DNA of 64,000 nucleotides, taken from Amoebophrya sp. A120 (lineage: Eukaryota > Protista > Dinoflagellata). How positions within the stretch are numbered: position 1 is the stretch's first letter; each line of letters starts with the position of its first letter. Positions 1 through 64,000 of this stretch are shown here, piece after piece. The notes under the pieces are model-generated. The model was not told where the DNA came from and did no database searches. It saw only the letters and a program-made list of their open reading frames with translations. The translations under genes were made by a program, and so were the position numbers. The stretch lies in contig CAJINV010000011.1 in assembly GCA_905178155.1 (NCBI GenBank), positions 643,982 to 707,981 on the forward strand, in the 5' to 3' direction.

Positions 1-482
1 ATAAGAATATCAAATCCAACTCCAACACCTTCACTACCTCCCTCGGCACCTTTCCGCGCCGGAGGATGCTGAAACACATCCCGGAGGTCGAAGTTGTCAC
101 GGAATACCTGCAAGAGTACGCGAAGCGGATCCCGGAGAACAGTATCGACTACATTTTACTGGGCAACGCGCTCTGCATGGTAGACGACGTGGAGAAAATT
201 TTGCAAGATTTGAAACGGTTGCTCAAACCGGAGACGGGCCGGATTTTCTTCTCCGAGCACGTGGCGGCGCTCCCGCGGAACTCCTGGCGCCGGAAGCGCC
301 AGGACTGGCTCAACCCGTGGTGGGCGCGGGTCAGCGACGGCTGCAACTGCAACCGGGACTCGCTGTCCAGCATGGCAAGCGTGTTCGGGAAGGATTTCGA
401 CCTCGTCAGTTTTGAGATTGACAGCTGCGGTACGTGTCCCTGGAACGCTTTGTTTCAGGTAGGATTGGGGCGGAAGAAGTAG
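1..482 (+). CDS. SAM-dependent methyltransferase, METTL7/TMT1-like (3' part; 5' end outside window)
   Basis: Frame is open from base 3 to TAG at 482. Motifs LCMVDD..L..LKRLLKP..G.IFFSEHV and RKRQDWLNPWW..VSDGCNCNRD resemble the METTL7-type C-terminal half. Confidence 0.75.
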   Translation, partial: KNIKSNSNTFTTSLGTFPRRRMLKHIPEVEVVTEYLQEYAKRIPENSIDYILLGNALCMVDDVEKILQDLKRLLKPETGRIFFSEHVAALPRNSWRRKRQDWLNPWWARVSDGCNCNRDSLSSMASVFGKDFDLVSFEIDSCGTCPWNALFQVGLGRKK

Positions 483-1368
483 AAAGGTCGTGTGTAGGAA
501 AAACTTGTTTATCCACATGGAGTAAGTAGTAGATGACAGTTTGTTGTATAGTGCTGTAAAAATCTTAGTCTACTCCGTGAAGGTCGTACCTACTACTAGG
601 TCGTGCAGTTGTAGTTCCGCTCATGACGGAGATGTTGATATTAAGACTTTTTTGGATTGCAGATTGTAGGCCGTGTGGCCTCCGACGGGTCGTGCACGCG
701 CTTACCTAAATGCCATCTTCATATTAGCACGCAGATGATCACGTCGCACACGAGTTTCAGCAAAGCACTAGTCGGTTAGACTGCTTGTTGGAGCGTGTGC
801 AAGATCGAGTTTGTCCAAGAAGAGTACCGCTAAATGACTCTTCCATGATGTTTTCTTCGATTTACACTATGAAAAGCCTACCCAGCACCTCCTCAATTGT
901 ATAATTTTTTTTGGAATATACGTAATGGCGCAAAAAAGTCCAGTGGTCCAAGACGGGAGGTTAATATTCCAATCTACCTAGTAGCGCACGACCTTATTTT
1001 CGTGAAGACGGTGGCCCCACACTATTACATTTGTTGGGAGATCATGAAACTGTTTCGAACTTTTAACTGTATTTGTTTTGGTTCAGGCGGTACAAAGCAA
1101 AAATGAATCCGTCTCGCAATACTGAGCAGCTGCAGAAGTAAAGCGGCAGTTTGTCCTCGTAGCCACCTCGAGCACGTGTTCCGGTCTCCTGTTGAAATCG
1201 TTTTTCCTCCAATTTTGTTTGAAAAGCCGCATCTTCCCTGCGCCAGAAGAATGTCGAGCGCTGAACTAGAATTGCGTATTTTCAATAGCACGTCGCAGCG
1301 GTTTGTAAATACTGTCTTACGATCCACCACTACATCAAAAAGAAAAAATCAAGAGGAATAAAAGGAGA

Positions 1369-1965
1369 ATGGCCTCGTCGTTCGCTTTCGGCGCCGCTTT
1401 CGCGTCCGTTTACTCTCTCGCACGGTACTCCAAGCACGTTGACCCTCCGGTAGACGATTGGAAGCATCACCACACCGGGCATGATCCAACCTCCGCGTCG
1501 GGATCATCTATTTCAAGCAGCTCTTCATCTAGAGCACCGTTGGCCCAGCCTCCTCCCGGGGCGGCGGTGAAGCATCCAGCACAATTCATGCCGTCCCAAG
1601 TACTCCGGCAACATCAACATCAACATCCCCGCGCCACCAAGTCGACCGCGGTGCGGTGGGCGCAGCTTCACCGCTTTTCCAAGCGTGTGTTTCTCTGCGG
1701 TGTTACGACGGGATTATTGCATTTTCTGTTCACGAAACGCTACCACTACTTCTCGTCCCTCGCGTTAGACCGCTTGAAGGACGACAAAGCCCTGATGAAC
1801 TTCGCCGATTTCGCCCCGCCCGTACCGGGGATGAAGCCGATTCCGGTGGAGGAGATGGGGGACGGGGAAACGCTGGAGGAAATTCAGGCGGAGGAGCAGC
1901 GCTTGTTAAAAGAGCTGGAACGGAACGACCGGGACAGGAAACGATTTGCGGTCTGGACGTCGTGA
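1369..1965 (+). CDS. hypothetical protein (198 aa), two short hydrophobic stretches, acidic/charged C-terminus
   Basis: Uninterrupted GC-rich ATG ORF flanked by AT-richer DNA; no recognisable domain. Confidence 0.65.
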   Translation: MASSFAFGAAFASVYSLARYSKHVDPPVDDWKHHHTGHDPTSASGSSISSSSSSRAPLAQPPPGAAVKHPAQFMPSQVLRQHQHQHPRATKSTAVRWAQLHRFSKRVFLCGVTTGLLHFLFTKRYHYFSSLALDRLKDDKALMNFADFAPPVPGMKPIPVEEMGDGETLEEIQAEEQRLLKELERNDRDRKRFAVWTS

Positions 1966-2352
1966 AATTATTTGTTCCTCAGACGGCTGCTGGTGGGCAA
2001 CGTTTTCGTTTGCTCTTGTTTTCTTCATTCAGAGCAGGGACATTCAAAAATAAAACCGTTCTACTTCAAAAGATTCCGCATGTTTCTGGCTGGTACGTGT
2101 GGTATTTGGTCATGAACACGACAAGGATTCGTCAGAAGTTTCTCTCTACCTCCTGTTGTTGGCGTGTGTACAAAACTGCACGATTTTTGTTGGTGCGTGC
2201 TTGGTAGGTCGTGACACTGCTGTTCTATTGATGCTGCAAAAAATAAAAAAGCTGTCGCAAAAATAAACTTGGAGACTGTTTTTATCGGAATACTTATCCA
2301 GAGAGTAAGTAGCTGAGGCGAGCGAATGAATTATGCGCTTTGATAAAGAACG

Positions 2353-2844
2353 ATGACGATCAGTCGAGAAGTAGATCATCTCGGATATCAAGAATATAGA
2401 AGCGTAAAAACTACCCTTACCGTACAAAGCAGAACCACCATGCGAACTTTTATGTATGCCGCGCTGTCTGTCGGCGCGGTGTACCCCTTTGCACGGATGC
2501 TACAGTCTTTTGAGCCCAGCATGAGCACGCCGCAGAAGCTGCAGCGGTACCGACTTTTCGCCGGGGGCTTGCTCCTCTGCGGGGTCAGCGCCGTCGGCCT
2601 GAAAATGCTAAAGGACTGGAACGCAGAGCGGATGAAGGTGCGGCAGCCCCCCGCGCAGGAGAAGGGCCGAAGGCTCACCTTAGAGGAAGTGGAGCGGCAG
2701 AGCCGGGCGCAACTGGAAGCTTCGCCGGTAAGTCCGCAGGTTCAGCTCCAGGATTTGGGGGGCGAAGAGTGGGCCGCGGTCAGACAGGAAGCGCAAAGAC
2801 TGTTAGAAGAAAGAAATACTATTAACCGGGCAGTGTCAACATAG
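2353..2844 (+). CDS. small hypothetical membrane protein (likely start at ATG 2440)
   Basis: ORF with two hydrophobic segments (FMYAALSVGAVYPF; LFAGGLLLCGVSAVGL) followed by a charged tail. Confidence 0.6.
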   Translation: MTISREVDHLGYQEYRSVKTTLTVQSRTTMRTFMYAALSVGAVYPFARMLQSFEPSMSTPQKLQRYRLFAGGLLLCGVSAVGLKMLKDWNAERMKVRQPPAQEKGRRLTLEEVERQSRAQLEASPVSPQVQLQDLGGEEWAAVRQEAQRLLEERNTINRAVST

Positions 2845-3253
2845 TGCAAATTAATTTGGATGTCTGTCTCATTATAAGTATCAGGTTGTAGCACATACCC
2901 AAACATCATCTACCTTGGCCGCGCATGGGGAACCTGTGGCGGTCTCGCTCTTCCTTGTTGCTAGTCAAAAAGGTCGCCGTGTTCTTATGAGCGAGGAAAG
3001 AGTCGCTTTTTTTTCGATTTTGATGCAGATGACAAGTGTCTTCGACCTGCTTGTTGAGAACAAAACCAGATCAGCTACGTTCTTGCGATCTCTTTTTTTT
3101 CCGGCTGAAAAAAGCGCAAGGTCTTTCGGTTTTGAAACCGATCAGCGAAGTGGGACGTTGGAATTTGATGATCCTAGGATCCAACGAACAAATCGATCAT
3201 GGTTCTTCATTCCAGCACACTCAGCAAATCCTGAGCTCGACATTTAGATTACC

Positions 3254-6200
3254 ATGAAGCCGGGAGGACTCTTTACCCGCGTTGCCAGCGTTCAGTTTTC
3301 CTGCTCCAAATCTACTTCATCGGCGCAGCACATATCTTCGGCGCCATTTCTTATGGAAGAGATTGGCAACAGCGTGAGCAGTCGGGGCGCCCGGGGCGCC
3401 CGCCCCCCGCCGACCTGGCGAAAGACCCGCAAGACCGACCGCTGTGCACCAGCTGCGGGGACGAGTGGTTCTCGTGCTGGATCAATAGTCCTCGAGCTGC
3501 CTAGGACCCCCGCAGTTCCGCATTTACTTCTCCGTGCCGGAAGCGCCGGACGTCGAGAGCGGGGTAACAGAAGCGGAAGGAGCACCTCCTTCGCACTCAT
3601 TTCGTCGACGCCGCTACAACCCGTAGGGCCCCATGCTGCACCGGGACCCCACTACGCTTTCCACACGAGTAGGACGACCCGCCGAACCTTTGCGTCCCGC
3701 AGCACAAAAAACCGGGTGAAAAATAAGATGAGTTTGCTGCGCAACCCGAACCTGTTCAGCAACGCACGGGAGGTGAAGATCGCCGTCGTGGGGCGGGCGA
3801 ATGTGGGTAAGTCAACGCTCTTCAACCGCTTGGTTTCCGGCTCGGCGAAGAGCGCCAAGGCCATCGTGCACAACCGCGCGGGCACCACCCGGGACCGGTT
3901 GGAGGGGACCGGCGTGTTCGGCTCTCTGATCGTGCACGCCGTGGACACGGGGGGCGTGGAAGATTTGCGCACCACCGTGAAGAGCAACATCCTCGCGCAG
4001 ATGCGGGCCCAGGCGCGGGCGGCCCTTCTGGAGGCGGAGGTGATCCTCTTCGTGGTGGATGCGAAAGCGGGGATCACGCCACTGGACGTGCAGGCAGCCC
4101 AGGACCTGATCCACAACGACGCGGAGCTGTTGCCGCTCGTGAAGAACTTGGACTCGCACTTGAAAAAGATGCAGCAAGGAACAGCTACAGGGAGGACCAC
4201 TACTGCTGCTCTGGGTGGCGAAGGCGATACAGCTGCTGCGGCAAGGGAGAATGCCTCCTGTGCAGCTCACGCTGCGTCTGCAGGCGACGAGGAGTGCATC
4301 TTCGGAAGCGGTATTGACGCCTCTACAACAGGAAGTAGGAGGAATAAACAGCGCAATGCTGCTACTGCAACTGCTGCTGCTGACAAAAATCTTCGAGGCA
4401 GAAGTGGTACTAAAAGCGCCGTCGACTCGAGACACGCCAGCGGTGAGAACCCGGCTTCCGGGAGCAGGCCACTGAAGAGTTTGATTCTGGTCGCCAACAA
4501 GGCAGACGGCGGCTATGTTGGGGACTGGGCTGCGGACTGCTACGACCTGAACCTGGGCGATCCGGTGGCGATTTCCGCCATGCACAACCAGGGGCTGGAC
4601 CACCTGTACGACCGAATCACGCTATATCCAGGAAAAAACACCCATCCCCATCCAATTTGTAATGCAAAACATGCATCAAGAGCAGCGTTTGTCATTTCAA
4701 AAATGGATGGGGATGGATATTTTTTCCTGGATACGCTAGAATTGGACTACCACCCCAAGGGGGATGATGAAGAGGACGAGGTACATGATTCAACTAGAAA
4801 ATATGTAAAATTCTATATGACTTTTGTGTAGTACAACAAGTACAATCGTGGTGTCCCTTGCTGTGCAGTGTGCTGCTGGTGCAGTCTGTCTGCATAGTAC
4901 CTTCGGAGCTTCTGCGAGTTTATTTCTGTCATCAACTTCATGTCCGTCAACACTTTCCGAAATAATATGTCAGGACGAGGACTTGCACGGGAGCTGCTCG
5001 CGCCGCGAAGTAGACGAGGACCGGGCACAACTTCTGAGTGGTTTTGAGGGCAGCAGCAGCAGCGCGTCGGGTTACCATCCGCAGGACGAGGTGCAGGAGA
5101 AGCGGAAATTCTACGAAGAGATCAGGGAGAACGAGGAAATTCTTATCCTGCGCAAAAGTATCGTACTCAGAGTAATTGCGGTCATGCATTAGAAACAAGG
5201 TCCGAGCACGGGGACAGAGTCCCCGTGCGGCGACCTTCCGGCATTTGTCTGGGACGAGTTCGGCGGCTGTGGTGGCACGGGGCAGGCAGGCCCCTGCAGC
5301 TCGGTGTCTCTGTGTGTCCTGCATCCATTCCCTGATCCGCGACAGACCTGCGGACGGAGCTCCTCTGACTGCTTGCCCACACTGGGTCCGTTAGCCTACC
5401 ACGAACAAAGAGAAAAGAAAAGAAGAAGCTGGCCCATAGCGCCGGCGATGTAGCTGGCCCCCAGGTCATGGCGCGGGGACCGAGTCCCCGCGCTGACCTA
5501 GGGCTTTTGCCCCTGGGCCGTGCGGCTAGTTCCCGGGAAGCGCCCACAGCTGGCCCCTAGGTCATCACGCGCGGACCGAGTCCCCACGCTCACCCAGGGC
5601 CTTTGCCCCCGGGCCATGCGGTTAGTTTCCGGGAAGCGCCCAAAGCAGCTGGCCCCTAGGTCATGACGCGGGGACCGAGTCCCCGCGCTGACCTAGGGCC
5701 TTTGCCCCTGGGCCGTGTGGTTAGTTTCCGCCCGGGAACGAAGCGCCCGAAGCTGGCCCCTAGGTCATGACGCGGGGACCGAGTCCCCGCGCTGACCTAG
5801 GGCTTTTGCCNNNNNNNNNNNNNNNNNNNNNNNNNNNNNNNNNNNNNNNNNNNNNNNNNNNNNNNNNNNNNNNNNNNNNNNNNNNNNNNNNNNNNNNNNN
5901 NNNNNNNNNNNNNNNNNNNNNNNNNNNNNNNNNNNNNNNNNNNNNNNNNNNNNNNNNNNNNNNNNNNNNNNNNNNNNNNNNNNNNNNNNNNNNNNNNNNN
6001 NNNNNNNNNNNNNNNNNNNNNNNNNNNNNNNNNNNNNNNNNNNNNNNNNNNNNNNNNNNNNNNNNNNNNNNNNNNNNNNNNNNNNNNNNNNNNNNNNNNN
6101 NNNNNNNNNNNNNNNNNNNNNNNNNNNNNNNNNNNNNNNNNNNNNNNNNNNNNNNNNNNNNNNNNNNNNNTGTCCGGGGTGTGTTCGGGGTGTGGCCTGC

Positions 6201-9200
6201 AAATTACAAATCACGATGCTACGGACCCACTTTGCATACCCCAGAACACACCCAAAAGCTTCAAAAGTTCTGGTTTGCTGCAGTTTAAATAGTAATGTCT
6301 TGACTAAGGCAAAACCGCATTACAAATTTCCTTTCTAATGCTGAGCAAATTTGTAACGCGATTTCTACTAGTACGATCACGATGCTTTTGCATTTCATAA
6401 TTCTGCGTCGCTGGCAACGCGAAGAGGAGGCCGAGGAACAACGAGGCGTGATTATCGACGAAGGTGGAGCCGATAAGTATTCGGATGTTGATTTTTTACC
6501 ACTCCCGGCGTTCGTCGAGGACGATCTTTTGCGCGAGGAGGGGGATGAAAATATAAACGACAAACACGTCCAGGATTTCCAACACGACGACGACTTCGAC
6601 CTAAGCCACCCAGCCGACGTATCAAATGCAGAAATGTCTGGGTCTGGAGCAAAGCAACTTGTCATGCTAAATCTGAATCATGTAAAAATCAGTGTTGCGT
6701 GATTACCAAAAGCTGTCCACTTTTGACCTAATCGAGAGGCAGTTTCTCATGCAGGACAGGCATGATAGAACTCTCACGGATGAATCTGTCATGCTATGTC
6801 CTACATACCAGACCTCATGGGCCATGGAAAGCCTGCGTAACAAGTCTGGCACTCTTTGCAGTTGATACGACGAGGACAACCGCGACCAGCGACCCCCGAT
6901 CATCGAGTTCAGAGAGGACGGGCACGAAGATTATCACACAGAAAAAAGCCTGCAGGGCATATTTGTAATGCAAAAATAAACACACAGAAAAAAAATGGGC
7001 GGCCTCATAGCATGCGACTTAGGATATGCAACGCAAATTTTTTTGTCAATTTATTTTTGCATTACAAATATGACCTGCCAGCTTTTTTCTGTGTGACAAA
7101 GATTTTGTATTGCCGAAGGAAGATGACTTAGAGGTACCAATCGAAGACGACGTAGAGCAGCAGTTCGAGCAGGAGGAAGAAGATAATATCGAGCCGGATC
7201 CGGACGAAGAGTCTTTCTTTGAAAGTCGACGTATTAAAACGACAAGGAGACCACAGGGTAAGAGCAATAAACTGGTAGGAGCCAAGAACATCGAAAGTAG
7301 CCCGCCGGACGAGGAAAACCGCGCTAACATCCTCACAAGCAGCAGCAGCAGCAGTAGCAGTCTTGGTGCTGCTAGTACCTCCAGCTCCACCTCACCAGGA
7401 GGAAAAAGCTCGTCTAGATCAACGAAGCCAGATGAAATTACCACTACGACCACTTCTTCCGTGGACGATCTGTCTGAGGAGGAGCTGTTGGAGCTTGATG
7501 CACAGTGGAAGTACCCCAACCTCACGCAGGAGCAGCGGAAATCCTTGCTGTACTTCGCCCGCCACCCGGGCTGCTCGTCCCTCTCGCTGGACCAGGATCC
7601 GGTGCTGAAGCACCTGGTATCCCAGTCCGTCTACGAGAAGGCCGCGCTGAGTGGCGGCGTGGACGCGCTGCGCAAACTCGTGCCCGGCGCGCGCGACGAG
7701 CAGCGCAAGTGGGACGCGGCGGCGCACCTGCGGGACCAGATCATGGGCCAGAAGCGGGAGGCGGACTTGGTCGAACGGGCGCTGAAAATCGCGGTCGTGG
7801 GAGTGCCCAACACCGGGAAGTCCAGTCTGATCAACGCGCTGCTGGGAAAACAGCGGGTGATCACCCACTTTGAAGCGGGGACCACGATCGATTCGGTCAC
7901 CTGCGAGTGGGTGTATCGGGGGCGAAAAATGAAATTGATCGACACCTGCGGTGTCTACCGGCGGGGCCGCGAGATCCAGGACCCGGAAACCGGGAAGTCC
8001 ATGATCGAACCCGGTATGGGAACGGTGAAAGCGATCCGGCGAGCGAACCTCGTGATTCTCTGCATCGATGCCACCATGTACAGCACCAATCCGCATTGCA
8101 CGCCGAGCTCCCGGTATCCGAGAAAAGAAAGACGATTGTACGGTGTAACGTTTTTTGGGGCAACAGCATGACAAATCTTCTGTCTAGCATGAGCGGATAG
8201 CACGTCGAACCTGTCATGCGCGGATAGCACTTCAAAACCACCACGCGCTTGAGTGGACGCTGTAATCCATGTCCAGCATGACAGACGCAATCATCTTGCG
8301 TCTTGCGCATCACAAAGTTACACTAACAATGTTTCTTTCCTGTATACCCGGGAAATCAAGATTGCGAAGTTGATCACGCGGACGCAGTATGCTTTGCAAA
8401 TATCGATCTCAGTCTGGATTTGTGATGCGAAAGTTGAAGGAGTGATGCATGGCTAGTAATGACGACTTTTTTTGTCATGCTGTGAAACTCAGTTTGTCAT
8501 GCAAAACACGCTAGAACAAACGAAACGACGCGCAATTATACCACCCGAAAAATTTGTGATGCGTGGATGCCGTACAGAGCAACGCTCTGTCATGCAAGAC
8601 TCAGCAACACAAAGCCGTTGCGTCTTTCCAGAGGACCGTAGACATATTTGCAGTGGATACGCAGGAGCGGCCGCTGATTGTCTGCGTGAACAAGTGGGAC
8701 CTGGTATCCTATGTAAAAACGTCCCCACCCCATAGTTGTCATGCAGATTTGCATCTACAGAAAATCTGTAATGCGCATTCCCATGAGAAAAATCAAATTT
8801 GAATTTCTAGTCGTGCTCTGAGATTTGTAATGCTGCAAACAGGATAAGAGGGCGTGTTTGTGATGCGGCTGTCCTTGCTAAACTGCACTACCCTACAGAC
8901 GGAAACGTGTCATGCATAACTCACAAAACTTGGAGACTTGTGTTGCACACTTACCAACTGGACTACGGGGTGGGGACGTTTTTACTCAGGATGCCTGGTA
9001 AAGGAGGGGCCGGAAAAGCGGAAATACCAGGAGGAGATCTTGCAACGGCTGAACACGGGGGTGCACGAGTGCCTGGGGGACGTGCCGACGGTGTTCTGCT
9101 CCGCGAAATTTCAGCAAAATCTCGCCGTCTTGATGGACAAAGCGCTCGTGTTGGAGAAGCGGTCCTCTGCGCGGATCGCCACCGCGAAATTAAATCAGTG

Positions 9201-9558
9201 GTTCCAGGCGTGGTCGCAGCACTGGCCCGCGCCGTGGAAGGACGGGCAGAAACAACAGGTAAAGTACGTCTCGCAGGTGCGGTCCCGGCCGCCCACCTTC
9301 GTGATGTGGACGAATACGTGGGGCACGTTGCCGCAGAACTACTTGCGGCACATGTGCAAGGCCCTGAAGGACGAGTTTAACATGCGCGGGACGATCCTGC
9401 GCGTGGTTTTGCGGACCACGCTGATGCCGAAGCTGAACAAGAAACTCACGCGGGAGGAGCTGACGAAGTGGAAACGGATGGGGCCGCGGCAGGCGGAGGC
9501 AGCAGTGAAACAGTTCAAAAAACGCTTTCCGGAGCGGATGCGGTCGGAAACCTCGTGA
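3254..9558 (+). CDS. der: Der/EngA ribosome-biogenesis double GTPase, 9 predicted exons, about 1167 aa, long N-terminal extension
   Basis: GD1: VGRANVGKSTLFNRL, GTTRD, DTGG, NKAD. GD2: VGVPNTGKSSLINALL, GTTID, DTCG, NKWD. C-terminal KH-like region: KYVSQVRSRPPTFV..NYLRH..LKDEF. Predicted exons 3254-4624, 4739-4780, 4974-5143, 6405-6619, 6873-6931, 7104-8114, 8352-8387, 8665-8704 and 8999-9558 total 3504 nt in one open frame. Confidence 0.9.
4625..4733. mobile_element. introner-like TIR element (non-canonical intron) in der
   Basis: 30-bp TIR tatccaggaaaaaacacccatccccatcca / tggatggggatggatattttttcctggata; direct repeat CGCTA on both sides; removal gives ITL-ELD. Confidence 0.85.
4781..4973 (+). 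other. canonical GT-AG intron in der
   Basis: gag|GTACAT...tgtcAG|gac joins EEDE to DEDLHG in frame and removes the stop at 4829-4831. Confidence 0.7.
5144..6399. mobile_element. introner-like element carrying a nested insertion of about 1.1 kb (spans assembly gap)
   Basis: Ends tatcctgcgcaaaagtatcgtac ... gatgcttttgcatttcata; DR ATTCT; removal gives EEI-LRRWQ. Its outer parts match the reverse complement of element 26084-26232. Confidence 0.8.
5452..5810. repeat. GC-rich tandem repeat, unit about 96-104 bp with internal hairpin; 4 copies visible, running into the N gap
   Basis: Units start agctggcccc at about 5452, 5548, 5647 and 5751. Each contains a close variant of cctaggtcatgacgcggggaccgagtccccgcgctgacctagg. 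Confidence 0.9.
6620..6867. mobile_element. introner-like element, family A (diverged)
   Basis: tatcaaatgcagaaatgtctgggtctgga ... ctttgcagttgata; DR CGACG; removal gives HPAD-EDNRD. Confidence 0.85.
6932..7098. mobile_element. introner-like element with about 49-bp TIR
   Basis: tatcacacagaaaaaagc..catatttgtaatgcaaaaataaa is mirrored at the right end; DR AAGAT; removal gives GHED-FVLPK. Confidence 0.9.
8115..8346. mobile_element. introner-like element
   Basis: tatccgagaaaagaaa ... tttctttcctgtata; DR CCCGG; removal gives PSSR-EIKIAKL. Confidence 0.85.
8388..8659. mobile_element. introner-like element (family A-related, diverged)
   Basis: tatgctttgcaaatat ... atatttgcagtggata; DR CGCAG; removal gives ITRTQ-ERPLIVCVNKWD. 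Confidence 0.85.
8705..8993. mobile_element. introner-like element, family B
   Basis: tatcctatgtaaaaacgtccccacccc ... ggggtggggacgtttttactcaggatg; DR CCTGG; removal gives NKWDL-VKEG. Confidence 0.9.
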
Positions 9559-10243
9559 GGAGAGTAAGTACTTATAGATCCGAGGCGAAAGTACTAGATC
9601 AGGCAAATATAATTGCGCAGCCTAGACAGATTTTTTTGTGACCACCTACAAACCGAGAGGACAAGACAGAGTGGCAAACAAGGAGAAGGAAAGCACCAAT
9701 GATCTGTGTGAAGGTCTTAAGGTACAGAAGAGCTTTTTCGCCGAAAGCAAATAAGCTGTGTAGAAGAAGAAACTCGGTTGACAGAATAAACAGAATCGAG
9801 AGCAGGCTTTAGATGTCAACATCGAAAGTCGGTGAAATCACGAAGACAGCAGCTTCACACAAGATATAAAATCGGTAGCTTCAACACGTGGTTTCGCTTG
9901 GCCGCGTTGTACAACTCGCGCATGAAGACTTCGATCGACCGTGCGAAATCGCAGTGAAGACCACAGTGGGTTTTTAGCCCATATACGGTTTCTTTAGGAT
10001 TCTTCGCTACACTTCTTGTTTCCACTCGAAAGCATTTATTTTTACACCAAGTGTAGAAAAAAAGGGCTTCATACAGTTTGTTGAATCACAGCACAAAAGA
10101 GTACTTCGTTCGCGCGAGTACAGCCAGATCAAGCTCGTACTAGCACAACTTAAAATACCGTCAGACACTATAATCTTCAGAAGCTTTATCACAACCGTCG
10201 TGTTGTTGGTGCCGAAGGAACCAGAACAGGTCCAAGAAGGATC

Positions 10244-11755
10244 ATGTCGCGCTACATTACCGAGCCTGACTTTGATGTTTATCACTCGGAGGGAGGCCAC
10301 CTGGGCGTTCGCGAAGCGCAGTTGACCGCCAACGCCTCTCTTGTGAAGTCCGAGTTTGAGACCCAGAAACAGCTGGCCGGGGACTTGAAAGCCAAGTTGG
10401 ACCGTGGCGATAATCTTGAATTTCAAGACAATGAAACATCTTTGCCTTTCGGCCCCAACGATGCCGAGGACCGCGAGGAGATTTTCCGCCTCCACTCGTG
10501 GGCTCTGCGCATGCGCAACATCGTGCGTGTCGTCAATCGCGATCACGCCAAGGATATGGAACGGAAGCAGAAAGAGAGAGCCGAAGTGGACGACGAGATC
10601 GCGAAGTACGTGGGTATTATCGCGCGCATCAAAGCGGTTCGGGAAAATTTGAAAACGCAAGGAAAGCTTCCGCAGCCGTGTTTGATCGAGGGGTGCCTCG
10701 CAGCGGGCAACATGTTGCAGTACTGGCGGCATGTGAAGCAGGAAGCCACGAAGCAGAACGACGACGAGTCTGATTTCGTGGAGGGGCCTCCAGCGAAAAA
10801 ACAGAAGAGAGACCGCGTGGTCGTGGCAGAAGCCGGCGACGCAGGGGAAACCAACGAGCAGTCCGAAAGCGGGGGCCCGGAGGCCGGTTTGCTGGAAAGC
10901 CCTGACTTTGTTCGCTTCTATGACGAGATCAACCGTTGCTGTGCGGACGTGTGCGCCCTTCACAATGGTGGGGGGACGTCGCTCTCGCCGAAGCTGATGA
11001 CAATGGTTTCCGCTTGCTTGGCCGCGATTGGTGGCCAAGAAGATCGCTGGACCGCGGGCGCCTGCGAACTGCGGCGCGACCTCCTTACTGCCGTGACGCA
11101 GTTTTTTTTTCTGGACAACACGGACTGGATTGCCGACACTGACGAAAAACAGGCCACCATCCAAGTTCTCTTCAAGCGGCTGCAGGACCGCTGGACAAGC
11201 TTGCTGCGGTGTCGCAATCTGCAGGTGGATGCGTCGCTCCGGCGGTTTGTAGCGTCGCTTCAAGGGCTCGGCAGTGACTTTGATGATTTTTTTCCGGTCC
11301 CCTTCGAGTTCCGCCTTGCGGCCCCTGGCGCACCTGCTGTAGCGTTGGACCCATATGACATTCTTTATGAAGAGGTCCTTCTTGACTCGATGTGGATGTT
11401 CCGCGGCGATCATGTCTGGACCTGGCGGGGCCGTCATGACGTGACGGAGCTGGTCGACTACGAGCCTCCACCGCCGCAAGCTGGCGCTGTCCGGGGCAAG
11501 AAATGGCCGCTGAAGGAAGCCGCAGACCTCTGCCTGGGGATGTGCAGGAAAGGAAGAGACAAGCAGTGGTGGTTTGTCGACGTCTGCTTGAACCCGCCGG
11601 GCGGCGCCTCGCCGAAAAAGTACAAGCATTGGGTGGCCTGGAGTTCGGCTTTTCCTCATGTGGATCCCCCCGCGTCGAAAATCGAGGTGGAGAGCGCTGT
11701 CGTAGGAAAATTGCGTGGCGAGGAAAAGCTTCAAGGCGGGGAGCATCGGGGGTGA
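10244..11755 (+). CDS. hypothetical protein (503 aa), intronless
   Basis: Long ATG ORF with natural-looking composition, a coiled-coil-like N-terminal part and a basic NLS-like PPAKKQKR; no family recognised. Confidence 0.7.
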   Translation: MSRYITEPDFDVYHSEGGHLGVREAQLTANASLVKSEFETQKQLAGDLKAKLDRGDNLEFQDNETSLPFGPNDAEDREEIFRLHSWALRMRNIVRVVNRDHAKDMERKQKERAEVDDEIAKYVGIIARIKAVRENLKTQGKLPQPCLIEGCLAAGNMLQYWRHVKQEATKQNDDESDFVEGPPAKKQKRDRVVVAEAGDAGETNEQSESGGPEAGLLESPDFVRFYDEINRCCADVCALHNGGGTSLSPKLMTMVSACLAAIGGQEDRWTAGACELRRDLLTAVTQFFFLDNTDWIADTDEKQATIQVLFKRLQDRWTSLLRCRNLQVDASLRRFVASLQGLGSDFDDFFPVPFEFRLAAPGAPAVALDPYDILYEEVLLDSMWMFRGDHVWTWRGRHDVTELVDYEPPPPQAGAVRGKKWPLKEAADLCLGMCRKGRDKQWWFVDVCLNPPGGASPKKYKHWVAWSSAFPHVDPPASKIEVESAVVGKLRGEEKLQGGEHRG

Positions 11756-13300
11756 GCACGCCGGCGCCAGCGCTCTCGTCTTCCACTGCGGTTTTGGACT
11801 ATGCGTTTCATCTTTTTGAGTTTTGTGTAAGCATACGTACTAATATTAATTCGGAATTATGATCTCCTTGTAGATCTGTCTTTCAATGTAGCAGATCATA
11901 TAAGTAACTACTTACCGCTTTCAGAAAAACTCGCGTCTTGTTGCGTTTGATATTAAAATTTCGCGAACTTACCAAAATTGTTTAAACCCCGCTTGCTTGT
12001 ACCATCGTTTAGTTCGCATTGCTACGGAATTGATTCAAAATTCCCTCTGGGATTGTGCTTTTCAATGTATTCGGAATTTTCCGTGAATGCAATCAATGAT
12101 GTGAGGTGCGTTTCTCGTTTCTTTCTGTTGACCATAGCAGTACTAGTCAGCACCCACAGGAGGTATGAGCTATCTTCTGGAGACGAACGTGATGACGTTT
12201 AGCGCACTGACATTTCTCTTGCTGTCGGCTAGTAGCCATAAAAAAGTACATGTGCAGCTCCGTAAAGGAGGGTCGACCACCTTCAGACACAAGAGAGATA
12301 CTTAATGCGGCGTCTGATATTTTAATTTTTTTAGAGACCGACCGCACATAGTTTCATAGAGCGCCGTTCGCCTTGTATCACGAAGTGTATTAAGTAGTGA
12401 AAGACAGTGAAAAATAGTATCTCGGTTTCATCCTGCTTCAACTCTTAGAGCTCGACCTCCTGAAGAGGAGGTCGAGTTATAGAGAACCTCTATCGGAGAA
12501 CACGATACGCCTATCTGCTCCTGCACGCTATGGCGATTGTGACGGCCGGACGAGGACGTGGGGAGAGTAAAAATGCGTTTATGGACCCAGAAAAGCATTT
12601 GTAGACAGGTTCTTGAGCAGGTTGTGGCTACTGGAGATGTAGTGTTCGCTTAGGCGCCATGTGGCGCCCTGTCACAAACGACAGAATGATCGTTGGCCTC
12701 GAAGCTCCTTTGCAAAAACTCGGTCCTAAATTTGAGCGAACGCATAGCTCGGTGTTGTCTCGGTCATGGTAAATTTCTGTGAGAAGAAGCAAGAAGCTGG
12801 ATCCATCCGTGAAATAATTATTCGGGTAATTTCGGACGAACACCAACACAGCATGTCAAGAAAACAAAGCAACTGTACTAGGTATGCAACAAAATCATGC
12901 CGAAGATCGCAAATCATGGTCATAAAAGAAAATGAATTTTCGTGAAACAAGCCTCAGTTCACCTCTAGAGATCCCCCAAAACGAACTGCGCGTTTCTCGT
13001 GAAGACGCTGCATGAGCAGGTACTTAAATTGCAGAGATCAACAACACAACTACTGCACTGCGGCTTGCTTTTCTCTACTTTTCAATACACGTAGCTTCGA
13101 ACAAATCGAAAACACAGCCACAGTGAGTTGACTCTGACTATACTCAATATCACGCTTTTGATTCATTTCTACTGATAACCACGAAGATTTTTCCCCCCGA
13201 TTGTACTAATCCTCTCCTGCGACTTTTTATACGATTTTTTTCTCGATTCCACCACGACATCAATCATTCATCGGAACTACAGCCCCTAGTACCCACAACC

Positions 13301-14314
13301 ATGGCAACATCAACATCTTCCTTTCCCAGCACCACGTCGTCGCCCCCCACGGCGGCCCAGCAGTGGGGCAAGAACGACGAGAGTTCATCACTTCTGAAAG
13401 CCACCGTGAACCTGGACGGCGCCGACCCATCGCTCTTCGACGGCCAAACGAGCGTTGACGACGTGGAATTCGCGGCCCAGTTTGCGCAGTTGGAACTGGC
13501 CAAGAAGGATGAAAATACTATCACGGGGGCGGCCGCGAAGAACAGTACCGCAAGTGGTAGTAACCCGTTCAGCCGCGCGGGGCTTGCGGTGCCCGCAATG
13601 GACGGGTTTGACTTCCAGTTTGACGACGAAGAGGAGCCGGAGAACATGATGCAAAAGTACGTCGAGTCGGCGCTGCAGGCAACGGGGTTGGACTTAATGC
13701 CCGCCAGTGAAGACGAAGGCGACGACGATAACATGGTTGTGCCATTGAATCTTGACCAACAACTGCACACGTCGGGGACCTTGACCTCCAGCAGCAGCGG
13801 CCCCGCGGGTGGTCAAATGAGCACTCTTGACGCGAAGAAGCTCGAGGCCAACGAAAAATTGATGGACGCGGGGCGGAAGAACACGGAGCACCTGCCGCAA
13901 CTGGTCGATACGGCGAAGGTGCCGACGCCCAAAGCGGGGAAGGTGTTGTCGACTTTCGACAACTTGATCGTGGTGCAGGCCCCGCTGGAGGCCCGGGCGC
14001 TGGACTTGAAGTCGATCTTGTGCCTCCCGACCGGGGACGTGGTGGGCATGGTGGTGGACGTGTTTGGCAACATCCACCAGCCGCACTACCTGGTGTTCCC
14101 CACCAACGCCGATTTGGACAAGGAACACTACGCCGTCGGGGTGGAGCTCTGCTACGTGAAGGACCAGTCCGCGTACGCGATGGATTTCGCCCCGGATGTG
14201 TACGAGCTGCACGGGAAAAGGCCGACGGAGGGGCAGGAGGATAGCGACGTGGAAAACGCAGAAATCGTAGGGGACGAAAGCGACGACGAAATTCATCTTG
14301 CGGCACCGGCGTAA
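13301..14314 (+). CDS. NAF1: H/ACA RNP assembly factor NAF1 (Gar1/Naf1 domain)
   Basis: GKVLSTFDNLIVVQA...ALDLKSILCL...VGMVVDVFGNIHQPHYLV followed by acidic SD..N.E....SDDE, as in NAF1. Confidence 0.8.
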   Translation: MATSTSSFPSTTSSPPTAAQQWGKNDESSSLLKATVNLDGADPSLFDGQTSVDDVEFAAQFAQLELAKKDENTITGAAAKNSTASGSNPFSRAGLAVPAMDGFDFQFDDEEEPENMMQKYVESALQATGLDLMPASEDEGDDDNMVVPLNLDQQLHTSGTLTSSSSGPAGGQMSTLDAKKLEANEKLMDAGRKNTEHLPQLVDTAKVPTPKAGKVLSTFDNLIVVQAPLEARALDLKSILCLPTGDVVGMVVDVFGNIHQPHYLVFPTNADLDKEHYAVGVELCYVKDQSAYAMDFAPDVYELHGKRPTEGQEDSDVENAEIVGDESDDEIHLAAPA

Positions 14315-15014
14315 GAGAAGAAGTTGGGGACCACGGAATGATTTGGTGGAATTTTTATGCGAGAAAATAAAAGTGACTGTGACTGTGTGTTGCTGTAGTT
14401 GCATATACACAGCATGATGAAGAAAGGGCAAGTTTGATTGCCGCGATAAAGAGGTTAGTAAAAACGACTATACACGATCATGATGAACAAGAGCGCGATT
14501 TAGAAAGACATGCAACAAAAGCAAAAGAAAACGAGCTTGAAGAGCTGGCTGCTGTTCTTTCTGAGTAGGGAAGTCGTCTGCATTTTTTAGGGGTGTTCAT
14601 CTTCGTGGCTGTGATTTCGTCTTTCTTCAAGCACTACTTCAAAATCACAAATACAACTGTGAGCCTGAATTGAATCCAACCCATAGAAGTATCTATAGGC
14701 CTGTGCTCGTCCTCTCTCACGAGCGGTCGTAGCCAAATAATCTGTTGTTTGCGAAACTCACAAAACTATTTTTCGTACCCCCTGAATGACGTGTGCGAGT
14801 GTGAGGCCCACACCCAAGTCCGAAAAAACCTAGCCTCGTAACAGCCGCACCCTTATGGTATAGATCAACTGTTCGTCATAGAGGATCGGCGTTCAGCTGC
14901 TCTCGGGCTGGAGGAGGGAGTAGCACGCAGCAGTCCGCTAAAGGGCACACTGCCAACATCATCATCATATAATCTCGAACTCGTCGTCTACTACAGAACT
15001 TCCAAAATAAAAAC

Positions 15015-16756
15015 ATGAGCAGTTCTTTCCTGAACTTGAGGCCTTGCACGACACTGCTGGCAACGTTCTTGCTTCTCCCGTTTTGTTTACATCTCCTCCC
15101 TGTCACCACCGCTGGTCGCCCATCTCGGGACGGGGATGCTGTGACTGCGCCGCCCGATAACGATTGGGAGTACTACTGGGGGCGAGGAGCGGGTCCAACT
15201 CTTCTGGAAAACAAGCGCGGGAATAACATGGTGGTTCCGCCCCCGCCCGGAGCTGTACCCGCCACGAAGCTGCAGGTTAAAAACGTCGGACATCAGGGAA
15301 CTACAAGCAAAGTCGTGCTGCAGAAGGATCTCTCACAAGAACTGCTGCCGCGGGGTACCGATTCTACCCCAAGTGAGGTTCTTGTGGGTGGTGGTGGTGC
15401 ACAGCCATCGCAGAATCCGGACGAAAACGACATGGCAGTGAAGGTGATGCGAAATTTCTGGAAAAACCAGCAGCCGGGCGGCCTGCGGGATGTCATGGGG
15501 CAGAATGGCATTGCGACAGCGAATCAACAAGAATCTGCGGAGGTCGCCGTGGAGCATCAAGAGGAGAAAGGGGAAACGGAAATATTGAATAAACCTTCTT
15601 CATCTACTAGTTCTAGCGAAGACGAATTTTTACCCGTAGTGCTCGGCACCCCCGCGCGGAGCCTGTCTTCCTTTGCGGGAACTACAGCCTCCATGGAGGA
15701 CGAGGGCCAGCAACCCGACCGGCTTTCCTACGAGCCGAGTAGGGGGCGACTCACGGCCTCGCAAAACGTATGGATTGCAAATATGTCTGGGTCTGGAAGA
15801 ATGCAACTTGTGATGCTATTTCTGGAAGCTACAAAAATCTGTATTGCATGAGCAGCAAGAGGCGTCCAGTTTTTGCTCCGCGGAGCGGGCACTTGTCATG
15901 CTGGATAGGCATCAATAGTCCCGCAAAAAATCTGTCATGCTAGGTCCTCCATTACAGGCATCGTAGCTCATGCGAAATATGCATGACAAACCTCGAAATC
16001 TTCCAGCCCCAGACATTTTTGCATTTGATAAAACGCCGCCCGGGACAAGACGGCAAAGGAGGTTTTGAACAACCTGTGGCAGCAGCCGGGCTTTCAGCGG
16101 GCTATCAAGTGTAAAAATGTCTGGATCTGGAAGATTCTGAGGCTTGTCATGCATGTTTTGAATTGGCCATTATATCTGTGATGCATGCCCTAGCATCACA
16201 GATTTTGCGCGGGCTTCGCGATGCCTATTCCGCATGACAAATGCCCCCTCCGCGTATCAAAAATTACACTCCCTTTGCTGCTCATGCAATACAGATTTTT
16301 TTGGAATCCAAATTTAGCATCACAAGTTGCATTCTTCCAGACCCAGACATTTTTACATTTGACACGGGCGCGGATGCAGCACATGATTGCCGAGGCGGTG
16401 AAAAAATCGAACGAACCCGGGGGGTTTCCTATCAAAATGAAAAATCCCCTCTCCCCATATCAAAAACGAAATTTGTGATGCTGTATTTGAGTACACAAAT
16501 CGACTTGTAATGCTAGAAGGCCAAGAGACGCAGCTGTGGCCTCGTTTGCAGGCAATTTGTCACGCTGTTTCCAACTTCCAGCTGCCCCCTGTCATGCTGA
16601 AGATGCACGGCTTTCCCACGCCAACCAGCACTACAGTCCGCATCTTTTCCCTTCTAGCATGACAAAGCTGATTTGTGACCACAAATCTGCATCACAAATT
16701 TCTAGTTTGAGTATGGGGTGGGGGGATTTTTCATTTTGATATTCCCGCTGCAGTGA
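15015..16756 (+). CDS. hypothetical secreted protein, 4 predicted exons
   Basis: N-terminal hydrophobic signal (TLLATFLLLPFCLHLLP). Exons 15015-15768, 16036-16102, 16370-16429 and 16747-16756 join in frame after removal of three TIR elements. The last junction has an imperfect DR, so the C-terminus is uncertain. Confidence 0.65.
15769..16030. mobile_element. introner-like element, family A (262 bp)
   Basis: tatggattgcaaatatgtctgggtctggaaga ... cttccagccccagacatttttgcatttgata; DR AAACG. Confidence 0.9.
16103..16364. mobile_element. introner-like element, family A (262 bp), inverted relative to 15769-16030
   Basis: tatcaagtgtaaaaatgtctggatctggaaga ... tcttccagacccagacatttttacatttgaca; DR CGGGC. 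Confidence 0.9.
16430..16741. mobile_element. introner-like element
   Basis: tatcaaaatgaaaaatcccctctccccata ... tatggggtggggggatttttcattttgata; DR TTTCC/TTCCC (1 mismatch). Confidence 0.85.
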
Positions 16757-17646
16757 GGAAGGGATAAGCCGATTCTTTTGGAAGTAAGTAGTTGGTTTAT
16801 TTCGTTTTGGACACGGTCTGTTGATAGCGGATGACGTTAATACATGGATACAATTTACAAAAGGATATTATGCAGCAAACTAGAAGAGAAAAACTTGCCA
16901 CAACTAGTTTGTTTTTTTGAGGACTATGTGGGAGGAATTGCACTACAGTATGTGGGAGGCTTTTACCGCTCACCTTGAGAAGCGCACACGTCATTCTTTT
17001 TTTGAGGACCGATTTTGCTGATTTGTCGCCATCATCCTGCAGCTCGGTGTAGTGTACGTCGTCCCACAGTACTTCTCCGGGCTGGCCGTGTCATTTAATA
17101 TTGACGCGCACTCATCTTCATGGTTCGCTCTCGCTGGTTCCTTACTTTCATGGATGAATATATCGTCGCGGTTCTTTCGGACTAGTATTGATGCGTGCAG
17201 AAAGCTGGAGGTGGTCTAGTACAATGTATTCGGGCGAAAGCAGCAGATCAGCAAGTCGCATGCGACATACTGATCTTCCCCTTTGAAGATCAAGATCTAC
17301 GAATACGACGGACCGGTGCACGATCTGACACTTTTTTTTCCGATCATTTGAGTGCGAGCGCAGATCGTGCATGCGGTCCTGTGTGATGACCCTGAAGACC
17401 CTCCTGCGGTGTGCTTGTCGATCCTTCGTCGATTAGCTTTTAGCTTGTACTATTGATTCTACTGCCTCGCTTTTTGACGACCAGCGACAATTTCTCAATC
17501 TTCCTGAGAGCGACTTTTGTACAGTCTTGTGTTTATTATATTTTTATCACATTTTTGTGCTTATACATAGTTCTACCTCTACGAAGAGGATCCTGACGTT
17601 CTTTACTCCGAATGAAATTTAGAAATTGAAAAAGCGTAGCGAAACC

Positions 17647-20600
17647 ATGCCAGCAGCCGCGAGCACGACGACTCCGAGTAGGAGCGTGGCCATCGCCGCG
17701 CGGGTGAAGCGGCGGCAGGAGCAAACAGCCGCGAAGAAAGCTTCTTCCAGTAGCAAGAGCACCTGCAGCACTTCTGCGTCGACATCGCCGTCCCCATGCT
17801 CAACAACGTCTCCACCACCGACAAGCGCCGCGTCATCATCGTCCTCCAACAGTAGAGGGCCGGCTTTGAAGAAGAGCGCAGATTATCCACCGAAAAATAT
17901 TGATGATTCGGCCGCGGCAAATAAAAAGAACAGCAAGTTGTGCAAGTTTGAAAAGCAGCTCCGCGCCCGGCCGGTGGAGATGGTGCGAAAATTATTGAAG
18001 AAACGGGCTGGGTACACCGAGCGGATTCAGGGACAGGTGGTTCTGAGCGGCAAGGAGGGGGAGCAGCAGCCGTCGGGGTTGTATGTCTTGGAGGCAGGGT
18101 CATATGCGTCGTATGCCTCTGCATCTGCATCTGTTCAGCAGGAGATGGACGGCGCCCAGCCCTTCTCTTCCTGCTCATCAGCGAGTGGTAGTGCTGGCAG
18201 TACTTGTACCACACAGTCCACCTCCCAGGATGTGCTGGTGCCCTCCTGCTCGTCGCGAAAGAAGTCCTTCGACACCTACCTCCCGATGCACCTGCTGTTT
18301 CCCTGGCTGATGCTGCTCCAGGATCCGAATTTGCCCGGGCCGAAACGGTTTAAATTGGAGCAGAAGGCGTACAAATCCATTCCGCTGTACTGCAACAAGG
18401 TTCTGTTCCAAGCGGATCCGGTTTCGGGGCGATTACTGGAATGCGAAAAGGCGGTCCGGTTTCTGCTGAATCCGGAACAACAACAATTGGGGAAAAATGG
18501 TTGTGACATGGCATTGGAGGACCAAGAGGCGCTGCTGGAACTGCTAAACTATGCTGGAAGCAGTAGTTGTAGCAGCGCAGAAGTAGGCCCTCGTCGTGAA
18601 AAGTCAACAGGGAAGCACAAGCAGAAGTCATCTTCAAGGGTACTAGTAGATGATCAAAATAAACACGTCTTTACTACTAGCGACGAGGAAAGAACAAGAC
18701 CAAAGGACGGAGTGTGTTTACCGCGGAAGCGAAGAAAAATCGCGGAGCAGCTACAAGAGGGAAAGGTGGAACCAACAGCAGGAGCGGACAAGAAGGGTAT
18801 TGGTGTTCTGGGCGCGAGCTGCAAAATGAAAAATGCCACTTGCAGTACACGGCGACCACAGAGTGAAGTCTCCGTGCCGCTCCGAGAGCAATACCCGCTG
18901 CCGGTGTGGCCGCCGCCAAAAAATCCGTCCTCGTCCACGAGTTATGTTTCCACCGCTAGTACTAGTAGTTCAAGTTCTACATCTACTTCTACAGCAAGAG
19001 AAATAAATGCCCAAAACACGAAGTTGATCATCCGCTGGTGCCAGCCGGAAGCTGAGCCAGGCGACTTAATTCTGTACACGGGGTTTCACGGAAACATCTC
19101 CACGAAATTCGGCGTCACCTGTGTCCAGCACGTCGACTACATTCCAGAACAGTTGCTGAGGAAGTACTTGCGAGAGGAAGCAGGTGCGGGCTGTACTTCT
19201 TCGCAGAAGGCCGAGGAAGATCATGATGAAGATGAACCGCAGTCGGTTGTTAATAATCCTCCCAGAACTTCTTCGGCGGATATGGATGTTGAAACTGCGT
19301 GTTTCAAAACCCTGATCACGTCCTACTGGGAAAAGTTCGAAACCTCCATCGTGGACGTGGGCAGCGGGAGCACGCGCAGCAGCACCGAGGAGAAGAAACT
19401 GTACGCGTTTGACGCGTATAAGAAGAGGAAAACAATAAAGAGCCTTCCACCACCAGCAGCGGCAGCGAGACCAAAGACCGAGAGGACGAAAGGGAGAAAG
19501 GACCACTTCCCTGTCGGAGGACGAGCAAGTCTTCTCGCCCCGAACATGAACAAGGCGTCATCTTCGCACCTGGCAGCTGCATCTTCAGAGTCAGACTTGC
19601 CGGTGCTCTCCTCGACCGTGCGCGGCGCGATACTGGGGTCAACATCAGAAGTTGTATCGAAGGGTTTATTTGCTGGCATTACGGGTACTAGTTCATCTTC
19701 CAGGACTGAGTCGCAGCAACATGATCATTCTCTCAAGTTCGACAGGATGTTTCAAGAGCTCAACGACCAAGGTTATTTGGTCGTGAAGAAGGCAGAGCTA
19801 ATGAGGTTGCAGGATGAAGAGATTTCCCAGAGAAGTAGTCCTAGTGAGCTGCAGATGAAAGCGACACCAGCTGCACCCGAACTACAGGTGGACTACGCAG
19901 AAACGGTAGAACGGGCGATCCACGAAACAGACCGGATTTTCAACTTTGTTTTGCAGTATCACAACGTCCCACTGATGATAGAAGCCGGAGATGATGGACA
20001 GGAAGGCGGGGGCGATGAGGATCCTAGTGCTGAAGTAGATGGTGCACCAGGAACCTGTTCGAAGAAGATGAAAAGTGGAACAAAAACTACATCAGAGCTA
20101 GACAAAATTATCAATCCACCTCGCAAATTCTTGTACCGTCCGCTTTTACCGCAAAAGGTGACGGACAACGACGAGAAAATTTTTCAGGCCATGCTCGACC
20201 AAAACGTCTTTTGCGATAAGGGACATCAATACCACGACCACAAGCACGACCAAAAGCTGCGACGAGACGGAACAAGAACAACATCAGCATTAAACCCCCT
20301 GCGTAAGAAGAAGAACAGCACTCATGTCCCCCCTTTATTATCCCTGACCAACCCCCTGGACGAGCGATGGCTCTACCTGCGCAGCGAGGAGGACCGGGAA
20401 TACCTCTGTGGCGACCGAAACGTGATGTACGCGAAACGGAACTCTGGTGCGCAGTTCGGAAACGCGATTTCTGCGGTGAGTCACGGGATGGGGAGAATGG
20501 CCTGCGTTTACCGGAACGCGGTTTTGTTGGAGTTGCAGGCGAGCGCGGGTGTAAAAGCGGTGTTCGAGCAGATGTACCAGCGGATGATGGCGATGGAGAA

Positions 20601-20844
20601 AACTTCTACCGAAGGTAGTCGTGAAGACAAAAATCACGCGTCGGTTGTAGTATCTCGCCACCCCTCGTCGTCGTCTACTACAGCTCCGGGAACAGCAAGT
20701 CGCTGCGACCTGCTCCTCATTCCCGAGCGGTTGCGGGTTAAGTGTCGCTACGGTAGGTTCGGAAAGCACGACGGGCCGCCGTGGCACCCGCTGAAGGCCC
20801 ACCCGATGCCCGCGCACGCGGATAAACACTTGCTGCGACCATAA
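17647..20844 (+). CDS. large hypothetical Ser/Lys-rich protein (about 1065 aa), intronless
   Basis: 3.2-kb uninterrupted ORF with low-complexity S/T tracts between globular-looking segments; no family recognised. Confidence 0.75.
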   Translation: MPAAASTTTPSRSVAIAARVKRRQEQTAAKKASSSSKSTCSTSASTSPSPCSTTSPPPTSAASSSSSNSRGPALKKSADYPPKNIDDSAAANKKNSKLCKFEKQLRARPVEMVRKLLKKRAGYTERIQGQVVLSGKEGEQQPSGLYVLEAGSYASYASASASVQQEMDGAQPFSSCSSASGSAGSTCTTQSTSQDVLVPSCSSRKKSFDTYLPMHLLFPWLMLLQDPNLPGPKRFKLEQKAYKSIPLYCNKVLFQADPVSGRLLECEKAVRFLLNPEQQQLGKNGCDMALEDQEALLELLNYAGSSSCSSAEVGPRREKSTGKHKQKSSSRVLVDDQNKHVFTTSDEERTRPKDGVCLPRKRRKIAEQLQEGKVEPTAGADKKGIGVLGASCKMKNATCSTRRPQSEVSVPLREQYPLPVWPPPKNPSSSTSYVSTASTSSSSSTSTSTAREINAQNTKLIIRWCQPEAEPGDLILYTGFHGNISTKFGVTCVQHVDYIPEQLLRKYLREEAGAGCTSSQKAEEDHDEDEPQSVVNNPPRTSSADMDVETACFKTLITSYWEKFETSIVDVGSGSTRSSTEEKKLYAFDAYKKRKTIKSLPPPAAAARPKTERTKGRKDHFPVGGRASLLAPNMNKASSSHLAAASSESDLPVLSSTVRGAILGSTSEVVSKGLFAGITGTSSSSRTESQQHDHSLKFDRMFQELNDQGYLVVKKAELMRLQDEEISQRSSPSELQMKATPAAPELQVDYAETVERAIHETDRIFNFVLQYHNVPLMIEAGDDGQEGGGDEDPSAEVDGAPGTCSKKMKSGTKTTSELDKIINPPRKFLYRPLLPQKVTDNDEKIFQAMLDQNVFCDKGHQYHDHKHDQKLRRDGTRTTSALNPLRKKKNSTHVPPLLSLTNPLDERWLYLRSEEDREYLCGDRNVMYAKRNSGAQFGNAISAVSHGMGRMACVYRNAVLLELQASAGVKAVFEQMYQRMMAMEKTSTEGSREDKNHASVVVSRHPSSSSTTAPGTASRCDLLLIPERLRVKCRYGRFGKHDGPPWHPLKAHPMPAHADKHLLRP

Positions 20845-21451
20845 ACGACTGACCGATAGGAACATACGTTTCTTGTTTGGTAGGAAAACGACGGAGTTTA
20901 CGCTGGCTCTAGGATGAAAGATGAGGACCAAGTTTCAATTCAGAAAGGGAGACTTTTAGTATAGCAGGACGAGCAGCCACAGCCTTGTTGACCCTGTCGT
21001 CTCTGCATAGCGACACAACAACTTTTCAAAGTTTTCATACGATCAACATAATCCTGTTTGATCAGGGGCGACGATACGACCACGTGAAGCAATATTTACG
21101 CACAACGCGGCCGCGGCAAAGACGGCTCTGCGCGTGACAAAGAGATAAATTGTTGCGTTCCTGGGTAGTTCTTGAGACGACAAAGATCTGGCTTCTTTCT
21201 GGATTCTGAACAGCACCGTCATGGATTCAGATGCTGATCTTTTCATCAGGTCGCTTTATTTGCATGGCGACTATGTCGTGCACACAGATCTTTACTATTC
21301 ATCTGTTGCCACCTATTATTTGCGCGCCGGTACAAGAACTTCATGTTCGGTTTTTCTTTTTCCTCTGAGACAGAGAGATCCTATTGCGTGATTTAGGCTC
21401 GCTTCATTTTCAATTTGTTCCCGACGTATATTTGATTTCGAAAGGGACAAA

Positions 21452-24176
21452 ATGGCATCGGCGCCCGTGGGAACTACGAGCAGCAGCTCATCTTCGAGCT
21501 CACGCAGCAAGAGTTTTCCCCTGCTGGTTCCATCGCGCACGGAGGCCAGCGTGAGTACGCTGATGCTTTTCTGGGAACAACCATCAGGTAGTCATGATGC
21601 CGGTAAAAATGGCACTTCTTCTGCTGCCATTCCAGAAAGTCTGGAACGTGTGGAACTTTTAAAACCATGTAAAACATCAAGTCTGGACGTGGACGAGGAA
21701 GCGATGGCAACATCAGCAGCTGCAACCACTGCTGGAGAGAACAACAACCCAGAGCAGAAAGCCACTACGGAAGTAGATGAATCCGCAGTCCATCCGGTAA
21801 CACTTTTGAAGATGAGAGAGGCCACGAGCACGACTTCGGTGGTGAAGAGCGTTTCAGTAACTTCCGCCATGAGGAACGCGGGGTACATTGGGTTCTACCA
21901 TCTTATTGCAGACGAAGACTACGAGGTCAGGTTCTACCCTTCGAGTGTTGATGGTGAGGACCTTGTAGTTGATGCAGCAACATCCTCTTCCTCCCGAAGT
22001 GGTCCTCCACCTGCAAAAAATCATTACACTTCCCTCCACCTCCGGACCCAAGCCCACTGTGAAGACCGGCCGCTCAAAAACGGGTATTTGCCCGGGAAGG
22101 TCGTGTCGCAGTGGTTGTCTCTGTTCGGCAGTCAAATTACGTACGGGACTTACGTTGGCTCGGAACACGCGTCTTTCAGCCAGTTCAAGAGACGGCGAGT
22201 CGAGGAACAAGCAGTGACGCGGGTGGAGCAGCAGGTTTCTGCCCAGATGAACCCTAGTTCCAGAGGAGCCACGGGTAGTTGCGGTGGTAACAGTTCCTCG
22301 TCTTTTTCTCCTACCTCCTGGGGCAGGTACTTGCAAGAAGCGTACTTCGCGCACAACAACAACACGAGCAGTAGCAGTAGCAGAATTTCACAGCTGGAAG
22401 ACAAAGCCACCCCAGCTGCTGAGGAAATCGAAAAGGAAAACGACACCATCAACATCGTGGAAAATAACGACCCTTCGGACAGCGATGTGCCCTACTTCTC
22501 CTCCGGGTCGGAGTACTACACCGCCTTGTCTTCCTCGGGGGAGGAGCGGGAGAACGAACCAAAAAGGCACGCAACCGATCGGGAGGGAAAACGTAGTGAC
22601 GATCCAACAGGACAAGAAGCAACTGGCATTACGGTCGAAAACCACCTCAAAAACGGAGGTACCACAGCAGCCGTCGCGAGAAGTGTCTCACCTCCTGTCG
22701 TTGCCTCTGGCGAGTCTGGCGTTCAAGGTAGTTCTAGCTCCACTTGTTCTCCCACCAGCACATCAACCAGCAACGCCACTGTCTTGCGACAAGCGACCAA
22801 ACCTGGCGGACACTTAGTAGACTGGATCTACGAGGTGAAGGGCGATTTTCTCTGGCTGGTCTTTCTGGACTCCGACCCAGATCTCGTTCTCGAGCTCTAC
22901 GCACTGGCCTGTTTCACGCTGCCGACGTTTTTGCCCCCGCCCACGTGCTTCGTGATCAACCCGGAACAACGGTTCTGTATTGATTTATTGCAACGACCAA
23001 ATATCAAAGCAGACCTTTCTAGTGCAGCAGCCAATGAGTCAGCATTGGCACTGTGGGGAAAGTGCAAGATGGTCCGGCGGTACGCGAAAGACCTGAGAAT
23101 CACGGTGAACAAACAGTTTTCCGCCTCCTTGAAAGCCTTGCAAAAGTACCACGCGGGCAAGGTCGTGGAAACAGACCAAAAGGTATCTACTTCCGGGAAA
23201 ACCGAAAACGAAAGTGAAGGAAGTGGAGGTGGAAGTAGTAGTGGGACCACTAGTACAACCGCAAGTAGTACTACAAATGCAGGATCAACACCGCCCACGT
23301 GGCTTAATGACGAGCTGATGGATCTGCTGACGAAGTTTCATCACGACGAACAAGAAAGAAAAAGAACCCCTAATACAACTGGTCCTCCTGCCCCGGACGA
23401 TCTCGTGGAGCAGTGTGTTTTTGAGTTTTGGGAAAACGACGAGCTCGTGGCACTGTGTGCGGGTTTTGCCGTCGGGAAAGCGTACCACGACTACAGCATG
23501 GCCACGCTGTATGGAAGCGTCAGAATCGAAATCGTCAAAGTTGAAATAGTTTTTGATGCATAAAATGCAACGCAAAAATTGCCTCTATTGCAGAGGACGC
23601 AAGGGATGCAGATTGTAAGCCTGTTGAGGGGTAGGAATTGAGCTGCTAAAGTAGCATGACAAAAGGCGTCTTCCTTACCCAAACAGCATTAGTTCTACAC
23701 AAATTTGTCATGCGCAACCTGAAAACTAGGCGCCAACTGGTATCCCTTTTATGCATCACAAATTATTTCAACTTTGAGGATTTCGATTCTGACACTCCCA
23801 TACGCTGAAGAGGGACAAGCGGTCCTTGGGCGCGATTGCCAGCAAGGTGGTCGGGCACTTACTGCAGAAAACGGGGTTTGAAATTTGGTACTGGGGCTGC
23901 AAAATTGGCTACATGAACGACTACGCCAAGTACGGGGGCCGCGACTTCGGACGAGCGGAGTTTAAGAAGCGGTGGTTGGAAGCGTCTTCGAAGTCGTTTT
24001 CGACGTATAGTAGTAGTAGTAGTGCTGCCCCCGGTGTTGAGGAGTCTTCCTGTTCCTCTCATCTTTCATCTCGCGTACAGGAAGAGAGTTGCAGTTCGCT
24101 AGACGCCGTGATGCGAGTCTTGAAGGCCGGGCAGGGGTTGGTGGCTCTGAAAGAGGAGGATTCTGGGATGAAGTAG
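21452..24176 (+). CDS. leucyl/phenylalanyl-tRNA--protein transferase-like (Aat/ATEL-like) protein with long N-terminal extension, 2 exons
   Basis: LELYALACF..., LRITVNKQF, FEFWENDELVALCAGFAVGKAYHDYSMATL; after removal of 23510-23807 it continues KRDKRSLGAIASKVVGHLLQKTGFEIWYWGCKIGYMNDY..GG..FGRAEF..RW. This is the motif order of L/F-transferase-family proteins. Confidence 0.65.
23510..23802. mobile_element. introner-like element
   Basis: tatggaagcgtcagaatcgaaatcgtcaaagttgaaata ... tatttcaactttgaggatttcgattctgacactcccata; DR CGCTG. Confidence 0.9.
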
Positions 24177-24799
24177 GATCGCGATTTGAAAGTTTTCGAC
24201 AAAAAATAAAAACGCACAAAACACGAACAGAAATAATCACATGATAGTACGCAGCTACGTAGTTGAAACGTCATCGAGGTGGATTTCGCAGAGGCGCCGT
24301 ATGATGGCCCTTCGTGCGCTTACTTTCTTGATTCCAAATTCGTTGCAGTGGCGTTGCAGACATGAATCACTCGTCGTAAAAATTGTCGATCTGAAATTTT
24401 TTCATGTATCTGTTTTGTTGAATCGTGCGAATCGCTTTCATGGACGTGTGTCGTTGTCTCGTTCATGTTCGGTTCGTCTTCGTTCTTCTTCGTGGAGATG
24501 ACAACACTTCGTTCTCGTTCAGACCGTGCCAGAACCGTGGCTCAGCTCCGTTCGTTCGTTCGTTCGTTCGTCCGTCGTGATGGTTTTTTTTGCTGCGTCC
24601 GCAGATAAGTTGGTACTAGCTTGTGATTTTGTTTGACTCATTGGCTTATCGTTTTCATCTCCGCAGGTACTTCACAAGGAAAGGTTGACCAAATACTTTG
24701 TCGTGGAGCTCCTACCCGTAATTATGTATCTAAATTGATTTCAAAGCGATCAGTATCTCCCAGTAAAAAAGACCTGCTTGTTGATTTTCGTCCACCAAA

Positions 24800-26830
24800 A
24801 TGTTGCAGTTTTTCCGTGTGGCGTTCATTTCTCTATCGACGAGGCTTTTCTTCGGCACGCAACTCTCGACACCCGTCTCCGCGGTCGGCTTGGACCTTCG
24901 TCGTCAGCGTCTGCGGTTAGAGGCGGAGCGCAGGGAGCGAGCGGAAAGGGAAAAGAAAGGAGGTGTGTCCCCGAGCAGTTATGTGGAGAAGGCAAACCGC
25001 TCTTTGCTACGCAAGGGACGGGAGAACAAAATGATCCTCGCGAGTAAGCGTGCGGAGCAGGAGGAACAAAAAGTGCAGACAGGAACGGCAGCCGACGGAT
25101 CCGGCACCGGGAAAAAGGACAAGGACGAAGGGGAAAACAAGACGAACGTGCTGCTCATCGAGGGCTTCGTCATTATCGCTGTCTTCACCATCGCCTGCAT
25201 CGTCATTTACGTCGTGTGTTGCCGGAAGGGCGCGCAGGACCCGAAGCCCAACAAGGGCAAGGGGCAAGCGCTCTTCCCACCGGACGCGACGCGCGCCAAG
25301 CGGAAGCAGGTGGTGGAACAGATGGAGCGGGAAAACCAACTGAACGCACTCATCGACACGCGGAACCAGCTGGCGGCCGGTGGACAGCAGCGCCCGTTGT
25401 TGCTGCAACGGGGCCCAAGTGTGAAGGTGGAGCACCCGCCCTCCGCGATGGTGAATGACTTTCTCAAGGACGAGCCCAAGTCGGGGGCCGGGGTGAATAC
25501 TTCTACCGTCGGCACGACGGACCCACGAAATTCCGTTACCATCCCGGCCAGCGCGAACGAGCCGCCTTCGAGCGGCGGCGGCTTGTTTGATTCCTTGCTA
25601 AGTGGGAAGCCCAAGCCCGCGAAGAAGCGGAAAACGGAAGACGGAGCGGCTGTCACGACAGAAGCGGTCGTCGCCGACGCAATCGGGTCGGTCGGAAACG
25701 TGGCGCGCGTCTCCGGTGTCTCTACCGCAACCTTCGCGAGCAGTGCGGGTGCGGCTGCTGCGGGGACTGCTGCTGCTGGTACAACGTCTACCGGCCGTGT
25801 GTCCGCGCAATCTGCCACGGGATCTGCAACGGCTGCTGGCCGGGCGTCCGCGCAATCAGGCGGCTCGGGTACTGCAGGAGCACAACTACCGCGCGGCCCG
25901 TCCATGACGGTGAAGCAGGTTGATGTGGTGCAGCAGATTGGAGCGTCGTCGCAAATGGCCAGTCAGCCGCGCGTGTCTAATTCCGTGGCGGGCATTGCCG
26001 TCCGCGCAAGCCAGCAGGCCGCCAGCACTACCACCGGGCCGTTTCCCGGCACCTCCTACGCGAACCTGTCCTACAGCTCCATCTATGCATTGCAAAAGTA
26101 TCGTACTCGTATAAATGCATTACAAATTTTCTCAGCATGAGAAATAAAATTTGTCATGCGGATGCACCTTAGGAAAAAAATTTGTAATGCATGACTGCAA
26201 TTACAACGAGTGCGATACTTTTGCACAGGATACCATCAAGATGCAGGGGATCGGGGCCACCGCAGCGCACGCGCTGCAACCCAGCGCGTATCCTGAGTAA
26301 AAACGTACCCACCCCAGAGTTGTCATGCAAATGCGCAATGACAGGAACATTTGTAATGCGCAGCTCCATGAGAGGCATTATCAGTCGTGTTTTGGAATTT
26401 GTAATGCTGTAAAAAGGATGAGACACTGGCTTTCTCGTGCGGCTTCCCTTGCCAGCCAGCACTACACTGCAGAGAGAAGCTTGTCATGCACAGCTCCCAA
26501 AACTTGGAGATTTGTGTTGCTAGATTCCCAACTTAACTATGGGGTGGAGACGTTTTGGCTTAGGATAGCGCGCAGTCGCAGTTCAGCAGCCCGGGAACTT
26601 CGGTTGTTGGTGTTGCCAGCGGCGGCCCGCAGTTGCTGAACTTGGGGGCGAGTCAGCGGGCGTCGCAGCAGGCGTCGTCGCAGCAAGGAACCGGTGGTAT
26701 TGCGGCGAGTCAGCGGGGGTCGCAGCAAGGAGTCGGTCCTGCGGCGAGTCAGCGAGCGTCGCAACAGGCGTCGCAGCCAGGAGTCGGTCCTGTGGCGAGC
26801 AAGCGGGCGTCCAAAAAGAGCGTGCAGTAA
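24800..26830 (+). CDS. hypothetical single-pass membrane protein, Ala/Ser/Gln-rich cytoplasmic tail, 3 exons
   Basis: Hydrophobic N-terminus; TM segment VLLIEGFVIIAVFTIACIVIYVVCC followed by RK. Exons 24800-26083, 26238-26288 and 26573-26830 are in frame; ASQRASQQ repeats at the C-terminus. Confidence 0.75.
26084..26232. mobile_element. introner-like element, family C (149 bp)
   Basis: tatgcattgcaaaagtatcgtactcgt ... acgagtgcgatacttttgcacaggata; DR CCATC. Confidence 0.9.
26289..26567. mobile_element. introner-like element, family B
   Basis: tatcctgagtaaaaacgtacccacccc ... ggggtggagacgttttggcttaggata; DR GCGCG. Confidence 0.9.
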
Positions 26831-28458
26831 GGAGTTGGGCAACTACGATTGGTTGCTCGCACACAGCTCCGGTCGTGGGCTAATCCGTGTTTTTTCGTTT
26901 TCAAATTTACCTTTTCCGCAAAACAAAAACTTTTTAATAAAATAAAATAAAAAGCCTGTTTGCAGCAGTTCTTACTAGCAAACGCAATCGAAAATACTAC
27001 CCGGACTTTCATCACCACTTTATATGCTTTTGTACATCTCATCACCTAACTTTTTTTCTCACATGAGTTTTAGAAATTAATTGAACCAGAGAGAGATTGT
27101 TAGTGCAATTTCGCGTATCCTGCCCATGTACCCCATGGAAGGGAGCGCGGAAGCAAAAAGCACAGCAAGCCCACCCACTCTCGTTAATTAACAGAATTAT
27201 ACGTCCCCCGATGAAGATGATTGTAATTGCTCAACTGCCGTAGGCGTTCTCTAGTAGCACTTTAGAGTTTGCACCATAAGGTCTTCTGTACCCCAGAGGA
27301 GCAAAGGCGTTTGAGAAATTGCAAAAGGAATCAACCAAAAGTAAACACCACTTCCCTCCTCCGTATCATTTTTTGCAAGAGCATCCACTGGAAATAAAGG
27401 TTTATTGTGCGCATTCCGTGGTTGAAATCTCTTTTGTTCTTCGCCTCCCCAAACAACTAAGTACATCCCTACGAGAGAAAAAAATATCAGTTTACACGAG
27501 CGTGTGCGTTATCGTTCTGTCGTTTTTTCGCTGCTGTGAGTGTGTGGAGTTTCTTTTGGAGCCAAAGAGAGTAGTATGAGTGCTTATGAGCGCTGCTCCT
27601 TAGTCTGCAAGTAACGTATGAGAGGTCCTCTCCCTTTCCTCTTCATCTTCCCGTTTACCCGAGAGAATGTTACAACCATCGGGCGAGTTTGTTTGTGCGT
27701 ATTTTTTCGTAGGTTTTTGACTTGACACCTTTACACACTTTGAGAGGACGTGAAAAAGAAAAGAAAATATGAACCAAGCTCTAGTACTGTCGTCAAGTTT
27801 CGTCTGCCATTGAGAGATTTGTTGGAAAGGCTTTGCAAAGCATCACGACCCGAGGGAAAGAAAAAACCGACTTAAACCACCAGAGTTGCATGTAGCAAAA
27901 CTAAAAACCAAAGCAGGAAATACTGGATAAAATTTTGAATTCACAATTTTGAAGAAACCTAATCAACAACCAATAGTGGAGCGTGATATATTGCAAAGCG
28001 TGATAAGATTCATCTGTGGGATAAAAAAACGTGAACTACACAACAAACCGTGGCACGACGAGCGCAATAAAAGAAACTCTAAATCTCCCAAAAACCCTAA
28101 CTATCAACCAAGTTGCTACGAATAAGATCTTGTGCCATCATCTTGAGGAGTTTAAGTGAATTTTGAAGAAGTTTTTATCGATATACAAGTTTGTCCACAC
28201 CACGACTTTCACTTCGTGGGAAATTACGGTATCAAGAAGTCGGGCGTCGAAAACTACAAAACCAACTCCGTTTCCAGCCAACAGAACACCAGGTGTACGA
28301 GGACATCATCGATCTCTCGGCGGATTTTGTTGACAAGAACATCTAGTACTCCGCTGCAAATTTGAATCCGTGCCGTCGTGGTCCTCACCAGAGCTTCTTC
28401 ACATCGAACCGGAGACCAACGTTAATATCCGTGTGACCTCATCGGACCAGCACACGAA

Positions 28459-29383
28459 ATGGATTCCCTCGCGGGTTTCTTGCAGGATTCGCTGACCAGC
28501 GCCCCATCCGCAACGAGCAGCGGCGACATGTCCGGCTTGGAGGACCTGCTGTTCGGCAGCGGCGGCAAGGGGAACAATCATGCGCAAAACGCCGGAGGGC
28601 CGCATCAGATTGGGGGTCCCCATGGTGGAAACCACCACGGAAACAACAACGCCCACCCGTCTGCTGGTGCGTCCTCCGACCACGACCTGGCGTCCATGTT
28701 TCTGAACGGCGACTGGTCGGGAAACGGGTCCGGGTCTGGAAACTCAAACTCGTTTTGGGAAAGCCTGGGGTTGATGTACTTGCTTTTTATAAATGTTTAT
28801 CTGATTATTTTTTGCAAGAAAAAAATCTTCGCATGGTGCTGTTGCGGGTGCATAACACAGAGCATGTGTTTCCACTGCATGGTGTGCATGACAGACAGTA
28901 ATGGATGATTTTACAACTGTTTATAGTATCGCCAAATTTTTCATTCAAAACACCAGGGGCAGCGACTCCGGTAGCAGTTCGGCGCACAACAGTTACAACA
29001 ACGCGGGCGACAATTCGCACCACAACCCGCATCCCAACGGCAGGTACCACCAGGGGCCGCAGCACCACCAGCCGAACCACCACAACAACCAGCGCAACTG
29101 GAACAACAACATGTCGGACTTTCACAACAACAAGCCGGCCTTGCCAGCCGTGTCCTCGACCCTGACCGCTTTGCTGGGCAGTTTGAACAACGCGCAGAAC
29201 AACGCGCAAAACAACAAGTCGCGGGATCGCGTCGAGCAGCTGATGGTGTTGCGTCGGGTGGAAGACTCCATGCGCAAGGGCGGAGCCACCGATGAGCAGA
29301 TCGCGTCCGCATTGGAGGCCATGTTGTGGAAGGATTTAGGTATAGATGGTTTCCTATTTGACTTTAGTTTTGATGTGTATTGA
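28459..29383 (+). CDS. hypothetical Asn/His/Gly-rich low-complexity protein, 2 exons
   Basis: A predicted GT-AG intron 28770-28956 joins ...WESLG to GSDSGSSSAHN in frame. The 3' end is uncertain. Confidence 0.55.
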
Positions 29384-30723
29384 TCATGAGTAGATATTGA
29401 TGATGTGAATACGATTAATCGCGCGCCGGCCCTGCGAAAAGCAAAATGTTGTCACGTAGTGTTTTTATCTCGCGACGAGCCTGCCCGCTTTCATTTTCTA
29501 CGGCGCTTTTCGACGCTATGAGGCAGCTTCTTTGTTTTCTGGCGCCAAGGAGATAGATACAGCAACGCGCCCATAGTAGGTTGTGTTCCTTCTCGTCGCG
29601 CGTTGCTGTAGCACTTCTTTTTAAAAGATCTTCCTGCGCCTTTTTAGTTGTTTTTCCCAGTATGAAAATTGTCGCTCCATGTGTTCACTTGCTTCCGCGT
29701 AAAATAAACTGTACTGCCCTTCATAGAAGACCGCCATCTCTAATTTAAGCGCACTGCATCTCGAAACGAGGACAATATATAAAACTACGCACGGTTGAAA
29801 ATACCTCCAAAGTGCTATCGACGAGAGATATGTATTCATTGACAATCAAGGATCGACTTAGTGTGTCACTCGCCATACAGCCCTGTTTTCTCGATTTTAG
29901 TGTGTTGTCTTTAAAGGTCAAAATACACTTTGGCTCGCGGAGAGTAACTACGGCATTTTCCTTAATTTAGTCAGATCGAGTAGATTGTTTTTGAAATGAT
30001 CGAAATAAAGAACGCAGAAGTTGATTTTCATCTTCAGCGCTCTTTCCGGATGTTCTTCTGTAGCAGACTAAAAGTCGCTCGTTCGGATAAAAACAGCACT
30101 CTCTTTGACGTTTCTTTTGTTTCCCACATCTTTTCATTTTTTCGTCTTTTGGTATTGAAACTGTTTCGCACTGTTAAAACGATGTAGCAGTGAAGGAGTG
30201 AAACTCGTCAAAGTCACGTAGTTTTAGAACTGACAGATTGATAATTTTGTCTCGAGAAGAACCGGCAGCACCAGCTTCGGTGTCCTCTTAAGTAATTACC
30301 CTTTGAAGTATTCGTATTCCAGCCTTTTGCTCGCTCTCGCTTCCAGTTGCTGTCTTTGTAGCAATTGTGAGAGTTCTTTTTGTCGTCCTCGCTATTTCAT
30401 CTTTTTGGGCATAACACCGGCCCGAAAAAAACCCGAGAGTACTGCTGTTTTCTCGCGTTCAATAAATATTGTACATTCATCAGCATCTCGCCGTAGAAGT
30501 AAGTTTCCGCACGACAAATTGGAAAGCGAAAATCGCATTATCGAAAGCAGAGTGTACACGAGTTGCTTCGTCAGACACCGTGACTGAATAGTACACACGA
30601 CGCTGAGTTGTTTCATTGCGCCCATCAATTATACGCGACCCTCGTCGAGAATACTCTTGTGCTTCTCGGCCGCGTTTTACGTAAAAATTATCGTACCTTT
30701 CTACCCAATTTTTCATCCTTGAA

Positions 30724-31606
30724 ATGTTTTTCTTCAACTGGAAAGGCGCCATGAAGGGCGGCGGCTACGGCCCGGACCGCGGCGGACCGCGCGGCATGAT
30801 GGGGAGCCACCGCGGCGGCTACCACAACGGCCCGTACGGTATGGATTCCGGGGACCGCTGGGGCTCCGGCCCGACCTGCCCGCCCGCGGACGTGGCCATC
30901 CCGGGGACCGACCGTCACTGCTACACCTGCGCGCGCACCTTTGACTACCGCAGAACGCACTGCGACTCGTGCCGAGCGCCGTTGTCAGTCGTGGACTCGA
31001 AGCAGAACAACTGGGAATGCCGTATTTGATGTGACATAATTTTTGCAATAAAATTTGTGATGCATAAAACTGATGATGATGTTCATTATTTGTGATGCAT
31101 AAAGGACTGTTCTCATGCTGTGCAAAAAAACACGACCCCGAATCAAATTACAGCCTGCGGTCAGCCGAACTGGTTGTGGCGCAAGACGTGCCGGCGGTGC
31201 TTGAAGCCCAGAGCACAGGGTGAGGAGAGGCTCGACCGTCCGCCAGCGCCGGCCGAGGTCATCGTGATCAAGAAGGAAGAGTTGCAACAGGTCGCGAGGT
31301 ATGGATTGCAAAAGCAGCGCACTGCTCGTACTGGTTATACGATATTTATTTTGCATAGCAGATTGTTCCATCTCGTGCCTTTTACTTACTACCCAAAACT
31401 GCATGTGACTTTTGTTTGTCATGCTAGTTTACGCTAGAGGCGTTGCTTTTGCAATGCATACCTTGAAGCTGGACGAGCGGCCGATCTGGAATATGGAGAT
31501 GAAATTGCACAAACCTGAGGCTTGGGAACGCAACCATCTTAAACGCATTTTAGAAATCCTGGAATGCTTCTGTTTTCGGCATGAATTCACTCCGGACAAC
31601 AAATGA
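30724..31606 (+). CDS. RanBP2-type zinc-finger / RGG protein, at least 3 exons
   Basis: RGG-rich N-terminus; DRHCYTC..RRTHCDSC; after intron 31022-31153, NWECPCGQPNWLWRKTCRRC. A second insertion lies at 31300-31460, and the 3' end is uncertain. Confidence 0.7.
31022..31153 (+). other. GT-AG intron with residual terminal inverted repeat
   Basis: tgcc|GTATTTGAT...ATCAAATTACAG|cctgc restores W-E-C-P-C of the zinc finger; internal tgtgatgc motifs as in the introners. Confidence 0.75.
31300..31460. mobile_element. introner-like element (family C-related) without matching direct repeat
   Basis: TIR tatggattgcaaaagcagcgc / gcgttgcttttgcaatgcata; flanks CGAGG vs CCTTG. Confidence 0.75.
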
Positions 31607-32790
31607 TCTATGCGACGTTCCTCTAACGTGAAAGTGAAAAGTAAGATACTTCTCTGCGGAAAGATTTGATTGTGCCTGTACGTAGTGCCACTTGCAGAAT
31701 CATTTCACCACAAGCATGAGGTCTAATTCAGGAGGTGCGTTGCCAAGCCTGAATCTTCCAGTAGCATAAAATACCACAACGTACCGAAGACTACCCCGGC
31801 CAAGCGGGCAATCATGAAGCCACCACCGCAGGTCCTGCCGCCGCCGAGCAAGAGCAAGGTATAAAGTGCATGCGCAAGTTGTCAGTGTGTGTTTTTTCTG
31901 CATGACAGATCCTAATATGCTTTTTGTGAAGCATAAGAAGTTCTTCCATGCATCATGTCAAAATTAAACACATCGCATCAACATCACCAAACAGGGTGGA
32001 GAGTCATCGTCTAGTTGCAGTGCTATCCAATGAAATGGAGGCAGGTAAATCCGAGACAAGAGTTTGTCTTTTATATGCATCTTCATAAGCATGAAAAGTA
32101 GAAGATGTAGCACTTAGCCATTTTTGGATTATATGCAAGACAAATTCTGGCTCGGAACTACCTTTATTTCTTCAAGCCCATACCTGCCGCCGAGGATCCG
32201 GAAGTCCAGGAGGAGCTCCGAGCGTGGCTCACGGGTGCTGGGGACGGGCAGGATGAGGGGATGACGGCTGCTACGGACTGTGCCAGCAAGGAGGTATCTG
32301 CGAGTGAGACCAGTCACCAGATCAGCCCCCAGCAGAAGTATGGAATAAAGTGATGGAGTTGTTTCTAGTTCTTCCGATCAAGTTTGCCATGGACCGGATA
32401 CTTGTTCTTGCATAGGGGACGAGATTTTTTAAGTCACCGTATAAATATGCAATTTAAGTAAATTTATTTTTGCGCATGTAGTGCTACTTGTACTTGGAAA
32501 ACTTGACGGAACTAGAGGCTCTTCGTCTTTGCCTGTGATGACAAACAGGATTCCGTGTGCGGACACAGTTCCAGAAGCTGTATAAAAATTTTCACATGAT
32601 TTGATGTTTGGTGTTGTTGCATGAACATTTAATTTTTTGACTTCTCCATGACAGAGTCAGTCTCATAGTGATGCTCTTCATGCTCTACGCCTGAGAGAGA
32701 GAAAAAATGAAAAATGACTCTCAACAGCCACGGAGGGGAAGCAGGAGGCGAGCTCACCGGAGTTGACAAAGGAAGTGGATGTGGGGGAGG

Positions 32791-32959
32791 TATGTAGTGC
32801 AAAAATCGTATCAAAACAAGACCTCTTGTATTATGTGCATGAGCAGCTGCAGCACGATATGTCTTTGTCATGCGATAGCGACTAAGGTCATGCGAAGAAG
32901 GATATGCAAGGTGCAATACAAAGGTCGTGACCATGATGACGCGATTTTTCCTTTCCATA
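32791..32959. mobile_element. degenerate introner-like element inside a possible GT-AG intron (32790-32963); host gene unclear
   Basis: tatgtagtgcaaaaatcg ... cgatttttcctttccata with internal tgtcatgc; context gggag|GTATGT...ccatacTAG|c. Confidence 0.5.
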
Positions 32960-35767
32960 CTAGCTGTGAAGAAGTTGCCATCAAGTGGTTAAGATTTTTT
33001 CGCAGAAGAGTATCACCTGGAAACACTTTGGGACTTGTGCTTCGTCGACCATATTGGTAGTGAGGTATTCATCATCTTCTTGCGCTCCTACTAGGAGTAG
33101 GAAATAAAACACCTTCTGGCAGATGAAGAAGATGAATAGTGTAGCCCAATATGGGAAGATGAGTTGCAAGGAAGTTTTTCCGGTTGATAACGCGCAGGAA
33201 AAGAAGTGAAAAACTGATGAAAACTTGATACTGCTAGTACACACTTTGGATTTTTGATAACACACTTTATTCCCTTGTTTGAACAAAATTAAAACCAATT
33301 CCAATCTATTACAGCAACTTCACAGCAATTTTCAACAAGAAAAAGACAACACTCAATGACAGTTTGAAGAAAATAAACCACAGCTTACAGCAAAAGTAAA
33401 AACATCCTACTTCAAATTTTATCCTTTAGTCAACAAAAATCCACTTCTAATCGGGCTGTTATCTCAACTTACTTTCTTTGGTCACTCTCGAGCACCACGA
33501 CCCCTTGCAGAAGAGGAGGAGGCACTTATTACTAGGGCATCTTCGAGTCACATCTCGAGAATGTGCAAGATAAAAGAACTTTTCTAGAGAACTAGGTGAT
33601 AGTTGGGTTTAGTTTACCGGGAGTTTTAGTTTCAATTTTCTTGTGCTTCTATCGAACTACAATTCGTGTGACGAAAGAACAGAGTCAGGCGAGGTTTCCC
33701 GCTCGGCGCAACGACATATTTCCAGCACCGTCGCTAGTAATCTTGTTTTGATATGGCGCACCGGTACTAAAAATGTTGACTGTATTCCCAAGGAGGTGCG
33801 TGCGATTGCGAACTTCGCATCGTAACGCTTGGGCTTGTCACATTTATTCAGAGAGCTTCTTTCCACTATTGTGATTTTATTTACACATTACAGATTGAGA
33901 TTTTACAGCAATTACAAAAGTTACCGAGTGTCAGTTTTTACAATCTATAGCATTTCACCAGGTTTCAGTTATTTTACTTTCAAATTTTACACATCAGAAA
34001 AGCAGAATGTCACCAAATTTTACAATTTTTAGCTAACACCTCCAAAAGCTTATGCTATCTTGAGAATACAACTTTTGTCTGCGAAATCACTTTGTTGTGC
34101 GATTTTGACCACTCGATTGTTTATTGTTTCTCTTGACAAGAACCAGATTTGTTACCCTTTATGAGTTTTTCTAGAAAAACGAAATCTAATTACCACCAGT
34201 CGCGAACTTTGCTTTTTTTCACCACCTATCTCAACAACAGACTAGAACCAATACTCCGCTTGATGCTATCCAACTGATTTTTTTTTTAGACCGATACAGA
34301 TACGAACAAATATTGAATTTGAGTTTCTTGCAAATATTGAATTTCGCACGACCGGATTGACAAATCAATACCCAAGTGCGCCGAGCCAGAATGGAAAATG
34401 ATAAAGCGATGAATATATTGCGAGTAACACAACTACTATCAAGCAGAGCAGCAATAAACAATAAAACAGCAGGAGGTTTCATGGGTCTCTTTTAGTGCAG
34501 ACAGGTGCCTAATCAGCAACGCAGCTTCATCGTCATGCGATAACGGAGTACATCACTATACTTGTTGAGGTGGGCTTGACTCTGTTTCACCCTACAATAC
34601 CATCGCCGAACTACTCTAATTTGGTTCTAATTATTTATTCGCGGGCCGATATTACAACTAGACAGCTCCTTGCCGCAAATATGCTCGCTCTACTGTGCCA
34701 GTCCATTATCAATCCACAAGCGAAGAAGTAGTTCGGGCGACACCAAGCGCCGTCAGACAGAGCAATGATTACTACTTTCTTATTGGAGAAAAAAGTAAGT
34801 ATCATTACTATCGTCCGGTGTTAAAACGAGACTGTCACGCAACGCAAGATAAATTATCCATCTCTACTTCAGTAGCATCACCTCTGCGACTACTAACCAC
34901 TGTGGCTAATGAGAAAAATGGGTATGCATCAATACGCTTGCAGTTTCGGACGAGACATCAAAACCAATGAAAATCATGTTTCAGCACATATATGATGAAA
35001 CAACGTGATCTCACTTTTACAAAAACGCAGGGTTTCATCGATCACAATTATTGGGAGGGCAAGGATTGTTATGGATTTGACGAGCACAGGACTCTACTGC
35101 GATCCATTTGGTTGAAAGAGAAGTCGCAATTTGAATTGCCGCTGTTGTTGACTGAAAAAAATTTGAATCGTACGACAAGTGTACTAGTTTCTAGAACTTT
35201 TTTCTCACCTTTTTATCCCGAAAAATATTTTCTGTCAAAGCGGAAAGCTGGGCTTTTGCTTTCGCCACTACAGAGGCCGCACGACCGGTGGAAGTTGTCA
35301 CGACTTTTTTGAAGCAAGTGTTCCCCCGTGGTCATGTGATAACAAGTGTGAATTAGTATTAGGCAAGAAAGCCTTTCTGCTTCTGCATCAAGGCGCTGAA
35401 TGATGACAGATGGCGGAACCAAGACCAGCGCGGGGAAGAAGATCACCTCAGTGGGTCTGAAGTAATTGTACAATTTGTCATGCCTGCTTGTTCCGCGATT
35501 TTTGCGTTTAGGGAACGAAATATAGCCAAGCTATCGATCCTCACCCACTAACCGTACTGGTATTCCTGGTCGAAGCACAAGCAGCCTTAATCTGTTGCAA
35601 CGAACCTGAACCAGCAGTCATTTAACTTCGACATACTACGCCTCAGGAGCATCATCGTATAGTACTCTCAGTCTCTCTGGTCGGAGCTCTCCAATAGCAC
35701 TACCTTCAAGGAGGACCAACTACAAACTAGCGTTTTATAATTTTCTCCACGCTCCTGCACCAAAAAG

Positions 35768-37171
35768 ATGATCTACTGCAACAAAATGGTCCACCTGATC
35801 CTCAACATGAAGGCGGTGTTCCTCCTTCTCTCCATGTTAATCTTCATTTTCGGGCAAAAAGTCAGCGGGGTGTTCTGGAAGACGAAGACAGTCGACCCGG
35901 TGTCGTCCTCGTGGCCGGGGGCTCCTCCTTCTGCTGCGGTCCTTCCAGGCGGAATATGTTGCGGGGTTGCGTCTGCGTCGTCGGCGGCTGCGGCAGGTGC
36001 AGTTCGAGTAGTTCCTCCGACCACTAGATCGGGTTGGAACTACCAAGCAAGGGAAACAACTTTTCCGCCCTACCTACTGCTAGTACCTCAGGTCGTTCAG
36101 GTGGACCAGCACGGGCGGCCGCAGGGCGGCCAACATCAACCGAAGAACTCCTGTTGCCTCCGCTTCAAAAATTATCTCGTCGGCTTGGGAATCTGCGTTG
36201 TCGCCGTTCCTACTGGGATATATCTGGAATTATTGAGCGAGGAGCGACCGCCTTGCGGCGACGCCGAGTACAAACTCTTCGATGTTTGGGGTCATCGCTA
36301 CTGTCTACCACAAAGCGATTTGCAGTGCCCGTGGACTTTTGACGAGCGGATGAAAACTGTTGCACCTTCTGACGTCGTGAGCCAGACCTTGCAGCAGATC
36401 ACGGACTGTGTCAACCGCGAACTACTGCCCGGGGAAGAAGGCACTAACGCCTCCACGTACTTTCTCGGGCCGAAGGTCGGCTGGTACAGAAACAGGGCGC
36501 GGAGCTTTCTTGTCTCCAACATTCCAACACCCTGGGTCGCGGGCTCGACGTCTTCCACCTCTTCGAGCGGTAGTTCTGACCCCACCCAGCAGGCGCTACA
36601 ACTCGAGCATGAGCTCTGGGAGCACTTGCGGAATGTACTCGAACAAGAAATGCAAAAAAGTGGAAATAACCTCGGAGGAGGTCCTCTGAGACCTCTCGAA
36701 CAAGACGAAGTGCTGAAAAAGATGCTTTCCGATCTTCTGCCAGAAGGAACATCACCAACCGACAGCTCCTACGTCACGGTCGTTGATGGTGACGGGGTCT
36801 GCAAGTCGTTTCTAGTGGTTTGCGCCTTGGACCAACAAGAAGGTTGGGGTCCTTTCACGAAGACAATGGGGTGCGAGCCGGCTCTGTCGCACATGAATAG
36901 GCAGGACCGGTCTTCCTTGAAAGAGAAGTTTGGGGTTCCTCAGGGACTCGAATTAGAGCCGCGGCACGTGATCGCGAAATGCATTAAAGATGTGGCACGA
37001 GGGCCGTCTACTGCCACTACTGCAGCTCCTGTGACGGCGTGGTCGGATCTAGGACGTCGAGTGTCCTCGTCGGCAGGAGGAGGCGACGTGGTCATGGAGC
37101 AGGATGGAAAAAATGCAGGAGAAAAAACGGCAGGACCAGGAGTTCTTGTACAACTGGGAGCAGACAAATGA
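35768..37171 (+). CDS. hypothetical membrane/secreted protein (467 aa)
   Basis: N-terminal hydrophobic segment (AVFLLLSMLIFIFG), second TM-like segment (YLVGLGICVVAVPTGIYL) and a Cys-containing C-terminal part. Confidence 0.7.
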   Translation: MIYCNKMVHLILNMKAVFLLLSMLIFIFGQKVSGVFWKTKTVDPVSSSWPGAPPSAAVLPGGICCGVASASSAAAAGAVRVVPPTTRSGWNYQARETTFPPYLLLVPQVVQVDQHGRPQGGQHQPKNSCCLRFKNYLVGLGICVVAVPTGIYLELLSEERPPCGDAEYKLFDVWGHRYCLPQSDLQCPWTFDERMKTVAPSDVVSQTLQQITDCVNRELLPGEEGTNASTYFLGPKVGWYRNRARSFLVSNIPTPWVAGSTSSTSSSGSSDPTQQALQLEHELWEHLRNVLEQEMQKSGNNLGGGPLRPLEQDEVLKKMLSDLLPEGTSPTDSSYVTVVDGDGVCKSFLVVCALDQQEGWGPFTKTMGCEPALSHMNRQDRSSLKEKFGVPQGLELEPRHVIAKCIKDVARGPSTATTAAPVTAWSDLGRRVSSSAGGGDVVMEQDGKNAGEKTAGPGVLVQLGADK

Positions 37172-37324
37172 AAGCCAATGATGGTGATCATATCTCGCGT
37201 CGTCGAGGTCGACTCGAGCTCTAATACAGTTCGTCAAAAAGAAATAAAGTACACCTTAACTGTAGACTCACGGTCCTCACGTCGAGCAGGTCAGTACCGA
37301 CAAGAAGTCCCAAGGTCTACTTTC

Positions 37325-37699
37325 TGTTGATCGGTAGATCTTGCCACTTGAACACTTGTGTCTTGCCTTTACCCGCGGGTGACAAAAAACTTCTTCCTGA
37401 TTGTTTTGCTCAATCTTGAGCCAACGGCTCACAACAAAATTATACAGGTTGCATCGTGTCTCACATGTTCCAGGGTCTATCTAGATGTGAATCAACGTAA
37501 TGAAACCTAGTGGCCGATTGGCAAAAAAACGGGTAGGCAAAAGTAAAAAAACATTCCCCAAAAAACGATTTCTTCATGCGACTCGGCGATATCAGTACGA
37601 TGTACACGATTCAGAAAAAAGCTCAACCGAGTAGTCACGACCAAGAAGAAAGCAAGATCTTGACCGATGAAGATAGGTGTGAACATTCTGTGAACAACA
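37325..37699 (-). repeat. long terminal repeat (3' LTR)
   Basis: TGTTG/CAACA inverted termini with an adjacent PPT, downstream of the RNase H ORF. Confidence 0.8.
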
Positions 37700-37940
37700 C
37701 CCCTCCTCAAACTAGTCACTAGACCTGGTTTTTGCCTGGAAGTGTAAAACTCTGGTCGTGCTCGTTTGCTGTGTAAATGAAACTCATACTGTAGGTAAGA
37801 TAAATGCTACTGCTACTGATGTTGCTTGTGGTAGAAGAAAAATACTTTACTATGACTGGATGACAAATTTGCATGACAGATCGGCAACTGTTCGCTTGTT
37901 TCCTGGACTTCATGAATTAATTTTTATACACGGGAAATCT

Positions 37941-38432
37941 TCAAGAGTTAATCATACTGAGGAGGAAGTTATGAACTTTTATTGGTAGTGATTTTGTCAG
38001 GATGTCTGCGTACTGGTATTTGGTTGACACATGGATTACTTTTATTTCGTTCTTTGCATGTAGATCTTTTACAAAATTGTATCTGATGTCTATGTGCTTG
38101 GTTTTTCTCGTGCTATCGGTTTGCGAAACAAGGTCTATACAAGATTTGTTGTCTTCAAAGATTGGCGTCGGTGATTCCTTCACGTCGGGAATTTTCGCTG
38201 TCTTATGCAGGCTGGATAAAAGTTGCCTGTAGTACAGTATTTCTCGCGAGCATTCGCTCACTGCGTAGTACTCCGCTTCGGTACTACTCAGGGAAACAGA
38301 TTTTTGCGTGATGCTCTGCCAAAAAATCAAGTTACCGGCAAAGAAAATCAAAATCCCGGACGTGGATCGGCGGTCTTCAGAATTGCCCCAATCGGCGTCG
38401 CTGAAGCCTATGATCTCGTCACCGGATGGCAC
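37941..38432 (-). pseudogene. Ty1/copia pol fragment, RNase HI domain
   Basis: GFSDADWG...RRSTSG, WQSITQKSVSLSSTEAEY, IFEDNKSCI, KTKHIDIRYNFVKD, ADILTKSL. No RT or integrase upstream. Confidence 0.9.
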
Positions 38433-40155
38433 ATGCGTACAGGCCTGAATTTCTAGCGGTTTATCACCGCGGAAAACGACACCTCGAGCAGGTCAGCACC
38501 GCGGTTCCTCACGTCGAGCAGGTCAGTACCGACAAGAAGTCCCAAGGTCTACTTTCTTGACGTACAACTTATTGATCATTCTTACGCAAAAGAGGAGTAG
38601 TTGAGCGCTTTTTGATATTGAAACGCAAACACAAGTTTTCCATCATGAAACAAGCAGTTTTCGAAACTAAGAGAATTTTTCGTGCTTGTCGACGAAGATG
38701 TTCTTGAAACTCTAGATTTACAGCTGACGAGTCTGAAGTAATGGCACAGGTTATCATCCCTGCTTGTTCCGCGATTGCGTTTAAGGGCAACAGCCTGGAA
38801 GTTCCTCTGCGCGTTGTAGGGTGTGCAAGATTTTGCTTTGGTTTTGCCATTTCCTCGCCACGACCTTGATCCGTTTCCACAACATGCGTAGATCCATTGA
38901 TAGCTCTTCAGGCTGGAGCCATAGAAGCGCAACCTTCCTGCTCGGATTGTAGTTGACCTCCACAGAGGACGGCAACAGTACATCTAGATTTGCTCGCACC
39001 CTCGCGCATGTGGCATTTTCATTTCCCCTGGCCGGAATTTTTTAGAGGTTCTCGGACGAAGATGGCAGCTTCAGGTCGTTTTGTGTTTTGGCCTGCCGAC
39101 GGCGCGAAAGGTAAAGTAGTATGTAATGATGTACGTGAATGACAATGATCTCGCTCTTTTTCCTCCATTACCAATGCCAGTGACAACTTTTCGTGATAAA
39201 GCCAAAGGTTGGAGCACCGTATGAAATAGTCAAGGAAGTTCAGACTAGAAGTCTTTCGGAACAAAAAACGGCTCGATTAAGTCTTACTTATCCTCGTTCT
39301 TGAAAGTAAGTACGTCTTCTGTATAGCTTGAAAGTACGTATTATCTTCTTTATTGCTTTATGCTTTGAGGTCCACTAGCTGTAGCTACCCCTCAAAAAAG
39401 AAATTTCTTTGTCTTCGACAGCTGCAATGTTGGCCAGTTCTCGCTGCGCCATGGGGCTGCCTGTGGTATGTCTTGTTACCTTTGGTCTTTGTGGTTGATA
39501 AAATTCTTTTTCCCCCCAGGATTAACATAAAGAAGCTTGAGGCACTGTAAACGAAAAGATGCTGGCGCGGGCCCGCAGTTGAAGCAGAACAACTTCCCGC
39601 AACAGTAGGTACTTCTATACCCGTGGTCACTATCGCCGCGCCCCCGCCCGGCTACACCGATCGGAACTACGAAGAGCACTTTCAGAAGTTGTGAAAAAAT
39701 AATTACCCACCTCCTCCCGGTATCGTCGAAATCATTGTCATCTTTGCCCCCACGACGTCGTCCCCTGCGGTAAGGACTACCTCCCAGTTGTGGAACAGCA
39801 CTAAACGAAAGGAGAAGAACTACAAGCATTGCCGTCGTACTACTACCCAATAAAAGGATAAGAATAAAAAAAAAGAAAACTACCCGCACCAGACTTGTAC
39901 TTAATACGAAAGACGTCGTCACTCATTACCGCTCAACGATATTGTGATACCCCAGATCATCCTGCGTCGTGGCCATCGATCTACGTCTGTCTCCGATTAT
40001 CGAGAAGTTTATTACCCAGTAGCTTCCCACCCGTCGCGGCAGCAGTACTTCTTCATCAAGGAACTCACGGAACAACTCCACGTGAAACACCTTTTCTTCG
40101 AAAAATATCTGTACCCGATTTCTTCCACGTCAAACACCTGTACCACCTTATTTAG

Positions 40156-43100
40156 TATTTGGAGCGGCCCTCTGTCATACCCACAAGCTATAGAAGTCGC
40201 GACGTTTTCTTCACAGCCAGGAACGAAAAATCCACCGAAAAACCGGTCGAGATAAAAACCGGACGAGTTACGAAACGCGAACACGAGGACCAGCGTACGG
40301 AAAAATCAATTTTGCTACACCTCCACAAATATGGATTGTAAAAACGTCTGGGTCTGGATGCTGGGTGGCGTATCATGAGGAGGCCACAAGTGCTGGCTCA
40401 GCATGACAAGTTTCTGAGCTTCTATATGATGCCTATTCTGCATGACAAACTGCGTTTTTGCATGACAGAAAAGTGGGGCTCTTGAGTAACGTGCATGACA
40501 GATTTAAGAGTCACTCCAGACAAGCATGACAAACTTGCAATCTTCCAGACCCAGACACTTTCGCTACTACACCTCAACAAAAATAAACTTGTGTGCGTTG
40601 TACTACTACCTAACAAGCCGGAATTTTTCAAGCAGGAACAGAATGGAAAAGAGACAATCCATCTCGCCAAGCGCCAGCCTCGGCTTGCCGCGCAAGGAGA
40701 GAACAACCGGGTCTTACCGCTCTCCGTCGTACAACCGGTCCTCGGATCAACAAAAGAACCGCAGGTTTGATATTATACTTTGCAAATGATTTTTTTGAGT
40801 TCTGATCGATTCGGCGTTATTGTCCAAAATTTTGGGTAAAACTAAAAAACGTTTTTGTCGTCAAGGCGTTTAAGGAACCGTGGCATTTTTCGCATTCTGT
40901 CATTTTTTCAGTGACCACGACGGCCTTGCCTATTAAAACAAAAACTCTCGTCAGTCCTGCGAAGTCGCGGCCCTCGACCCCTGTTCGGCGAACCCCCACT
41001 GAGTGGTTTGAGTTCTCGCGATCGCGGGAGGTGATTGCGTCGGACGAAGAGATCCGGTCTGAGGAGAACAAGTGGAATCGGGCGTATGAAATGTAAAAAT
41101 GTCTGGGTCTGGAAGATTGCGAGATTTGTCATGCAGATTTTCCATGACCCACGAGGTCTGGAATGCGGCGCCGAGCGTGACAGAGTCTGTGAGGTCTCTG
41201 CCATGCCTATAATGCATGAGAAACTACCTCCCAACTTGGTCGAAAGTGGACAGCTTTTGGCACTCATGCAACACAGATTTTTGCATTATTCGGATTTAGC
41301 ATGACAATTTAATCTTCCAGACCCAGACATTTTTGCATTTGATAGGGCGTCTCCCCGAACAAATCTTGGTCTTCTTCAAGGACGAGGACAACAAGAAGAG
41401 TTACACCAAGAAGAGCTGGTGCACAGCAACAACTCCGTGCATCATGAGGACCAGCAGAGCAAGGATGATTATTCTGTGCAAGTGCAAGACTCGGAACATC
41501 TGTCGCAGCATTTCGAGCACTCTGATGTTGTGTACGAGAACCGGGGCGAGGCAACTCAACATAATTCTCCTGAGCAAGATCATTCGGAATCGGAACATGA
41601 GTCGCAGTCCGAGCACTCTGTGCACGACCAGAGCTGCGAGGAAAATCATTCGGAGCAAGATCAATCGGAACAGCAGCAGGCGCAGTCCGAATACTCTGTG
41701 CACGACGGCGAGGCAAATTATTCTGAGCAAGATCATTCGGAATATGAATCGCAGTCCGAGCACTCCGTGCACGATGGCGAGGAAAATCAACATTTTGAGC
41801 AAGCTTATTCGGAACAGCAGGCGCAGTCTGAGCACGACTCCGTGCACGACCAGAGCTGCGAGGAAAATTATTCTGAGCAAGATCAAAATCAATCGGAACA
41901 TCAGTCGCAGTACGAGCACTCTGTGCCCGACGGCGAGGCAAATCATTCTGAGCAAGAGTCGGAGCTGCAGCAGCAGTCGCAATCAGAGCACTCCGTGCGC
42001 GACGGCGAGGCAAATCAGCATTCTGAGCAAGATCATTCTGAACAGGAGTCGCAGTCCGAGGACGACTCCGTGCACGACCAGAGCTGCGAGGAAAATCATT
42101 CTGAGCAAGAGTTGTCCGGGCGCGGGCACCAGTTGTCCGAGCAGCCAATTTCGGCGCAGCAATCGGGGCAGCAGTCCTCGTCGCACCACCACCAACATCA
42201 ACAACGACAGACACTGCAGTCGGAGGACGAGGAGGAATCCTCTGTCGCGGGATCCTCTGTCGCGGGACAATTGGAGGAAAACGGAGGTGATCGCAGTAGC
42301 TCCGAGAATAACTTCCACGACAACCACGACTCAGGGACGCAGCAACGGGAAGTCATGCAGCACAGTAAGAACAATGTTGCCTCGGTGGATTTTTATACTG
42401 AACAAGAGATGTTGAGTGGGGAAGACGAAGATCAATATCAAAATGAGAATGACCACAGTGAAGATGAAGATGACCAACAGGCAGTAGATCATCATCGGGC
42501 CGCCGCACCAGATGGGTTTTTATCGGGTGAGGACGCTGATAGAAGCGACGACGTTAGCGAGGATGAATCTCGATCTCTGGTCGGCCGTTCCTCTTCCGTA
42601 TTGAGATCGGGTGAAGACGCTGATAGGAGCGACGACGCGGATGATAGTGAATCTAGGTTTACTGTGGTCAACCGTTGTTCATCTTCCGTGGTTCAATGCT
42701 GCCAGGATAAAGATAGGAGTATCCACGAACAGCAGCAGGAGGAGGAGGAGGAGAGCCTTGATGAGGCCGCCGCAGACTCTACTGCTCACCGGGTTCCATC
42801 CCACAACCAGAAATTCTACCGACGACCCGACGAAGGGAAACTGCAGCATGAAGGTCGTGGAAGCTCCTGCGGCGCAGTGAACGAAGATGGTGTTGGGGTC
42901 TCATCCTCGGCGGAAAATGATGATAAGCATCCCGTTGACAACGGAAGTGTTAGTGGCGAAGAGGAACAAAGCGATAATCTTGACCATGAACAAGAACGGC
43001 AAGTGGCAGTAGGTTCTGCGGACGGTGACCAAGAGCATGACGTTGAATACAGTGATTCAGACCCGGACGATAACTCGCATGCGGTGGCTTCTGAACAGCC

Positions 43101-46100
43101 TTCCCATCATTTTATTGCGCCACAAAAATCTTCGCAACTACACGAGGAGAAAGAAAATCGCGTGTCCAGCGGCGGCTATCGCGCAGAATCAGAGCCGAAT
43201 GTCGAGAGCAACGGTGAAGTGGAACCTCCAGGGGAACAACACGGCAACCACGGTCAGGGCGGGTTTCGTGGCAACGATAGTATAAAGATGGATGAAGGAG
43301 CTGCTGCAGCACAAGAACTACTATTACATCAACCGCAACAAGATCAAGAAGTGGGTCGTGTTCTTCCGGCTGCACAAAAATTTCAATTACCCGCGTCTTT
43401 CTTCAGCCTAGAAAGCGTCTCGGGCTCTACATGCCACGGCAACCCCAGACAAGACGGCCGCAAGTTGTTTCTGGAATCGCTGAACAAGCATGGTGGCGGT
43501 GTGCCGACGAGGGAGCAAGGCGGGGGAGACTCAAAAAATGCATTTATTTCATCTCCGCACGAGGACGGCCACGGAGAAGAAAATCAAACTTGTCACCAAC
43601 AAGACCACCATCACCCCAGGAAGTTGTTCTTGTCACCGATAGGAGAAGAAACTTGTCGCTCTCTTCGTAAGAAAAAGATGTTGTACAGGAACGTGCCATT
43701 CGGCGGGTTGCAGGAAGAAAAACTGCTTGAGCTGGGGCAATTGTCACAAAGCAGCGAGGACGGTGGACGAAGGTCATCGAGAAGCGAGATTATGGCGGAA
43801 CATCAAGAACGCTCTAATTCCTCTTCACGGCCACAGGTGGAGCAACAAGAAGAAGTGTTGTACAAGAAGAAGCGTCGTTCACATATAGTGTTGTACAGGA
43901 ACGTGCCTTTTGCTGGGTTAGAAAAAGAAGAGCTGCTGGTGGACGGGGTTTCTTCTTCGGAAAATGAGAGCAGCGAGGACTACAGCGAGGGTAGTGGTGG
44001 ACAAATACAGGGAAGCGATGAAAACGATAGGTCGGAAGCAGATGCGGTCGACGTCCAACTAGGCAGTAACAACCAAGAACTTGCTCCTGTTGATCCTGGT
44101 GAAAATGAAAATCACCATGTTGAACATTTGGGAGGAGGAGGAGGAGGTGAACAACACCAGGTTGCAGTAGTTTCTGGTGTTGACAATGACGAATCAAGCT
44201 CAAGCCCTGAAGAGGAAGAAGACGAAGAATCCCCGTCTGTGCAACAGGAAGTGGGGGTCGTGGTTAACAACCTCGCCCAGCACCAGGGGCAGCACAGCCC
44301 GGCGGTGAACAACGTGGATGATGAGTCAAGCTCAAGCGCTGAAGAGGAAGAAGACGAAGAATCCCCGTCTGTGCAACAGGAAGCGGGGATCGTGGTGAAC
44401 GTAAACAACCTCGCCCAGCACCAGGGGCAGCATAGGCCGGCGGTGAACACCGTGGATGATGAGTCAAGCTCAAGCTTTGAAGAGGAAGAAGACGAAGAAT
44501 CCCCGTCTGTGCAGCAGCAAGTGGCGGGAGTGGTTAACAACCTCGCCCACCAGGGGCAGCACAGGCCGGCGGTGAACAATGTGGACCAGCAGCACCAGGT
44601 GCAGCACGGTGTTCTTGCGGGGGGTGCACCAGCGTCCTCCAGCGAAGACGGGTCCTCCAGCGGATATGACAGTACATTCAGTGAACCGGCGGTGAACAAC
44701 CTTGGTCAGCAGCACCGGGGGCTGCGCGTGCCGGCGGTGAACAACGTGGACCAGCAGCACCAGGGGCAGCGCATGCCTGCGGTGAACAACCTTGGCCAAC
44801 AGCACCAGGGGCAGCACAGGCCGGCGCCGGGGGGTGCACGTGCAGCGTCCTCCAGCGAAGACGAGTCCTCCAGCAGAGAAGATGACAGTGGTTCCAGTGA
44901 AGGTGACAGTGAGACGAGTGAAGAGGACCACCCCCAAGAAGGAGCGCATCAGATGAACAACAACCCGCAAGCTCCTGGATTAAATCGTGATGATCAACAT
45001 CGCGGTCACGACGATAACTCCTCGGAGGGGGAAAGCGGCACAGATTCATCTTCGGAGGAAAGTGAGGATTTGCAGCCGGAGCAAGAAGGTACCAACCCAG
45101 TTGTACAGAACAACGCGCCAGCACCGATGCAGCAACATCAAGTCGTCCAGGGTGGACAACAACATCAGCACCAGGGCGCGGTTGCGAACGAGGGATCATC
45201 TTCCTCTTGGGAAACAGATTCATCTTCGGAGGAGAGTGAGGATGCGCAGCCGGAGCAAGGAACTGCTGCGGTTGTACAGAACGCGCCGCCACCGATGCAG
45301 CAACATCAAGTCCAGGGTGGAGGACAACAACACCAACACCAGGGCGCTGTTCTTGCGAACGAGGGATCATCTTCCTCTTGGGAAACAGATTCATCTTCGG
45401 AGGAAAGTGAGGATTCGCAGCCGGAGCGAGGAGCTGGTGCGAACCCAGCTGTACAGAACAACGCGCCGCCACCGATAGTACAGCATCAAGTCCAGGGTGG
45501 AGGACAACAACACCAACACCAGGGCGCGGCTCTTGCGAACGAGGCATCATCTTCCTCTTGGGAAACAGATTCGTCTTCAAGCGAAGATGAATCGACCGCA
45601 GAAGGCGCTGCGCAGTCAGATGAGGAAGAAGCTGATAATTATTCGGGAGAAGAGAGCAGCGTAAGCGCACAGATCATGCAGCCGGAGCAAGACGGACAAC
45701 CACTACACCAGGGCGAGCAGGTTCTTGCAAGCGTCGAAGAAGCATCTGCAGAAGCTGAAAGTGACGGTGCGGAGTCGGAGCAAGAAGGTGGTGACTCAGC
45801 TGAACAACAAGTAGAGAGCGCACAGATGATGCAGTTGGAACAAGAGGGACAACACCAGGCCGAGATAATTGCAAGCGCGGAAATGTTTTTAGCGCGCGAC
45901 GATTCGTTGTCGGAGCACGGAGCTACTTCCGGTGGAGAGAGCGACCGACGAATTCCGCTGGGACCAGACGGACAAGTACAACTGGGCGAGGTTCTTGCGT
46001 CATCAAGCGAGGAATCCTCCTCTGGAGAAGAGGAAGAAGATGAATCCAGCGCTTCGTCCTCTGGGGATGAAGCTGCACCAGCAGGGCCGCAACAAGATGA

Positions 46101-49100
46101 AGATCCGGAGAACTATGTTGATAACAGCGAATCTTCTTCTGCAGAGGAAGTAGAATCTGAGCAGGGATCATCTGGCTCGAGGTCCGACTCTGAACACGGT
46201 GACGAAGTAGAAAAGGAACCGAGTTCGGACGTGGAACAACATCAGGAGGGACAACACCGAGCGGACCCGCCCAGTGGGAGCGAGGATAGCAACGTCGATC
46301 AGGACCACGAACACGACTTATCGCGCGACGACGTCACCAGCCAGCACGGGGGAGGAAGCCAGGATGGGGAAAATGCCAGCAACAATTCGAGTTTTAACAC
46401 TGCAGTATCTTCTGCCTCACGCGGCTCTGACGGAGAAGGCAACGGCGCTCTTGAAAGTCGTGATCGCGAGGACGACGGTAGGAGCAACAGCCCCTCTAGT
46501 CATGGTGCCGGTGGGGGCAGCAGCAGCATCTTGGGTCGTGCAGAAGGAGGTAGTTCATCTCCGGGACTTTCGGACGGGGAAGAAGGTGAGTCTGTGGTTG
46601 TAGAGGAGGAGTCGGACCATGACGAAGAAGTGCAGCATTCTTCGGGGGAAGAAGTACTAGTTGTGTACGAGGACGACTCGTCTGGGGAAGAAGAAGATGA
46701 GTTTCTTTTTGAAGAACAAGTGCAATCGGAGGTGGAGGAAGCGCACTCGGAGGTGGAGGAAGCGCACTCGGAGGTGGAGGAAGCGCACTCGGAGGAGGAT
46801 GACGTTCTGGTACACTCAGAGGAGGAGGGGGAGGAAATCGTTCACTCAGATGAAGAACAGGAAGCGCAAGTAGAATCAGAGGAGGAAGTGCTGCATGAGG
46901 TTGACAACCACGTCGGAATCATCATGAGTCCGCATGCTTCTTCTAGCGCTGGTGCCTCCGCTCCTGTAGGTCTGCTGGACGAAGGCGAGCACCATGGGGA
47001 GCTGCCTAGCATCGAAGAAGAATCCGAGGAGGAACAAGATCGTCAGAGCGTGTCGGAGGTGGCAGAAGAGGAATCAGAGGAGGACTATCGAAGGCAGATA
47101 CTATGTCATCTGGGTTCTCTGGAAGATTGCAAGACTTGTCATGCGCATTTTAGATGAGCGGTCATGTCTCCCTAGCGTGTCACAGACTTTGTGAGGGCTT
47201 TCTGATGCCTATACTGCATGAGAAATCTGCCCTCTGCGTTCTAGCAAAAACTGGACTCATCGGGCTGCCTCTCATGCATTTCAGATTTTTGAAGAATCCA
47301 AAGGCAGCTGCATGAGCATCACGAGTTGCAGTCTTTCAGACATCCAGGGATATTTGCACTCGATAAGGATGTCGTGGTTCACTCGGACGACGAGGACGTT
47401 GCGGTGCACTCCGAGGACGAGGACGTCGTAGTGCACTCAGAGGACGAGGACGTCCTGGTTCACTCGGAGGACGAGGACGTCCTGGTTCACTCGGAGGACG
47501 AGAACGTCGTGGTTCACTCGGAGGACGAGGACGTCCTGGTTCACTCGGAGGACGAGAACGTCGTGGTTCACTCGGAGGACGAGGACGTCCTGGTTCACTC
47601 CGAGGAGGAGGAGGAAATTTTTAATCACCCTGGTTCCTCCGACGTCGCCGACTCGGACGCCGACTCACCTTTGTCTTCTAATTCGGAAAGCCAAAGTAGT
47701 CCTTTATCCCGCTCGTTGGTTGACCGGCAAAATAACTTTGGTGAAGAGGATGTTTCTGTTGGCTCGAGCCAAGGGTTGATGTTCGCCGGGCACCAGGAGG
47801 GAGATCACGCCGCCGGGGTCGCCACCTCTCCGGACGAAAGTGTCAGTGTTGATGGTTCGTCACCTCGAATTGATGATATTTCAGACGAGGAAGACGAGCA
47901 TGCTATGCCGGCGGAACAAGACGTCGAGTCGGATGGGGAGAACAATCTTTTGCACGACGAGGAGGCCGCTGCAGACCATGACCACCATCTCGAAAACGGA
48001 GCAGCTACCCTTCTGCACGAACACGACGGTTCGGGTTCCGAGAACGGTTTATCCGAGGCGGGAAATCATGCGCCAGCGCACCACGGCGAACCACAAGAAC
48101 TTTCTGCCGAACTATCCCCAGAAGATGAACATCAACAACCGCAAGACGACGACGACGACGATGACAACTCACCCCTACAGCTAGGTCTGCAAACTCCGGT
48201 CGCGGCGGGCGGTCATTTGCCGCAGAGCGTCGAGCCGCAAACCCCGTCGGATGCCGAGGATTTGTTTCCAGATGCTGGTGGCGGTACTCCGAGAGGAGGA
48301 GAGGATGAGGATCTTCAAGATGAACCGATTAGCGCAGAGGAACGTAAAAATGCAGTGGAACATCAAGAGCAATCCTCAGACGATGAGCAGTTTCTCACAC
48401 CGATGGACGAGGACGATGACGGACATCTGCGGCATCTATCAACTGCAAATATGTCTGGGTCTGGAAGGTTGGAACTTATAATGCTAACTTTGGAGTCTAA
48501 AAAACTCTGTAGTGCATGAGCAGCAAGAGGAGTCTAGGTTGTGCTAAGCGGGGATGGCATTTGTCATGCGGAGTAGGCATCAGGAGGCCCTCTATAAATC
48601 TGTGATGCTGGGTCGTGCATTACAGACATCCTGGGTCAAGCAAAATATGCATGACAAACCCGGCAACATTCCAGACCCAGAGACATTTGCATGTGATGGC
48701 ATCTGGATGACGACGATTCATCTCCACGGAGTGCGGGCATGAAGCAAACTCCGAATGAAAGAAGCAGAAGCCCGAGGACTTCCGATTCTTTGTTGAGTGA
48801 AGTACTAGCAGGAGATCATGCTCCCCCTGCCCAGGGTCATCAGCTTTCTGCCGAACAAGCAGGTGCAGTTCTCTCTGATGAAATCGAAATGCAGTCCGAT
48901 CTTTCCTCCGAAGAAGTTGGCGAACAACCTCTGAGTGAACGAAACTTCTACGCAGATGAAGTAGAGCAAAATCTGTCTGATGTAATTTCGGATGGTGCTT
49001 TTGAAAATCCGAATGCGGACCACGACCATGAATTTTTGGTGTCTGACGGAGATGAAGATGAAGTTCCTGCTGCACAACTACACGGCGCCGACGATGAGGA

Positions 49101-52100
49101 TGAGGTCGCGGAAGCGGATAAAGACGTCGATCTTGATGTCGATGGTCCTGTACATCTTCACACTGGAGAAGATGAAGAACAACAAGATGAGGTGGAAAAC
49201 AATAACAGCTCCTCCGGCGCGGCGGTTCTTGCAGAGGGGAAAGAGATTGCGGTTGCAGTAGATGAACAGCAGGAACAGGCGTTCCACGACCTTCCCGAAT
49301 ACGATCCCGAGGTGGAGGAGGCTGGTCTGGAGGAGGGGATATTATACAACCACGCGGTGGACGAAGAAGCAGCGCAGGATCAAGCAGATGAACAAGGTGA
49401 AGAGCAGGAGCAATCTGAGGACAATGCTGAAGAACAAGCTGACGGTGACGACGCCGCAGAGTGTATCCTGAGTAAAAACGTCCCAACCCATAGTTGCCAT
49501 GCAGATTTGCGATTACAGGAAGATTTGTAATGCGCATCTCCATGAGAGGCGTTTCCATTCGCGTTTTGGAATTTGTAATGCTGTAAACGGGATGAGCAGA
49601 TGGATTTGTGATGCGGCTGCACATGCTAAACTGCACTACACTACGGACTGAAATTTGTCATGCGTTGCTCCCAAAGCTTCTGGGTTTGTGTTGCTAAGTT
49701 TCCAACTTGACTATGGGGTGGGGACGTTTTTACATATGATAGAGTGCGACTCGGAGATCGAGGACGAGCACACCAGGTTGGTCGGGAAAGTTTTGGATTT
49801 TGAGGAAGCTGCAGTATCAAATGCAAAAATGTCTGGGTCTGGGAAAATGCAACTTGTGATGCTGCATTTGGATGTCTAAAAAATTTGTGTTGCATGAGCA
49901 GCAAAAGGAATCGAATTTTTGCTAAGCGGAGAGGGTATTTGTCATGCGGAATAGGGATCAAGAGCCCCTTTTTGAAAAAATTGTGATGCTAGGGCATGCA
50001 TTTGCATCACAGACGTCATGGCCCATGCAGACCGTGCATGACAAGTCTCAGAATCTTCCAGACCCAGACATTTTTGCATTTGATATGCAGTAGACGTTGT
50101 CAATGTTCACACGAGTAAACAAGACCAGGCTGTTGTTGATCCTAAAATGAAGAAAGAAACAAAGAGTTCATCTTCCGGCGCTGGTGAAAAAGCTCTTTCT
50201 GGGGGCGACGTGGTGAAAAAAGCCGATGGCGATCTTGATGATTTGCTGATGGTGGACCAAAACGACGAAGCTGCTGTGCCGGATAGTACTTCTGTCGCTG
50301 CTGCAGCACTAGCTCCTGCTCCACCCGGTGGTTGTGCTGAAGAACCCGATGAGAATGGGGAAGCGGACGAACAGGCAGGAGCATTACAGGCAAAGGATGA
50401 GAAAGTAGTTGAGGATGCGGTTGAACAAGCAGACTGGGTGGATGATGAGGAGCAATACGAAGAAGAAGCCGGGGACGGCTGGTACTACGAAGACGAGGAA
50501 GAAGAAGAAGAGGAGGAGGAGGAGGAAGGTATCCGGAGCAGAAACTACTCCGTCCCCACGGCCCGCCCAGAGTTGTCTTGCAGATTTGCAATTTTTACAG
50601 GAAGGTTTGCAATGTGCATCCCCATGAAAGGCATTCTTAGTCATGTCTCGCCACTTGTCAGACTGTAAACAGGATAAGCTGATGCATTTTTGATCATGCG
50701 GCTGTCCTTTCTTTAACCTGCATTACGCTACGGATACAAACTTGTCTATGCGTGACCTTCAAAACTTCCGGATTTGTGTAGCGTACTAACTTTCCAACCT
50801 GACTTTGTTAAGGTGTCGTGGGCCCCGTTTTTACTCAGGACAGTCTACTACGAAGAAGAAGAGGAGGAGGAAGAATCTTCTTACGACCTTTCTTACCACA
50901 TCGACGACGACTTCTCCCCGCTGATGTTTGGCCACGAACAGAACCGCATTGCCATGGGGGTGCCGCCGCGGGAACATCATCCCAGCCTCGAGACGTTTGG
51001 CGCTTCTTGTCGTTACCCATTCGGCCGCATTTCCGACCGTCCGAGCACGTTGTTGCAAAGAGGAACAAATTTCATCCACAGTAGCTCCGGGCCGGTCACG
51101 GCGAGTGTGAAAGGCGAAGAACGGAAGAACAAGTATGGTATTCCGTTTGACGGCGAGGTAGAACATCCAGAACCTCCCCCTCATCGGGTGGACAAAAAGA
51201 AGAAGACCAAAAGTAGCGACTACAAACCCTGTCCACTGCTTGTTGGCTCGGAGCAGAAAAATGTCGAAAACCTGTTCAACGCCGCGGGGTCCAAGAAGGC
51301 GAGTCCGGTGAGCTCGCCGAAAGAAGTTAATACCGGTTTGACACCGAAAACCGGTCTGACGCCGAAGAGTGTGGGCGGTAAGATCGTTGTTGATCCGTCG
51401 GAGCAGGGGGAGAGTAGTACAGCTGTTGCAGGTGCTGGGTACAAACAGCCTCCGCCGGCACCAGGGGTTCTGGAAGCGGCCTCGAAACAAAATAGCAATT
51501 CGATCTTGGCCAAACCCAAGGGAGCGGCCATCGCGGGACCTCCACCTCCGCGCGAGGCTAGCAAATCGCAAAATAAAGTGGAAATCAACATTAAACGGGA
51601 GAACCAATTTGACCTTGACACTGCGAAAATCGCGGAACTGTCCGTCGATGCGTTGCTGGAATCCATTCCCGATAAACTACAGGAAGAACCGCTGGCCCGC
51701 GCGAAGCACGCCCAGTACTTGCTTGTGAAAAGCTTGCAATTGTTAGAGGAAATAACGGAGCAATCTTCGTACAGCGAATGCGAAAATTTACTCGAAGAGT
51801 CGGATAAACTGATGGATGTGGCGAAAAAAATGTGGGTGACTTCCATCACGAAGAACAACAAAGCCGAGGGTTCTTTGGTCGAGAATGAGAAGGACGACCC
51901 GGAACAACCCGCAGCTCCTTTTGCGAACCGCCAAGTCTGGGAAGACGCAATCCGGGAATTTCAAGTGGCGGAAGGAGAATTTCTAGTGAAAAATGCGGAA
52001 AAAATCGCGATTAGGGAGATGAAGGAGGAGCAGAAGAAGATACAAGAGAAGGAGTTGTTGAAAATTCAACACGACAACGACAAGAAGGAGGCGGAAAAGT

Positions 52101-55100
52101 TTAAGAAGCTGCAGGAAGATTTAGCCAACAGTGGGAAACAAGAACTGCTCCGGATCATCTTCGCTTCGCCCTTGAAACACGTTTATGTGCAGTCGGGCGC
52201 GTTGGAGTTGAAAAAGAACCTGGATCCAGAGACGTGGTGGGACGACAACGAAGAGATTTTGTTGAAGGTTCAAGGCGCTGCTGTGGACACTGACTGGGAG
52301 GAGGACGAGGAAGAAGCGCGTATTTTTGCCGCTGCTCGTCGGCAGAAGGGGAAAGATGCTGGTGCCGTTGTTGCCGCTGAAAAGGATTTTGCAGCTGCTC
52401 CCGATATTGACGTGGAGATGGGCGACGGGGGAGTAGGGATAGAGAACGCCAAGCAGGATGTTGAAGGGGGACAAGATGGTGCGCAAAATAGTAAATCCTC
52501 CAAGGTCGTACAAGCAGAACAGCAGCAGAAAGAACAAGCGACGAAGCAAGTGAATAAATCCCAGCAGTTGTTGAAGCCGAGCAAACGGAGCGCGGCTGAG
52601 GTGGGAGAAAATTGTACCCTCCCGCTGGATAGTACGATTTTACACGACGACTTATCCGAACCGGACCGGACGGAAGAGGATCTAGATTCTGACAGTTATG
52701 CTGAAGATCTAACCGGACGACGAAACGGCAAGAAATCTTCAGCGCTCTTTGCGGGCTTGACGCCGGTGTCAGACGGCTCTGAAGACGACACGACTTGTTC
52801 CAAGCCGCAGGACAATTCCTTCTCCACCAAGGCGCAAAGTGCGTCTTTTTCGCCCGTGGTAAAAAAGCGATCATCCCGTGGTGGCAGAAATTCAAATAAC
52901 AGACGTGGCAAGAGCTACAGAAATCTTTCCAGAGACCGACGACGCGAGAGTGACAACGCGGTGCGCCGAACGATTCAGCGAAACAACGCGCTGCACGAGA
53001 GGATGATCTCGAAAAACAGCAGCACGGTTTGCCCCGAAGAGGAGGAGTTCTTTCGTTATACTGCCAACGAAGATGAAGAAGCCACCCCAAAACTCACGAA
53101 GCGACAAAGACGGCAAAAGATCATCGACCGGCAGGTGGTGAAAACACTTCGGATTGACCTTGATTTTTCCCACCAGGGGGAAAATTTCTCGCGAAACTGC
53201 GACTGGCTGTTCAAGGGGGCGAACGGGCTTGCGAAGGCGGTTTCACGGTTGGGAGATCTTCTGCTGCAGAAGGAAAAGCGAGTGAAGGAGCGGGATGCGT
53301 ATTCGGGGTTGCCGCTGTGCCTGCACTTGAAGGATTGCTGCCTGACGCCCGGGAACTGCAGGGTGAGTAGAGTCTCAGTTTATCGATAGAGGAGTTCATC
53401 TTCGATATTTTCTGTTTCATCTTCCCTTGTGATAAGATAGTGATAATTGTTGCGTGTGGTTGTCTTCTTGTCCAAAAATGGAACATAGAATGTTGAACAA
53501 TCTCTATCACAGACCATCATCGACGCCCTGATGGAGTGCCAGGTGCAATGCCACTCGATTGACGTCAGTGAGAACGGTTTGGGCGACAAGGGTTTGGATT
53601 TGATTGTCCACTACGTCTATCAAATGCAAATACGTCTGGGTCTGGAGGAGTGCAATATTTGTGATGCAGGTTTTCCATGACCCATGAGGCCTGGCATGCA
53701 GCACCTAGCATGACAGATGCTGTGAGGTGTCTCTCATGCCTTTCCTGCATGAGAAACTTCCTGCCAACCTGGTCAAAAGCTGACATCTTCTGGTAATCAT
53801 GCAACACAAATTTTTGCATGATCCTGGCTCAGCATGACAAACTTGCATTCTTCCAGATGCAGACATATTTGCAATGCATTACGTCCAAGCGTCCCCCTAC
53901 CCCCCGGCGAAATTGGATTTGTCCGAGAATCGGGGGTCTCTAGCGACGCTCACCTACCTCCTCGCCGTGGTCGGGAAGCACCCGAAGTATCCGATCCCGG
54001 TTTGCCGACAAGCGCTCGCGACCTTCCCATCGCGGCGGCCGTTCTGGAAGCGGAGAGAGAAGGAACGCGAGCGGGAGCGGCAGTTGCGGTTTAGTCCCAA
54101 GCGCCGGATCAAGAACCGGATTCGGGAGTTTCTGAAAGCGAAAGGAAAAAATAGTAATTCCTCGCGGGCCTCGACGATGAACAAGATGGAACCACTTTTT
54201 TCGAAAAAAGGTTCATCTTTATCGGACACCAATTCCGAAGACGATGACCGGTCCGAGGTAGAGGAGGAAATGCAGATTACCTGGCAACCCCTCGACCTCC
54301 GGTTCAAGAACAACATGAACATCGACCGAACCGGGCTTCAGCGGGCGGAGATTGCGTGCGTGAAATCGGCGATTTCCGAGGAATTTGGCGTGGAGCTGGA
54401 CAAGATTGCGTTTGCGTGCAAAAAGGAGGTTTTGGAAGAGTTTTGGGGAGTGAGTGACGGTTTTTCATCGTCTTCTTCTTCTTCTTCTACTTCCTCCGGC
54501 AAGAACATCTTCACGACAGCTGCTGTCCACGAACTTGACCGCGACGTGGCGGAGCAAATGTTGAACACGTTGAACCCGATGGAAAAGCCGTTCCACAATT
54601 ACGTTTTGGATTTAACCAGCAACACCCCAGTCCCGCGTTTATCAGACACGGCGCAGACAACAGCCACGATCGGCGTGAAATTTTGGCAACAGAAGTTGCA
54701 ACAACTCCACTGCTCCCCGGCCTACCAGCTCGCGGAGTATCTGCGCGCGATCAATTTGTGTGTGTGCAATTGGATGCATTTAGACAGTCAGGAGAAATTG
54801 GTGAAGAAGAGCAAGATCGATTTGTACGAGGAAAAACGTAGTTGTACTAGCAAAAATGGTTTTATTTCCTCCACCTCCGCCTGTTTCTACAAGGAGCGGC
54901 AGCAGAAATCGACGGTCGGGATTTCGATGGACAACCCTTTTCTCTTCGACTCTACCGACTACCACATTTGGAACCACATGGTCGACGCCATGGAGCCGCA
55001 GTCCTACTACGACACCTTCATCCGCGGGCCCGACAAATTTCCCGAATCGTTTCAGGCCCGGGTGGCGGGCGTCAAGGGACTGATGGCTGGTGGTACCACC

Positions 55101-58100
55101 CCGGAGTTGCAGCACCAGCCGGGGGTCAATCTTCGTGGTGAGGAAAGTTTGGAAGAGGAAACGACAGCTAGCGAGGGTGAAGGAGATGGAGATGAAAATG
55201 CGGTAGTGAAAATCAAATCTGCCAATTGTAATTTTGCAATTTCGAAATCGAAGACAAAATCGGAAACCAATGAACCTTTCGACCCTGTCAGCAAGGCAAT
55301 TGAAGTGGTGAAAGCAGTGGAGGCCATGGTGGAAACCGCGAGTTTGACGAAGACTGCGATCAAGCAGGAAGACGCTGTGGCGGTTCTGGGGAAATTGTTT
55401 TCATTCGAAGAGGCACTCTACGCCGAAAAGTGGTCCACAGGAGCAGGAGGAAAACAACAGCATAATGCCACGACTTCTACTACCGCCGTAGTGCCAAAAC
55501 AACAAACGGGGAGTACAACGTCGCAACAACAGCATCTTTGGTGGGACCCGCAGCGGCTGCTGATTGAGTCGAGCGTCTGCGCTCCTCTAGCTACCACTTT
55601 CGACGCAGTGCCGAATCTGTTGTGTGACAGTTTGAAGGACGAAAGAACGGAGCTTGGTTACTACACGACGACGGATGGTGTGATTGTGCACGACGAATTG
55701 GCAGTGAAGTGCGAGGCGAAGCAGTTCTGCTTTCCGTCAGTGCGACGGACGGACAGATCCGGAAAAGAACTCGCCGTCTCCGACGACCGAGTTGTTGAAA
55801 ATCAGAGTTGTACCTCTCTGTCCACGAACTTGATCCCGCTAGATTTAGACTTCGAATCCAAAATCCTCCAACAAAAGCAGATTCGGCTGCGTCCGAAGTC
55901 GAACGACCCGTTCCGCGACCACTTCAAGAAACTGCTGGAAAACACGACGCCTAACATGGAAACGCTGCGCCGGTTTTTCCGCGCGGTCGACATAGCGGAC
56001 GATCGGGTGAAGGTGCCGGAGGAGCGGAGGGTGGGGTGTTTGGACGACCGGACGATGACCGAGGTGTTAGAGTCGCAACTGTACCAGCAGGCGCCTCAGC
56101 ACTGGCTGCAGATGGCGCACGTGTTTTACTGGACCGTGGAGAAGTGCATCTCCCCGATCCTCCCGCCCACCCACAAGGACATCTTCTGGCTGTTCGCGCA
56201 CAAGTACCTGATCAAAGATTTCCAGTCCTGGATGCCGGCGCTGATCGTGGACCCGGCCTTATTGCCCGCAGACTTCTGGCTTTTCGACACGAACGACGAC
56301 GTGGAGCGCCACGCGGAATTCGTTCTAGAGAACTTGCGGGAAGGGTGTTCATCTGGGCGGAATAGTAGTACAACCGGACTGCAATCCTTCTTCAACGGAC
56401 TCTGTGGGGGAGAAGAAATCAGTGCTTTTGAGGAAGAAGATGCTGAGTTGTCTAGTACTTCGGGACTACAGGAAATGGATCTGGATGTCGAAGATCAAGA
56501 AGACGGCTACACGAACTTCCTCGCTACGAAACTGCATTTCAGCGATTTCTTACCGCCGAGTGGCAAGAGCACGACGACGACGACCCAAGAAGAAGACAGC
56601 AGTCACGACCTTGCACCAAAAGTTGAAACAGAAAATTCTGAAGCTATTGACGGTTTCTACGATGTTACCAGTAGCCTGGCGAAGAAGGAACTCGGGTGGC
56701 ATCAAATCAACTACTCCGGGACAGCCTCCTCATCCGAAAGCGTCCGCATCGAGCACCCGAGACTGAAGCGTCGGTGTGGAGCCGTGAAAGACACAAAATA
56801 CGCGAACAACAACACGGAACCCGGGGTGCTGCTGCAAGCGTCCAAAGAGGAACAGAACTCTCGTAGAGAGAAAACGGAATTCCACCTTCAGTCCTTCAAC
56901 CAGTTTTTACTCAACATTTTCGAGCCCGTCTACCAGCAGAAGTGGTGTCGGAAACAGAAAAAGGGGGGCCTTCAGCGCTGGACCACGCACCAAGGGTTGG
57001 ACTTGATGCTCAATCACAAGGCGGAGAAATTCGTCGATACGCACGACCCCAATCGGATTTTGGACGAGAAAGCGTACGAAGGGCATTTTGTACAGGATGC
57101 CGGGTCGGGGAAGGCGAGGAATTTGCTGTTTCCCGAAGAGTTTGCAGCTAAAAGAGCAGCCGTTGCTAGCAGTCGCGATGTTGCAGCTGGTGCACAACAG
57201 CAGGGAATGTTAAATGTCAAAAAAATGAAAGCCAAACAGACTACGAAGCCATTGCCTCCGATACCGGAATCCGTTAAGATTCTGTCCAAGTCCGACATCA
57301 TTCCGGCTATCCTGGTCGAGCGGGAAGCTTTTCTCATCGAGAAACGGTTGGAATCCGTTGCGAAGCTGTGGAGCGAGAAGCATGACGTGCGGTTGGAACT
57401 GTGGAAGCTGCTACAAGCGGGGCGGAGTTTGTGGAGGGAAAAAAAGCAGGAAATGAAGCTCTTCACGCAGTTCGACAATTGCGCAAGCGAGCAGGAGAAA
57501 GAAAAGGATCAAAAGGAAGCAAAGTGGAAGGAAGGCGTGAAAACAAGCAGTTCTAACCACAACCGCGCTACCACAAAAAATGATAAAGTCACTGGAGGTG
57601 CTGGTGCTGCGGTCGCGTCGACAGCGAAAGGCAACGGACAGAGGCAAAAAAGATCCTCTCCTTACAAGAGCAAAATGAACCCGCCGAAAATTCTTGGAGT
57701 GCAGAAAAACGGGATGAAAGAGAAGATGACGGGGAACAACATAACCACTTCAAGCCACGGCAAGAATCAAGCGTGGAAAAAGGTTTTCGAGCAGGAACAA
57801 ACGGAGTGCGAGCGACAAATCAATCTGCTGTGCAAAAAGTTTCTCGAGCATTGGTTCTTTGGAGAAAAATTTCTGAAGGAGGTTGGGAATAGATTCGGGA
57901 AGAAGAGGCCAAAGGCGGTCAACAATATCAAGGCATTTGCGTCCATTGTTGCAGGCGTTGTTGAAAACAAGCTTCCTGCCCTGCCAGAGGAGGAAGCCGA
58001 CGAGGTGGAGCAGCAGGTATGGTTTTTGTGAGACTGGGTTTGTGTTTTTTGTTTTTGTCTAAATTCTAGAACGTCGACTTACTTCTTGTTCTTTGTTCTT

Positions 58101-61100
58101 GCTTGATCTTTTTCCTTTTCACATGTAGACGCATAGTTTTGGTATTGGTACAAATAATCCACATGAAAATTTTTGCATATTACTCATGTGACCAGAAAAC
58201 CTTTCCACAGCACTCCGGCATCGACTACGACGAGATCCAGACGAGTTTTGACCATTTAAAAGCGGAGCTATTCGCCGTCTCGAGACTCGCGGAAGTTGAG
58301 ACAAATGGATTTCCAAGTGCGGCAAGCAGTGCGGAAAACAAAGATGACACGGAAATAAAGCTTCTCGCCAACGCCGCGGAGGTTTGCCTTATGGAATTAA
58401 CAACCGTGAAAACCGTACCAGAGCAGCTGTTTGACTGGTTGCAGTGGAAGAACAAAAGAGCTAGAGAGGCGGACGCGGAGGTGGAAAAACAGGCCGCCTC
58501 TCCTAGCGCTGATGTTCTACTTCCGGGGGATAATTTAGTAGGAAAAGGAGATGCAGATCATGATATTGACGAAGCTGCAGAACATGTGAACGCGAAGAAA
58601 CGCAAAGTCGATATCGTCAGCAATAAACCCGAAGATGCCCAACATGCTATTTCATCTTCTTCTTCCTCTGCTTCCCCCTGCACTTCTCTTGGCGGCAACG
58701 AGGTTGCGTTTGGCTATGAGTCTCTCATCAGTTTCCTGCTGCTCACAGTCTGGGATCAGAAAAAGAGTACATCAGCAAATGGTTACGATACGAGTGCATC
58801 TTCACTTTATTTTACGAACTGCAAGAAGAGAACAACCGGGTCTTGTTCTTTATCCTTGAAGCAAAAACTAGCGACCAAAATCCTCTCGTTGTTGGAGCGC
58901 GTGGAGCACGATCTTCAGGTTAACACGCTCAGCAGCGGGGAAGATGCCCTTAACGAAGAGGAAGTATTGACCGCCGTCACCGGCTTTGTCACCGACGCCA
59001 CCGCCGATTTCCACGAAATGCGGCAAAAGACCCATTGCGTACATCATCTGCGTGCATTGCAGAACGACGACCTTGAAAAGCTGTACGGCATCGATCCGGA
59101 AAACATTTCGGACCACGCGGCATTACAACCGGAGATAGGCGATCGACTGGGCGTTTACACGCAGATGATTTCGCGCTTGCTAAACGCGATGTTCTTCTAC
59201 GACATGCTCTCGCAGAAAAACAAACGGGCGTTAGAAGAACAATTGGAAAAAAACAACAAGAACTTATTTCGGGAAGGTCTTGTAGTTTTTCCTATCAGCG
59301 ATTTCGAGCGCACGCTGGGACGAAAGGGGCCTGGAGATAGTAAAAATTGCGAGCACGACACAGAAAAATTTTCCGAAGAAGACGCGATAGCGTACATCAA
59401 GTTGGAGATGGAAGCGCAGCAGATAGTTCATCATCATCTTCGTGGAAAAGAAGATTCTGTTGGCGAGAAAGAAGAGCATGACTCTGCTTCTGCTTCTGCG
59501 CGTGCTCTCGTCGGCGATGACGTCGAACTCACCGCAGCTTTGACCGCCCAAATCCTGAAGTTCTTCCCCGACGCGGATTTGGAAGTGAAAGACCGCCGGT
59601 TCGCTTTCGCGAAATCCTTCCACGACGTCCTGGTATCGACCATCGACCGCCCGACGGGGCAGCACGCGTGGTTGTGCCGGAGTGAAAACAAGAAACCTAC
59701 CACCGTGTTGCGGGAAATTATTCGCATTCGGAAATTTTTAGCGTCCGAGACTTTGAAGAAACTCGACAGTTTTCTACCAACTGTTGCGTTCGAATACAAC
59801 AAGGTCCGGAAGGACGAGGAGCTGCTGTTCGACTACGAGGCGGTCCGGCTGCAGAAGAAATTATTGCAGATTAAAAAAGCGGTCGCGGCCGCTGGAGTGT
59901 CCGATTTACACCGCACCCACTACGGGAGTTACGAGTTCGCGTGGAAGTTTCTCTTAGCTCCTCACCTGATCAGCGATGCGAAACGGTGGGAGGAAATTCA
60001 TAGTGTCGGGAAACAGCTGCTGAATGGATTGTCGGTTTTACAGTGCGACCCGGATTACTGCCTGTGGTTCCAACCTCTGGTGTACGAACTAGCGGAGATC
60101 ATGCAGGCGGCGGAGAAAAAGAATAAGAAACGCGGGAAGACTTATTTCCAGTGCGATGAAAATTTGCAGTTTCACGTCGAGGGCGATGAAGAAAATGAAA
60201 ACCTGTTGGGCGAAAATAAGGAGGAGAACTACACGATGAAACCGCAAGCAGGACGTCGACCCGTAACACGAACTCTTACTCCATTCGAGAAGTTTCTTGC
60301 CATGGAAAAAATCGAAATCGGAGAAGGCATCCATTGTAGTACGACCAGCGGCGAAGGATCCAGTGTAATATCCTCGGGAACCACAGCCTTTGCGGTCTTG
60401 CGGCGAGAGGAAGATGGGAATGGTGGTGAGAACAAGCTCAAGCGAGCGTCAAAGAAAAATTCTTCTTCTTGCACTACCACCACGACCGGTAGAAGAAGTT
60501 CGTCAAATTATTTCGAATACCGCGCGTTCACACCCTCCACTTTCGAAGGTTTCTATTCGGAGGAAACAAGCTCCTTTCGCACCACGCCACTTTTGACCGA
60601 CCACGGGAAGACGGTCGCGTTCACAACGCAGAAGGTTTTTGACACGTTTTCGGAGACGTACGGGATTTCCAAATGGGGGTTGCAGAAGTTTTCCGGATTA
60701 TTGAATTACGAACCGCGAGCGGTGGTTCTACTCTCCTACTTGAAGTATCAAATGCAAAAATGTCTGGGCCTGGAAACTTGTGATGCTGGGTGGCGTATCA
60801 TGAGGAGGCCGCAAGTGCTGGCTCAGCATGACAAGTTTTTGAGCTTCTACGTGTTGCCTATTCTGCATGACAAACTGCGTTTCTGCATGACAGAAAAATG
60901 GCGCTCTTGGGTGACGTGCATGACAGATTTGAGAGTCATGCCAGACAAGCATTACAACCACGCACTTTTCCAGACGCAGACACTTTTACATTTGATACGA
61001 AGTGGCAGCTCGGGTTTGAGGAGAAGGAAATTTCCGAGATGGTCTCGCAATTCTCGGAATATGCAAAGAAAAAAGTGTTACAGTTACACATTGTGATGCA

Positions 61101-64000
61101 AAACATGCAAGACAAACGACCTCTGTCATGCGCCAAATGCTTACGAGTCTAGTTTCGTGTGTGTTTTGCCTTATGAACTCTGCATACACAAGTTTTCTTC
61201 GTCATGCGAGGCAAATTTGTAATGCTGAACTCACTACAAATGTGTAACTGTAACACTTTCTCTCTTGGATACGGAACTCCTGCAGCTCAGCCGGCTGGCG
61301 TTTGTGCAGAATGTTGGGGAGGTTGGTCGATGTGCAGCAGGAGATGATCGACCTGAACGTCCTGCGCGCGACGAGCCGGAGGGTACTAAAAATGTTGCGT
61401 CATCTTCGACCTCGGAGGCCGAAGGGGGGAATAGTAGCAGCACGAGCTGCGACAAGAAAATACTGAATCAGGTCCAAAACAAGAACAGCTCCGCGGGCAG
61501 CAGCAACTCTTTGTCCAAAAAATCAGAAGAAGATCTTCATTCCGATTGGTACGGGAAGAGTAGTGCGGCCATTCTGTTCCCTGAATTCAAGGTGCAAATG
61601 TTGAGAAACAAGATTGCGCTGGGGGAGGACTGTTTGATGGACTTGGATCTAGGGCCGGAGCAGGAGCTGATTTCCTTTCTCACCGTGTTTGACTTTCTGA
61701 ATGCCATTGCGGAGCAGGTTTCTAAGGATCTACTGCAGACAGAAGTACTAGAAGTAGACCATGAAGACCACAGGAAAGAAGAAGAAGAGCAGGACAAGCA
61801 GCAGGGCGCATCTCCTGCAACTCGTCGTCGTCGTGGTTGTTCCGAAGGAGCTGTCAAATTCAATGCAAGTACAACATCCCAACACCAGCAGTGGCTTTCC
61901 TTCTCCAAGCATTTCACCAAGACGCTTTTTGCCTACGACTTTTTGGGTGCCGAAGTGCTCCCCTATTGCAGTGAAAAGTGCCCCCCACCCCTGAAAGTGC
62001 AAAAGTTGTGATGCGAAGTTTCCAAATGAAAGCTTTCTGTCATGCATGGAAGGAGTATGGATCTTTCTGATGCAGAGTCTAGACGTATATCGCATCGCTT
62101 GCATGACAAGCGCCGCTCTTTCTGGGCCCTTTTGCAATACAAATTTTTGCTATTCACGATTGAAAACCTGTGATGCTGATAGATGCAAGAGCGCGAATGT
62201 TTCATTTGGAAAGGTTTGCAATACAAATGCTTTCAAGTTCGGGGGTGGGGGGCATTTTTCATTGTAATATCCCCAGCGAGATGTTTTCCGAGAGCCGGTT
62301 GGGGAAGTCACCGTTTTGCGTATCGTAAAGAAAAATGCCCCCACCCCCGAACTTGAAAGCATTTGTATTGCAAACCTTTCCAAATGAAACATTCGCCCTC
62401 TTGCATGTATCAGCATCACAGATTTCCGATCGTGAATAGGAAAAATTTGTATTGCAAAAGATCGCAGCAAGAGCGGTGCTTGTCATGCAAGCAATGCGAA
62501 ACACCACTAGAATCTGCATCAGAAAGATTCATATTCCTTTCATGCATGACAAAAGGTTTTCATTTGGAAACTTCGCATGACAAATTTTTGCAACTTTGGG
62601 GGTGGGGGCTTTTCACTGTAATATTGCGTGCGGAAGTTTTTCCGAAACCGGTTCGAGGAGTTGGTCGGGGACATTAAAAGCACGGGCCGCGGGAGTTGTA
62701 GGAACGATTTTTCTCCTACCACCAATGGTTGTAGTGGTACAACTAGAATTACCTCCGCTCTCTCCTTCTTGAAGCGCAGTATCTACGAGGCGCGGTTTGG
62801 GAAACTGCAAAGAACTTCTGGGATGAAGAATTCGCTGGATAGAGTTAAGGAATTGCAGGAAAGGAGCAAATTCTTATCCCCACTGAGCGTCGTATTTCAA
62901 CATGTCCCGGACGCCGACCGAAATGTCGCAGAAATAGAGGCGTATTGGAAAAAGTTGCACGGGCAGAAACAACGACAGCGAGCCTTGCAGCGGCTAAGAC
63001 GACTGTACGCGGCCGGGACGCTGAAAGTGAGAAAGAAAAAAGCTCGAAGTGCTAGTACTCTTGGGAAGATGAAACAAGTGAAGCTGCGAGGTGAAAAGCA
63101 CGAAATTGCCTCAGAAAAAGATGGCGAAGATGCGGGAGATAGAAACAGAAAAAGCAGTACTTGCTCTACCGCCGTCGTTGTCCCCGGCACGAACGTTGTG
63201 TTTGCGTATTTGCTCCTGGGACGAGGTCTACACCTGGAGGAAGATCCTCAACAGCGGAACGTCGTAGCAACAGGCAAAACCTCGAAAGTCGAAGCTGCCA
63301 CAGAGATAAAAGCATCGAAAGCTGCGGCGATAGATGCAAAAAGCAACTCCTCCTCGGAAGACGCTGCGGAAGTGCAAAAAGGTAGGACCGAAATGAGCAA
63401 GAATGCTACTTCTACCGGTGCCACAAAGACCATAAAGAACTCGACTCTGCTTCGCAACTCCGGTTGGTCCACGCTTCTGGACTACCACAGTTTTATTTTA
63501 CCCAGTGTGGAGGATGCACAGGTACAGGAGTCCCTCCAAGAAAGCAACTCGAAGAACGTTGCCGCGGCGTGGATCAAGAAGAACGCGCGGTCCTCATCAA
63601 TCCAGAAAGAAAACCAAGTCTTGGCCGAGCGAGCGTTTGCGAACCTTGTGGACCTTTCCTGGAACGAGAAGCAGCAAGCAGTGTTGGCAGGCTTGGCGAA
63701 GGTGCTCAGCGGGTATTTGCGGCCAATGCGGGAGATTTTTGGCAACTTCGCGGGAAGACGTAGACCAGGTTCCACCGCTAGTAGGTGTGCAATGGACCAC
63801 CACACCACTCATTCATCATCCGCGACAGAGCCGAATACAGAGGAAAATACGCCGTTCTCGTCGCGATTTCAGTTTGAAGATCCGGAAGTGAGCAAACAGT
63901 ACTGGTCGAAACGTTACCGGGACAACGCAAACGACCTCTTCGTCGTGACAGAAAATCAACGAAGCGGCACAACATCAGGAGCTGCGACTTCTGCTTGTTC
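40156..64000 (+). CDS. giant multi-exon protein (about 6,700 codons or more): acidic repetitive N-terminal part, short RI-like LRR segment; start unresolved, 3' end beyond window
   Basis: ORFs 40159, 40495, 40911, 41419, 47326, 48739, 50147, 50774, 53874, 58103, 61265 and an open frame 62629-64000 join after removing 12 TIR elements and GT-AG introns (40765-40865 tentative, 53363-53512, 58017-58195). LRR-like segment: LHLKDCCLTPGNCRTIIDALMECQVQCHSIDVSENGLGDKGLDLIVHYVQASPYPPAKLDLSEN. Confidence 0.65.
40330..40562. mobile_element. introner-like element, family A, right terminus truncated
   Basis: tatggattgtaaaaacgtctgggtctgga ... ccagacccagacacttt; interior closely matches 60746-60997; followed by an extended exon duplication. 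Confidence 0.8.
41085..41344. mobile_element. introner-like element, family A
   Basis: tatgaaatgtaaaaatgtctgggtctggaaga ... tcttccagacccagacatttttgcatttgata; DR GGGCG; removal gives WNRA-SPRT. Confidence 0.9.
41550..42115 (+). repeat. coding imperfect tandem repeats (NHSEQDHSE/QSEHSVHD)
   Basis: Recurring attctgagcaagatcattcggaa and gagcactctgtgcacgac units. Confidence 0.8.
44185..45580 (+). repeat. coding repeats: 3x (DDESSSSxEEEEDEESPSVQQ..VNNLAQHQGQH), several PAVNN units, 3x (QHQGA..NEGSSSSWETDSSSEE)
   Basis: Visible at both DNA and protein level in ORF 41419-47157. Confidence 0.8.
47086..47365. mobile_element. introner-like element, family A (diverged)
   Basis: tatcgaaggcagata ... tatttgcactcgata; DR AGGAC/AGGAT; removal gives SEED-VVVHS. 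Confidence 0.8.
47371..47613 (+). repeat. 27-bp coding minisatellite, 9x VxVHSEDED
   Basis: gtcctggttcactcggaggacgaggac-type units in tandem. Confidence 0.9.
48437..48698. mobile_element. introner-like element, family A (262 bp)
   Basis: tatcaactgcaaatatgtctgggtctggaa ... ttccagacccagagacatttgcatgtgatg; DR GCATC; removal gives LRH-LDDDD. Confidence 0.9.
49464..49741. mobile_element. introner-like element, family B
   Basis: tatcctgagtaaaaacgtcccaacccatag ... ctatggggtggggacgtttttacatatgata; DR GAGTG. Confidence 0.9.
49815..50085. mobile_element. introner-like element, family A
   Basis: tatcaaatgcaaaaatgtctgggtctgg ... ccagacccagacatttttgcatttgata (28-bp perfect TIR); DR TGCAG. Confidence 0.9.
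50530..50842. mobile_element. family B element (diverged) that forms a canonical GT-AG intron 50529-50843
   Basis: gaag|GTATCCGGAGCAGAAAC...GTTTTTACTCAGGACAG|tctac gives EEE-VYYEEE; no 5-bp DR (GAAGG vs GTCTA). Confidence 0.8.
53363..53512 (+). other. canonical GT-AG intron
   Basis: agg|GTGAGT...cacAG|acc joins LRR-like sequence in frame. Confidence 0.8.
53618..53880. mobile_element. introner-like element, family A
   Basis: tatcaaatgcaaatacgtctgggtctgga ... ttccagatgcagacatatttgcaatgcatt; DR ACGTC; removal gives VHYV-QASP. Confidence 0.9.
58017..58195 (+). other. canonical GT-AG intron
   Basis: cag|GTATGG...accAG|aaa, T-rich interior; joins EVEQQ to KTFPQ. Confidence 0.7.
60746..60997. mobile_element. 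introner-like element, family A
   Basis: tatcaaatgcaaaaatgtctgggcctgga ... tccagacgcagacacttttacatttgata; DR TGAAG/CGAAG; removal gives YLK-WQLG. Confidence 0.9.
61060..61271. mobile_element. introner-like element
   Basis: tatgcaaagaaaaaagtgttacagttacacatt ... aatgtgtaactgtaacactttctctcttggata; DR CGGAA; removal gives FSE-LLQ. Confidence 0.9.
61964..62269. mobile_element. introner-like element, family D
   Basis: tattgcagtgaaaagtgccccccacccc ... ggggtggggggcatttttcattgtaata; DR TCCCC; removal gives VLP-SEMF. Confidence 0.9.
62321..62623. mobile_element. introner-like element, family D, inverted relative to 61964-62269
   Basis: tatcgtaaagaaaaatgcccccaccccc ... gggggtgggggcttttcactgtaata; DR TTGCG; removal gives SPFC-VRKFF. 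Confidence 0.9.

Follow-up and report, generated by a model that had tools for sequence, protein, structure and literature searches.

The closest described systems are the introner elements of the protist Amoebophrya sp. A120 itself. In passages of PMC7789003 (Farhat et al. 2021), these elements are characterised by TAT-N7-AAA inverted ends, direct repeats of 3-5 nt, repeated families, non-GT-AG boundaries and RNA-supported removal, with no transposase. According to the same passages, 65% of the introns of A120 are non-canonical, U1 and snRNP27 were not detected, and the nine commonest non-canonical sites listed in Table S4 all have N-T donors. A later survey counted 58 families of A120 introners (Gozashti et al. 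2025, PMC12130899); its A120 rows, as far as they were covered (22 of 58), assign them mostly to TIR DNA elements of unknown superfamily, and one TIR family is noted there to have Copia/Gypsy-like ORFs. A120 has about 30,000 elements in all, and those of A25 have TTA ends. The uniform N-T donors of Table S4 may reflect the donor scoring of the aligner, which is a behaviour of HISAT2.

Other lineages also have introns of a comparable kind. In Fritillaria borealis, MITE-derived introns with TIRs, target site duplications (TSDs) and non-GT-AG ends are removed by an adapted U2 spliceosome, as described in parts of PMC11282704 and 10.1101/2025.08.15.670264. The nonconventional introns of euglenids, as described in the relevant parts of PMC12501133, resemble the A120 elements in being abundant, hairpin-closed and non-GT-AG.

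The window analysed here, a 64-kb stretch of DNA, comes from A120: the last exon of its der gene was 100% identical to the annotated Amoebophrya sp. A120 protein P0001 and 75% identical to the A25 protein. Therefore, the elements in the window are the published introner elements and not an analogue of them. They have TAT followed by seven variable nt and at least three A, as in the published definition of the A120 inverted repeat, and no difference in kind from the elements in the passages of PMC7789003 and PMC12130899 was found. The element class is real and already known, and the preliminary description of this DNA had correctly referred it to Farhat et al. (2021); organism, end definition, direct repeats, families and removal all agree with the published elements. 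This analysis adds an insertion signature that is one-sided, and a splicing model specific enough to be tested.

A curated set of 26 TIR elements in the window was obtained by gapped alignment and by inspection of the sequence itself (all coordinates are on the + strand). A scan demanding a perfect 5-bp direct repeat and at least 17 of 25 TIR matches, and not demanding TAT, returned 19 matches, of which 17 were elements of this set; five shuffled controls gave 0, 0, 1, 0 and 1 matches. The TAT...ATA elements reported in the preliminary description were thereby confirmed. All 26 began with TAT, and the 3' terminus was ATA in 20, ACA in 3, ATG in 2 and ATT in 1. At TIR positions 11-13, A was found in 25, 22 and 25 of the 26 elements, respectively. 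The direct repeat was perfect over 5 bp in 20 elements and had one mismatch in three, namely 16430..16741 (position 3), 47086..47365 (position 5) and 60746..60997 (position 1), the same counts as reported before; thus, 23 of 26 elements had four or five matching positions. Where one extended duplication and two elements without a repeat had been described, three elements were found that keep at most two of five matches: 31300..31460 and 32791..32959 (2/5 each) and 50530..50842 (1/5). An Rfam search of the window found no family.

The claim that no exact placement of the cut gives GT-AG termini was confirmed for all 20 elements with perfect repeats, and the GT-AG or GC-AG termini of canonical U2 introns are not a property of the window elements, with exact GT-AG in 1 of 26. 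This one is 32791..32959 (G+TAT...ATA+CTAG), which forms an exact GT-AG intron at 32790-32963 if the cut is placed 1 nt before and 4 nt after the element (the 1+4 register); in this register, a GT donor occurs in 15 of 26 elements. As a further refinement, four elements (26289..26567, 41085..41344, 49464..49741 and 50530..50842) have an in-frame GT-AG alternative that leaves one codon extra, and for the last of them the 1+4 cut and a GT-AG 1+1 cut are both in frame. Two more marginal copies were found: a decayed remnant at 31023..31150, which lies within a predicted GT-AG intron (31022-31153), and a family copy upstream of the giant gene described below, from 40330 to about 40566, with a decayed 3' end and no direct repeat.

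Removal of the elements restored the host genes. The der gene (EngA GTPase; 3728..9558) contains seven elements with perfect repeats: 4625..4733, the long element 5144..6399 (with an internal 96-bp tandem repeat and a 360-N gap), 6620..6867, 6932..7098 (3' ACA), 8115..8346 and 8388..8659 in the GD2 domain, and 8705..8993 (3' ATG), which adjoins the NKWD motif. When each of these was removed together with 5 nt, along with one GT-AG intron (4781-4973), a Der protein of 1,009 aa was obtained, and it aligned with orthologues over all three GD2 junctions. The gene at 15015..16760 gave 296 aa after removal of three elements, 15769..16030 and 16103..16364 (perfect repeats; 3' ACA in the latter) and 16430..16741. 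The gene at 21452..24176, for which Pfam gave no family, yielded 808 aa with one element out (23510..23802, perfect repeat), and the gene at 24800..26830 yielded 530 aa with two out (26084..26232 and 26289..26567, both with perfect repeats). In the giant gene at 40643..64000, at least 6,589 codons became free of stops when 11 elements and three predicted GT-AG introns were taken out. These elements are 41085..41344, 48437..48698 (3' ATG), 49464..49741, 49815..50085 (with a perfect 28-bp TIR), 53618..53880 (3' ATT), 61060..61271, 61964..62269 and 62321..62623, all with perfect repeats, and 47086..47365, 50530..50842 and 60746..60997. An exon of this gene had no homologue among proteins of up to 2000 aa, which is weak evidence. 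The reported restoration of reading frames by removal of the element and one repeat copy, including the GD2 and NKWD context of Der, was thus reproduced; the label 'L/F-transferase' given in the same description found no confirmation by Pfam. For a zinc-finger-like gene at 30724, a full frame was not obtained, because further introns stayed unplaced.

Removal from transcripts was seen directly at one element. A contig of run X1 joins 23503 to 23802 with no added letters and so skips 298 nt, i.e., the 293 nt of the element 23510..23802 and 5 nt; DNA contigs contain this element. This junction, the only one read directly among the joints listed (there were 784 further joints), is blind to the register; the RNA status of X1 is a guess by the tool, none of the runs listed is recorded as an RNA source, and X1 covered 24 of 30 bins, against 30 of 30 for the DNA run X5. 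Contigs of X5 pass from exon into element unspliced, and copies of the elements from the DNA run dominate the joint table. In the raw-read runs X8 and X9, only 4 of 30 bins were covered and no element junction was present. RNA-type contigs also cover the first exon of the gene at 15015, and one such piece begins at 8994, the first base after a der element. In the annotated A120 protein P0001, six of the seven der elements are absent. The seventh, 4625..4733, forms with its repeat a 114-nt unit that is in frame and free of stops; it is kept in P0001 and is missing from A25 and other orthologues. The annotated protein of another gene, in the locus set described below (locus L033), lacks the elements at all 17 TIR-type gaps. 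The removal from transcripts proposed in the preliminary description thus agrees with both the junction and the annotation.

These data also bear on the possibility that the elements are kept in mature RNA or lost at the DNA level, the junctions being products of template switching, ribosome hopping or somatic DNA excision. A hairpin with a direct repeat is the classic substrate for template switching by reverse transcriptase. The retained 4625 element and the 784 joints beyond those listed could be counted in favour of this explanation, as could the fact that the junction evidence, both here and in the passages of PMC7789003, is cDNA-based. However, only 3 of 77 units of length 3n are read through, exact removal of 11 elements is required in one gene, and filled sites are present in DNA contigs. 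In addition, RNA-type runs contain a share of 0.42-0.48 of the der-region words, which is about the exon share, whereas two other runs contain 0.78-0.85. Retention or artefact is therefore scarcely credible as a general explanation.

Further copies were obtained from a near-identical genome. A pattern scan yielded 128 loci with 541,514 bases, and the 80 loci listed come from one assembly. Because an exon of one locus was 99% identical to an A120 protein, the source is taken to be nearly identical to A120. A detector that scores neither the three terminal nucleotides nor the direct repeat found 496 candidates in these loci and 22 false ones in 247,545 shuffled bases; in the window, it recovered 16 of the 26 elements exactly. 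An exact repeat of length 5 was present in 284 of the 496 candidates, and lengths 3, 4, 6, 7 and 8 in 12, 1, 0, 1 and 1, respectively. At least four of five repeat positions matched in 347 candidates, of which 281 could be oriented to a coding strand and 66 could not; two models for this orientation agreed in 82 of 82 cases, and concordance within a locus was 265/268.

Near-full-length relatives of 22 of the 26 window elements were present among the 128 loci, although none of these loci contained DNA orthologous to the window. The eight largest families occurred in both orientations with respect to the host gene (e.g., 45/29, 23/14 and 9/9), as did families within the window (15769..16030 versus 16103..16364 and 61964..62269 versus 62321..62623). 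The clustering proposed earlier thus revealed repeated families in both sets. The traits of MITEs, or non-autonomous TIR DNA transposons, are present: TIRs, a TSD of fixed length, small size and the lack of coding capacity. The TIR pattern was absent from the viral contigs searched.

The insertion sites carry a motif outside the duplication. T was enriched 2.27x at 13 bp and G 1.72x at 11 bp from the edge of the direct repeat. Among 264 non-redundant sites with perfect repeats, T-N-G at -13 to -11 was found on one side in 159, on both sides in 7 and on neither side in 98, so that individual sites are one-sided (odds ratio 0.11, p 3e-10); at random coding positions, no anticorrelation was seen for T (odds ratio 1.04). 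The spacing is fixed, with 207 of 646 half-sites at offset -13 compared with 16-60 at the nine other offsets. Neither the orientation of the element (47/47 in the largest family) nor the direction of the gene (139 vs 146 of 278) influenced the side on which the motif lies, and it may be concluded that the signal acts at the DNA level. The window, which was not used in motif discovery, replicated these results: T was present on either side at 20 of 26 sites (40% expected, p 2e-4) and T-N-G at 10 of 26 (12% expected, p 5e-4). Within the 5-bp duplication, the sites in the loci showed no base preference. Contingency counts were used because codon periodicity interfered with an EM motif fit (gain 306, against 141-179 in controls). 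The target motif had at first been taken for palindromic, a view overturned by the one-sidedness of individual sites.

The intron phase shares predicted from the motif (0.21/0.33/0.46) were close to those observed (0.25/0.30/0.45), and the phase bias is therefore explained without selection on splicing. The one-sided T-N-G signature is well supported and, as far as the literature searched goes, new for the A120 introner elements. A one-sided motif, splicing in both orientations, asymmetry of the terminal bases and a branch hypothesis were not encountered in the passages of PMC7789003 and PMC12130899; Figures S19-S25 of the former may bear on these points. The text of PMC7789003 leaves the border position open, its main text never uses the word 'lariat', and its passages on branch, orientation, target and phase (12/13) are silent on these questions. 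In a literature search, no target motif or branch point was found reported for A120 introners; subscription papers or supplements could hold either.

The signature (a 5-bp TSD with T-N-G at -13 to -11 on one side) is a requirement for any candidate transposase. Spread by a putative cut-and-paste transposase is likely; T-N-G would be read by a DNA-binding domain or a partner, which would place a cut with a 5-nt stagger roughly one helical turn away. In its spacing, the motif is more like factor-directed insertion, as in Tn7 and Tf1. As in TIR and LTR elements (PMC3276498, in part) and in retroviruses with non-palindromic motifs (PMC10547254, in part), the aggregate looks palindromic and single sites match one half. 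However, the retroviral submotifs adjoin the integration site, whereas in A120 hardly any feature is seen in the TSD and the bases next to it, and the signal lies at 11-13 bp. Ginger2/Tdd elements (PMC2836005, in part) share TIRs and, in TDD-4/5, a 5-bp TSD, and TAT is one change from TGT; they differ in their TGTNR termini, and their RTATAY target preference was not found here.

The long TIR copies for which the preliminary description had proposed a search exist, but a transposase was identified in none of seven from the loci (two of which are one site in overlapping loci) or in the one in the window; the search covered 541 kb and the window, a small part of the genome. The window copy, 5144..6399, has no long frame outside its gap, and no coding copy of a Gypsy-integrase-like transposase was identified among the long copies examined. 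A 415-codon frame in a 2,459-bp copy (L038:476-2934) was not called a transposase because it has no Pfam match, its only sequence match is a gene call on the same contig, and its Atlas matches are unnamed and of low recognition.

With no transposase found here or reported in the passages of PMC7789003, and with elements concentrated in coding frames (281 of 347 oriented), RNA-based spread by reverse splicing, which would need no DNA transposase, was also considered. Orientation to the gene is random, the duplication is fixed at 5 bp, and the motif is equally frequent on both DNA strands, which together argue for a double-stranded DNA target and make reverse splicing very improbable.

Weaker preferences were seen at flank positions A-15, T-12, T-10 and G-17, which bear a loose similarity to the TTGT core found in a repeat with about three copies per element. 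It is speculation that the same protein reads the flank motif and the TTGT-core repeat.

The two ends of the elements are unequally constrained. In the loci, departures from TAT at positions 1, 2 and 3 numbered 0, 1 and 8 of 228 unanchored 5' ends and 5, 4 and 1 of 250 unanchored 3' ends (interaction p 0.001, based on these 19 departures; 7e-5 with the window added, where TAT-based curation may inflate the 5' side). Conservation is thus highest for the U and A at the sense 5' end and for the A in third place from the 3' end; positions 1-2 of the 3' end, too, vary less than the element interior (2.1% and 1.1% departures vs 6.4%). A cut 1 nt before TAT puts the best-kept bases at +2 (U), +3 (A) and -7 (A), which are positions needed by a spliceosome. 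GTAT donors are found in 9 of 13 GT-AG introns (6 of 10 predicted in the window and all three in the L033 gene). Only 7 of these 13 have an A at -7. The constraint on the ends fits splicing signals made up of an N-UA donor that begins 1 nt upstream of the TIR and a branch A seven bases from the intron end. No preference was found for G at +1 (62/229, loci) or for AG together with GT (8/78 vs 19/218). An apparent selection for a donor G at repeat position 5 (11/20 in the window) was gone in the loci, at the same 62/229.

The preliminary description had proposed removal guided by structure or repeats rather than by splice signals. A stem joining the intron ends, as in euglenids, is present by predicted folds (z -7.0 for 16103 and -4.2 for 15769). 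Such a stem could serve a non-spliceosomal system in which the TIR hairpin is cleaved at its base, with a fixed stagger, and the exons are ligated, by an endonuclease and a ligase or by Euglena-like machinery. The strength of the terminal stems, operation in both orientations, the lack of a dinucleotide preference in the repeat, the conservation of TIR positions 11-13 at both ends and the failure to detect U1 in A120 (passages of PMC7789003) are all compatible with this system. However, no selection on RNA pairing was seen: G-U pairs in the sense stem are not in excess over A-C (43 vs 52 derived; 151 vs 194 overall), and the constrained bases are more conserved than their pairing partners. The stem alone is therefore apparently not what matters, and the unequal constraint points to residual donor-like and branch-like signals. 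Moreover, nearly all spliceosomal proteins and U2, U4, U5 and U6 are reported in A120 (passages of PMC7789003). The euglenid signature N3CDG...CHG N5-6|R (PMC12501133, in part) was absent in 281 A120-type elements, with no purine preference at the exon start. Non-spliceosomal cutting is thus unlikely, though a serious candidate, and the proposal of removal guided by structure or repeats is only partly supported.

We infer that the spliceosomal machinery removes the elements, and it is likely that a relaxed spliceosome takes them out of the pre-mRNA. The intron would start 1 nt upstream of the TIR, where N-UAU would be the GUAU donor of the organism with a relaxed +1; the branch would form at the third-last base of the 3' TIR, an A, and the intron would end 4 nt further, inside the second repeat copy, at a fixed distance and with no need for AG. 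Since the TIR would carry the two signals whichever strand is transcribed, removal would work in both orientations, and the direct repeat would make it seamless. This specific splicing model, which names the predicted 5' cut and branch nucleotide for A120 elements, is about as likely to be right as wrong.

Precedents exist for its parts. Loss of SNRNP27K accompanies +4 U (PMC10581693, in part), and loss of U1 is described for Cyanidioschyzon. In Giardia, the donor is VTATGTT and the branch is fused to the 3' site at a fixed distance (PMC6679479, in part). Giardia and Trichomonas introns thus share with the model a V-TAT donor with a relaxed first base and a branch invariantly close to the 3' site, the branch A being at about -8 by our own reading of the motif, compared with -7 proposed here; unlike the A120 elements, those introns are small in number, do not derive from transposons and retain AG as well as a complete branch consensus. 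In Fritillaria borealis, in the parts of the sources cited above, AG-AC and AG-AT ends prevail and U1 is retained, whereas in A120 the terminal dinucleotides come from an unconstrained repeat.

The anatomy of the elements, their families in both orientations, the one-sided target motif and the removal of the element with 5 nt are shown by the data. For the reading as a whole, in which non-coding TIR elements target one-sided T-N-G sites, are moved by a putative cut-and-paste transposase and are removed by a relaxed spliceosome, we lean slightly towards acceptance. A more far-reaching version is possible, at a little under an even chance: a spliceosome lacking U1 would disregard the dinucleotides at both termini, recognise only N-UA and the branch A in the symmetric ends and find the 3' site by measuring 7 nt, and its partner would be a putative eukaryotic transposase with insertion one helical turn away from a one-sided T-N-G. 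If this is true, a transposon would splice itself out without a scar, in either orientation, from nearly every coding site.

The register of the cut was studied at sites where the repeat copies differ. In the annotated protein P0016, which is second-hand evidence from the annotation of a close relative, the downstream base was taken twice at repeat position 5 and the upstream base once at position 1, which places the cut at those sites 1-4 nt before TAT; for the upper bound, a cut after repeat position 4, the basis is a single GT-AG case together with analogy. No Pfam family was found in nine exons of the loci that had been selected to test the register. Single repeat mismatches were synonymous in 30 of 51 cases, compared with the 33-43% that one free copy would give (p 0.0002-0.016), an excess that a fixed register does not predict. 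It would agree with a cut that floats within the duplicated 5 bp with its ends coupled, so that either copy may appear in the mRNA and the repeat guides joining; the Fig. 3 legend of Farhat et al. 2021 (PMC7789003, in part) likewise gives splice positions as variable with respect to the hairpin. However, the frames of the three window elements with one or two of five matches (31300, 32791 and 50530) are locally open after removal of the element and 5 nt, the annotated protein takes one base at each of the three mismatches tested, and synonymous differences could also arise by conversion from empty alleles. A floating cut is thus improbable. Polarising the mismatches by mutation bias failed, as the spectrum was near-symmetric. 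Among the mismatches, an unexplained excess of AT in the upstream copy (26:9) was observed.

Among the 128 loci of the near-identical genome that carry the same introner elements, a copy of 2,459 bp with a perfect 5-bp direct repeat (DR) was found within a host gene (L038:476-2934). This copy contained an open frame of 415 codons, for which neither a family nor a homologue was found; the frame may be cargo, or the copy may be a full-length parent. A further long copy is possibly represented by L010:5001-5800, where an unpaired left terminal inverted repeat was followed by short GC-rich repeats up to the contig end. The long element 5144-6399 of der contained a GC-rich 96-bp tandem repeat, which extended into a gap of 360 N, and no match to the interior of this element was found among the 128 loci.

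The shortest element of the set, 4625-4733, also in der, kept the reading frame of the gene and contained no stop codon. It is retained in the A120 annotation as 38 additional residues, which the orthologues do not have. This element could be either an unannotated intron or a genuine retention.

When the two flanking DR copies differed, A/T upstream versus G/C downstream was observed in 26 cases across the 128 loci, and the reverse in 9. In a family copy located in non-coding DNA (40330-40566), the 3' end was decayed and a DR was lacking, which would be expected if only exons preserve exact ends.

The gene at 40643-64000, comprising at least 6,589 codons, encoded a repetitive, acidic product, and a Pfam search of three of its exon pieces revealed no family. 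In the Gar1/Naf1-family gene (13301-14555), poly(A)-like loose ends were observed at 14531 and 14555 in sequencing run X9. A dispersed non-TAT repeat (14770-14970) had a large summed depth in the DNA contigs, along with short read matches that had loose ends at 14917-14952. Additionally, a near-identical stretch of approximately 55 bp was noticed by eye in two intergenic copies, at about 37270-37325 and 38505-38560.

Follow-up and report, generated by a model that had tools for sequence, protein, structure and literature searches.

The locus raises the question of whether one kind of element can be removed from a transcript in either orientation and, if so, what marks its ends. In the window, the whole 64,000-nucleotide stretch of DNA that was analysed, two copies of one element family lie in opposite orientations inside a single gene, which also carries a third element of another family. 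The original prediction was that removal of such elements is independent of orientation and that its signal must be symmetric, such as a stem formed by the terminal inverted repeats (TIRs). The features of this gene are as follows.

15015–16756, plus strand: host gene, 296 amino acid residues; exons at approximately 15015–15768, 16036–16102, 16370–16429 and 16747–16756, the cut register inside each duplication not being fixed.
15764–15768 (plus strand, left) and 16031–16035 (right): target duplication AAACG, flanking copy 1.
15769–16030, plus strand (forward to the host): family A introner copy 1, 262 bp, ends TAT..ATA.
16098–16102 (plus strand, left) and 16365–16369 (right): target duplication CGGGC, flanking copy 2.
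16103–16364, minus strand (reverse to the host): family A introner copy 2, 262 bp, ends TAT..ACA.
16430–16741, no strand assigned: third introner of the same gene, from another family, 312 bp; duplication TTTCC/TTCCC, matching at 4 of 5 positions.

Aligned without gaps as reverse complements, the two 262-bp copies were identical at 208 of 262 positions. When the TIRs were left out, the interior of the copy at 15769 scored 214 against that of the copy at 16103 in reverse and 34 in forward orientation, which bore out the predicted inverted pair. Both copies possessed TIRs of approximately 27 bp beginning with TAT. Across its borders copy 1 read AAACG/TAT..ATA/AAACG and copy 2 read CGGGC/TAT..ACA/CGGGC, each with a perfect 5-bp target duplication. 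A scan of the window for inverted ends directly flanked by 5-bp direct repeats, with complementarity at 15 or more of 20 end bases, found 17 cases, compared with 0 in each of five shuffles. All three elements of the host gene contained stops in all six frames.

Exon 1 of the host gene (15015–15767) matched one protein, P0004 of Amoebophrya sp. A120 (296 amino acid residues), with 100% identity. P0004 is exactly the translation of the window once all three elements, each together with 5 nt, are cut out, and every cut register inside the duplications yields it. Removal of the element plus 2 or plus 8 nt failed to give P0004, and retention of any single element broke the identity at residue 251, 274 or 294. 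Given that P0004 matched only with both family A copies and the third element removed, the two copies lie in one gene, as had been predicted. The exon between them (16036–16102) was present in P0004. P0004 is an annotation, not raw data; the passages of PMC7789003 on A120 gene models describe them as derived from transcript alignments with non-canonical borders permitted. With one element retained, the frames were 278, 299 and 309 residues long, compared with 296. Because retention of copy 2 still gives a frame, and a longer one, of 299 residues, frame logic was uninformative for the host gene and would not by itself have produced P0004. The N-terminus of the host protein was hydrophobic as judged by eye, and no Pfam match was found for exon 1.

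Four of 11 runs were compared with the window, and two of them, the raw-read runs X9 and X10, had no coverage of the host gene. Read evidence for the host gene came from X1, taken as RNA by guess and present as contigs, and from X6, which behaved like DNA in that its depth was flat, ranging from 42 to 60 outside repeats. Over 16009–16131, which covers the end of copy 1, the exon and the start of copy 2, the depth of an X6 contig was 41.5, compared with 42–46 in the flanks. Thus, the DNA keeps the elements. X1 was RNA-like: its depth was 0 over 18288–19615 and 24264–25591, and one of its contigs ended at 14550, where raw reads of X10 bore poly(A). X1 contig 5 (1173 nt, depth 59) matched 14939–15762 with 0 differences over 824 bases and then departed from the genome. 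If copy 1 alone were removed, the leftmost predicted joint would be 15762; for three skips involving two copies the predictions are 15761, 15768 and 15768. Removal of copy 1 was therefore seen at its left border in X1, which is probably RNA. The last 349 nt of this contig were not listed, and its length of 1173 nt fits the loss of all three elements, with a predicted end at 16962, the start of a short repeat. For copy 2, of which no junction across 16103–16364 is displayed in the read tables, removal is inferred. All X1 depth carried other letters at seven places in copy 2 and at three in the third element, and no X1 contig had the letters of this locus at the seven interior places of copy 2. 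X6 also lacked the locus's own letters at 15918–15919, so that empty cells are weak evidence; the X6 rows show the remainder for copy 2. Loss of a further element was seen elsewhere in the window.

23510–23802, no strand assigned: introner; X1 contig 7 joins 23503 to 23802, the element and one duplication copy being gone.

Elements in both orientations also lay within long frames of the window, where two element borders were adjusted by hand for frame restoration.

40806–53386, plus strand: open frame of 3629 codons, which opens once six elements, each plus 5 nt, are removed.
61964–62623 (61964–62269 and 62321–62623), no strand assigned: second inverted pair of one family, inside a restored plus-strand frame of 1612 codons.

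The 3629-codon frame spans the family A copies at 41085 and 47086 (reverse) and those at 48437 and 49815 (forward). Beyond the window, at least 130 loci from one public assembly were found by the family A end pattern, and two overlapping loci were dropped. That assembly and the window had no unique sequence in common and their family copies were up to 93% alike, which does not show strain identity. The loci listed contained 314 elements, 261 with duplications matching at 5 of 5 positions and 53 at 4 of 5, compared with none in 186,268 shuffled bases. Together with 26 elements of the window, this gave 340 copies, 189 of which had an assigned host strand, three of the window strands being set by hand. 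In the loci listed plus the window, family A comprised 120 copies, and of the 62 that could be called, 36 lay forward and 26 in reverse (p = 0.25). The forward to reverse ratios of four further large families in the same set were 12:16, 12:10, 16:8 and 7:3, so that all five of the largest families occurred in both orientations. Strand calls made at the level of the locus agreed with the junction calls in 161 instances, disagreed in 2 and extended the set to 275 copies; under these calls, family A of the loci listed plus the window leaned forward, 54:35 (p = 0.056). Close pairs of one family, within 500 nt of each other, were inverted in 9 and direct in 9 instances in the loci listed plus the window, and inverted pairs were therefore not depleted. 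Orientation is thus close to neutral for A120 introners, and P0004, X1, the restored frames and the family counts together upheld the predicted independence of removal from orientation. The gaps between neighbouring elements of the loci listed were almost never shorter than 27 nt and piled up from approximately 38 nt upward.

Inversion had likewise been predicted for family C between 5144 and 26084, and was confirmed by scores of 74 in reverse and 32 in forward orientation.

5144–6399, plus strand: family C copy with an insert of approximately 1.1 kb, tandem repeats and an assembly gap of 360 N; duplication ATTCT.
26084–26232, minus strand relative to the copy at 5144: family C copy, 149 bp; duplication CCATC.

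The copy at 5144 is not a plain family C copy, as it extends to 6399 with its insert. The two copies sit in different genes, both of which are on the plus strand by reading frame. The family C evidence comprises reading frames and sequence, and RNA evidence was seen for neither copy. The insert consists of 96–104-nt tandem palindromic repeats and the 360-N gap, and the host frame at 5144–6399 still opens when the element plus 5 nt is removed.

The missing elements of the cDNA might also reflect no splicing in the cell at all, if reverse transcriptase switched from one direct repeat to the other at the base of the hairpin or if the elements were lost from, or absent in, the DNA of the strain that supplied the RNA. 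Template switching by reverse transcriptase at a hairpin with short direct repeats is a known cDNA artefact, and this is the layout of the elements. The RNA evidence in this study is all based on cDNA, and raw RNA reads of X9 at 16312–16362 and 23747–23792 hold element ends joined to the sequence of other loci, which are unspliced or retained copies elsewhere. However, the frames of 3629, 1612 and 1424 codons in the window exist only after removal, and the three host-gene elements would bring stops into every frame. Among the 314 elements of the loci listed, a coding-like frame opened in 119 when 5 extra bases were removed, compared with 52 for 4 and 43 for 3 extra bases. Moreover, the X6 depth across the copies indicates that DNA retains them, and X1 contig 5 did not differ from the window over its matched 824 bases. 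An origin of the missing elements outside splicing is hence regarded as very unlikely.

Both copies are members of the A120 introner class of Farhat et al. (2021), a class that has already been described. In the passages of that paper that were searched (PMC7789003), A120 introners possess TIRs of TAT, seven variable bases and at least three As, belong to many families and have non-canonical borders, with direct repeats of 3–5 nt at their junctions, or 5 bp in the legend of Fig. S19. The organism is shared, given the 100% identity of exon 1 to P0004. The TAT-N7-AAA ends were found, with slight deviations at the left end of copy 1 and the right end of copy 2, and the direct repeats are AAACG and CGGGC. 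In a scan blind to duplications, 233 of 301 elements of the loci listed plus the window carried a duplication matching at 5 of 5 positions. Membership of a repeated family is shown by the 120 family A copies among the 340 elements of the loci listed plus the window. Removal at non-canonical borders is shown by the gene model and the X1 break at copy 1, and indirectly for copy 2. Being short and non-coding, with TIRs, a duplication of fixed length and many copies, these elements also have the features of MITEs, or non-autonomous TIR transposons. A120 family 38 was described as Ginger-like and integrase-bearing in the part of PMC12130899 that was available.

Introners in both orientations are not new in general, because they have been reported for algae: algal introners insert in both orientations (Huff et al., 2016, as summarised in the available part of PMC10228655), and the method in the corresponding part of PMC9860276 allowed for introner copies of opposite orientation. 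Similar to the elements of this study, the introners of Micromonas and Aureococcus are, in these partial sources, non-autonomous DNA transposons that are spliced without change to the mRNA and occur in both orientations. Different from A120 copies, however, their splice sites are canonical, being either carried by the element or co-opted. For A120, the searched passages of PMC7789003 contained no scoring of host orientation, covariation or end polarity, and orientation was not addressed in the part of PMC12621601 that was available. In the literature searched, no study was found that analysed Amoebophrya introners for orientation, covariation or end polarity, although subscription papers, unseen figures and datasets may hold such an analysis. 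Thus, both the elements and the fact that they are introns have been published, and their neutrality of orientation and polar tolerance of end changes, described below, are apparently unreported and provide useful constraints.

If A120 introners were spliced by the ordinary spliceosomal route, with GT and AG co-opted from the duplication as in algal introners, canonical borders should be available to them. The G before TAT does supply a GT donor in copy 1, and four copies of the window that lack a duplication each show both a G preceding TAT and an AG within 10 nt past their end.

31300–31460, 32791–32959, 33011–33189 and 50530–50842: elements with decayed duplications, G before TAT and an AG up to 10 nt beyond the end, which could be GT-AG introns.

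In no register, however, is an AG acceptor available to either family A copy of the host gene. Across the 156 copies with perfect duplications in the loci listed plus the window, GT/GC-AG borders were possible in 10, compared with 8.2 expected and with 6 on the antisense strand. A switch to canonical borders in copies whose duplications had decayed was rejected, as G plus AG was not enriched among them in the loci listed plus the window (13/29 vs 93/233), and loss of the duplication is thus not tied to canonical dinucleotides. GT-AG is not used, and co-option of canonical sites is considered highly improbable.

[quoted passage not shown] The signal must therefore lie in the symmetric ends. That part of the original prediction stood, and a terminal stem is indeed predicted for both copies (z = −4.46 and −6.75), but symmetry of the ends does not imply that a stem is all that is read. 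A check for a branch-point motif at a fixed distance from the 3' end, which accompanied the prediction, was ill-posed, because the TIRs place fixed adenosines at the same 3' distances in both orientations; in family A these are at −3, −8, −16, −18, −20, −24 and −26.

In one reading, the paired TIRs alone join the 5-nt duplications, and an activity that reads structure, as proposed for euglenids, ignores polar sequence. Long terminal stems are predicted in both copies, and the inner TIR sequence varies between families with its pairing kept. In the loci listed plus the window, the inner positions 14–28 covaried within copies, with 3672 paired compared with 3542 (0 of 1000 permutations), and did so in family A alone (p = 0.002). 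This covariation is compatible with a stem, with subfamily structure or with a need of the transposase at the level of DNA. In the passages of PMC7789003 on splicing, moreover, U1 snRNA was undetected and is apparently lacking in A120, and the exon ends were proposed to be brought together by hairpins. Different from that proposal, however, the outer repeat showed no signature of an RNA stem in this study. Positions 4–10, which are beside the cut, did not covary in 292 copies of the loci listed plus the window (1338 paired vs 1358 permuted), and G-U was not favoured over A-C at positions 1–25 of 189 copies from the same set (168 vs 192). The sense strand was more stable than the antisense strand in just 38 of 62 family A copies of the loci listed plus the window, and the first two terminal pairs of copy 2 were unpaired in the predicted fold (0.03 and 0.0). 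A predicted joint fold of the two copies had 221 pairs and −353 kcal/mol, compared with −214 kcal/mol for the copies folded apart. This duplex between the copies is favoured over their separate stems, yet inverted pairs at close range show no depletion and P0004 contains the middle exon; recognition is therefore likely to be local or co-transcriptional.

Tolerance of changes at the ends was also polar. In 275 copies of the loci listed plus the window, variants at +1, +2 and +3 of the 5' end as defined by the host numbered 1, 2 and 10, and those at −1, −2 and −3 of the 3' end numbered 11, 7 and 1. The 5' TA was thus changed 3 times and its 3' mirror 18 times (p = 0.0015), and the 3' A at −3 was changed once and its 5' mirror 10 times (p = 0.012), in a comparison that was noticed post hoc, involves 32 variant positions and covers copies that may share ancestry. 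The polarity was 11 vs 3 in the added 86 copies alone (p = 0.057), and in a strict set of 199 copies the counts were 0, 0 and 5 at the 5' end and 6, 2 and 1 at the 3' end, both from the loci listed plus the window. Strand-biased mutation does not explain this polarity, because A to G and T to C changes both occurred on the sense strand. Mismatches in the duplication were evenly spread over N1–N5 (7, 7, 5, 4 and 9) and left the cut register unfixed. With end variants tolerated in a polar way and outer pairs free of covariation, recognition of an A120 introner by its stem alone is possible but less likely.

The likeness to the stem-based nonconventional introns of euglenids, which had been part of the original prediction, is an analogy only. 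In the available parts of PMC12501133 and PMC11282704, euglenid introns share with the A120 elements non-canonical borders, terminal pairing (predicted in A120), duplication-like repeats and a suspected MITE origin. Their code, N3-CDG ... CH'G-N5-6 followed by a purine, is polar and, as tested in Euglena, requires sequence as well as pairing (PMC12501133, seen in part), which also argues against a signal made of pairing alone. No conserved CAG/CTG corresponding to their CDG/CH'G motif was found in A120 elements, the shared motif of which is TAT/ATA plus AAA/TTT; at positions 11–13, AAA/TTT was, with TAT/ATA, all that was common to six families in the loci listed plus the window. Euglenid nonconventional introns leave the transcript as full-length circles and not as lariats. 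Euglenids moreover belong to another supergroup, and the appropriate comparison is the A120 introner class itself.

We therefore favour, with a probability of roughly 0.58, the reading that the two copies are transposons of the A120 introner class, opposed in one gene and removed in the gene model with 5 bp each, that they are likely spliced in both orientations, and that the end signal of their TIRs is likely read directionally. They would have been inserted by a cut-and-paste transposase, with duplication of 5 bp and little preference for orientation. The inverted ends would then show the RNA one terminal signal in either direction, and a splicing activity may recognise the shared end motif, with UA at +1/+2 of the element, A at −3 and AAA/UUU at 11–13. 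A local terminal stem may help to draw the ends together during transcription. Removal of the element with one copy of the duplication would restore the mRNA as it was before insertion, in any cut register. More tentatively, the splice code may be independent of U1 and directional on symmetric ends, with UA first, an invariant A at −3 of the far end and exons registered by the 5-nt duplication, and may act locally and co-transcriptionally to leave no scar in either orientation, tight inverted pairs included. The shared end motif could also serve the transposase alone.

Most introns of A120 are removed with no use of GT-AG and, apparently, of U1, and the locus constrains how this is done. Tight inverted pairs should form a rival duplex of 220 bp, yet they are not avoided. 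Such constraints amount to predictions that separate a machine that reads a stem from one that reads sequence.

Several other features of the window were noted. At 40806–64000, plus-strand frames of 3629, 1424 and at least 1612 codons follow one another after removal of elements, with gaps at 53387–53488 and 58029–58069, suggesting one gene of more than 6600 codons. No Pfam match was found for this giant gene, and no longer homologue was found for its exon at 53886–58028. At 3248–4828 and 4821–8168, neighbouring plus-strand frames each had an MMR_HSR1 GTPase match. A Gar1/Naf1 gene lies at 13127–14555, and in raw X10 reads poly(A) followed positions 14531 and 14555 of the plus strand; the closest named relative of its protein, with 34% identity, was in Amoebophrya A25. 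The segment at 40330–40565 is a degenerate relative of the element at 60746, to which it is 86% identical over 234 nt; its right end has decayed, and it is flanked by a near-direct repeat of 13–14 nt, not of 5 bp. Finally, short repeats without TIRs lie on either side of the host gene, at approximately 14770–14970 and 16930–17005; contigs of DNA and of RNA alike break at them, and the second is bracketed by a 13-nt direct repeat.
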